Shown here: positions 1 to 64,000 of the stretch, one piece after another | How positions within the stretch are numbered: position 1 is the stretch's first letter | Layout of the letters: the number at the start of each line of letters is the position of its first letter | Source: Lingula anatina | Lineage: Eukaryota > Animalia > Brachiopoda | NCBI GenBank assembly: GCA_051362555.1 | Contig: CM120648.1 | Coordinates: 17,728,587-17,792,586 of the forward strand | Direction of reading: 5' to 3' | Length of the DNA: 64,000 nt | Notes under the pieces: generated by a model | Told to the model about the DNA's origin: nothing | Databases searched by the model: none | What the model saw: only the letters and a program-made list of their open reading frames with translations | Made by a program: the position numbers and the translations under genes

Positions 1-578
1 TGCAGGATAAAGTGCAAGTAGACGAGTCGAAAGGTAACATATTCCTTTTTTTCTTCATATTTGTGCCGTATTGATTCAACATTTGAACCCTTCTAATACT
101 CACACACATAGTCCATAATACGTTTGCTGATTTAAACGTAATCCACCCGGTCAAAGGATGACTGTTAGGCCAAAAGAAAATTGGCGGAGACCTTTGTAAA
201 CAGGGTCGGTAGACGAATTTCAAATCTTCTTTCTGTTTTTATTTTATTTTCAACTTTTGATGTGTGTACTAGCATATTTCAAGTTTACACTGCAGGCGAT
301 TTTTAACATAAAAAAACAACTGAACTGAACTGTGACATTAAGTTTTTTTTTACTAAACTCATCAATTTTGTCTCACCCAAAGCGCATATAAGTAATTCAT
401 CTTAGACTGAACGCTAAAGGACAGTGTATTGTAACGACATAATTCTAGGTGTTCTCACCTTATAAAATTAAATGTAAAATTGAAACCGAAGTCACAAATG
501 CAATATATTGCAATTTCAATTCAAAACCCATTTCTAATGCTAGTTGTGTTTTTTGTCAAATGAGATGCTTATTTTATT

Positions 579-609
<31 letters not shown>

Positions 610-801
610 TTTTTTTTATTTTTTTTTTTTACAGAACGCCGAGCGGTAAATTCGTTTATCGCCCAGAATCGCGCCAAAAGTTTCGTGGCAGACGATACAG
701 TCAAGCGCCGCGTGAGGCGAGGATGGCCGTGGGAGGAGAGAGAGGAGAGAGAAGAAAGAGAAGAGAACCACAGAGAGTGGATTATCGGAAGAAGTGGCTA
801 A
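1..801 (+). CDS. Small secreted Glu-rich peptide precursor, copy 1 (5'-truncated by window edge)
   Basis: Exon 2 end 1..33 (QDKVQVDESK, donor GTAACA at 34). Exon 3 635..801 after polyT-ACAG acceptor: ERRAVNSFIAQNRAKSFVADDTVKRRVRR|GWPWEEREEREEREENHREWIIGRSG*. Phase-1 intron matches copy 2. AATAAA at 1210. Confidence 0.8.
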
Positions 802-1836
802 AAACACGCCAAACTTGAACCAAATATTTATTTCAAAGAAACAATCATCAATCACTAGTCGAAAATCCTGACACTCACGAATGACTGGGTATAATATTGA
901 CTTTTTGACGAAAACCAAGAAAAACGCCTCTAAAACGACCGATTCACTAAATATAATTTCAAACTTTCATCAAATTTCACAGCAGTTAATTAGGATATCA
1001 CCAAAACTGTTGAAAATTATTGAAAAATTAAGGTTTAGTTTAGTTTAGTTTATTTTACTGTAACATATGCATCCACTTGTGTGGATGAAAATGGCAATAT
1101 GAATAGGCCTACCATTTTTGTGAATATGCTATTAAACAATCACAATGAGTAAGACTAAATGTGTTATTCTCCATTAGTCGGTTTGGAGTAATCTCCACAA
1201 ATTCTGGACAATAAAAAGCTTTCAATATCGTAAAAGGAATTTCAATCATTTTGGTGGTAGAATTTTCGGGCCATTTGTAATATCGGTATGGTTCTCATTA
1301 TTTGCGTTAATGCTGCCGAGATTTAAGTACGTCCTGGTTTCTTTTCCAATTAGGGTCTATTTTAAGGTGATACAATTTAACCAAGCAAGAACAACAGTTT
1401 ATTTTTCAAGGTCAGTAAAACTTTAGATCTGGGTCGTATACATGGGTTATTATCCTCTTTGTTTTCAATTAGGATTACATTTTTTCACCGTAAACTCTTA
1501 AATTTTATCTAGGATTGATTATTTCTTATTGTATCTCGAGAATTAACTCCTTTTTCCATGTTGCAATACTGCGTCAAATATTTCCCAATGTCAAGGGTCG
1601 CAAGTGCGATATCAAGCAAATGTTTTACTAATCAAATATTTTTTTTAATAAATAAATAAATAAATGCTATTGAACAATGGTTCCTGTTACATAAATGGTA
1701 GATAGTGATTAACTCGAACATTCAGGATCTCTTCAATTATCAACGCAATGTGGCCTATTTACAAACATAATTTATTTCGCTTCAATCTATCACTCGGCGA
1801 TGGTTCGACGCATGCAAGAGTCTCAAAAGTGTTCGT

Positions 1837-2018
1837 GCGTATGTGTACTAAGTGTGTGCGTGCGTGCGTGTGTGTGTGTGTGTATGTGTACTAATTGTGT
1901 GTGTGAATGTGTGTGTGTTTGTGTAAGTGTAGGCCTGTGTGTGTGTGTGCGTGCGTGCGTGTGTGTGTGCGTATGTGTGTATGTGTGTGTATGTATGTGC
2001 GTATGTGTACTAAGCATG

Positions 2019-2049
<31 letters not shown>
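1837..2049. repeat. Compound (GT)n/(GCGT)n microsatellite
   Basis: Directly visible; explains the spurious VC- and TH-repeat ORFs. Confidence 0.95.
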
Positions 2050-2351
2050 TCACTAACATCACCCGGAGTTACAAAGGTCCTTTTTGAAGTCTCCAGACTC
2101 AAGTTAACTGATTCATGTAGTAGCGAGGTTTATGCATACAGAAACACCTCAAAATCACAGCCGAAAACAGCCCCTGTAGAACATAACTAGACCTACATAA
2201 TTGTGAAGGTCTTTGTAAAAAAATTAAATGAATTGGATAAATAAGATATGATTGGTTAAATGACTGAATGTAACTGTGCTAATTTTAGTAATGAAGTCAC
2301 ATTGTGGCCTGTTCGGTTTAATAAAGCATTTTTTTTGTAACGAGTAATGAA

Positions 2352-2405
<54 letters not shown>

Positions 2406-2638
2406 ATCGTAAAATAAACATAATTAGCCAAGCAAGCCCAAAACCCCTATGACGAAAAAAAAAAAAAATCGCACGGCGTGTTTTTTACTTGATAATGATA
2501 TTCCAATAAGATCATACGCGGCTGTTTGCTGGTTGTTTGGAATTTGCAAGGTTATGTATTCCGGATCTCAAGGGAGCGGGCCTTTAAATATCTGGCAACG
2601 TATTCTCTGACATAGTGCTGCATAAGTTTATGTGAGCG

Positions 2639-3926
2639 ATGGAGGGGAAACGCTGTACCAGAATCATATGGCTGTTGATATTGATTTTATGTTGTAAGTA
2701 CAAACGCTCCTCTGGGAGTCACGGAAATCCAAATAAGATTTATATAACTTTATCTGATTTATTGCTTCAGAATCGCAATTATCAGCAGAAGAACTGGTTT
2801 TAAGGTATTTTTTTCTTGAACAGCTGGTTGTATTATACCATGCAGTAAAACTAAGATTCATCTCAAAATGAAAAAAAAAAAAAAAAAAAAAAACACAAGC
2901 AAGATAGATCTTAAATAGCTGAGGCAGACGACAGATACAGCACTTAGTGTAAAAACAACGTAACTGCATTCGTGTTTTCATGTGTATTGCGCTGTGTTGC
3001 CCTATATTGCGCTATAGGGACCATTCTCAGACCCTATCGTACCAACTGTAGATCGATCTATCTCCATGGGGATTCTCACTAAATTGCAATCAACTAAAGC
3101 AGCTTGGAAGTCTGGCATGCCTACTGAAGCTGTTAGATGGTAATAAACTATATAGGTCTATTGTTTAGCAGCTTCAGTAGGCGTGCCAGACATCAAAGCC
3201 TCTTAAGCTGCATGAACGCAATTTAGCGTGAAACACCTTGAGGATGGATTGATATACTGTTAGATCGATCTAGTTATGGAGACCCAGTCATATATTGCGC
3301 ATATTCAGGAACACCGCAGTTGGGTTGGATTTATATTGCATGCATATTTCACATACGTTGTATCATTGTACACATTGTATCATTTACAGTTGACTGTTAC
3401 TTTCTTTAGGCAACGTTCTTGTTTCTGGGAATGAATTGCGAGATAAAATGCAAGTAGACGAGTCGAAAGGTAACATATTATTTTTTTCTTGAGGTCGACC
3501 GCAAATGAATTTTTTTTTTTTTTTGCATTTACTAAACTTAACACCCAAAGCGCGTATAACTATAAGTAATTCATCTAAGACTGAACGCTAAAGAACAGTG
3601 TCTTGTAACGACATAATTCTATGTATTCTCACCTTATAAAATTGAATAGGAAATTTAAACCGAAGTCACAAATGAAATATATTGCAATTTCAATTCAAAA
3701 AACAATTTCTGACGCTAGTTGTGTTATTTGTCAAAAAAATATGCTTATTTTCTTTACAGAGCGCCGAGCGGTAAATGCGTTTATTGCCCAGAATCGCGCC
3801 AAAAGTTTCGTGGCAGACGATACAGTTAAGCGCCGCGTGAGGCGAGGATGGCCGGGGAAAGAGAGAGAGGAGAGAGAGGAAAGAGAAGATATTCTCGAAG
3901 AGTGGGATAGCCGTAGAAGTGGCTAA
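2639..3926 (+). CDS. Small secreted Glu-rich peptide precursor, copy 2 (93 aa; putative Gla peptide)
   Basis: Exons 2639-2693 (GTAAGT donor), 3410-3469 and 3760-3926, all phase 1. They give MEGKRCTRIIWLLILILCCNVLVSG-NELRDKMQVDESKERRAVNAFIAQNRAKSFVADDTVKRRVRR-GWPGKEREEREEREDILEEWDSRRSG*: hydrophobic signal peptide, furin-type RVRR site, acidic 26-aa mature peptide. TTTAAATA at 2583, AATAAA at 4088. Confidence 0.85.
3017..3285. mobile_element. Foldback MITE family A copy (TAGATCGATCTA / CTAAATTGC motifs)
   Basis: Inverted arrangement TAGATCGATCTA..CACTAAATTGC..GCAATTTAGCGTG..TAGATCGATCTA; related copies at 6287-6960 and 13795-14053. Confidence 0.6.
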
Positions 3927-4588
3927 AAACACCTCTAAAGCGACTGATCCACTAAATATGATTTCCAACTCACACCGGATTTCATAGAAATCAATTATGA
4001 TATCAGCAAAATTGTTGAAAATTAATGAAAAATTAAATGTACTATTTTTCATAAATCGATTTGGAATACTGTCCACGAATTCTGAACAATAAAAGCTTTT
4101 AATGTCGTAAAAGGAATTTCAATCATTTTAGTGGTAGAATTTTCGGGCCATTTGTAATACCGGTATTGTTCTCATTATTTGCATTAATGCTGCCGAGATT
4201 TAGGCCCTACGTACGTCCTGGTTTCTTTTCCAAAGAAAGTCTGTTTTAAGGTTATACAATTTAATCAAGCAAAAACAACAGTTTATTTTTTCAAGGTCAG
4301 TAAAACAACAGTTTATTTTTTCAAGGTCAGTAAAACAACGGTTTATTTTTCAAGGTCAGTGAGACTATAGATCCGGATCGTATACATGGGTTATTATTCC
4401 CTTAGTTTTCAATTAGGGTTACATTTTTTCACTGTAAACTCTTAAATTTTATCAAGGCTTAATTATTTCTTATTGTATCTCGAGAATTAACTCCTTTTCC
4501 ATGTTGCAATACTGCGTCAAATATTCCTCAATGCCAAAGGTGGCACCTGCGAGAACAAACAAATATTTCACCACTCTAATATTTTTAA

Positions 4589-4627
<39 letters not shown>

Positions 4628-6286
4628 ATACTGTTGAACAATGGTTCCTGTTACATAAATGGCAGGTGGGGATTAACTCGAACACCCAGGTTCTTATAAG
4701 TTATCATCGTAATTGGACCTATTTACAAACACAATTTCTATTGTTTTCGCTTCAATTTATCATGTAAGGATCACTCGGCGATGGTTCGACGCATGCAAGA
4801 GTCTAAAAAGTACTCGTGCGTATATGTACTAAGAGTATTGTGTGTGTGTGTGTGTGTGCGCGCGCGCGCGCGCGTTTCACTTTCAGTCATTTTGGTGGTA
4901 GAATTTTGAATATTGGTCTCAAATAACGCATCAAGCTCGAAAAATAGCCCTATCACGCATTACGAAAAAGGTATTCCGTACTCTCAATTTTGGGGCCATT
5001 TGTAATATCGATATGGTTTTCATTATTTGCTTTAATGCTGCCGAGATTTACGTACGTCCTGGTTTCTTTTCCAATTAGGGCCTATTTTAAGGTTAGGCTA
5101 TAACAATTTAACCAAGCAAAAACAACAGTTTATTTTTCAAGGTCAGTGAGTCTATAGATCCGGGTCGTATATAAGGGTTATTATTCCCCTTGTTTTCAAT
5201 TAAGATTACATTTTTTCACTGTAAACTCTTAAATTTTATCAAGGCTTAATTATTAGTACTTCGTCAAATATTCCCCAAATGCCAAGAGTGGCAAGTGCGA
5301 TATCAAGCAAATATTTTACCAATTAAATATTCTTTTTAAAAATAAATAAATTAATTATTAATTAATTTATTAAAATACATAAATACTATTGAATAAAGGT
5401 TCCTGTTACATAAATGGTAGATAAGGATAAACTCGACCAACCAGGATCTCATCAGTTATCAACGCAATAGGACCTATTTACAAAACATAATTTCTATTTT
5501 TTACGCTTCAATTTATCATGTATGGTTCACTCGGCGATGGTTCGACGAATGCAATTTAAAAGTCAAAATGTGTTCGTGCGTATGTGTAGGTCTACTAAGT
5601 GTGTGTGTGTGTGTGTGTGTGTTTTCACTTACATCACCCGGAGTTTCAGAGATAACATTTGAAGAGTCCAGACACAAGTTAACTGATACATGTACTAGTG
5701 AGGTTCATGTATATCTATACCGGTAGACCTACATCTATATCTCTGCCCATGACCAGGGATCCCCGATTATGCCGGCAATTGATCAAAAACATAAATTCTT
5801 TCTTTAACCAGATTCATCCTTACTTCCAGCCCCACCCCTCACCACCTTTCAAGAAATTGAATTTACTTATTTAAAAAGTTTATCCGAGAGAAACGGAAGC
5901 AAAGCGCCAGAATTAAGCATTTTAGGCCCCTATATCCTCTCCGTGCAAACCAAGAAAATTACAAATTATGCATGCACATATATAGAAATAAAAATAAATG
6001 GCGCATATGATAGAAGGTCTTACTGTGAGTTCACGGGAAATAAAATCATCATTTCACAAATCACTAGTCGAAAATCCTTACATTGACATGCATATGTAGG
6101 CTACATGTAGGCCTATAACTGCAGGGTATAACATTGATTTCGTTTCACAAAGAGCAAACAATAAAAAGCATTATTCACGTGACCTGGGTATGGGGTGCTT
6201 CACAGATAACGCTAAAAAACGCACCTCGTGAAATAAGAAAGTGGCTTTTGTGGGTAACGAAAATTCCCAAAGGGACACTCATATGA

Positions 6287-6960
6287 GGGCATTCCCAGAG
6301 ATTAATAGGGTGCATTCCCAGAGATTTAGATCGATCCAGAGGCTTCGTTCACATGGAAAGTCTATTTTCTAAAAATCTATTTTCTATTCGCGGTATCTTA
6401 TGATCACGGTCTGTGCCCTGAATACCCCGCGGCGTAATTACTGGCAGCGCGAGCCAGTTACTTACAGGAACTTAAAGTAACTGGCTTGCGCTGATAGTAA
6501 TTACGCCGCGGGATGTTCAGGGCACAGACCGTGTTCATAAGATACCGCGAATAGAAAATAGATTTTTAGAAAATAGACTTTCCATGTGAACGAAGCCTAA
6601 GATTTAGATCGACCTAACTCCCTGGGGGTTCACGCTAAATTGCAGTCAGCCGAGCGGGCACCATAGTTAATTACCCTCTTACAGCTTTTAGTAGGCGGGA
6701 CAGACGCTTAAGCCGGCCAAGCTGACAGTAATCTAGTGAGACTCCCCACAGGGATAGATCGATCTAAAATCTATGGAAATGGGGTGTTAGATCGATCTTA
6801 CTAGATTGACCTAACTCCCTGTGGGTTCACGCTAAATTGCAGTCAGCCGACCGCGCTCGGAAGTTAATAACCCTATTACAGCTTTTAGTAGGCGGGACAG
6901 ACATTTAAGTTAGACTCTCCGCGGGAATAGATCGATCTAAAATCTCTGGGAATGCGCCCT
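6287..6960. mobile_element. Foldback MITE family A, internally duplicated, with nested insertion
   Basis: TIR GGGTGCATTCCCAGAGATTTAGATCGATC (6308) / GATCGATCTAAAATCTCTGGGAATGCGCCC (to 6959); core repeated at ~6600-6780 and ~6800-6960. Confidence 0.7.
6340..6598. mobile_element. Near-perfect 259-bp palindromic MITE nested in family A element
   Basis: AGGCTTCGTTCACATGGAAAGTCTATTTTCTAAAAATCTATTT... is mirrored by ...AAATAGATTTTTAGAAAATAGACTTTCCATGTGAACGAAGCCT; arms ~123 bp with few mismatches. No clean TSD. Confidence 0.85.
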
Positions 6961-7194
6961 TATGATGCATACAAGTGTGTACTTGTCATGTAATTTGTAA
7001 AGCTTGGACCCATTCCTTTGCGCTGAAACATCCACTGTCTGGGTAACAGGTTTTTAAACTGTTTTCTCTTATCATTGATTTGATTTTGTAATTCAAACTG
7101 GGCGAATTTCCCTTTAGGAACGTAGGAACAAATAAAAGGTAGCACAGGTATGGAGTGGGGACTGTCTTGTAAGACTGAATCCATAACGAGGCTA

Positions 7195-7202
7195 CCGGAA
7201 GT
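7195..7202 (+). promoter_or_regulatory. ETS/GABP-type site in likely RER1 promoter
   Basis: CCGGAAGT in a CpG-richer patch ~780 bp upstream of the RER1 ATG; a non-coding first exon is inferred. Confidence 0.4.
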
Positions 7203-7853
7203 GTCGGTGAGTAGAAGGTCCAACGTGGCTTAACGCAATATTGTGTGTTTTAATCACTTTCTTCACTAAAATGTGACAAAGTTACGAACTTAAAAGACGA
7301 GAATTTTGCTAAGTACGTCCATGTCCAAATTTGAGCAAATTCTTTCTGTTCTGTATGTGAGAAATACCTCTATAAGTGGTCTGGTCGAAGGTCGGACGAC
7401 TGAAAATGGCGTTTTGACAGTCGCCTGCATTCAGCATCTTACTGCCGGCAACTCAAAAAGGTTGATCTTGTTTTTTTAATCCTAACTCTTTGGATTATTA
7501 GTGGTGTTAATGCTGTGGTAGGATTTTATGGCAGAGCCCCCCTCCCCTTTGCTTTTGAACCTGGACTAAATGTAGTTGCTAACTTTGGCAAGATGCGTTT
7601 ATTAGATGGGGTGCAGCACAAATAAAAATCATCCAAGCAAGATCGAATCCTGCCATGTAATTTTCTGACGTATATCAATTGAGCTGTTTTTGCGCTTGTT
7701 TTTCCTTGTTCTATAATTGTATACAGCTGAAGATTGGTTTATTACAGCGCTTAGGAGCGTTTATGAATTGATATGGATTCATCAGCCTATATCTATCTTC
7801 CATGCCCTTTGATATTTTCATTATTATTTTGCCAGTATATATATATTTTGCCA

Positions 7854-7903
<50 letters not shown>

Positions 7904-7971
7904 CTGCAGAAAGAGTATATACTGAGAATTTTACTATTTTTTTTATTATTTTACTAGAATACATCTCCAAT

Positions 7972-10900
7972 ATGGATGAATCAGAATCAGCAGCATCTAA
8001 GCCAAATGTGGTATCACAGTTCTTTAAAAGACTTGGAGATGTGAGTACTGAACACCTGAAACTTTCCACATTATATAGTACATAACCAAGTAGGGGTGTT
8101 TTATGTTGTGAAATAAGTGGTAAAAGTGGCACACTGAAGAGAATAATAAATGGTGAAGTGAATGGTTGAAAGGTCATGTCTTGTAGCCTGAAGTCAAATT
8201 ACATTTATCATGAGTGATTTATTTTGTGAAAGGTATGAATACATCTTATAAATTGTATATCTATATTTAGTATTGTGAATATATTCATCTATTTATTTTA
8301 GGCTCCAAATAAAGAATTGAATTCATTTGAAAAAAAATCACGCGGTTGTGGATTAAGAAATAGGGAATTTTTGCTGCACTGGTATTTGAGAAAATATGAA
8401 TATTTTTTTTTTGTTTTGTTTTGTTTTTCTTAAGTGACCAAATTAGTTTTTCTTTCAGATATATCAAAAATTTTTGGATAATTTAACCCCCCACACAGCA
8501 GTTAGATGGGCTGCGACGTCTTTAATAGCTGTACTGTATGGCTTAAGGGTATTTCTTTTAAAGGTATGTCTATAATTTCAAATAATTATGAAATTCTTCC
8601 CAGGGGTAATGTTTAAAGAGAGGGCAGGAGCATTTTACTTATGTGTGTCAAAATTTTATAGTTATTGTACCACCAGCGTTAGCGCTGGCGGTACACATGG
8701 TTTTAGTCCCGTCCGGTCCGTTCCGCCGGCTCCTGCGGCTCCGCCGCCATGTCATCGTTACCGCTTCTCCTCCTAGACGGTAAGGGCCCCTATACCCATC
8801 TCTTGGATTTAGGTCACCTATAATCTCAACTCGTTCCACGTAAAATTTGGGCTTTGTCGGTATTGGGGTCTAGGTGTGGCATTCATTGCAATGCACCCTT
8901 GTCCAAAAATGGCAAAATTAAATGCTAATTATCTACCCTACGGAAGGAATTATGGGAAAAATTTCTACAGACGGCTTTCCAAAAGTCATATGTGTAGATT
9001 TCAAATATGCCCTTGGATTTGACCTTTGACCTTAATTTCAAGGTCAAACAGGCCAAATTTTTCAAAAAAATGAATTTTTTTACGAAAAAAAAATTATTTG
9101 CGCTGTTATTCAGACACCACACAGACTTAACCAATAATATTATTGGAAAATGATACCCTTCAGGTCATCTTTCATCTCCGTGAATTTGGGGTCAATCAGT
9201 GCATTTTAACGGGAGTAGCGGCCATAAGATACCGAAACTGAAAACTGTCTCTAATTCGGGAACCGTTAATGCTAGAGACCCATTCTTTTTTGCATTTTGT
9301 AGAGCATGTAAAGCCCAACACTGGAGGTGGTCTCCGTTTTTTTGTATTCCATACAGTTTTCGAGCTACGCTGTATCAAAAAGTACATATTGGTGGTGAAA
9401 GCAAAATGTGCAGTACGGTAATGGATAATAAATTTTGAACTCTGGAAAAATAAAACATAAGGCTTGGCAAAGCAGATAACTTGTGGTCAAAAATGACATT
9501 ATTTCATCAAATTTGAACTTCTGGAACTTCAGAGCACCTCCCATTTCAAGAATTTCGACCAAAATGACCTTTTCTTTATTTTAATTAATTTTTTCTGTAG
9601 GAAATTTATGGCACATTAAGGTAACTCCAAAATTATAACATTAAGTCATATACTGGCAATCTAAATGTGACCTTGAAATTGACCTTTGACCTAATTTTCA
9701 CCATGAACTGAACTTTGCAAATTTTGCTTCCCTTTTATCTCCAAAACTGGCAGAGATAGGTCCATAGTTTCTATTGAACTTGAATATGAAGTCATATACT
9801 GGCAATCTAAATGTGACCTTGAAATTGACCTTTGACCTACTTTTCACCATGAACTGAACTTTGAAATTTTGCTTCCCTTTTATCTCCAAAACTGGCAGAG
9901 ATAGGTCCATAGTTACTATTGAAGTTGAATAGGAAGTCATATACTGGCAATCTAAATGTGACCTTGAAATTGACCTTTGACCTACTTTTCACCATGAACT
10001 GAACTCTGCTAATTTCTTTCTCTTTTAACTCCAAACCTGGCAGAGATAGGTCCATAGTTACTATTGAAGTTGAATAGGAAGTCATATACTGGCAATCTTA
10101 CTGTGACCTTGAAATTGACCTTTGACCTACTTTTCACCATGAACTGAACTTTGCAAATTTTGCTTCCCTTTTATCTCCAAAACTGGATAGGTCCATAGTT
10201 TTTATTGAACTTGAATAGGAAGTCATATACTGGCACATATTGGTGGTGAAAACAAAATGTGCAGTACTGTAATGGATAATAAATTTTGAACTCCGGAAAA
10301 ATAAAACATAAGGCTTGGCAAAGCAGACAACTTGTGGTCAAAAATGACATTATTTCATCAAATTTGAACATCTGGAACTTCAGAACACCTCTTATTTCAA
10401 GAATTTTGACCAAAATGACCTTTTCTTTATTTTAATTAATTTTTTTCTGTAGGAAATTTATGGCACATTATGGTAACTCCAAAATTAAAACATTTAGTCC
10501 CTTATATCTCCAAAACTGGCAGAGATAGGTCCATAGTTACTATTGAAGTTGAATAGGAAGTCATATACTGGCAATTTTACTGTGACCTTGAAATTGACCT
10601 TTGACCTACTTTTCACCATGAACTGAACTTTGCATATTTTTCTTCCCTTTTATCTACAAAACTGGCAGAGATAGGTCCATAGTTACTATTGAACTTGAAT
10701 AAGAAGTCAGAGATAGGTCCATAGTTTCTATTGAACTTGCATGGAAAGTCATATACTGGCAATCTAAGTGTGACCTTGAAATTGACCTTTGACCTACTTT
10801 TTATCATGAATTGAACTTTGCAAATTTTGGTTCCCTTTTATCTCCAAAACTGGCAGAGATAGGTCCATAGTTTCTATTGAACTTGCATGGAAAGTCATAT

Positions 10901-13030
10901 ACTGGCAATCTAAATGTGACCTTGAAATTGACCTTTGACCTACTTTTCACTATGAACTGAATTTTGCAAATTTCTTTCTCTTTTATCTCCAAACCTGGCA
11001 GAGATAGGTCCATAGTTACCATTAAAGTTGAATAGGAAGTCATATACTGGCAATTTACTGTGACCTTGAAATTGACCTTTGACCTACCTTACGATGAACT
11101 TAACTTTGATTGTACCATTTTAAGTTATATATATTTTTTGCATATTTTGAAAATTCTTGTTGATTTTATTTTTACAGCTTGTCAAGCATAAGACTGGTGG
11201 CTGTGTCCCTTCTTTTGTGTATGTGGGGGTCTATACCAATGCGCTTGCTCCAGCTGGTGGTACAATATTCGGAGGCGGTATCGCCTCTCTGATCCTCTAG
11301 TTTATTGCTGCTGCTGTGTAAAAGACGCGAGTTCACAAGGTTTTCAGGAAAAGTTAAGAAAATATCTGATTTTGATTGAGTTTTTAATAATTTTTGTCAC
11401 CAAAATGGTGATATTTTTTAAGAAAACTGTACGGATAAGTCATTTAGGTATTTGAAATCCTAGTGCTATCCTAGGCTGCGCCTTAAATGAGTGAAATATC
11501 ATGTTGGTTGCAAATAATAATAATAATAAAGGAAACAACTAAAGATGAACGGTACTTTAACCCATGTTTTATTTGTTTATATTTTAGGGTTGGTACATAG
11601 TTACATATGCACTGGGCATTTATTTGCTGAATTTATTCATAGCATTCCTCACACCCAAGATGGACCCTGTGATGCAAGAAGACATAGGTAGGGCTGTCTT
11701 GAATTGAGTCACCACCTACAGTGTAAATATGAGAAAACTGTAAAGAGTGTTGATGGTGATGATGCTACTGCGTAATTTTTGTTATGGATGATAAATTAGG
11801 CGATGTTATTTTAAGAAAGTTAAACAAAACATTTAAATTGTGCAATGTAAATTATATTAAAGAGCTGGCCAAAAAATTCCACTTAATTATTTTTATCACT
11901 TTATTAATTTTCTTTTTTTTTTTTCAGATGCAGAGGATGGACCATCGTTACCCACCAGAGCAAGTGAGGAGTTTAGACCATTTATACGAAGACTGCCAGA
12001 ATTTAAATTTTGGTAGGTTTTTATCTGTTATGTCTTTCTTGATATTATTGTTTGACTCTATATCACCTTGCTGGGGTAGCGCTAACACTCGCCAATTTAG
12101 CCAAATGCTAAAACTGACTGAAATTGGCTAAACAAAAAGGGCTTGATTTGACTTATTTTAGTCAAATTTAAACCATTTGGACATAAAAGTGATGAAAAGT
12201 AGTATTTTGGCTTAATGGAAAAATTGCTAGCTCCACCCCAGCCTTGCCTTTGTTCTTCTCTGTTTTTTCCTTTTCTTCCTTTCAATTTTTTCTTTCTCTC
12301 TCTTTCAGTTCTGTCAACACCGTCAATTAATTTCTTGTAATATTATTTCATCCTCTCATCCAAGTGTTTCACTGTCATTAGAAAACTGCTTTGACTGTTT
12401 TGTTTGTTCGTTCTTCGAGTATTAAAAAGAAATCAAACAATCTATGAACCAGTAATCATGTGATGGTTTTGTTTCAGGCATTCTGCAACAAAAGCTTTTT
12501 TGATAGCCATGTTTTGTACGTTCTTCGATGCACTGAATATCCCTGTATTCTGGCCTATACTTGTCATGTATTTCATCATCCTCTTCACAATTACCATGAA
12601 AAGACAAATAAAGGTAAGTCATTCACCGCTTCCAGTCAATACTGTATGACGTTTCTTAATTGCCTAGCTCTGTAAACTATAGAAAAGTAATTTTTTGATG
12701 CTTTAGTACTTTGTTATTTAAAATTGAGGTTGGTTTTTGCCAAATAATTAGATAATGAGGTATGGATTTTGTTTTTGTTTTTCTTTTTTTTTTTTTTTTT
12801 TTTTTGGTAATTAGATCTTTGGATATAGAATTAAGCCCTGCCTATTTTCAGATTACTTGTGATTTGAAAGAGACTGCATCTCTTTGACTCGTTGTTTAAA
12901 TATTATTTTATAATTAATAGCTTTATTCTTTGGCTCCTTTCAGCACATGATCAAGTATAGATACCTGCCGTTCACCCACGGAAAGACAGTCTACAAAGGC
13001 AAAGATGACAGCGGAAAAGTGGTTAGTTAG
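7972..13030 (+). CDS. RER1: Protein RER1, Golgi-to-ER retrieval receptor (193 aa)
   Basis: Exons 7972-8040, 8459-8563, 11588-11687, 11928-12012, 12478-12613, 12944-13030, all GT-AG. Hallmark motifs [70 protein letters not shown]. Confidence 0.97.
8663..11300 (+). mobile_element. Non-autonomous Helentron/HINE-like element in RER1 intron 2 with internal satellite
   Basis: 5' subterminal IR TATTGTACCACCAGC (8663-8677) with local hairpin and GTCC microsatellite. Its exact reverse complement GCTGGTGGTACAATA is at 11253-11267, followed by hairpin GAGGCG-GTAT-CGCCTC and terminal CTAG (11297-11300) in a T-rich site. Confidence 0.8.
9640..11110. repeat. ~145-bp tandem satellite inside the Helentron-like element
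   Basis: GTCATATACTGGCAAT..GACCTTGAAATTGACCTTTGACC recurs at 9645, 9791, 9936, 10081 etc.; interrupted by a second copy (10233-10500) of the 9382-9650 block. Confidence 0.92.
12070..12242. mobile_element. MITE family B (GCTGGGGT TIR, 3-bp TSD)
   Basis: GCTGGGGTAG...CCACCCCAGC flanked by CTT/CTT; inverted copy at 16169-16345. Confidence 0.75.
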
Positions 13031-13794
13031 GAATAAATCCTACAAACTTTTGACTTTTTCTCTCTCTTTTGGGATTGGTGGAATAGTTTGCTATCAGTGC
13101 ACCATCAGTGAATAGCCAGGAAGTTTGGAAAGTAACTGCTGTTTTTTATTTGGATGTCCACTGCATTTTGATGGACATTAAGCAATTAATATGACGCCAT
13201 ACTGATAGAATTAACTGGGCTCCAAATATTAAACAAACTTTTGGTGATTGCTGTATTTGCTTTTCTTTTGCTAAAGGTGAAGAAAAGAAAACGATCATCT
13301 TTTTATTCAGATATCACGGACAATGCATTAATACTAAATTGGGCTCATCATTGGCTAAATCAGACAATAAACTAAAACAGTGGAAAATGCAAAGAAAAAT
13401 GTATACCATTGTACGTGAAGCATATCAAAGGTATTGCATTCTAGACCTTGTAGCAGGAAAAACGACTATTTTCTTAAGCATTGGTGAATCCTAGATCAAA
13501 TTTGACAGCATAATGACAAAAAATCTGCAAAATTAATTAAAAAGCAATGGGTTTTTATTCAGTATTGTACTAGTACTTCATATTAGAATATACGAATATA
13601 ATTATTATAGTCAGTGGCCAGCAGTTAATTGCAGCACAAATGAAAAATAAGTAAAGAAGCAGTTAAGTTGGAAGCATGGAGCAAGTGAAAATGTGCAAGA
13701 GGAAAGTTTAAAACAAGTAGGATGGTTTGAGAAAAAATAATCAGTTTTAACCTTTGACCACCCTGACTGCCTCAAGTAATTGTACAGAACTAAG

Positions 13795-14053
13795 GGAGCA
13801 TTCCCATCACCTTATCGTACTAGCTGGATCGATCTAACTGCTCGGGGGATTTTCGCTAAATTGCATTCAATTTAAGCAGTTTAAATGCCTGGAATGCCCC
13901 TTCTTAACTTAAAGTTCATGCTGTTGTTCATGTTGCTTTGCGAAGGGGCATGCCAGATAATTAAGTTGATTACATTGTGTGCATCTTAGAGAGAACAACT
14001 GCTGCTATAGATTGATCCTGTTAGTACAATAAGGTTATGGGAACACAGTCTAA
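13795..14053. mobile_element. Foldback MITE family A, diverged copy
   Basis: GGGAGCATTCCCAT..GATCGATCTA..CGCTAAATTGC ... TAGATTGATC..ATGGGAAC. Confidence 0.55.
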
Positions 14054-14283
14054 GGATAATGTACACAGACATCGAAGGGTTAAATATAAATACATATATT
14101 TTTGCTCCATATTTTATGGAAATATGCATGTAGAATGCAAGGAATATTTTATCATTACATTATGATTTATTGTGTAAGATGTAAGCAGCTGATGATGCGT
14201 TTGTCTTTCTGCTTGGAAATGTTCCCATGTCAATATGTATAATATCATTCATGTAGGACATTGGCAATGTTTTTATTATTATC

Positions 14284-14321
<38 letters not shown>

Positions 14322-15595
14322 GAAATATTCTGTTTCATGATTATTTGTTTCTATTCATTTATTTATCATTTTTGTCACGGGAATATAATTTTAAAAATTT
14401 GTTAGGTCATGTGTTTATTATGCCTCATAGTGTTCAGTTAAGTTTTCATCTGACGGTAACTTTTTTTTTTTTTTTTTTAAGAAAACATTTTTTACTTTTC
14501 TTGCTATAAAAAATATTTTCATGGCATCAGACAAAACTTGGAAGTGTAGGACCCTCTTTGTTAAATAGATTTAAACCAGTCATTAAAACCACATGTATTT
14601 CTGGAAATTGTAAACAAATACAGAAAAACATGAAGAGATGGCACAGTGAGAAACTAACAGATCCTCAAGACTTACTGCAAGTTTTGATGGTTTATTATCT
14701 ATTTAATCATTTGTTTAAAGCCCTCAAGTGTAACGAAGGCAAAGAAAATATTACAGAATTTGTTCAGGATGTAGTAATTGTTAATATGGCAAGAACCTGG
14801 TTTTTAGAAGGTGATAAGTAGAAGTAAAAACCCATTGCTAGTTAGCATCGTAATGTTTTGTTCTCATACTGGCATAGATAGCTAGAAATAACCATTTATG
14901 TTTCTAAAATACATAAAAAAAATTTACAACCGTATTGTTGTTTTTATTGGCTTGTACTTAATGTTACATTTTCAAATGGTGGTGGATGTTGTTGGTATTG
15001 AAGTCAACATTTGTGAAAATATTATAATCATTGGAAAACATTGTACGTTTTTTTTTCCTAAAATATATTGTTAAATTTACTTGAGTGTATTTGAATTAAG
15101 TAAATTTTTTTCTGCAAAAGTCACTTTCACTTTCCTTAAATAAGTGTTTTTTTTTTTATTTTTCAATACATCCGTATTACCTGATGTACATTTTTATCCA
15201 CCCATGGCTCATTTCATTAAAAGTTGGTACTTTTCATACTTTGACACTCTGCACCTCAGAATTTAAAAAAATATGGTCTGACTGCTTTATGGTAAAATAA
15301 AAAGATCTGTACATCTGGGCAAGGACTAAACTGGTCATATTAAATACATGTGAGCAGCATATTCACAATCAAAAACAATTTAAGTAGCAGTAGCTTGTAA
15401 TTATATACAGTATAGGGTAACATGAGATGAATTGCGATTCTAAATGCTGCAGCATTAAAAAGATTCTCCCTCTTTATAAAAGCTAAAAGTGGAGTCCCCT
15501 TTTACCTGCTTCTCCATGAAATAATCCAGAAAGAGACTTTTTTTAATGAACATATATTACTTAATAAATATCTAACAAAAGAAAAGTAAAACAAA

Positions 15596-15779
15596 GAGCA
15601 ATTTTAGAACAGGAGACTAACAGATCCACCATCTAATATAGCAACCTACTAAATAGCTTGTCGCTTAATTCAAGCTTAGCCACTTAATAGCTTCCGCTGG
15701 GATTACGCAACTATCACTTAAGTGGGTCGGCCATATTTGATGGAGTCTGCTCTGTTAGTTCACTGTTCTGAATGCACTC
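15596..15779. mobile_element. Foldback MITE family C (related copies ~22597-22790, ~29930-30040)
   Basis: Imperfect TIR AGAACAGGAGACTAACAGA / TCTGTTAGTTCACTGTTCT; internal AAATATGGC/GCCATATTT shared among copies. Confidence 0.5.
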
Positions 15780-16168
15780 AAATTTATACATTTGAATTGG
15801 ATTTTCGGCAAATGTTGCCTTGACTCCCCCCCCCCTCCCCCCCCCCCAAAAAAAAATGGAGCAGTTTCATCATCTTCAAATTTCCACATATGCCTGGTTT
15901 TGTATAGAAATGCTTATTGAAATGGGGTATTGAAAATAAAAGCCGGCATTTATCAGATCAAAAATTTAATGTTTTACAAGGAGTAAGTAATTTGATTCTA
16001 AGATTTTAAAGTTTTGGGCATATGTGGTAGATCGGGGTTATTAAAGGAAAAGTGTTAAAATGTAGTGTAGTTTATAGTTTTGCTACTAATGACCTAAAGC
16101 TTTCTGTATGCCGTATGGTGTAATTTATGAGTTGGTGATTATGCTTACCTTGAAGTTAATAACCCTTT

Positions 16169-16345
16169 GCTGGGGTAGCGCTAGCAATTTTTTTTTCGCT
16201 TAGCCAAATCACCACTTTTTTGTCCATTTGTTATCAAAATGGATATAATTTGATTAAAACAAGTCAAATCAAGCCCTTTTTGTTTTGCCAATTTAAGTCA
16301 CTTTTAGCATTTGGTTAAATTGGCAAGTGTTTTCACTACCCCAGC
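16169..16345. mobile_element. MITE family B, second copy
   Basis: GCTGGGGTAG...CTACCCCAGC flanked by TTT/TTT; reverse orientation relative to 12070-12242. Confidence 0.75.
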
Positions 16346-19300
16346 TTTGTACTTGGACATGCGGGCATGCATAGTGGATATGAAAGTTTTCTTTTCATTA
16401 ATAATATATCATTAAGTAATTTTCATAACTTTCTGCTGACAATGATGGTGTACTGTCATTTTAGTTACTTTAAAGTTGATTTTGTGAGTCATTTACAGTT
16501 ACATAGTTTCAGTGTTATGAAAATGTATTTATTTCATATTCAGGAGTAAAAACTATTTTACAACCAATTCCTGCTTCATGTCTTTTTTTTTTTTTTTTTT
16601 TTTTTTTGTCATTTTCACTAGTCTAAATCTTTTCTTGCTTGAAAAGTCAATACAGATATTTATTTGTGATTTGCCCTCGTTTTGTATTTTCATCAGTATT
16701 TGAGCAAAATTTTTTGGATAACCTCTAGCTTTCTCTTTGTGGATTTTTTTTTTTACTTGAGACCAACCATTATGGGACGAAATGACCAAATGCTGGTCTC
16801 AGCCTTTTATTCAAAAGTTAAAAAAAAAAAAAAGCTGTTTATGTCAGGGATAAAAGTCTAGTAGTTCAAACTCCTGCCCTGCTCAACTTTATCATAGTTC
16901 AGCCAATGTATTTCATGATAACTTGTGGATGAAAGGTTTATGAAAAATGCCAATAAAAATCTATTGGAATGTGGAAATTCTAAGGAATACATTGTTAAAC
17001 GAGGGAATAGTGTTTGAAAAACGCTTTATTTTATTATAAGACCAGATAATTCAATCTCTCTCTCGTGACTTTATTCCCACACACTAAGTATGCAGTCACA
17101 TGCACTAATGGAAGTCTCTGTCAAAAAAATATGATAATAATATTAAAATAATACTGTAATATTTCTTGCAACTAAACATGGATGGGTTTAAGATGCGATA
17201 TGCATCCACATTTGCTGTCATTTTGCAAATGAGACACAATTTTTCATGTATTTCTTTGCTGAGCTGACAACACTGTTGGATCATCTCCACATTTAGCTAT
17301 TCTTATAATAAATAACATTATATAAGAGTTTTAATTCATGAGTAGACTTCACAGCGCATATGTTTCTTATTTCAGATAACAGCCATGCCACAAGAAATGT
17401 AGCTAGGGCAACATTTAGCATTACGTACATCGCCATCTGGTGACTGGGACTGCAATTAATGAACACACAATGGCTGCATTTGCCAATTAAAAAAGAAAAC
17501 CAAAAAAAAAAAAAAAAAAAGAACAGAAAAAAACTTGACAGGAAGCAAGATGATACAGCTGGTTCGGTGCTAATTACAGTGCCATCTATTGGATCTGATT
17601 GAAGTGAATGAATACACTGTAAGCACAGGATAATTAGAGAAGAAAAGAGGAAGAAGAGAAAGAAAATCTAATGCCAAACATATTTATACAGCCGTTTTGT
17701 TTCTAATTCAATGGATCCTGGTGGATATGATGTATGTTATTGAACACACAATGACAACTCTTAATGATTTAAAAGAAAAGGGAAAAATAAACCTCTCACA
17801 AAAAACAAGTTCACACAGCTGACTGGTGATTTCAGCACCACCTGGTGGACCTGAAGAAAGTTATTATGCAATATTGAATATACTAAATGCGATAGGAGAT
17901 AGTGGTTGTTTTTAACATAGGATATGTCACGGTTAAACTTGGATATTATGCCATCCACATAAGGCCACAAGTAAAAGAATTATATTATAACTGGTTTTTT
18001 ATTCTTTTTCAATGTATCCATCTTTTTCATTGTACGTGTATGCTAGCTAGGATTGTTGTTTGGTTGTTCTGGGGGACCAGTTTCCATAGGGTCTCGAACC
18101 CTAATAAACTGTGACCAAAATTTAAAACAATGAAAGCAACCACTTGTAGTCCAAAAAGAGAAACACTGTGCCTGTTTGATAACAAGAAAAACTTGTTTAA
18201 GACCAATGATTACTATTTAAATGAACTAGTGTAGGTTTATTTTGCACTGAAGCAGGCCAAATGTCTGGCTTACTTTGGACAAATTTTGTAAAACTAGCCG
18301 CATGTTTACATATCTTGAACTGAAGCAGGCCAAATGCTTGGTCTGAAAGTTTGGATAAATTTTAGACTAAGGCTCTCTTTTGAAACTGGCCCCATCTTAT
18401 CAAGTGCAGTTCATGGGTTGTTTAGGTAACATAAAGATTTTACTTGTTAATATTGTATGACTTATTCAGTGAGAAAGGGTAAACCAGTTGAACTAGATAT
18501 TCAGAGGTCATTATCTAATCAAATGTGGCAAAGATGCAAGTCTAAATGCTATTATCACGTTGAAGGACCATTTTATATGTACCCTTGCAGTCGGCTTATG
18601 ACTGCTTAATTTACTGACATCAGTGATGTCCATTACCTTATTTAGGATAAAATGTAAGTCTTTCCTGTGAATAAAAGAGACCATTAACATATATTTACTG
18701 GCTCATTATCATAATGTTAAAATGGAGTAAAATTTGCTTATCTTCATATTTCTTTTCATAACTGACACAACTTCATTTTAATTAATTTCAACAAAGACAA
18801 AACAAATTTTACTGTTTATAAAATTATTTTACTTCAACCTCGTCAATCGCCCTTTTCTGTATACATTAGCAAATTTACATACTAGAGTAATATTTAGCAT
18901 CATTGTACAAAATTTACATATATTATTTACAATGATAAATACAAGCCACCAAATACTTGTGAAAATTCAAAAGCATGGAAACCCAACCTTCACATGAATC
19001 AAGTCAGATTCTGTAATCTACATGCACTCACTAATAAATTCTGAACCCAAGTAAGGAGCTTTCTGTTTACATGGCATTAATTCACTAATTCAGCATTTGG
19101 CATCCCCTTTAATACCATATTCATCACAAAACGTGTTTATACTCCTGGTGCTTGTTTCATAAAGAAAAAGGAAACAAATTCCACGGGACATCCTTTTTAG
19201 ATCATTTGTGTGACAAAACTTAAACAGCTAATTCCAAATTGGCTACAATTTTAGCCTAGAAACTGAATTAGTCAGTTAATTCTAAGTTGGCTTGAGTATT

Positions 19301-19359
19301 ATCCCAGAAACTGACTTAAGTCTCTTCCTGAGACAGTTCTATATGGTCCGTGTTGGACG

Positions 19360-22300
19360 TCAGTCTTCCCAAGAGCTGATATGTAAGAACAAGTCGAAGG
19401 CGTGTCCAGGGTCTGCTGTCCTCAGTTTGGGTTTGGACAGCGGCACGGACCTGGTGGAGAAACTGACACTCTCTCGCTGCAGGTCCGGGGTGAAGAAGTC
19501 CATAATGTCTGGCTCTCGAAACTGTGGGAAGATATAACATTTCAATTGAAAGAGTTGTAATCAACTGACAGTCATGTTATTTCTGTTGTAGGAGATTATA
19601 ATTGTGATTAAAAAGTTAAATTTCTTATGCAATTTTTCCTTGTTTTACCCATGTTTTCCCATGAGGTACGTAATTTTGACTCTTCAACAATGTGCCATCA
19701 TCACGTCTTGACTGACAAGAAACGTCGAAATGTTACGCCTCATAGATGAGAAACACGTTTCATCTCTAGGAAGCCATATACTAGTAAGTTTATTTCACCA
19801 TATTCAAACTTGTTAATGACTGATAAAATATTTTAACCTATGTTATCACATTTATCTTTGATTTGCTTCAAAAATTCACAAATGACTTGAACAAATGACT
19901 TGCATTTCACTCAGTTAATTTCAAAGCTTGTAAACTGACCCTAGTCCTTGCTTTTGGCATACAACACATGAAATCCGAATACTTGTTAACTGACCTTGGT
20001 CCTTGCTTTTGGCTTGGCTGCCGGTTTGACCTTGGCTGACCTCTCTACCTCCACCACCGCGGCCAGTTCATCAACTGGGACGTCCAGTCCCATCAGTTTG
20101 GTGAACTGGACGCTGTCCTTCTGCTTGTTGACCTGACCAACAGCCTGGAACAGTTATAACTCATACAGGTATATGGTGGAAATTGCATTGTGTCCAGAAA
20201 TGCATGTAACTAAAACTGCATGTAGCAGAAATGTTTCACCACAATGTGCAGTGGAATAAATGAGTATGGAGCTTAAGAATGACAGACAAAAATCTTAAGT
20301 TTCCACATAAATCTAATTACTTAAAATGATGCAAGAAGTTGTTGGACATTATTACAAATTATCTTAAAAGAAAAAAAATATTTAATGAAAATCATACACA
20401 GTACTGCACATTCCTTTTAAACTGTTAAACCATGCTCACCTTTTCTGTAACTTTAGTTTTCACTCTCTGGGATGTCTGGAGTCTGTTTTCCACTGCGGCT
20501 GCCACATCAATTGTTGATGCTTTCACTGTCTTCAGCTCTGAGGCCACCTGGAAGTTATAAACATGTTAGATACATCTCATTTCATACTGACAGATGTGAC
20601 ATGAACCTCTCTCTCTAATACAGTAAAATATCTAAGAGGCAATGTTCATGCACGTTCCAGCCAAAACCAAAGGAAATAATGTTCCACAAGATTAATACAA
20701 GATAAAGAATAATTTCATTTAAAAGGTGACGAGTTCAACAGGGTGTATAGCATTTTATGAATTTTACTAGTTAGTCAATAAGCTCACAGTTTTACTTATT
20801 TTAGAAATATCCTGACGGTGGATCCTGATGGTGAAAACCTTTCATTGGAGGCATGCATTTGCAGTAAAACTACATTTTTTTCATCATTTTACATGAATTA
20901 CACAATTGTAACTCTCTGCAATATATTTTTTGCAAAAGTTTTTATTACTGCCACAAGAGGGTCATTGAGTGACATAGGCAATAATAATAATACTAGTACC
21001 TTCAATGTGCTGTGGAATTCTGGCCTGGCATAAATGTTCTCTTCTGACCCAGACTTCTGTTGGAGCTTACCCTCTACTTTACTGGCTGGGTAATGATAGC
21101 CTCTCTTCTGATGTGTCTGGCTCCTAATGGCAGATGTAACACCTGGGGCCATTCTGTGGCTTTGTGAGGGAGGGGCAGACTGGGCCCTCTTCACATTTTG
21201 TCTGATGGCTTTTCTTGAATCAGTGTTCTCTTCAATTGCAGTGCTACCTTTAGTTTTGACACCTAAAGAAATTTTCCCAACAAAATTTTTATTGTCTTTT
21301 TTATTTCCTGGCTTAACTGTTGTTTCGCTTTTGGATTTCCCCTGCGTGGAAGGAAAAGCATCACCTTTACTTGTGTTTTCACTTATCTGGTAGCCATTTA
21401 TCTTGGTTGCAGGTTGAGTAGCCTGCGACGAATCATCCTCTTTAGTCCTATATCTGTATACTTTACTTCCACAACCCATTTCCTTCTCTCGTGTCTCTAT
21501 CAATAAGTCTTTTAAGGCATCTATTTGACTTTCTATGCTGGACTTGTCCTTGGAATGCCTTGTCACTTTAATTTGTGAGTGGAGTCCATTTTTAACATTT
21601 CCATTATTATAATGGGAGCCAGTGTCATTTTTTGTGGTATTTATAACATCAGGCTTGTTTTTGGAGTGTCCTGTTACAGAAACGCCCTCTACATCTATAC
21701 AATCTTTGGCATTCTGGACACCAGGGGTCTCTGTCCCAGGACTGTCCTGTGTGGTGGCTGAGTCTGTGCTATGACTATGAAAGCTGTCAGGAGGGGACTT
21801 CATTTGAATGACATCATCAAACCTCACCCTGTGCTGCCCCCTGGTGGTGTGATCTGGCACTAGTCTTGCCGCTACTGGAGGGCCTGGCATATAACAAGGG
21901 AAAAACATACATGCATATCAGTAACATTACATGTATGTTTGTCTGTGCAGCAAACTTATTTTCAAAACTTTTATAACTTATGCCTTAAAAATCTATCTTT
22001 AGTCAACATATGGATGGCACACTGAACTACTTTATTTTAAATGTTATCCACAATATTTTATTAAAGCAATAATAACTCTTCGTTTCGGCCAAAAAATGAA
22101 TTTTCCTAGAGTAAACAACAATTTTCCCATACTTACCAATGGTTAAAGAATCCATTTTTACATTCAAAGTTAGTCCCTGATTTTTTTCTAAAAAGTTTGG
22201 TTTTTTGTTAAAATCTCTTAAGAGATTTTAACAAAGTATAGCCAGCAATGGAAGTCACGTGGTCTAAAGACAAGCTCAGATAGCTAAATAATAGCTATAA

Positions 22301-23234
22301 CTGCTGTTTTTGTGATAAAACAGAATATATTATATTTCTATGAGTTATTCACAAGGTTTTTATTGTGAAATATAGATCTTATACGAAGAGTTATTATGGC
22401 TTTAAATGATCACCCTTATGCAACTTTTACTTTATAACACAAAAAACATTTCTCCATAGCCGACATTTTATTTTATTTCAATACTAGTAAATATTTTTTT
22501 AATGTCAATGAATTACAGACTATGGAGATGTAGCTCAACAATAAGCAAATAAAGCAATAATTTTGTAGTTTTCAGTCTCTAGTGAAAGGGACAAAACCCC
22601 ATTCAGAGCAGGGGACCAATAAGTCCGAGAGTCAAAATATGGCCAACCCACTTGAATAATTCCCCATGGAATATCTATTCAGTGTCTATTAGCGGATTAA
22701 ATGGCAAGCTTTGTTGTGGGTCGCCATATTTGATCCTCAGACTAGTTAGTCCCCAATTATGAATGGGGCCTCATAAAGCAGGGACGTTATTTTAGCCCAG
22801 TGCTCTCCCTCACCTGGTAGTTTTTCAGGTGTAATCAGAAGATCTGGATCTGGAAGTACTTTGCTAGGAAAGGCCATTCCCGTCTGTGTAGGGGAGGGTC
22901 TGTAACTTTTAGGAGTGACATCCTCATCCTCATGACCCCCTCTTCCATAAAGGTAACCCCCTTCTTTGGGTCTAGGGTCTCCATAGTCTAGTTTCTGTCT
23001 TGCTGCAGTTCCTGATCTTCTGTGCTTATTCAGTGGCATTTCTGTGCCTAGCTCAGGGGTAAATTCATAACCTGACACCCCTTGTGGATGAGAATAGAGT
23101 CTCCCTATGTTCATCATAGCATGATGGTAATAGTCATACCCAGAGATGGGTCCATGTTCTGTGGGGGGTGGTAAGGGGGGAGGGTAGGTGTGGGGTTGGG
23201 GTTGAGACTCGTGACAGTTTATATGAGCTGCCAT
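19360..23234 (-). CDS. PPP1R35: Protein phosphatase 1 regulatory subunit 35-like (~574 aa)
   Basis: Minus-strand exons 23234-22814, 21883-21000, 20547-20440, 20144-19995, 19521-19360, phase-consistent. PP1-docking RVRF motif. C-terminus (RPEFHSTLKVASEL..DVAAAVENRL..FTKLMGLDVP..PDIMDFF..AFDLFLHISSWED*) resembles the PPP1R35 C-terminal domain from memory. 5'UTR exon donor at 23823. Confidence 0.72.
19927..20013 (-). repeat. 2-copy duplication spanning a PPP1R35 splice donor (period 55)
   Basis: CTTGTAAACTGACCCTAGTCCTTGCTTTTGGC (19927) vs CTTGTTAACTGACCTTGGTCCTTGCTTTTGGC (19982, real donor at 19994). Confidence 0.85.
22065..22401. mobile_element. Non-autonomous Kolobok-like element
   Basis: TTAA|AGCAATAATAACTCTTCGT ... 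ACGAAGAGTTATTATGGCT|TTAA: TIR with AG terminus and TTAA TSD. Confidence 0.75.
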
Positions 23235-23899
23235 GTTGCTTGTTTAGTGTGACAGTAACATGATCTTCTTACATCTCCAATCTGAAATAATAAGATTTTT
23301 TTTTTTTTTAACTTTTAGATATACTGTCAGTGTGAATACATTAGTCTGAATAAAACAGATCATTAATAAATCCAAGGATGCACACATGCATTTATATCGA
23401 ATATAATGCAACTGAAGTATCAGTAAAAACTGGTAAAAACACAAATTATTGCATTTGGGAGGTGTATGCAACTATCGTAAAGTTGACAACTTACTTGAAC
23501 ATCAATATCTTTTTGTCGGATATAAACCAATTTAACCTTTTAAGGATTACAAAATTAACTATTTAGTTTGAATACATGTTCAAACTAAAGATTTAGGGAC
23601 CAAAATGTAGGAGATAAATGTTAGGGATATATATTAGTTTAACACGCTCTCTTGCGTCCTCTTCATTTGCAACCATAAGCTCTACATAGGAATGGGCACT
23701 GAAAATGTAACTCAGTATATTGACTAATTAACTGAATGGCCTTGTACTAAATAAATTATATTCTACAAATTTGTCGACATCTGAAGTTGAATTTCAGGTT
23801 AATTGAAAGATGACACAGCTTACTTTTCTATCCAGGACCTATTACTTCAGTTCAAAAGTTACCGAGATTTCAACCATGCACATATGTATCCATCTCCAC

Positions 23900-24034
23900 T
23901 TGACGTAAAACTAACATTACTGATTTTTGTCGCATCATTTACTTCAAAATCACAAAACTTTCGAATGTTGAAACTTCCGCCGAACCGGAAGTTTTTGAAA
24001 TAACGCGCATGCGTGGAAAGTTTCGTAAGTGAAC
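23900..24034. promoter_or_regulatory. Bidirectional promoter PPP1R35/SDHB
   Basis: Divergent first exons within ~200 bp. Inverted ETS pair ACTTCCG..CCGGAAGT (23973-23992), CHR-like TTTGAA (23994), NRF1-like GCGCATGCGT (24005-24014). Confidence 0.7.
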
Positions 24035-30466
<6,432 letters not shown>

Positions 30467-31512
30467 TGGAATTCACGTGGATAGTTTTGTAACAGTGCTT
30501 TTTATTGGAGCAAATTATTCACATGCGGACTATATGTAACATAGCTTTTGATTGATGCAAAAGGGATGAGTCTTTGGCATTGTTTTTGATGACAGCAAAC
30601 TGGTACAATTCTGTGTAACAAGACGTGATTGGAGAACAGCAGGAAGTTTGTTACACGGTATCTGATTGGAGTAAATTAGTTTATCTTGGTGTCATTATGC
30701 TGAAGGGAAGAAAACTCTTTGGTCTGTATGTGTAACAAGCATAAACCCTTCAGCATAATTTTCAAAGTTGATGGATTTTATATAAATATATCATGAATAT
30801 ATGCTCTTTGTGCTAGTATAATATTTGGTTTTCCTCCTAGAGACAAGAAACCCGTTTCCTTTATTGATAAATATGTATTCATTAAGTATATTTAAATTTA
30901 TATACTTACAACTTTGTCTAAAAGAATGTTTTGAACTTCCACTTATTAAATTGTTAGTAAATCAGAAATAAGAAACTCGTCTAGATTTTTAGGAACGTGC
31001 AAATGATGAAGTAACTTGACAATAGAGTTGGCAGTACCTGTTGCTGCCTTTGAAGTTCTGAAAAATAAAATGTTTTAAATTTTAAATCGGAAGTGAAAAT
31101 AAATGTGATGGTTGTTTTTCATTTGTCAGTCATTTGTCAGTTCATTTCATAGTCTTTTTTTCTGTGACAAAAACTTCTTTAAAATGTGCTTTAAGCAAAT
31201 TTTTTTATGTTGTTAATTGCTGGTACGCCACGTTTCCCCCTAACACAAACCATGATGCCAGCTCTAGTCCGTATTAAGTAATGGGCGAAACTTATCCCCA
31301 TTGAACATGGATCTGATGTCAATAGCACCAGAAATAGGGCGGGGAATAGAATGTGGTCCTCCTACCTCAAAATTATAATATCATACACTTAAATAAACTA
31401 TACGGGTGGGATACATTTTTTAACGCGTCATGGCTGTAGCAACCCTTCAGCGCATGGTGTAAGAATATGACTAAGTACTTCCGCGGTCCTCAGCGTGTGA
31501 CGTCATCCTCAC

Positions 31513-31782
31513 CAATGGCGGACTTGGGGGTGGTCTCAGGGGGGTCCTGCCCCCCCCTCGATTTCTGAAAAAAAAATCACACCTACGGTCCCCTTTTAAA
31601 ATTAGAATTTTGACCAGCTGAATCATATTTCTTAACCGTACCAAATGGCACCTTTCGCCCTTTAAAATACCAAAATATTTGGGGCCCTTCACTGAGCCCT
31701 TAAACCGCCAAAAGTGATGGGGGGTCGGTTTCGCATCCGCGCCCCCCCCCCCCTCCTTGAAATAAACCTCGATCCGCCCCTG
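31513..31782. mobile_element. MITE family D (CA..GGCGGA / TCCGCCCCTG), 5-bp TSD
   Basis: Flanked by CTCAC/CTCAC; partial reverse copy at ~33276-33490. Confidence 0.75.
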
Positions 31783-31791
31783 CTCACCTAC

Positions 31792-31822
<31 letters not shown>

Positions 31823-32451
31823 TTGGCCCATACACGGGACCTACAATAACTCTATGCTAGAGGCCAAATGAGTGATGAAATTCATTCCATACCAAATGTG
31901 TACAGTAGACAAAAGTGAACCGATTTAACCAGAAACATGTGCCGTGTTGATATTTAGTGAAAAATCAATGTGGCCTTTCCATTGATGGTTCATGGTACGG
32001 CGAATAAGAACACATTGAAAAACTATAGTGAAAACAGAAGAAGTAATACATCCTAATGTATTTCCAAGCAAAATTAAATCTTCATTTTGACGTGAAGCTG
32101 TTGAAATCATGATAAAAAATCCAAGCGATGCTGCGCACTACGCATATGCATCTTGTCGTCTGCTATCGAGTCTAGCTAATTTGGAAGCAAAAACGCTATG
32201 ACGTCCAAACAATAGATTAAGCGTCATTTATACTCTTCATCTTAAAGCGTTGGCACTTACGGGAGTGTCAACATTTCCCGACTCATCCTTAATCTTGAAT
32301 ATGTTTGTTCGCTGGTTTAAGAGAAGTGGGACATATATTATAGCACCTGTATGACAATGTTATACGCGCCACTAGTGCCCCTTGAAAAACCAATCTGAGA
32401 TTAAATCGCGGTCACGGAGAACCGTCACACCCACGTGACCGTCACGTTTAA

Positions 32452-35400
32452 AGGGACAAAAAATAGGATTAAAAACGCCTTTTTAGTGCATGGATTGCTT
32501 CTTTTTTAACTTATCTGAGAACAATTGCTGTGGGTAAAGCATAAAATGGCAGGTAAATGGCCTTAATCAATATCGAAAAAAAGAATCATATTCACCGTCC
32601 ACTTTCGAACCCCGGGCGTCAGCCATCTTGACACAGTTTGAAATAACGCGGCTTCTCGACTCAGATACGAGATGTAAACAATGCAGACAGCATGTCGTTT
32701 CGAAGGTGAGCGTGGACGTGAAGGAGAAGAGGAATTGCTCACCGAATCTTTGCAGGTAAGCGAGTTATATTTACCAAAAGTACTTTAAAATGGGAAGATG
32801 GCAGTGGAAATCAAAATGTCTGGCAGAGGAAGTTAAAAAGCGTAGATAACTGCTAATAATTAACGTTTCCTCGTGTAACGCACTCGCAGCCAAATCACTC
32901 GCACTGGATACGTACTACTAGTTATATGAAGCGAGATAGTGCACTTTACCCCTGAGGTGTATAGTTCTGTAAAGCAGGAGGAATACCCTTTTCTGCTCAA
33001 TGTGGTCATCTACCAGTACTTACAGACTAACCTCACACCATATTCTCGCAGGGGAATCCCATGAGATATACAATGTAACTCGAGTACTAGTGGGGTTAGA
33101 GGGTGTTCTTTGTACGGCACGTAACTACGTTAGCTTATTTGTAAATTTAATAATATTGTCAATGAATATGATTATAAGGAATGATTTTTTAGCCTTTCAG
33201 AGGAGGAATTGGGTGATACACCCCTTCAAGCACGAGTGAAGAGATCAGGTATGTTAATAATTTTAGCAGTATAACATGGGCGGATCCAGGATTATTTGAA
33301 AGGGGGGGGGGGGGGTCCGCGGATGCAAAGCCGACCCCCCCTAGTTGGCGTGGGGTCCTGGGCCTGCTTAAAACTTTGGTATTTTAGAGGGTGAACAGTG
33401 CCATTTGGTACGGTTTAGCACTTTACTGTAGTAAATTAGCTAGTCAAAATTCTAATTCCAAGTGGGGAATATTAGTGTGATTTTTTTACATCAGTCTTTG
33501 AAACCATGTGTGATTATGTTATTTCTTCTTGTGGCCTTTATGATTTAATGCAGCTGCAGATATTTAAATTTAATTTTTTTTTTTGCCATAATCAGACTTG
33601 CTTCTTTATAATAAGCTGATTATCATGTAGTGATCATGCCCTCTAATTTGTTGATTTTTGTTAAAGAATAGTGCTGTTATGATAATATCAATACATTTTT
33701 TTCTTTATAACCATTTTATGTAATTTTACTATTACAGTGCCTCAAGTTATGTCTGGAAAACTCATACCAGGAAGCACTCCAATCTTACAATACTGCATCA
33801 CTTCAATGTCGGTGTGACAAGTTGTGTAAAAGACTGCTACAAAAAATTTGCAGCGATGACCACATGATCCACCACCTTTTACCAAAACCGAGTGAACAGT
33901 TTTATATTATAATGCCCATGTACATGTATTTAAAGTGACAAGACTGAGATCAGCGAGAGCCTCAAGGCCTTTATTTTCTGTGCATTGTCAACTCTTCAAT
34001 AATTTTATAATTTTGTCAAATACATCCAAAGATTCGATTCTAATGCAATACTTGAAAACTTTTTTAGAATATATTTTAATGTTGAACATGTTTTTCTAAG
34101 AACTAGGCCTTTAGTAAATTAACAACATGTACTATCCAACTGTTATTATTATTAACATATTGTTATGTACAAAGCATAAGCTGCAGTATCAATGTAACAT
34201 TAACTGGGTAGAGATTATGAATGAAATAAAAGTTTAAATATTGAAACATCTTTTATTTATATTTGGCAAAAATACAAGAATAAACAAAGTTTGCTTCATA
34301 AGTTTGGAATTTGGCCAAATCATCTTTATTATTACCTGTAACATGTAATGAATAAGACATACACAGATTCTGTAAGCTAGAATGCATAATTATTTTCATA
34401 CTCATTAATGCCATCTTCATAAATAAGCCTTCTATTCAAGCATTCACAAACTTTCACATTGTGCAGTACACATTATAGTATGATAACATTTTTGAGAGAG
34501 ACTTATTAATAGCCAGGCTATCATGTTAAGAGTCTGATGTACATGCAGACCCATGAGGATTGCAGATCAACAAATTATCCCCCTCTCTGTCAGTGTATTG
34601 ACTCATGTGAGCTGTCTCCATGCAAAGGGATGTGTCATAAGAAAGGACCAACCCAACTTACACAAACATAAATTGTTTCATCAGTAAGATATTCACACAT
34701 ACTTTTCCAAGATGTGCAGGGAATAAATAGAAAGGTATAAATATTTCTTTAAAAAATACAGGCATAGCTTCCCTGCATGAATTCTAAATAATGGCTGAGT
34801 GGAGAATTGAATACAGGCACAAGTGTTCACTCAAACCATTTTTGTAGGTCTTAAAAGAAATGACATGCAGTCATTTGCCAAATACAGAATTTTATGCTGT
34901 AACAAAGTCACAAAACTGCAACTGGTGATCTTACAAAATCTAACAACACACTGGTTTAAAATCAAGTTGAAATCACAATATGCCACCAGTACCATATTCC
35001 ATAATACATTTGATGTCATTTAGATTTAAGAAGTAAATGCTGGACCAAAATGGTTTATTCTCAATATCAGGCATATGACTTAGGTTTGGGAGGAAAGACC
35101 ACCTTGATTTCCAATCTGTCTGCATTATAGCATACATGTAAGTGCTAGATGGTTTGAAGTCAGCAGATTATGCTTTGTCACATTGGCAAGATGAGTTCAC
35201 TGAATATATCCTGTAAGCAGCACTCGAAAGTCAGGAAAAGTCTCTCACTATCCAACTCGTCCCCGCTTTGGACCCTCAAGAAAAGTTCATCTTTTTTTGG
35301 TGGAGAGCCATGGAGTTCCTCTTCCATGTAAAAAACTCTTCTTCAGGACATCATACTGGCAGTTGCTCATAACCTTTAGGTCTAAAAAAGCAAATCAAAA

Positions 35401-37620
35401 TAATAATAATAATAATTTATTAAGATTGCAACCCAGTGGGTTGAAGTTGTACATAGTGTTAAGAAAATTATAATGAAAATAAAGTGAATATTTGCTTGAA
35501 TAAAACTGAGTTAAAAGACTGCTAATTGAACTTTAAAATTATTGTACTTAGGATAAGACAACATAATACTATTGGAAATTTAAAAGTGCATGCGGAATAA
35601 AAGAGCATCAGAATCTGTCAGTCTTAAATTGTGGCACTTTGTTACTATTGTTTGATCTTAAAAGACGATTGGATTGATCAATAAAGATGTGATTCAGTTT
35701 GTCAGAGGATTCAGTTATTTTGTAAAAGAAAGTTTTGCACAGATCTCTTCGTTTATCTAAAGTACACATATGCCAGGTTCAGGGTTTCATCATAGTGTAG
35801 GTCAGGGAAAATAATCTTCAAAGCACGAGTTTGGTCAGTCTCTTAGAGTTTGCATTGCTCTATAGTTAGTCCTGGATGCCACACAGGGCAGGCATATTCT
35901 AGAATTGAGTGCACAATACTTTGGTAAAGCTTAGCACGTTTCAGTTGACGGAGGAAATAGAGTCTTGCATTATGTTTACATTATGTGTCGCCAATTTGGA
36001 AAAAAAATTGATAAAAGAGAAATCATGCACCTATATGCCTAATATATGAGGAGTGAATATCAGCTTATTAAAATTCTGCTTACTCTAAAGACATGTTTTA
36101 GTCCCATGTTGGATCATCAGGATCCTTTAATTCCCTCTTTTTCAGCATCTTCCTCCTCTTCCATCTGCACTTCTTCCAGTTCAGGCATACCATAGGAAAA
36201 AGTTACCTTGATACTGCAACCAAAAAAAAAAAAAAGCAACAGTACATAAAATAAGATAATCGAGTTTGAGAAAAATTATGTAAAAACATAACTGAAATAA
36301 GTATAAAACTCAACTGAAATAAGTATAAATGCCATTTTTCTCAATATGATCACCTTAAATTATCTAGACTGTCATCTTCAACTGCACTAGTATTAACTAC
36401 AACTTAATTTTGAAGTTTCTTGATCACTTCATATTGGTTTAATCTCCGAAATACTGGTTGGAAGTTAAAATTGTATGATCTAAATTATTACTCTGGACTA
36501 TTTAATACATTAGAGAGATGTACCAAACATAAACATGCAATATCCCCTTTCTGATTTATTTATTTTTAATGTAAAAAGGAGACAAATTGTCTTTAAAATA
36601 TAAAATCAAAATACTACTATTTATTTTCACTTATAGTTGACATGCCATTTAACATTGGGTTAAACTTAGATACAATAACAGCTTCTGCACATTCATTTTG
36701 GGATTTAGATGCCTAAAGAAATAGCATCTTTGTCATATGTCTTAATTACTGTGGTATGCCTAGATGTTAGAGGCACAAGAAATGTGCCCTCGGTAAGTCA
36801 AAAATTCGCCCTGGTCATTGTAATGTATATGTAATGAGACTAGTATCTCCCACCATGTCCGTTTTTATTTAAACTTTCTTTGCTCTATAAACTAACCCAA
36901 ACCCTGTCAGAGTCGACATATGAGCAACACTTGCAATTTCTGTCATCGATACCACTCATATTAGTTACAATTTCATGGCATATTTTGACAGACGAACCTG
37001 ACAATCGTTAAGATATACAACGAACACACGTAAATAAACATAAATCTCTGTGCTTAATAAATATTTTCACTGGTGTCTTATCTCAAAGATTATTGTAAAT
37101 GGTACTCACAAATCCAGTAAATACTTCGCGGCCAGGCCATTCTTCGTATCCATGGCCACCCAAGAAGGTTTTCATCTGCCTTCTTCCTCGCCGGTGTTTA
37201 TTGTTTGCCTGTCGTACATTTGCTGATACACTGTTTTACGCATGTTTTTTGTAAAGGCTGTTTCTTTTTTCTTTTTGTTATCTGTCTTCGCTTCTTCGAA
37301 AGACTTCCAGCATAACTGAGCCTCCTGTTTCACGTTGTCCTTTCCCGGCAGCTTGAACTGGTTTTAATTAGGTCGCAATACGAGAATCTCGCGAGATCCG
37401 GAAGTCTAGAGAGCTCAATTATGAAAATGGAGGTGGTTGTTGGTAAACCTCCGCTTAAGCGGAGGTTTTCTTTTTATTGTATTTTCCAAAAATGTTACAG
37501 AGCGATGGCGAGTGCCGGGAATGATAGATTAAAGGTTGGTAAATCGCGGAAAAGTAGTGTTAACCTCGGGATAAATCAGGATAAATCAATTTTGGCGCGA
37601 AAATCCTCTTTTGTGTCCTT
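32452..37620. mobile_element. Decayed ~5.2-kb Kolobok-like DNA transposon
   Basis: TTAA at 32448-32451 and 37621-37624. Terminal IRs AGGGACAAAAAATAGGATT vs AAGGACACAAAAGAGGATT (16/19 identical). Promoter-like motifs near both ends, exon-like segments pointing inward on both strands, no long ORF. Confidence 0.6.
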
Positions 37621-37666
37621 TTAAGTGTTGTACTTTTAACTGCACGACGCAAAATAGCTAACTGCT

Positions 37667-38007
37667 CAGGCCGTAGCCAGCAATTTCTAAAGGGGGTCAT
37701 TTTTTGTAAAAGTGGAGCTTTTTACCATGAAATCTCGCGTTCCTAGATAAAATTTTATCCAGAGGGGGCCTTTTTCAGGGGGCGGATCCAGAGCTATTTC
37801 CTGACAGTCTTCCAAAACATCTTAATTGATCCATCCTCCAATTTTGACCGTCTTCCAACAGAAAAAAGATACCTTTTAATGAAAACTTGAAAATCTGACC
37901 GTCTTCTGGAAGACCCAGAAGACGGCCTAAATCCGCCCCTGTTTTCCAGGCAAAAAGGGGGTGCTTTCGACCCCCCCCCCCCCGAACCCCCTTTGGTTAC
38001 GGGCCTG
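37667..38007. mobile_element. MITE family E (CAGGCCGTAGCC / GGTTACGGGCCTG) with nested family D-like MITE (37776-37941)
   Basis: 5-bp TSD CTGCT/CTGCT; nested CAGGGGGCGGAT...ATCCGCCCCTG. Confidence 0.8.
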
Positions 38008-39072
38008 CTGCTAAATATATTAACAGACATAACAAGGTCCTCCATCAACAGGAAATAAATGGTTTATATATTAATTCAAACAATGAAATATACAATTTGA
38101 ATTGCTGAATTATGAAAATGAGAAGCCGTTAATCTTTTGATTGTATTGTATAAAATGCATAACTATCAACTGTCTTTATTCCACTGTCGCCTGCATCGTC
38201 TATTGAAGACTTGTCAACATTCTTCATAAATGATCTGTTAAATATCTTAAGCATTTTTGTGTTTTTATCAACCTGATTTTATTTCACTGTTTATCTGCCA
38301 GTCTTTTTTATATCTCTTTGTGTGTGCACGCGCGTGGTGGTCTTTTTAGTGAGGGAGTGACTGAGTGAGAAAAAATAAAAGTAAATTTGCACTTCAAATT
38401 TGACCTTAGTTACCTGGCTGCGGTCTTGTTCCGTTTTATGAAACAGTTTCATTTACTCTATATATCACGACGATCATAATTCATTCGGGTAATTCAAATC
38501 ACCTGTCATCAGCTTTCATCTTCAGCGTCGGAGACAAAAAAGAAGTTCTTTGTCAGCACTGACAGGTTGCAAGTTGTCCACCCTTTATGTCCTTAAAAGA
38601 AAGAAATAATTATTGAACTAGGGACGATCTATTTCACCACGGGGGGTGATGTTCATTGCCGTCTCCCACCTTAAAACAGAATCAGTGAACCCTCACGCAT
38701 AAGGCATACCCGTATTCAGTTCTGTTCCATAATGATTTATATATTTTCAGTTAATCATTTTTCAGTGTTTGAAATTCCATCCGAAATGCCTTCGGAATTT
38801 TCTGTCCTCCCTCCTCTGGTTGAATGGAGTGCCTTCTGTCTGATGGATGAGTCACAGAATGAAGTTCTTCACTCAAGGATTCGGTGGAAGCGCGCAGTTT
38901 TGACGAAACTGACGGCATTTAAATTCAAATTCAACTTAAAGTTGCCTGTTAATCGAGGATCTGTTTTTCAATTGGTCTGAGACATAACAATACCTTTATC
39001 AGCGCTTCTTGGTTGTTCACTTGTAAATTTTTCTCATTAAGTATTCTCTATTAAGACTTCACCTCATTTAAA

Positions 39073-42000
39073 ATGACTACAAGTGATGTCCGAAGGGCTT
39101 CCAGGATCTCAAGCCATATTTGGATCAGTCTACTGTTCTGTTTCATACTACTTTCTTTAAAAAACGCACATGTGGACGCTGAGCCTGCCTCGTGTATTGG
39201 TAATCGGAACGCCTACAAAGGGGACGAATATGATTGCAATAAGTACTGGATATGTGGGACAGGCTTCCAGTTGTCGTGTGCCAAGGGGATGGAATGGTCG
39301 GACCTGGCTCGGGGGTGCATTATGCCAAACACCAGCTTTGATGACTGCGGGGTAACCGGAAGAGGTGAGGTTTATTGATTGATTGGAATTTTAATTGATT
39401 GAGCATTGGATCTAATTGTTTTTTTTATTCAGTGTTCGATGACTGTGGGGGAACCGGCAGAGGTGAAGTTTATTCGTTGAATTTCCAATTGATTGATTGA
39501 TTGGTCTGTTAATCACTTGGTAAATTGTGATTGAAAATTTTATTTTGTGGTTGGAAAAGCACGAAAGATAGATGAGTAGAAATGAGTACAAATATATAAA
39601 TCAATCCACCGAAACCTACTAACAAGATTATTTCATCTGTTTTTATATTCATTTATCTAAACGTTTATATTCCTTTTTTTCATATACACGTACTTTACAT
39701 CTAAATGTTTGTATAGATCCACCAAGATTCAAGCTTATAAACAACTAAAAAATGACGTTCCATTTTGGTTTGAAGTGGGAGTCAACAGATATAAGATTGG
39801 ATTCAATCTTACGCGAATCGGATGTAATGCATTATTTAGGTTTCCAGGGGGTATAGTGCACTTTTTGGTAATTTTTTTTTCTATATATCGTGATGACCCC
39901 TAAAATACAAATCTGACGGGTAACAAAAATAAATCCTTGGGAATAATAACAAACCCAAGAAGTATATATTTTATGTTTTATCCTCACATGTGTCTGTATA
40001 AAACTTCACCGTTTTGCTTCCTTAACTTTTTATAAAGTTGTTATTATTATTAGCAAATGTTAGTATTAACTAGTGCCATTATTCACGTTTAAAACAATTT
40101 CATTTTTAAATACCATGAGCCTTAGACAATTATTAAGCAAAAATTCATTTTTTGTGCGCGAAACCTCAACACGTTTCCGTTAATTCCAAATCATGAAAAC
40201 TATTATTATTATTATATCCAAACGTGCGTTGTACACCTTAAATAGAGGGAGCGAGATGAAAATGCGATTTCTTTAAAGATACTATATTAATATGGATGTG
40301 ATTCAGATAAATATGAGTCTGCGCTTAATTACAATCATAAAGCAATGGGGCGAATGGAATAAAAGTTAGTGTGTTGATGGTATTTCACTGTGCAATATTG
40401 TTCCGCGGTAACCAAGTGCGGACATCGCGGAGAGAGAAACATCCCTTGTACACAGCCGACACAAACACCACAAAACAGCACCCGGAACGCCTCTTTATGC
40501 TTCGCGTGCCTGTAGGGCGTAACTCTCAAAATATTCATAGCAACAGTTATGTCGAACACGACCTGTCAACCGCAGCAGAGAGTTGAGCTATTGAGGCAAA
40601 AAAAAAAAAAACGAACACTAAACTTTCGGTCGTGAGTCAGATCACATTATTGGTAGTTTTCCCTCGCTCGTGTGTATCTTCTATAAGAAAGACCCATGCA
40701 TTCTTTCCAATGATGTAAAGCTCAAGAGGTTTCGTTAACTAAATTTATCTAGAATTTCAGAATCTACAGGTTATGCTTTGAAAAATGGGAAATTGGAGAG
40801 CATTAAAAATAATTCTTCGCAATTTACCTTCCAGGAAGTTTGGTGACTTTATCCACCCATCCAAAATAAAGTTAACTATGGAGTTCTCTTTAAACCAACG
40901 AAATTTGTGCAAAATTGGTTGTAAATAATAACTTTTGCTGACGTGTCACATCATAATTTTTAGGATGATGAGTCTTATTGGATATTTGATTTTTTTTTTT
41001 TATCCCTAAGGACATAACGTTTAATACAGGCAACAATTTGCTACATTATTATTATTGTTAAAATGATTTGGATTGTGGGGTTATACCTTTTTTGGCCAAA
41101 TCTCGAACAATCCATATTTTTGTTGCCTTTTTTCTTGTTGTGCTATGGTACACTGGGATGGAGGAGACATAAACGATCTTTCTCATTTACAGATATCAAC
41201 GAATGTGTTAGCGGAGCCCACACGTGCGACACAATCACCCAGGATTGCGTCAACACAATTGGTAGCTTTGAATGCCACTGTAAAACTGGCTTCGAACTGG
41301 TGGATGGAAACTGCACGGGTAAGGTGGTGACATCTATCGGATGTTTTTAAAGCTTGATACTCCATAGAATATGTTGGTGTAGGTTTCATCGTTGTCTGTT
41401 TAAATAAAATAAAAAGTGAAAAAAATAAATCGTTCCCTTAAAGTTAAGGCAACTCCGAAGTTCACATCAACAAATCATTGAATTAAGACCCTATGCTGAA
41501 TTGGCATAATCTAATGAAAGAAACGTACACCTTTAATCTCAGCGTGCTTTAGAAACGATTTACTTTTTATTTCACTCAATATATCAGGGCCGTAGCCTCC
41601 GGGGGGGCAGGGGGGCAGCTGCCCCCCCTGGAATTTGGAATTTTACACACCACACCCACCCTCCTCGGTAGCTTCGCCCCTTTGTGTCCGCTTACTGCCC
41701 CCCCTGGCATTTTGCTCAGGCTACGGCCCTGTATATACAGACTTAAGCATATTTCAGCATCATATATATATATATATCGGGTAATACTTTACATTATAGT
41801 GCATATGTTGGACGTTCCGCTATCTACAAGATATTTTAGGGCACATTAAAGCTGTCCTTTGTATTCTCACGCCGTTTCCAATACTGGTAGTGCAACAGTA
41901 ATTCACTCAATTCACTGGCACTCAATTCAAATATCAAATACTCCTTTTTTCTATTTATTTATTACCATATATTGCAATGAATTGCTGATACAAATGCAGT

Positions 42001-42509
42001 GCCTACCAAGTTAATGCTGAATGGGCTACAGTTATTGAAGTAAATAATTAAAGAAAATAATTAAATTTTTCCAGACATCAATGAGTGTGAAGATTCGAAC
42101 GGCATGTGCTCTCACACGTGCACTAACACCCCTGGAACGTATTTCTGCTCGTGTCCCCCAGGGTTTCAGCTGGCCACAGGACAGCAGATGTGTATAGGTA
42201 AATATTCTAGATATGAGGACCATTAATTTGAATAACGCATATAATAAAGGGGATGAGTATAATGTACAGTAATGTGTAAAGGTAAATATTCTAGATATGA
42301 GGACCATTAATTTGAATAACGCATATAATAAAGGGGATGAGTATAATGTACAGTAATGTGTATAGGTAAATGCACTAGAAATGTGGCTGGTACCTTGGAA
42401 GTCCACAATTTCTGGCTAATATAACGTATATAATATAACGTATATAATATAACGGACAAAGACCGTTTTGTAATGTGTAGGTGCACTGATAAATAGAGTT
42501 CTTTTTGTT

Positions 42510-42540
<31 letters not shown>

Positions 42541-43560
42541 TTCATTTCTTATATTCGTGTTTGTTTGATTAATTTTGAGAGAGAGAGAGAGAAGAGGGTA
42601 ATTTCGAATGTGAGGAGGGGGGAGGTAGATTTCCTACACCCCCGTATATAGATAAAATAAATAAGTAAATAAATAAATATAATAAACTGGACCCAGTTTT
42701 ATACCTAGATACTAGTATATATTGTGTTTGATGTCAGATATTGACGAGTGTACTGAGGATAACGGTGGCTGCAGTCAAAAATGTGCGAACGAGGCCGGAT
42801 CTTACCACTGCGAGTGTCTAAACGGCTTTAGTATGCTGGCGGACAACAGAACGTGTCAAGGTGAGTGTCTAAACGGCTTTAGTATGCTGGCGGACAACAG
42901 AACGTGTCAAGGTGAGTGTCTAAACGGCTTTAGTATGCTGGCGGACAACAGAACGTGTCAAGGTGAGTGTCTAAACGGCTTTAGTATGCTGGCGGACAAC
43001 AGAACGTGTCAAGGTGAGTGTCTAAACGGCTTTAGTATGCTGGCGGACAACAGAACGTGTCAAGGTGAGTGTCTAAACGGCTTTAGTATGCTGGCGGACA
43101 ACAGAACGTGTCAAGGTGAGTGTCTAAACGGCTTTAGTATGCTGGCGGACAACAGAACGTGTCAAGGTGAGTGTCTAAACGGCTTTAGTATGCTGGCGGA
43201 CAACAGAACGCGTCAAGGCGAGTGTCTAAACGGCTTTAGTATGCTGGCGGACAACAGAACGTGTCAAGGTGAGTGAATTATGATGGCGATTTATTTAGAA
43301 ATGTATAACAAATAACATGTCACCGGCATAATGTTTATTATTGGATCTTTTGGTATAAAACAGTAATAAATTATTTAAGAAATGTACCCCTTTACATCGT
43401 GGACGCCTCTGGTGCTAAAGCTTTTGTGTCTGCACTTGGCTGTTTCTAATATTATTTGATGTTATTTCATATTCCCTTTAAAATACAAATTTATATATCG
43501 TTAAAACTCACTTCCACAATACCAAATGGCCATGATAATAAGGCCTATTATCATAATCTA

Positions 43561-43592
<32 letters not shown>

Positions 43593-44141
43593 AATATTAA
43601 TATGCACCATGCTTATATTTCAGACAACAACGAATGTGCTGATGACAACGGTGGTTGTTACCACGCATGCGTGAACACTCCCGGAAGTTACTACTGTGTG
43701 TGTCTCCCAGGGTTCACCATGCTTAGTGACGGCAGAGAGTGCAAGGGTATGCCTCTCTGATGGCTGTCGTCCTATTGAATTGATGCATCTGTTTATCTGT
43801 CAATATTCATCCATTTTACAAGAATTATTTTCTTCATTTTAATTATAGCAGTTCATCTATTAATATTTATTTATTTATTTATTTATTCACATTTTGAAAA
43901 TAATTTAAAGTAACTGAAAGTAAAAAAAATGGTTGTTAGTAAGATAAGTTTCACACTAAGAAAAGATTCCAAGCATGTTTTTACATTGCATTAGCAATGC
44001 CTGTTTCATATCAGTGTCAACATAACTAATATCTTAGATAAACACTTACCTTGAATTTGTCTTGAAGTCTGGAACAGGATGAAAAGTTTGGTCTAGAGGT
44101 TCAAAACATCTTTCGAGCTGACGCTTTTTTATTTTTTATTT

Positions 44142-44180
<39 letters not shown>

Positions 44181-47100
44181 TTTTGTGAAAGCGCCCCGGT
44201 AATTTCAATGTATTTGTATTAATCTACGTATTTAATGATAACTTCATGATCTTCAGATAACGACGAATGCGCAGTTAATAACGGTGGTTGCGAACAAATA
44301 TGTATCAACGACCCGGGCTCGTACCAGTGTGCGTGTACTCATGGGTTTGCACTGCTGGCGGACGGCAAGACGTGCAATAAGACAAGTAAATTAAGATTTT
44401 CCTGGTTGAGAAGTTTAGTGAATTAGAATATACATGTACATAACCTTATTCCACGATCTTCTGCTAAAAGAAGTCACGTAAAACAAGCTGCTTGTTCAAC
44501 TGTTAGATATGAAAATTAATTGAAGCCTTGAATAATAATAATAAGGGAGGGTTTTGTCAATGCACGTCAATGTGTATACCAGTTGACGGCCAGGTCTTAT
44601 CGGATGTCTTAGAATAGACCAGTTTATAATTATAATTTCAGCATTTGACGAATGTGAGGCTGGGTTTCACATGTGTCAGCAGAACTGTATCGATACATTT
44701 GATTCCTACATCTGCACATGCGTAACAGGCTTCACTCTGCATCCCAATGGCCTAAACTGCTCAGGTAATTATATTATATTATATTTTATTATTATATTAT
44801 ATTATATTATATTATATTATATTATATTATATTAAAAAACAAAGCCTATTTGTCACATTTTTTTTTCGTAATTTAAAATGAAAAGAAAATTAATGCAGTT
44901 TTCGAAATCAAAATCCTCAACCTAACTCTTTGAAAATAGGCGGATCTTGAACATTATATTTCAATAAATAAATAAATAAATAAATCTCTATTCTTGTCTT
45001 TTCTCCAAATAACTCTACACATTACACACACATTTTAGATGTTGATGAATGCGAGCTAAACCAAGATGGCTGCGACCATAACTGTACCAACACGTACGGT
45101 TCTTATGAGTGCAGCTGTGCCGTGGGGTATAGACTTACCGGGGATAACATGACATGTGAAGGTAACGGGCTCTCTTCATAATGTAGGGAACTCCCCGGCG
45201 TCCCATGTAACCATTAAATATACATACGTGTGTTATTATTTCTAAGGTAGTGTCTTTTATGCTACTTATTATTATACTATATTAGTAATATTAATACCCA
45301 TGGTGCCACATTTCATAATGATGCGTATATTCCAATTAGTCAGAGTGCTATATGATGTGTGGGGATGGGTGATTTTTAGGAGGAGTTCAGACCATAGAGA
45401 AAATGAAGGGCGTTTTGAAAATTAACACGACTTTTTATAATCATTATTGAGCACTCAAATGTGTACAGGTTACGATTTACAGGCTCGAATCTCTACTCTA
45501 ATCATAACATCTTTACAACAACTATACAAATTAATACAAAATACATTTTGTATTTTGACTTTGCGGGAATCTTGCCAGGCGAAAATTAATCCAATGTTTG
45601 ACAATCAGGACGAGAAACAAATGTGTTATAACATATTCATATACCAGTGACTAAACCATATTTAAGCAACTATAAACAAGTCCAGTTAAACTCATTTCCA
45701 TATTTGTAAAACTCGCCCTATTCCACTTTACTTCGTGATTCCAGATATAAACGAGTGTCTCACTGACAATGGTGGTTGTGAGCAAGAATGTGTCAACGTT
45801 CCCGGGTCAAGAAAGTGTCACTGTCGCCATGGTTACGTCATCAGTCTTCTAGATGACATCAAGTGTAGTGGTATGGCTTCTAGAATATTTCTTTATTCAG
45901 TTTATTAATTAGTTATTTTATTGGAATAGCACAAAGAACCATATTAATGTACATGTTTTCAGCCGTGTTAATTTTCATACATACATATTCTATCTACAGA
46001 GTTAATTATCCTTTTCTTGCCTCCCTTTAGCTTGTTCAAACTCTTACACCTTTTACTTACTTTTTGATGAATTTCAGGATGTATGGAACGCAAGCTTATA
46101 CTTGAACACCTCACTTCGACTTTTAAAATTAGCTTCTTTGAACAGTTTATGCAACGAGGCTCAATTTTAAATGAACGTTAAACGTTTTAAAAGGTTGAAA
46201 ATAGGCCTATGCATTTATTTATTCATTTATTACAGATGTGAATGAGTGCGCTGTGAACAAAGGCGGTTGCCACCATTTCTGTACCAATACTATTGGCTCG
46301 TTCCAGTGTAGCTGCTTGGTTGGCTTTCGGCTTAAAGAAGGCGGTCTCCAGTGCGAAGGTATTCAGTGATAGGAAATAAGAGAAACGCGAGTTAGATGCA
46401 CTAAGACACAGATTTGAACAGTGTTGAGTAAAGTATTGCTGCGATACTTAAATGTTAATTAATGACAACTATGCGCGTTGTATGACGTTATGTATTCTTA
46501 TGTAGGGCCTATACGTGTGAAAGTATTGTGGTCATGATGCAATCTTTTTAGATTGCTTAAATTTTTCAGCGAATCTCGTTATTTGCGGGCGACATTTACA
46601 GAAAATATCCTTATTTACTGATAATTAAATACTAAAGGGCATTGACAGACAATAATGCTGTGTGTCAAATATGGGTGAAGGTGAAGTGCTTTTGAAAAAT
46701 AAAATCGTGCAATTAAGGAAATTGTAAAAAGCAAATCTGCACAAGAGCGAATACAGAATTTTTTTTTTTTTTTTTTTAGATGTGAATGAATGTCTCTCTG
46801 ATAATGGCGGGTGTGAACACAAGTGTACTAATACCCAGGGCAGTTTTTACTGCTACTGTGACAATGGGTACAAACTGTCCTCCGATAACAAGACATGCTT
46901 TGGTAAGTTCCATCGTACCGTATGGGCCATGATATCTCAAAAGTAGCCACAGATAAAATCAAACAAAACAATTTTTTACAATCACAATGATATCTCTTTC
47001 AATGGAATAGTGCATGAATTTATTTATTCATTTATTCATTTATTGTTTGTTTGTTTGTTTAAACATATATTTATTTTGTAATTTGTAACAAAACAATTTT

Positions 47101-47617
47101 CATAATCAATTTTACATCTCTAAATGAGGAACAGTACATAAATTGATAATATTTTTTATTTGTTCATCTATTTATTTATGTATTTATTTATTTATTTGTA
47201 GACATTGACGAGTGTGCCCTGAAGCAACACCACTGTCAACAAATCTGTTCTAACACCCAGGGGTCGTACGAGTGCTCTTGTAACCATGGTTACACGCTAT
47301 TAGTGGACGGTAGAAGTTGTGGTAAGTGCTTATGTTCTCGTAATCGTGATGTCAAGACTGATACTGAGTGACTCCTTTGTCGCCATTCTGATATTTTCAA
47401 ATGTGTTGACATTTTTTCCCGAAAGTAATTAAAGCGCCATATTAACAGGTCCCCGTTAAAACAGACGCCATATCGTGACTTAAATTCGTATGTCTTGTCT
47501 CTGTGATCATTAAAAATGTTAGAAATGTGCTCTTATAATTTCCCAAAAAATTCCCCTTACTTAGTTCTAATTTTCTTGCAACAATTTCAGTTAAAATAAG
47601 TATTTTATGTATTAACA

Positions 47618-47667
<50 letters not shown>

Positions 47668-47839
47668 TAAATGTTTATATATCTCCAGATGAGAATGAGT
47701 GTCTGACTGGGAGACACAACTGTAACCAGCTGTGTTACGACACCCCGGGCTCCTACACCTGTGACTGTAATGATGGATATACACTGTTAGCTGACGGCAG
47801 AACATGTACAGGTGTGTGTGTGTGTGTGTGTGTGTGTGT

Positions 47840-47876
<37 letters not shown>

Positions 47877-49042
47877 TTTGTGTTTGTGTGCGTGTTTGTC
47901 TGTGAGAGAGAAGTACCTTATTTCCCCATGAGTACTTTAATACGTGCTAATGTAAGCTGTTTGTATCTTTCGTTATGCACGTTTTTAATCTTATGTTTTA
48001 ATTAAGTAAACCACCAATCCTTATTATTTATCACTAACGCCGTCTACCATTGTATTGCAGACATGAACGAGTGCACTACAATGGCTCACACGTGTCAACA
48101 GGTGTGTATGAACACCATTGGTTCCTATCAATGTGCCTGCAGACCCGGATATAAGCTGAACCCAGACCTCAGGACTTGCAGAGGTGACTTTTTTATTTAA
48201 TCTTTAATTTGATGTATTTTAGTCTTAGTCTTATGTCAACACAAACCACTAAAATACGAAGGGGAGCGAAGACCTCCGCCCCGAAAAATTATCAACTTAT
48301 AATCTCTTATAATTTAATAGATCATCACCAAAAACTAATCACTTTTAAGTTTGTCTATTTGTAACCTATCCTGATATTATCTTCAAAATCTGCCCATAAA
48401 TTTCCCTATAATGTCGCAAACAGACAGACAAATTCACAAATAAACTAACGGAAACTTGGCGGAGGTTAAAAAATTAGAAATAGGCGCATACAAATAACAC
48501 AGAGGTTCGTTTTTTATTATTATTTCTATTATTTTATTGTTTTATTTAACGTGAAAATGTATAGACAATATGATAAACGAATAAAACCTGACAACAAAGT
48601 TTGAGAAATCCGCCCAGGCATTTAACCCCAGCTTTAATTAGATTTTTTTTAACTGCGTGCTACAGATATCGATGAATGTTTGGCCCGTGCTCACGGCTTT
48701 ATTGAACTGTATGTTACAGATATCGATGAATGTATAGCCCGTACCCATGGTTGTAGCTGGGAGTTTGGTTGTTTTAACACAGAGGGGTCGTACAGGTGTA
48801 ACTGTCCCCTGGGGTACCAGCTGAACGCTGACGGATACACCTGTAGAGGTAAGGTGTTAAATAATGTATAGAATATATAATAGTCAAAAAAAATTACCAT
48901 GTGCATTCTATTTTTTATTTCAGTTTTAATTTGATGTACATTTATATAATGAATAATGTGTAATAATCAAATATTTTATTTGTGCATTCCATTCATTATT
49001 TCTTCGTTTGTTTTTATCTTTTGACAAACAGTTATATGTGCA

Positions 49043-49086
<44 letters not shown>

Positions 49087-50748
49087 CCAGACATTGATGA
49101 ATGTGCCAGCAGGACAGCAGAGTGTGAGCAGGATTGTAATAACGTAGAGGGCTCCTATATCTGCTCCTGCTTCCTTGGTTACAAACTAGACCCTGATGGC
49201 AGGGCGTGTAACGGTACGGCATGTGTTAACTTTGATATTGATAGTTTATCTAAACTTACAACCAAGACATCGAAGCTCTGCAGCCATAGTGTGAAAACAA
49301 AGAAAATGGAAAGATTTATATTATTATAGTCAATTATAATTAACGTAAGTAAAGTTACCTGCTCGTAGCCAGCAATTTAAAAAAGGGGGTTCATTTTTCT
49401 GAAAAAGTGAACCTTCCACAATGAAACCTTCGTGTAACTAGATCAATTTTCACCCAGAGGGGACCATTTCACGGCAAGAAGGGCGGTTCTTTTGAGCCTC
49501 CCCCACCCCGCTACGGGCCTGAGTTATATGCATAATAAAAACAATTGGCTTTGAAAGTATGCATTACACCGATAATCTTAAAGGCAATTTTTTGAAAGGC
49601 AGTATGAAATAAATGACTTATATTGTTCAAAAATTCAAATAAACACCTCATAACAATTAGGATCTGTCACATGTTAATATTTTCAGATATTGACGAATGT
49701 GCGTTAGGCAAGGATAACTGTGCCCACGACTGCTTTAACCACGCTGGCTCCTACTCCTGCGGATGTCACATGGGCTTCCAGCTAATGGAGGACGGGTTTT
49801 CATGTCAGGGTGAGACATCAATAGAAACAGTTAGGAGCTTTCGTTTGTCTATTTCTGCTTTTCAATTCATATTAAGAAGAAGTCTCAGTTATATTTTAAT
49901 GGTATTTTATCTGTGCCTGACGTCATTATGTAAGAGCTTGTTGTGACAGCGTTATTTCTTTCCATGGGGACAATTATTTAGGTATAATACAGTTTCACAT
50001 GTGATTCTTATCGGGTGTTGGCATCACTTATATTGAGACTATTGCGACGAAAAAAAAAGATTACTGTTAAAATGTTTATTCAGTGTTTTTCAATTCAGTT
50101 AAACTGAATATTTTATTATCTTCATTTACTGATACAGGTGTTTCATTATTGTTTATTTGTTGATTTTATATGATTATTATTTTAATAAGATGTGAACGAA
50201 TGTGCCCGCGGGTCACACGACTGTCAGCAGCTATGTGAGAATACCGTGGGGTCTTTCCAGTGCAGCTGCTCTTCTGGATTTCAACTCGCGGCAGACAAAA
50301 AAAATTGCACAGGTATATTCTCTCCCAACTCTTCCTCTCTGTCTCTCCCCCTCCCTCCATCTCTCTCTCTCATCTCTCTCTCTTTCTCATTTCGCCTTTT
50401 TAAGATTCAAAGTAAAGTATTTTTAAATGAAATAAATGTTTAAGTTAAAAGTACACGCCTTAACTTTTCAGTCTCATTATTTTACTTTATTTAAATCGAA
50501 ATTTTCGAATAGCATAAACTAATCGTATTGTTCCCAAGCATTTTTAACTGATCATGTAATCCTAGTTTTTTTTTTTTCTATTCTCAAGATATCAACGAGT
50601 GTACCAAGGGCACTCACAACTGTTCCCAGGTATGTAACAACCAGCCGGGAGGGTATTTCTGTAGTTGTTACACCGGCTACCAGCTCCAGGCAGACGGACT
50701 GGCTTGTTTCGGTGAGTTCTCAGTTCTCGAGCTTTCACTCGTGACTTC

Positions 50749-50794
<46 letters not shown>

Positions 50795-52879
50795 CTACGT
50801 AATAGTCTATCACAAATATGTGCTGATATCAGCAAGAATTGGTCTGGAATATCGACTGTATTATGTATAAATTTAATAGCAAATTAAACGGTACAGAATA
50901 TTTTGTGCGGGTATCAGTTAAGGAAAGGCTTTACAATATATCTGCTCCTACAGAAAATATTTAAGTAGTTACAGCTTTATAATATTGGTTCTTGTTTTGT
51001 TTGCAACGTTTATGTGGCAGCACAGGCGCCAGTTTGGCACAAATTTATTGTATAGACATGTATAACATTTTACCATTTTCTGGCAGATTTTAACGAGTGT
51101 ACCACGGGTACTCACCAGTGTTCTCAGGACTGCACGAACACCCCGGGGTCCTACATATGTAGCTGTAAGCCGGGATTTCTACTGCAGCCAGATAAACTGA
51201 CCTGTAGAGGTAAAATATTGAGATTTGATTAGAGGTAAAATGTTGGAATTTGACGAGGTGAAACATCGGAATTTGAAGTGGGAAAGTAGGCCTACTGTAA
51301 TTTGTAGAGCAATTATAATTTTTCTCTGTATTTTTGCATACACGATTATGAGAAAAACGTAGTATAAGTTGTTCTCTTCTTCAGATATTAACGAGTGTGA
51401 GACGCTGAACGGCGGCTGTTCGACCTACTGTACTAATATCGCAGGCTCCTTTTACTGCTCGTGTGGAGTGGGGTACCGCCTGGACTACGACGAGAGGACG
51501 TGCGTTAAAGACGGTAATAATAATAATAATATCAACAGTGAAGATATTAATAATAATAAGTAGTTTAACTCCCTTTGGTTTCAAGAAATTTGACTTAGGC
51601 TTACTTTTCAGAAGGTAAACACCATCGTGACGTCACTTTTGACATTCTGTTGACGTCACATCATATCACGTGCCTCTTGGGATATTTAACCCCCCATCGT
51701 TTGAAAAAGCCAACCTCCACCGCAGTTATTAATTTCTCCTTACAGAGGCTGCCAAATGCTACCACCCGTACGGTATCTTCCCCCACCACAGCGACTGCCG
51801 GAAGTTTATCGTGTGTGTGATGGGAGAAGTCATCTCCGTCCAGCCGTGTCCAGACGACCAGGCTTGGGACCTAGAGGCTGGACACTGCATCAACGAGACC
51901 CTGGCCAACTGCTCCAGGATTGTGCCGCCCACCAGTGAGTTTTTTTTACGTATTAGTTCGTGTATTTATAATAATAATAATAATAATAATAATAATTACC
52001 AATATGTGTCAATGATCACAGAGGAGTCATAACACTCTGATTTGAAAGTTTATCTAGGATTGTTTAAAGATAGAATAACTGCCCAAATTTAACAATATTT
52101 GCACGCTTGATGATTTTCATTCGACACCTTATGCCACTAAATCATTGATCGTTATGTTCAGTTTGCTTCTTTATACACGTGATTTGTGCGTAGAAATAAT
52201 GAGCGTAGCCTGCTCTATTTCCTGTTTAATCTCAATGTTAACAATTCAAACACGTATCCAGCAAGCACGCAACGCCATACTGACATCATTTCGACGTCAC
52301 AACATAGGCATGTCGTCATCATGACGTAATAAGAATGTTTTGCTTACGTTCAATTCCAGAACCCCCTATTTGCGAGGAGGGAGTGTACGCGGACATGGAC
52401 AACTGTGGCGGGTTTGTGGTCTGTAGCCAAAACACGCTGTTTAACTTCGTCTGTCCTGCAGGACTGCTCTTTAATAATGATACCAAGGAGTGCGAGAAAG
52501 CAGAAGACGTCGACTGCGGTGGAAGAGCGAAGTTTGGTGAGAATTTTATGTTATTTATTATTATTATTACCTCCGACAAGTCATTATTGTTTATTTATTA
52601 TTATTATAATTGGTTAATATGCAGCACACTGAGTTTGATTTCAAATACTTTTGGTGTTACTTTGTCATGCTCGACCAGCGCAAGTGTGCACGTTTTCTTA
52701 TATGTAACTCTAAAGATTTATACCCATTGCTTTTCTTATTGATAATAATATGTTAATCAATATACCTATTTGTCTGAAGGAGTGTGGTATTAGCAACTTT
52801 GACTGAGAACTTTTCATAAAACGATTGTAAATGCATGGCTCTTTTTTCATTAACAAACACTTTTAGCATTTGCATTCTG

Positions 52880-52919
<40 letters not shown>

Positions 52920-53162
52920 AGAAAAAAACACGTGAAACATTAACCTTACGACTGATCTTGTCTTCCAGCTGACCCCCTCTGCGACCATCCCAATGGCAAC
53001 TTTGAGGAGCCAACTAACTGTGCAGAGTTCTTATCGTGTGAAAATTATCTCATCTACAGACATAGAACGTGCCCCAATGGCCTGCTGTATTCCGAGGCCA
53101 GAGATCGCTGTGACTGGTCGTCTAATGTGGCATGCAGGGGGAGACCGTCATCTCCGCCTTAG
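39073..53162 (+). CDS. Secreted protein: signal peptide + CBM14 chitin-binding domain + 20 calcium-binding EGF domains + 3 CBM14 domains (~1110 aa)
   Basis: Exons 39073-39364, 41193-41318, 42075-42197, 42738-42860, 43624-43746, 44257-44385, 44642-44764, 45039-45161, 45745-45870, 46236-46358, 46780-46902, 47202-47321, 47689-47811, 48061-48183, 48720-48848, 49091-49213, 49687-49809, 50190-50312, 50589-50711, 51087-51209, 51385-51513, 51746-51934, 52360-52536, 52969-53162. All introns phase 1. EGF exons start D(I/V)(N/D)EC and mostly have CxNxxGS(Y/F)xCxC. Terminal domains show six-Cys peritrophin-A spacing (e.g. [22 protein letters not shown]). Confidence 0.9.
39337..39476 (+). repeat. 2-copy duplication of EGF-gene exon-1 donor (period 98)
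   Basis: GATGACTGCGGGGTAACCGGAAGAG|GTGAGGTTTATT vs GATGACTGTGGGGGAACCGGCAGAG|GTGAAGTTTATT. Confidence 0.88.
41585..41731. mobile_element. MITE with CAGGGCCGTAGCC TIR, 5-bp TSD
   Basis: CAGGGCCGTAGCCT...AGGCTACGGCCCTG flanked by TATAT/TATAT. Confidence 0.85.
42188..42380 (+). repeat. 84-bp tandem repeat spanning EGF-gene exon-3 donor (2.3 copies, 3 donors)
   Basis: ATGTGTA(T/A)AG|GTAAAT at 42188, 42272, 42356 with near-identical intervening 84-mers. Confidence 0.92.
42812..43275 (+). repeat. 9-copy 51-bp minisatellite of EGF-gene exon-4 3' end plus donor
   Basis: GAGTGTCTAAACGGCTTTAGTATGCTGGCGGACAACAGAACGTGTCAAG|GT x9, in frame ([17 protein letters not shown]); unit 8 has a GC instead of GT. 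Confidence 0.96.
48248..48468 (-). mobile_element. Small degenerate HINE/Helentron-like element
   Basis: Subterminal IR ACCTCCGCC (48272) / GGCGGAGGT (48458) with (CAGA)n microsatellite near one end. Confidence 0.4.
48648..48752 (+). repeat. 2-copy duplication of EGF-gene exon-15 acceptor (period 54)
   Basis: AACTGCGTGCTACAG|ATATCGATGAATGTTTGGCCCGTGCTCACGG vs AACTGTATGTTACAG|ATATCGATGAATGTATAGCCCGTACCCATGG. Confidence 0.9.
49358..49521. mobile_element. MITE family E copy, 5-bp TSD
   Basis: CCTGCTCGTAGCCAGCAATT...GCTACGGGCCTG flanked by AGTTA/AGTTA; internally similar to 37667-38007. A further degenerate copy at ~55175-55330. Confidence 0.75.
51205..51277 (+). repeat. 3-copy ~24-bp repeat spanning EGF-gene exon-20 donor
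   Basis: TAGAG|GTAAAATATTGAGATTTGA / TAGAGGTAAAATGTTGGAATTTGA / CGAGGTGAAACATCGGAATTTGA. Confidence 0.75.
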
Positions 53163-53781
53163 GGAACTGACCTTAGTTTTAATTTAAAAAAACACCATTT
53201 TTTGGTGATATTCGTTCCAAATGTAAGAAATGCTGTAAATATTATAATTCTTAAAACGGAAGCCGTGGTTTATATTAAAGGACATGCTCAAATCAAGTGG
53301 ATAGAAGATACTTCTAAAATGTATGTAGCAATGTATGTGTCTCTTTTGGGGGCCACATGTATTTAAATAAAAGGGGCAGATTTATCAGTTATTTTGTAAC
53401 TAATTACTTGTTTCCTCTTTCCAGTATTTTTTAAATTGTTTTTTCTTTGTTGTTCAGAGAGAAAACAACTGTTCGCACGAGATTCATATTTCACACTGTA
53501 AACAACACACTGGAATATAATCATTTCTATTTTACCGCCAAAACGACGGTTATGGCAATTATTCTGTGCTTGCAGTCAGACCACGTAGACCTTCGTAGAT
53601 GTCTCCTCCGTCATAACCTCTTAAGAAAAAAACATAAACTTTGAATGTCGGAATAGATTCATTAAGCATTGGTAAGTTTAGGAAAATCGTCGTTTAACCC
53701 AGGAAAATCCATTTTATTTATTTATTTATTTATTTATTTATTATTATTATTATTATTATTGTTGTTGTTGTTGTTGTTGTT

Positions 53782-53821
<40 letters not shown>

Positions 53822-56700
53822 TTTTTTTTTTTGCCAAAGCGTACAGTTGTTATCCCTTCAAGAGTTTTGCTGTATAACGGCCCTAGGCGAATAACGTCCG
53901 TAAGTTACCAAACCAACGCCCACTCGCACTACTACTGCACAGGTGGCACAAGTGAGACAGCAATGATACTGATTATGGGGCTTATGTAATATGTCCATTT
54001 GTATGCTGCTAAGCGGAACTGTCCCGACTGAATTACCATAGAAACGTCCGGAAATTGCTTCTCAAAGTCCCGATAAGTTCTGACAGAATTATTTAAAGTA
54101 CAATGTATATGCCATTGAGTGAAAAAGTGTAGTGTACCATATCGAAAACGGTCTCTTACGATTCTTGTATTATGAAAGATGGTGCGATGTGTTTGAAAGT
54201 ACTTTGAATACTTAACGCGATTCCTTTCGCTAAGATGTGAATATCTCTCATATTTGACTTAACTCTCGAAAGATAGTCAAGTAACTCTACAGAGATTTCT
54301 AAAAATCTTGCTAATTAACGGCATGAAGTCGCATGTTGTACACACATGCCTTTCACATGAAGACAAAAATGATAACTCACTGACTACAGTAGGCCACTTG
54401 AATCGCTTTTTATAAAAGCGGGCAATAGTTTAGCTCAATAGTTTCTATATTTAAATGCCTTTATCCAGAATTGAAGCAGAGCATGACTTTTAAATCTAAA
54501 ACCTCTGATATCTGGTCAGCGTAACAAGCCATGAAAAACATAACCAATAAATAACCGCTTAATTGCAATCAAACCGACTGCTTTATTTCGGGGTTCTGCT
54601 AAAACCGCCACTGAATGCGGTCACAGATAGAATACGAAACCCCCACTAATTGACTTCGACGGGTAATCGCAATTAAATCGAGTACTTCCTCCAGGGATGA
54701 AGCTAATACCGTTTTCATCAAAATAACGCAGGGTGTGGCAAGAGACAGAATTACGTATTCATTCTCTTTCTAATCTCCGGCACCAACAGAGTCTCTGTAT
54801 GACTCATTTTGTTCACCTAATTGCATGTCCATGGTTTTAACGTTCGGAATTAATCAGCACAGCATCAAGGGGGATATCAAACTGGGAGTTGATCACATAC
54901 TTCAGTGAAGAATCTACCTTACACGTATTAACCTGATTCCCCTAATGGGGGTAAAACAAGATATAAATAAAATCACCCGTATGAATTGTATCCATTCTGG
55001 CGCAATCCACTTAATGATCGGTGCATGAGTATAAATTATTCATACATCATTTTACAAAACATGCTCATTCATTAAGAAGATGAAAAACATTCTCAACATC
55101 ATCTGATTGCTCCTATTCCTTAACGATTTCTAGTCCCACGTGTACCCTACCTCAAATGTCTAAACGTAAGCACCCGCCTGTGGCCAGCATTTTTTTTTTT
55201 TTTTTTTTTTTGAAAGATTGGACCTTACAACTTTTAACTTTCATGTACCTATATAAAATATTACCCAGAGAGAACGGTTTCCCAGCAAAAAGGAGGGTTC
55301 TTTCGAACCCCCCCGAACCTCCCTGGCCCGAAAGTTGTTTATTATAATGAATCACAGTTAATTGGTTTGCTTAAAGAAACAGCCTGGCGTATTTGGGTAT
55401 GTTTCTGTAGATAAATAATGTGATGATTTGAGAACGCATACAGATTTCACTTATTAAACGCTGCGTACAGGGGGCTTTCTAATTGTTGTTTCTACGTTCT
55501 ATTATTTCTGTTGTAACAGCTTAAAAAAGACTAAAGCATGGCACATTTTGTGATACTGGTCCAAGAGCTAGTTTACAGGCAAAGAATACATTCCAATATC
55601 CACATAATACTGTACTTTAATAAATTCTGTTGCCGACCTTGTGAGATTCCAGAACTCAATTGGATCATTACCCCACAACTAACCGCGAAAGTTACGTCAT
55701 ACGTTGGTTGCTATGGGAACCTTGATTGGGTCTTCAAGTCCTGTAATGTTGTATATATGGTCAGGCAAAAGCCTCGCAAGCAGATGCCCGAGTGATAGGA
55801 ACACAGGCAATAAGGCGATCTTGCCGGTTAAATTTCCAAACTGCAAGTACATTGTTTCACTCTCGCCACAAAATCAATCTTGGTTTTCGGAACATGCCAT
55901 TGCCTTCGGTTGCCAGATAACGTTGACATTAGCTCACTCCCAGAGAGACTATTGCCTGACAATGAGACAATGATACTGGAAGATTGAATTTAGGAGGTAA
56001 TATGGCAGTTTCCATGTGCTGGCGAACGTCTGGGCTAGGTTATGTAGTTGATCAGTTCGCAAAATTTATTAAACAGTTCTCTAGATAAACCATAAAATAT
56101 CCTTACCGGGGATCTATCTATTACATTATACCACGGCTGGCACTCCAAACAATAGGAAAATTGCACATGTATTTCTCATACAGGCTTGCCTGTATTTTCG
56201 GTGCGTTTATCCTGTTGTTCGAAGCGCCAACAGTGGTATAATTTCGCCTCGATATAATCACGCTCTTGTGTGCCGCATACAGTGGGCGACTAGTGTTGTA
56301 ACTGGTACATAATTTTGTCCTCATCTTTTATTGTATATATTTATCCTTACGTCCCCTCAGTCAAACTCTGTCTGTGTCATAGGTGACTACAGCGGTATTG
56401 TCAACATACATTGAAAAAATGTTAACGATTTACTACAAAACAAAATATATTAGAAAATACATCAATTGCCCAACAAACGTAAACTCGATCAACAATTTCT
56501 GGATTTGATTAAAAAATGAGTGCAAATCACCACAATTGTTTGGGTGTTATATTATCAAATGCAAAGTTATTGCAATTATGTTGTTTCTATCTTCAATCGT
56601 TTGAAATTTCAGCTACATTATTTTTTGAAAATGTAACAATGTATGAAACATTTGAACAATAAAAAGATTTTACACAACGCTGACAAGATTGAATTATCAC

Positions 56701-56731
<31 letters not shown>

Positions 56732-57220
56732 CATGTTACAAAGTAGACAATCTTTCCTGGCAAATTAATCCAAAATTTGTGTCTAGTTTTCCTAAAAAAA
56801 AAATACAATAAGGCCAATTTTCCCACGTATTCCCATGCATTGTAAACTTTAATGTTCTTAGTCAAAGTTTTATGATAACGTCTATGATAAACCGTTCATT
56901 GTTCCATTGCTCTATATTCCGCTGTTTACGATGCTACACGCCACACGACATTGGAGAATTCAAATGGTGATAACATCAAACTGTATGTAAATGTAGAAAA
57001 AGTCCTCGTAAGGGAAGTAGGTCCACCTGCATAGATGAAAAAAACAGGCCATTCCAACTTTGTAATGGAATTAGGAAATATAACTAGGTCTTTAGTCAAA
57101 ATTATTTATCATAGCCTGGTTTTAATGACGTATCTCCTGAAATCGTTTCTTGTCCAAATGAAACACATTTTACACTAAGATAACAACCATAAATAATGTA
57201 GTAATATATCATTACACATT

Positions 57221-58318
57221 CTAAGGAATCGGTGTGATGGAATAAAGCGTCATATCTGTGCTATCGTTTTCTTGACCGTCACTGGACGGTGATGGTCGGC
57301 TGGGCGACGCCTGACTCAACTTGGCCACCGGAGGAGACGTAGCCTCGTCTTGGCGTTTGGGACAAATCTTCCGCATCATTGCGGTAAACTCCCTCCTCAT
57401 CAGGGGCGCTCCTAGGATGTATATAAAGAAGTTACAAGCATGGTCGATGCCGCTGAGAAGCTTGCAGATATTTGAAACTGCGATCAGTTTTGGGCCGTTG
57501 CCATAGAGATGCGTAAGCAGCAGCATTATCAGATAAGGTAGCTCTAGAATTACGAAGACAAGTCCCGTAGCCGTGAGGGTTACTGTGAGTTTTCTTTCAT
57601 AATCCGTGGTTCTGTGGGAGACTTTCATAGAACTGGACGCTAACGTCGACTTGGCTCTGCTTCGAAAGAAAAACACAATGGTGACAAAGTTGAGCACGAG
57701 GACGAAAACCACAGGTGGCAATTCGAAGATGAGTCTGAATATATTAAACAGCAAATTTCCTAAAGTGTCTTCATTTCTAGTCCAGCAAATCCAAGTGTCG
57801 TCAACTCCGTGAATCTGTGTCACGAAAACAAAGTTGATGGAGACACAAGACGCCATTGTTAGGGCGAAAAAACAGACGGTCGCGCGCGCCTTGGGCACCG
57901 TACATAACGACTTCGCTTTGAAAGGGAAGGTCACCATAATCATTCTCTCCAAAGACACGCAGAATATCATCCAATGCGACAAACCCGTCGAAAAATATCC
58001 AATAAAGTTCATTATTTTACAGTACATGTCGTAGTTATAATGCTGTGGTAGGATCCCAGACCACTCAAGGTACCAACGGAAAATGTCCAAACAGTATAGC
58101 AAGTCTCCAATGGCTAACCCGGTCAGGTAAACTGAAACGGACAAGTCTTTCACAGCAGCTCTGTTCAGAATGATCAGGTTCAAGATATTACCAACGAGGC
58201 CTATGAAAGACGTCGGTACCATTGCCACGCGTGCAAAGGCAAGCAGCTGGGCATAAAGTTCCTCCGCCTCCTCTGACGTATTTTTCTGGTTTGAAAACAC
58301 CGAGACGTTCAACTCCAT
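57221..58318 (-). CDS. Intronless rhodopsin-class GPCR, invertebrate peptide-receptor-like (FMRFamide/sex-peptide receptor-like), ~365 aa
   Basis: Seven hydrophobic segments; GLVGNILN (TM1), YLTGLAIGDL (TM2), C..SLERMIMVTFPF (TM3), ILELP (TM6), NFFIY (TM7); N-terminal NxS/T sites. First in-frame ATG at 58318. Confidence 0.9.
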   Translation of the reverse strand: MELNVSVFSNQKNTSEEAEELYAQLLAFARVAMVPTSFIGLVGNILNLIILNRAAVKDLSVSVYLTGLAIGDLLYCLDIFRWYLEWSGILPQHYNYDMYCKIMNFIGYFSTGLSHWMIFCVSLERMIMVTFPFKAKSLCTVPKARATVCFFALTMASCVSINFVFVTQIHGVDDTWICWTRNEDTLGNLLFNIFRLIFELPPVVFVLVLNFVTIVFFFRSRAKSTLASSSMKVSHRTTDYERKLTVTLTATGLVFVILELPYLIMLLLTHLYGNGPKLIAVSNICKLLSGIDHACNFFIYILGAPLMRREFTAMMRKICPKRQDEATSPPVAKLSQASPSRPSPSSDGQENDSTDMTLYSITPIP

Positions 58319-59403
58319 TATTCCCACGGTTTTATCTTCCTCTCTGTTTTCTCTCAAGTGACCGAAATTCCTTATGTCTTTTTTTTCTCCAACACCTTTC
58401 ACTAATACTCGATTTGTCCAACAGTCGCCTAGTTTTCGTCTACCTTACAATCCAGGACCGACGAAACCCGGCAGGCTACCTGACTCGTAGATTTGACTAA
58501 TCGCACCTTATACCACGGAGCTGTTCTTTTAGTCATCAACTGAAGACTGAAAATGAGATATCTGATAATTCCCAAATGATAACAACGCGTTCTCTTCTTT
58601 CTCTCCCAGGGACGCTCGTACAAGTCGAATCTATTCACGCTGTTTGAGATAGCAAGTTTTGTACTCTTCCTCAAATCCACTACTGTCACATTAATACATT
58701 ATCTGATGCCTTTCTCCGCATCAATTGAGAACGTTTATCTTATGTCCTATTTGTATAATTGCTTCTTGCGCCAACAAGCTCAAATTTAGAACCCTGACAT
58801 GTAGCTAGTCTGTGTTTTCCGCGTCAAAGTTTGTTTTTGTTTCCAAGAACTCACGTGTGGGTGTGCGGCTGTCGTGGCCTGTGGTATGTCACCGCGTCAC
58901 AGAACAGTTCCCATGGGAGCATCCAGGAACATTCTTAAAAGAATTCTAACGTCAACATCAGCGTTCCTCTAATTAGTCTAACACTGATTCATCCATCACA
59001 TTCAACGTGGTAAACCATAACTAAATAATTCCTTGCACGAACGGATACTGTTTCTGTAAACGATGTGTCATTCTTTGCCCTTTAAATGTTAACGGTGTCA
59101 TCACCTACCCTTTCCTCGTGAACGACTGTGACATTCCTAGAACGCTGCTCTCTCTCGTCGTTCCTATATGAACATTACAAGGCTGTCATCAGTACAATTT
59201 CACTGTGCCCATTGCAAACGGCAAATCTTAATTTCCGTAGTTATTTTCAGGTACAATTTAAGGATACAGGACTTTCAATATGCTAAATGTACATTGCTGC
59301 ACACGTGAGAAAACGTCCTTAATATGGACATTCGTGTGAACAAATTTGAAGCTCGAGCTCGAAAACAACTGAGTTTATATATATATATATCTATATATCT
59401 ATA

Positions 59404-59445
<42 letters not shown>

Positions 59446-61002
59446 AACTAATTTACTAAAAAATAAAAATCAATCACTTTACAAGCCGCAGGGAGTAGTT
59501 ATTTCATAGACCTAAATGCATGCACGATCTATTGTAGTTATAAAATGTTTCGCCTGTGTTTTCATATGGTTTGCATACACGTACTTTCTCCCGTTATGCT
59601 GGCAAATATTCATAGAATCCCATAATCACAGAAACCTAGTACATCGTGAAAACAGTCTACTTTGTTAAAATTACTAATACACAATTCCCCCCTTTGTGTC
59701 CTAACTGCGCCTTAAACCTGTATCTCATGTCAAGAACATACCAGATTGTCCTGTTACAAACAGCGTCGCTGCCGAGTTTAACATTAGTAATGCAGCGTGC
59801 GTTCATTTCAAGTGATCCGGAAACGCGTTCTTCCGAGATCACTGCTTATTGTGCATTTAGCTGATTGAATTTGTAATTGGTCTTTGTTTAGCGCGGCCTG
59901 ATGCTTCAAAGCTAAAGCAAGGGCGCTGGAAATGAGTTTACAATGCGGAAAGCAATGTACGTGTGGTACGTCAATGGCTTTCACTTTATTATGCAGCAGT
60001 GACAACATCAGCATGAGATTTTGGAAAAGCGCCCCCCCCCCCCCCCCCCCCCCGATGGCATGTTTGGGGAGAAAAGATTGCAATGTGAGGTATTTTGCAA
60101 CTTAGTTAAGTGTTTGAGAGGAAAATATCGTGAATGCTATCAAAACTTAATATTTTGAAATATTAGCCTACCTGCCCTTTGCCTCTGAACCAATCCTCTA
60201 AAATATCCGTGAACAAATCGTTAACTTTTGATAAATATTATAAAACAATATCTTTCAAAAAAAAAAATGAAAAAAAAAAAGAAAAACGGTACAAAGGTCG
60301 TAATAGCAATGCTAGAAAAATCATCAATCTACTTGTGCCAACATTTATTTCGTTTTCAACTCGGTTGAAAAAAAAAAAAAAACACTCGTCTTTTAGAAAA
60401 CTAAGTGTCTTGTGCGTCTATTTTGTAATTCCCATGACACGAAACAACCAGTCTTCCATTCTCCCTTAACAAATTGACAGACGCTCCGCCAACTCAGATT
60501 GTCATCCATGATTTATCAAAATAGAACGTAGGCATTATTTGCGGCGGTCACGTTCCAAATGCATCATGGGTATTTTCAGGAAGCGTCGCTTTCTACGCAT
60601 GCTTTCACCACTTGCATAAAAGTCTTCAGTCCTAGCCTTAAATTACGATTTTTTCCGGAAGATACATCTCCTCTCCTAAGGTGTCATTCACCAATCACTG
60701 AAGGGAAATTATTCTCAAATATTGCGTGGGGGTCATCCTTTACCTCTGCTGTTTGTTACTTAACAGCGTAACTTACGACTCCTGGGCGGATTTTGATAAC
60801 ATTTTCTGAAGAGATCCAGAATGGGCCAGCCTAGAATCGACCAGGGCGTAGCTGCACTGACTTGAATTCGGAGTGTCTTTACAGTTGCACATTTTTGACA
60901 GTGTACATTTTAACCAGAACACGCACTGCATGGGATGTAATGAATATCATTATATGCCATTAATGATCATGTGCCCACCTAAAAAATTACGGGGCAGATT
61001 AA

Positions 61003-61228
61003 AGCCTAGATTACATTTACACGGGCGACGTGCGATGAAATTTTCCGTGCGATTTTTTTTTATCGTAAGGAGCTACGGGCTACGCCGAGTATGTCTACAT
61101 TACATGGTCTTAAATCCGAAAGATTCCATACGATTTCGCACAGCCACCGTCTACCTCCGCTCGATACGGGAATTGCAGGCAGTATACGTGCACCGTACGG
61201 GCATTGCATTTCAAATGTAATCTAGGTT
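61003..61228. mobile_element. PIF/Harbinger (Tourist-like) MITE
   Basis: TIR AGCCTAGATTACATTT / AAATGTAATCTAGGTT, TAA/TAA TSD. Confidence 0.8.
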
Positions 61229-62507
61229 TAACTGATCACTGTAAAGATCCAGGTAGTCGTAAACGTCCTTATTTATTTGTCCCATTAAAGACCAATAAAA
61301 CTCTAAACAAGCTACAAGATCTTTATTCAGTAAAATAAATAAAAGTAACAAATTGTTTAACATAAGTATACATATATGACTTGAATAAACGCATCCAGTA
61401 AGATTTATAGTTAACATGATAGTGGTATCGATTCTGCTAAAAAGCGCCGCCGACCCAAGAACAGAGAGATGACAACATGATATAATACATGACAACTCAA
61501 TGCATAAGGTGTGTAAGAGATACATCACAAGGAGGCTAGGGGAGCGTGATACCACGAGTGATTAAAAAAAGGCCGAATGGATGTCTCATATATTTTTCTG
61601 CCTTGTGGTGTGCTGGGGAGACAGGAATTGAGGTCCGCTATGGCTGAAAAAAAACGTAATATAAAACGGCATCTATTCCCTTCCTTCCTGACTTATTACA
61701 CCGAGTTATCAATGTATGCGCAATGAATTTGACAATATGAAAACGGAGCAGCTTTTTGCAGTATTGCGGTTAATTGCTGAAAACTGATCGGTGGAACAGC
61801 ATCCACGGCGGTCAAAAATTGGCTTCGTTCTCTCATCTCTCTCTCGCAGTGCATATCCACGTACGCACACATACACACGAGATTCTTTCACACAGACAGG
61901 CAAGCACTTAATCACTCACAAGCGCATAAACACGGAGATAATAACATGCTTATTGCACTAGAATATATTGCAGCCGATTAAATGAATTATGTATAAATAA
62001 GAACAAATAAAAATGAATTAATAAAGTTCCGCTTCCAGGGAATACGCCCGTAGCACCAATCAATGAAACAGATTCCACCAGTTCACTCTTACCCACAAAG
62101 AACCTAAACATATCAATATAAAAGTGACCACAACGTTAGTCGGTTATTCTCACGTTCTCTTTTTAAATTAATATTATCAATTCGTTTGGGGGAAAATTAA
62201 AATAAGACTTCTATATTGGTCTATAATTTTAGACCACCTTTCGGCACAAAGGTTATTTTTTGCGACATCTGCCATCAGACGTTAATTGTTTTACCATAAT
62301 CAAATAACAGAAAAATTGGTTTAGTAAAATTAAAAATTCTAAGGCGTATTGCAATAATTCAACTGGAAAATAATACTCAGTCTATAGCATTTCAACTTAA
62401 CCAATCAACTTTCTGTTCATGCCTTTCAAAACTGTCCTTCTCTTGAATATACGATCTCTTCCAGGTTTGTATTCTAGTGTGTCAAAAATCCTAGCAGTAC
62501 CGTCCTG

Positions 62508-63762
62508 TTACTTGGCGCCATCTTTTGGTGAATGTCTGTGACAGAAGTCTTTACCATGAGTACATGCCAACTTACAGGGTTGACCAGTCTTTGTGGTGCC
62601 AAGACACAGAGGACGGGCTGGGGTGCTGGTGCCACTGATACTGAAATTGAACCAATGTATAAGAATTATGTTTTATTGGTAATCATTCGTTTTACTGTAC
62701 CCTAGGTTCTAGATTTCGGTATTGCCAGCTCGTTCTTGATGTCATAACCCGCATCAGCAATACCGACACTGTAAATCTAACACATGAAAAGGTACAGCGA
62801 GCAAGCTAGCTTTATAGTGCCCTGACACTCAGGGTAGTTTTCTGTGGCTGTCATACAATGTACTCTACTCCACGGCACTGGCAGTAAACTTGAAAGCCGG
62901 AAAGAAATATTGTTGTAAATTTATTCCTTTACTGATCATTAGAACTACTTGGGTCTAGAACACTCTTAGGCTCTTTGTTCTAAACGGTATCATACTAAAA
63001 GTTTCTTAGCACAGATCTCTCATCAAATTTGCCAATATTTTAGCACAATCAAAACTACACTATAGTAAAGAAAATTACCCATCAGTCGCTTGCTAAGACG
63101 TTTTTAGCACAGACGGACCTCGCATAAAGATAACCACGATATTTTAATTTAATCAAAACTACAATATGGTGAACAAAATTACCCGTCAGTCACTTTTAAT
63201 GGCGTCCTACTACGACTCCGTGAACGACGTCGACGGGTTGTAGATCTCCCGTCCAAGGTGTCCAGTAGATGGCGCTTTACCTGACTCACTTCAAGCTGTA
63301 ACGTGACGACACATTTTCTAATAATGAATCTGCAAATAGACTCACTGTGATAACATCAATTTACCTCAAAAAGTTAGAAAAAGTCAACTTGATAAAATAC
63401 GTTGATTTTATTCACAAATGTGCAAATGGAAATTGTTCAAGATAGCTTATTAGAACGTCATATAGCGCTGAAAAATGTCTGAGAATCCGTGCGAGGTGGA
63501 GCTATTACTTTTAAATGATACTGCTGAAAGTATGCGAAACCATTACCATAGCAACTCTGACAACATCAACCTACCAGTCTTGGCGTCTCAGCCGCAGTAA
63601 AGGAGGCTTCCTGGTCAGGCATGGGGGTGGCTGGAAGAACTGAGGGGGTGGCCGGGAGAACTGAGGGGGTGGCCAAAAGGGGTGTAGTCCTCCTGGGGGT
63701 GGATGCCCTACTGGTTCTTGGGGTGTCCAACACACTAGATGTACTGGTGTTCAGGTAATGGT
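62508..63762 (-). CDS. 3' exons of an unknown gene: S/T/P/R-rich region and C-terminal C-x8-C-x9-C-x2-H motif (5' part outside window)
   Basis: Minus exons 63762-63575 (..TPRTSRASTPRR..ATPSVLPATPSVLPATP..), 63280-63183 (VKRHLLDTLDGRSTTRRRSRSRSRTPLKVTD), 62640-62508 (ISGTSTPARPLCLGTTKTGQPCKLACTHGKDFCHRHSPKDGAK*); phases 1/0/2 consistent. Confidence 0.7.
62990..63207 (-). repeat. Degenerate 2-3-copy duplication spanning a splice donor of the unknown gene (period 104)
   Basis: AATCAAAACTACAATATGGTGAACAAAATTACCCGTCAGTCACTT (63151; real donor at 63182) vs AATCAAAACTACACTATAGTAAAGAAAATTACCCATCAGTCGCTT (63047); older partial copy from ~62990. Confidence 0.8.
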
Positions 63763-64000
63763 CTGAAAGATAATTGTAAAAATGTTTTTATCTTATTTTT
63801 TCCTCAACATGCTGACCATGGCAGTTTTAAATATTACTTTAATTTCTTTCTGTAGTTTTCTTTATATAGAACAAATAAAATGGATCAATTTTTTATTTCT
63901 TTAGGTTTTAGCTGAGCATTTGAAACACTGCTTAACTGGATTCTTGGCAGAATTCAAACAAATTGTCCAGTTTCAAAATGTGCAACAAGTGTGTAACAAT

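What the first reader, a model, noticed from the sequence alone, without database searches (positions are those of the whole stretch)
19927..63207. Recurrent tandem duplication of exon-intron junctions in four unrelated genes: a splice-site-centred repeat-generating process
Seen directly: at least nine junctions are the anchor of a local tandem duplication. They are PPP1R35 donor (2x55), SDHB exon-5 donor (31x69), SDHB exon-7 donor (2x~110), EGF-gene exon-1 donor (2x98), exon-3 donor (3 donors, 84), exon-4 donor (9x51), exon-15 acceptor (2x54), exon-20 donor (3x~24), and the unknown gene's donor (2-3x104). That is roughly one intron in five here. Units have unrelated sequences and lengths and lie on both strands. 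Each includes the splice site plus flanking exon sequence, and the extra copies always lie on the intron side, so the original exon is intact. Ages range from near-identical to heavily decayed, so the process is ongoing and long-lived. Inference: either duplications are preferentially initiated at splice sites (spliceosome- or R-loop-associated breaks, RNA-templated or microhomology-mediated repair), or they arise everywhere and are simply visible and tolerated there. I know of no standard feature class for this.
Basis: partly seen in the sequence, partly recalled or inferred. Interest (0 to 1): 0.92.

Follow-up and report, generated by a model that had tools for sequence, protein, structure and literature searches.

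The report
Splice-junction "mirage" repeats in a brachiopod
In the lamp shell Lingula, about one intron in five in this stretch carries head-to-tail copies of its own exon edge and splice signal, a repeat type already named "mirage" in lancelets that is likely tolerated duplication debris, although it sits on splice sites here about three times more often than chance predicts.

Summary
The window is from the brachiopod Lingula anatina. A blind scan found 17 local duplications above the shuffle null; 8 span a splice junction (7 donors, 1 acceptor; 8 of 42 introns). The ninth claimed case (SDHB exon 7) is plausible but below threshold. The SDHB 31x69 array is in public read data, appears to vary in size between samples, and spliced reads leave at the first donor, giving a normal 282-aa protein. 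The class is not new: these match the amphioxus 'mirages' and human F7-type junction minisatellites, and this scan noted the same in 8 findings on other genomes. My searches found no brachiopod report. Within genes, 8 of 11 duplications hit junctions against 2.55 expected (P 0.0005; P 0.002 after a simulated visibility correction), but the window was picked for this pattern. Breakpoints do not coincide with splice sites; the two large arrays have 3-5 nt microhomology, as for ordinary DNA slippage. 'Extra copies lie intron-side' is a logical necessity, not evidence. Open leads: the three exon-rich units are all in-frame and stop-free, and one RNA run has some array-containing reads.

The parts
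19927..20013 (-). PPP1R35-like gene, donor of the penultimate exon duplicated once (period 55; 19 nt of exon; real intron starts at 19994)
   Evidence: PPP1R35_C in last exon, E 2.6e-5, below Pfam cut-off; spanned by contigs of X2 and X9; splicing here not shown by RNA (3-7 reads only)
26257..28353 (+). SDHB exon-5 donor array, 31 units (45 nt exon + 24 nt intron; 25 x 69, 5 x 60, last 72); in frame and stop-free; ATC microhomology at the ends
   Evidence: DNA and RNA reads
28957..29193 (+). Probable decayed duplication at the SDHB exon-7 donor, split by a TTTA microsatellite; below the blind threshold, not counted
39337..39500 (+). EGF/chitin-binding gene, exon-1 donor duplicated once (period 98; 28 nt exon)
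   Evidence: spanned by an X3 contig
42188..42386 (+). EGF gene exon-3 donor, period 84, three GT copies (10 nt exon)
42812..43275 (+). EGF gene exon-4 donor array, 9 x 51 nt, 99% alike (49 nt exon); in frame and stop-free; GAGTG microhomology between exon interior and donor
48651..48755 (+). EGF gene exon-15 acceptor duplicated once (period 54; 31 nt exon); the only acceptor case; the upstream copy would add 18 codons without a stop
51205..51281 (+). EGF gene exon-20 donor, three decaying copies of 23-25 nt (5 nt exon)
62987..63195 (-). Donor of an unnamed gene duplicated once (period 104; about 13 nt exon)
   Evidence: exon join inferred from an open frame only; no Pfam hit for the last exon
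24035..30466 (+). SDHB, 9 exons, 282 aa
   Evidence: introns 1, 2, 4, 5, 6, 8 seen in RNA
39073..53164 (+). 24-exon gene: CBM14 domain, 20 calcium-binding-EGF-type exons, three chitin-binding-type exons; 1110 aa open frame
   Evidence: no RNA over exons 1-4 in X12 or X15
19327..23281 (-). PPP1R35-like gene, 5 modelled exons
25464..25519 (+). Control: young 33-nt duplication inside SDHB intron 3, not at a junction; absent from an X2 contig
30220..30320 (+). Control: 54-nt duplication inside SDHB intron 8, not at a junction

Best explanation
These are 'mirage' minisatellites: tandem copies of an exon edge with its splice signal, which likely arise by ordinary DNA slippage or microhomology-guided repair and likely persist because the splicing machinery takes the first donor and ignores the copies. 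Shown: each unit is a copy of its own host junction; the SDHB array is in read data and SDHB is spliced at the first donor; the junction sits at no fixed place in the unit; the two large arrays have 3-5 nt of microhomology at their ends. Inferred: a single duplication comes first; some then grow and shrink by unequal exchange; donor copies are shielded by 5'-to-3' choice of the first site (shown for human F7, assumed here), acceptor copies less so, which would explain 7 donors to 1 acceptor; one copy is held constant by selection on the exon, so such duplicates stay recognisable longer; copies likely to be mis-used survive mostly when in frame. The remaining excess at junctions is probably in part an effect of how this window was chosen.
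For: Definition and behaviour match amphioxus mirages (PMC3087553 passages; PMC3902484 passages) and human F7, CBS, LMNB2, PDGF, 6-16 minisatellites (PMC1557585 abstract and introduction). RNA: 94 and 153 reads join exon 5 to exon 6 with the first copy's ending, not the last copy's; 140 X15 reads leave at the first unit's donor into exon 6 with full agreement; public protein has no insert. Junction position in unit uniform. Microhomology ATC and GAGTG. 9 of 17 duplications lie away from annotated junctions, one of them absent in another sample, so the process runs elsewhere too. Rough array depth differs: X1 8-18, X2 10-18, X9 5-10, X3 0.5-5 times single copy. Simulation: junction duplicates stay detectable about 1.36 times longer.
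Against: The excess is larger than visibility explains: 8 of 11 against 3.16 expected with the 1.36 weight (P 0.002), and 4.03 with a weight of 2 (P 0.013); without the two big arrays 6 of 9 against 2.13 (P 0.006). In X15, 16 sense reads from 5 start places cross a unit boundary while four intron-only bins of SDHB have zero depth, so the array may not be wholly silent. The 7:1 donor bias is not significant (P 0.07). First-donor use was shown for 1 of 8 cases only. Microhomology is clear in 2 of the 5 cases inspected.
Confidence: 0.62

Rival explanations
1. Splice junctions are real mutational hotspots for short tandem duplication in this animal, for example through nicks at R-loops or paused polymerase during co-transcriptional splicing, or at nucleosome edges, repaired by strand displacement.
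For: Three-fold excess in genes (8 of 11 against 2.55, P 0.00045), still 2.5-fold after the simulated visibility weight; 4 of 7 young genic duplications at junctions against 1.62 (P 0.049); donor-heavy 7:1.
Against: The window was selected for this pattern, so the P values are inflated by an unknown amount; n is small; with weight 2 the young set is not significant (P 0.22). No breakpoint pile-up at the junction. Five of eight cases lie in a gene with no reads in the two RNA runs laid on it (germline expression unknown). One search for papers joining tandem duplication, microhomology, splice sites and R-loops found none.
Confidence: 0.25
2. The arrays are functional: downstream donors are used, or splicing is delayed, to tune SDHB or EGF-protein output, with copy number as the dial.
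For: The three exon-rich units (69, 51, 54 nt) are all in frame and stop-free, where 0.22 of random exon-rich units would be (about 0.01 for three, noticed after the fact); the 60-nt SDHB variant is also a multiple of three. 16 array-crossing RNA reads against 153 spliced in X15.
Against: No such joint in polyA run X12 (0 against 94 spliced; that animal may lack the array); public protein is normal length and no hit with the unit repeated was found among 17 proteins; array size appears to range from about 1 to over 15 copies between samples; an in-frame bias is also what a selective filter on harmless debris predicts.
Confidence: 0.08
3. The copies are inserted from RNA (reverse-transcribed mRNA, reverse-spliced lariat) or by an intron-generating mobile element.
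For: Only the association with splice sites.
Against: Units carry intron sequence next to exon sequence, never the next exon; each is a copy of its own host junction, not a shared family; breakpoints are off the junction. A template of unspliced pre-mRNA is not excluded.
Confidence: 0.03
4. The arrays are assembly artefacts.
For: No laid contig spans a whole large array; run X3 shows no unit-to-unit joint.
Against: Unit-to-unit joint at about 16-20 times single-copy depth in X1, array reads in X15, raised depth in X2 and X9; internal variants among the 31 units; older duplicates are only about 75-90% alike and two are spanned by contigs of other samples.
Confidence: 0.02

Closest known systems
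Amphioxus 'mirage' minisatellites (Adh3, globins BflGb6 and BflGb9, troponin C, PGBD5); PMC3087553, PMC3902484
   Same: Tandem units spanning an exon-intron boundary, both donors and acceptors, unit lengths 10-160 nt there and 24-104 nt here, copy number differing between haplotypes, homogeneous interior with a divergent end unit, normal splicing, several genes per genome, mechanism called unclear.
   Different: Brachiopod (protostome) rather than cephalochordate; the papers seen describe single genes and give no test against background; somatic instability is reported for Adh3 and untested here.
Human junction-spanning minisatellites: F7 intron 7 (37 nt), CBS intron 13, LMNB2, PDGF intron 4, interferon-inducible 6-16; PMC1557585
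   Same: First unit spans the donor, identical pseudo-donors follow, polymorphic copy number, first site used (with leak to the next one or two in CBS and 6-16).
   Different: Described as a handful of genes in human; here 8 of 42 introns in one window.
Variable internal tandem repeats at exon-intron boundaries in human segmental duplications; intron gain by tandem duplication (PMC2812944; Rogers model as cited in PMC3087553)
   Same: Tandem repeats at exon borders as raw material for new splice patterns.
   Different: There they alter gene structure in young paralogs; here no new intron or isoform was shown, and the hosts include single-copy housekeeping genes.

Membership tests
mirage minisatellite | Head-to-tail repeat whose unit spans a real exon-intron boundary | tested here: met
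   8 cases; boundary shown by RNA for SDHB only, by open frame and GT/AG for the rest
mirage minisatellite | Copies carry the splice signal | tested here: met
   GT or AG kept in the copy next to the real site in 8 of 8; GTGAGT in 31 of 31 SDHB units
mirage minisatellite | Unit length in the minisatellite range (10-160 nt in amphioxus) | tested here: met
   periods 24-104 nt
mirage minisatellite | Normal splicing of the host mRNA | tested here: met
   SDHB only; a minority of array-crossing reads in X15; not tested for the other 7
mirage minisatellite | Copy-number difference between haplotypes or animals | tested here: inconclusive
   contig depth on the SDHB unit differs several-fold among X1, X2, X9, X3, but the tool warns that depth is no copy number
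mirage minisatellite | Homogenised interior with a divergent terminal unit | tested here: met
   27 of 31 SDHB units share one donor context, the last unit is unique; EGF donor-4 units 99% alike
mirage minisatellite | Somatic instability (reported for Adh3) | not testable with these tools
   needs single-molecule typing within one animal
intron-generating transposon / RNA-derived insert | Shared element sequence or exon-exon (spliced) sequence inserted at the site | tested here: not met
   each unit copies its own host exon end plus its own intron

The most novel reading that the evidence does not exclude
In Lingula, and perhaps widely in marine invertebrates, splice junctions are two- to three-fold hotspots for short tandem duplication through damage tied to transcription and splicing, and what survives is sorted by splicing rules: donor copies are shielded by first-site choice, while exon-rich or acceptor copies persist only in frame; large arrays such as the SDHB one would then act as copy-number dials on splicing speed and as a standing source of new introns and exon extensions.
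Probability: 0.25. Interest if true: 0.65.

Novelty: new member of a known kind. Interest (0 to 1): 0.32.

Why it matters
As it stands it extends a little-known repeat type from lancelets and a few human genes to brachiopods, at high local density, and warns that such arrays can mislead gene prediction (the SDHB array reads as a 722-codon open frame). If the junction excess holds genome-wide it would link splicing to where DNA duplicates and would give a countable test of the old idea that introns arise from tandem duplication. The SDHB array (30 spare donors, apparently varying among animals) is a natural test of first-donor choice outside mammals.

Tried and rejected
No whole genome is held, so the enrichment could not be tested outside this pre-selected window. 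The run search listed no RNA holder by index; RNA runs came by species label. The EGF gene had no reads over exons 1-4 in X12 and X15, and PPP1R35-like had only a few reads in X15 and X18, so their splicing is unconfirmed. The first gapped scan hid hits behind large arrays; it was rerun with a score cap. Of 23 rows, 5 scoring 24-30 bits were dropped (none at an annotated junction) and two rows of one satellite were merged; adding back the one dropped genic intronic row gives 8 of 12 against 2.81 (P 0.0013). A junction-by-junction test flagged 7 further EGF or unknown-gene sites at P up to 0.02; several lie beside microsatellites, none was in the blind list, none was counted. A search for a longer public protein from the EGF gene's first exon found nothing (weak evidence). 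A search with the SDHB read-through frame found duplicated motifs in other organisms that look like whole-exon or whole-domain doublings, not this unit. The original amphioxus Adh3 paper is not held and is known only through PMC3087553. Searches for a brachiopod report and for a genome-wide enrichment study found none; most subscription papers are outside the library. PMC12783039 (earthworm metallothionein; passages) describes intronic repeats, not junction copies. Supplements of PMC3087553 (alignments of the mirages) and PMC3902484 were not opened and may bear on unit anatomy.
Full report
Source and gene models. The single-exon GPCR at 57224-58318 is 98% identical to a Lingula anatina protein, and the SDHB model built here is identical over 282 of 282 residues to the public Lingula SDHB, so the window is from this brachiopod. 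No whole genome is held. I modelled five spliced genes by hand: RER1, a PPP1R35-like gene, SDHB, a 24-exon EGF/chitin-binding gene and the last three exons of an unnamed gene. All 42 introns are GT..AG and the frames are open; Pfam supports the names for RER1, SDHB and the EGF/CBM14 exons, gives a sub-threshold PPP1R35_C hit and nothing for the unnamed gene's last exon. RNA shows SDHB introns 1, 2, 4, 5, 6 and 8 among the displayed rows. Other genes in the window (a multi-copy element at about 32.5-37.5 kb, short duplicated genes near 1-4 kb, 5' UTR introns) were not modelled, so whole-window expectations are too low and the within-gene test is the one to use.

The observation. A scan blind to annotation (local-composition log-odds, gaps allowed, periods 14-300, microsatellites masked) gave no hit of 30 bits or more in 20 shuffled windows. 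On the real window the capped rerun gave 23 rows of 24 bits or more; 18 reach 30 bits and form 17 loci. The SDHB exon-7 case has two short matches around a microsatellite and is left uncounted. The other nine loci are intergenic or UTR (5), intronic (3: a 145-nt satellite in RER1 intron 2, 33 nt in SDHB intron 3, 54 nt in SDHB intron 8) and exon-internal (1).

Real and variable. Laying reads on a stretch that holds only the last SDHB unit shows a joint going back by one period in DNA run X1 at depth 1176, against 57-74 for single-copy pieces, and in 16 sense reads of RNA run X15; run X3 shows no such joint. With only the first unit in the stretch, depth rises in X2 and X9. Rough arithmetic gives 8-18, 10-18, 5-10 and 0.5-5 times single-copy depth for X1, X2, X9 and X3; the tool warns that depth is no copy number, and X1 may be the source sample. 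Two older duplications are spanned by contigs from other samples without a unit-sized gap (PPP in X2 and X9, EGF donor 1 in X3), whereas the young intronic 33-nt duplication is missing from an X2 contig.

Splicing. Exon 5 to exon 6 reads carry the ending of the first copy, not of the last (94 reads in X12, 153 in X15), and 140 X15 reads leave at the first unit's donor into exon 6. Because 27 of 31 units share that ending, a minority of reads from inner donors cannot be excluded. Against full silence: the 16 array-crossing X15 reads (5 start places) stand against zero depth in four intron-only SDHB bins; they may be unspliced or retained intron 5 or minor donor use, and the output cannot tell which. 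X12 (polyA) has none, but that animal may lack the array. The other seven cases have no RNA test.

More than chance? With arrays collapsed to one unit and units placed at random in the five genes, leaving out exon-internal placements, 2.55 of 11 would span a junction; 8 do (P 0.00045). A simulation in which the real exon and donor stay nearly frozen while all else decays makes junction duplicates detectable about 1.36 times longer (depends on my rate choices). With that weight 3.16 are expected (P 0.002), with weight 2, 4.03 (P 0.013), with weight 3, 5.03 (P 0.06). Among young genic duplications it is 4 of 7 against 1.62 (P 0.049). So the excess is real in this window and not explained by visibility alone, but the window was flagged because of it, and I had no unselected Lingula sequence to test.

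Mechanism. The share of exon in the unit is 0.35, 0.65, 0.29, 0.12, 0.96, 0.20, 0.12 and 0.57, compatible with uniform (KS P 0.48): breakpoints do not sit at the splice site. Units join exon to its own intron, never to the next exon, which excludes a spliced-mRNA template. The two large arrays have ATC and GAGTG shared by both ends, the kind of short homology expected from slippage or microhomology-mediated repair (established knowledge, recalled); the older cases are too decayed to read. That the extra copies lie in the intron is forced by geometry. The 7:1 donor bias (P 0.07) fits first-site choice: in human F7 the most upstream of identical donors is taken (PMC1557585, abstract and introduction seen), which would shield donor copies but expose an acceptor copy placed upstream (my inference). 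In line with a filter, the only acceptor case and the two exon-rich donor arrays are in frame and stop-free, and the five intron-rich units are not; 0.22 of random exon-rich and 0.12 of intron-rich units would be. This was noticed after the fact on eight cases.

What is known. [quoted passage not shown] PMC3902484 (passages) adds PGBD5 and troponin C. PMC1557585 lists five human genes. PMC2812944 (passages) covers repeats at exon borders in human paralogs. The Adh3 paper itself was not available. Searches for a Lingula or brachiopod case and for a genome-wide test found none within this library. I had reached the mirage reading before looking at the scan's notes; one search then showed 8 earlier findings on other genomes (sea urchin, annelid and others) with the same reading, two of which mention a modest or two-fold junction excess; these are unchecked notes and are not counted as support. 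None concerns Lingula.

Verdict. Real, dense, a new member of a known kind in a phylum for which I found no report. Best reading: ordinary duplication debris, tolerated through first-donor choice and sorted by selection (0.62); a true junction hotspot remains possible (0.25). Interest 0.32.

Noticed in passing
window 32500-37500: About 5 kb at contig depth of roughly 4000-10000 against about 70 for single-copy DNA in X1 (2000-4700 against 35-50 in X3): a multi-copy element that is transcribed on both strands and spliced (joint 33245 to 33735 in 128 and 24 reads). No long open frame and no clear terminal inverted repeat was found.
   Followed up: partly
window 1-850 and 3420-3920: Two similar copies of a short two-exon gene fragment whose frame reads like a secreted precursor with paired basic residues followed by a Glu/Arg-rich run; downstream flanks are duplicated about three times (1200-2100, 4050-4900, 4980-5700). 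Read by eye, not tested.
   Followed up: no
window 9637-11108: 145-nt satellite of about ten units in two blocks inside RER1 intron 2, apparently within an inserted element; not at a junction.
   Followed up: partly
window 23820-24040: SDHB and the PPP1R35-like gene appear to be head to head with a very short shared promoter region; SDHB RNA 5' ends pile up at 24037. The minus-strand first exon was read by eye only.
   Followed up: no
window 26200-28449: The SDHB array is open in three of six frames for over 700 codons, a trap for gene prediction.
   Followed up: yes
window 22060-22405: A very high-copy short element (contig depth above one million in X2 and X9) in PPP1R35-like intron 1; an X9 contig skips it, so the insertion looks polymorphic.
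   Followed up: no
window 63623-63674: In-frame 21-nt exon-internal repeat (about 2.5 copies) in the unnamed minus-strand gene, whose last exon ends in a Cys-Cys-Cys-His-type motif with no Pfam match.
   Followed up: partly
window 28290-42866, run X1: At heterozygous sites in single-copy DNA the two alleles stand at about 50 to 20 in depth rather than 1 to 1; unexplained.
   Followed up: no
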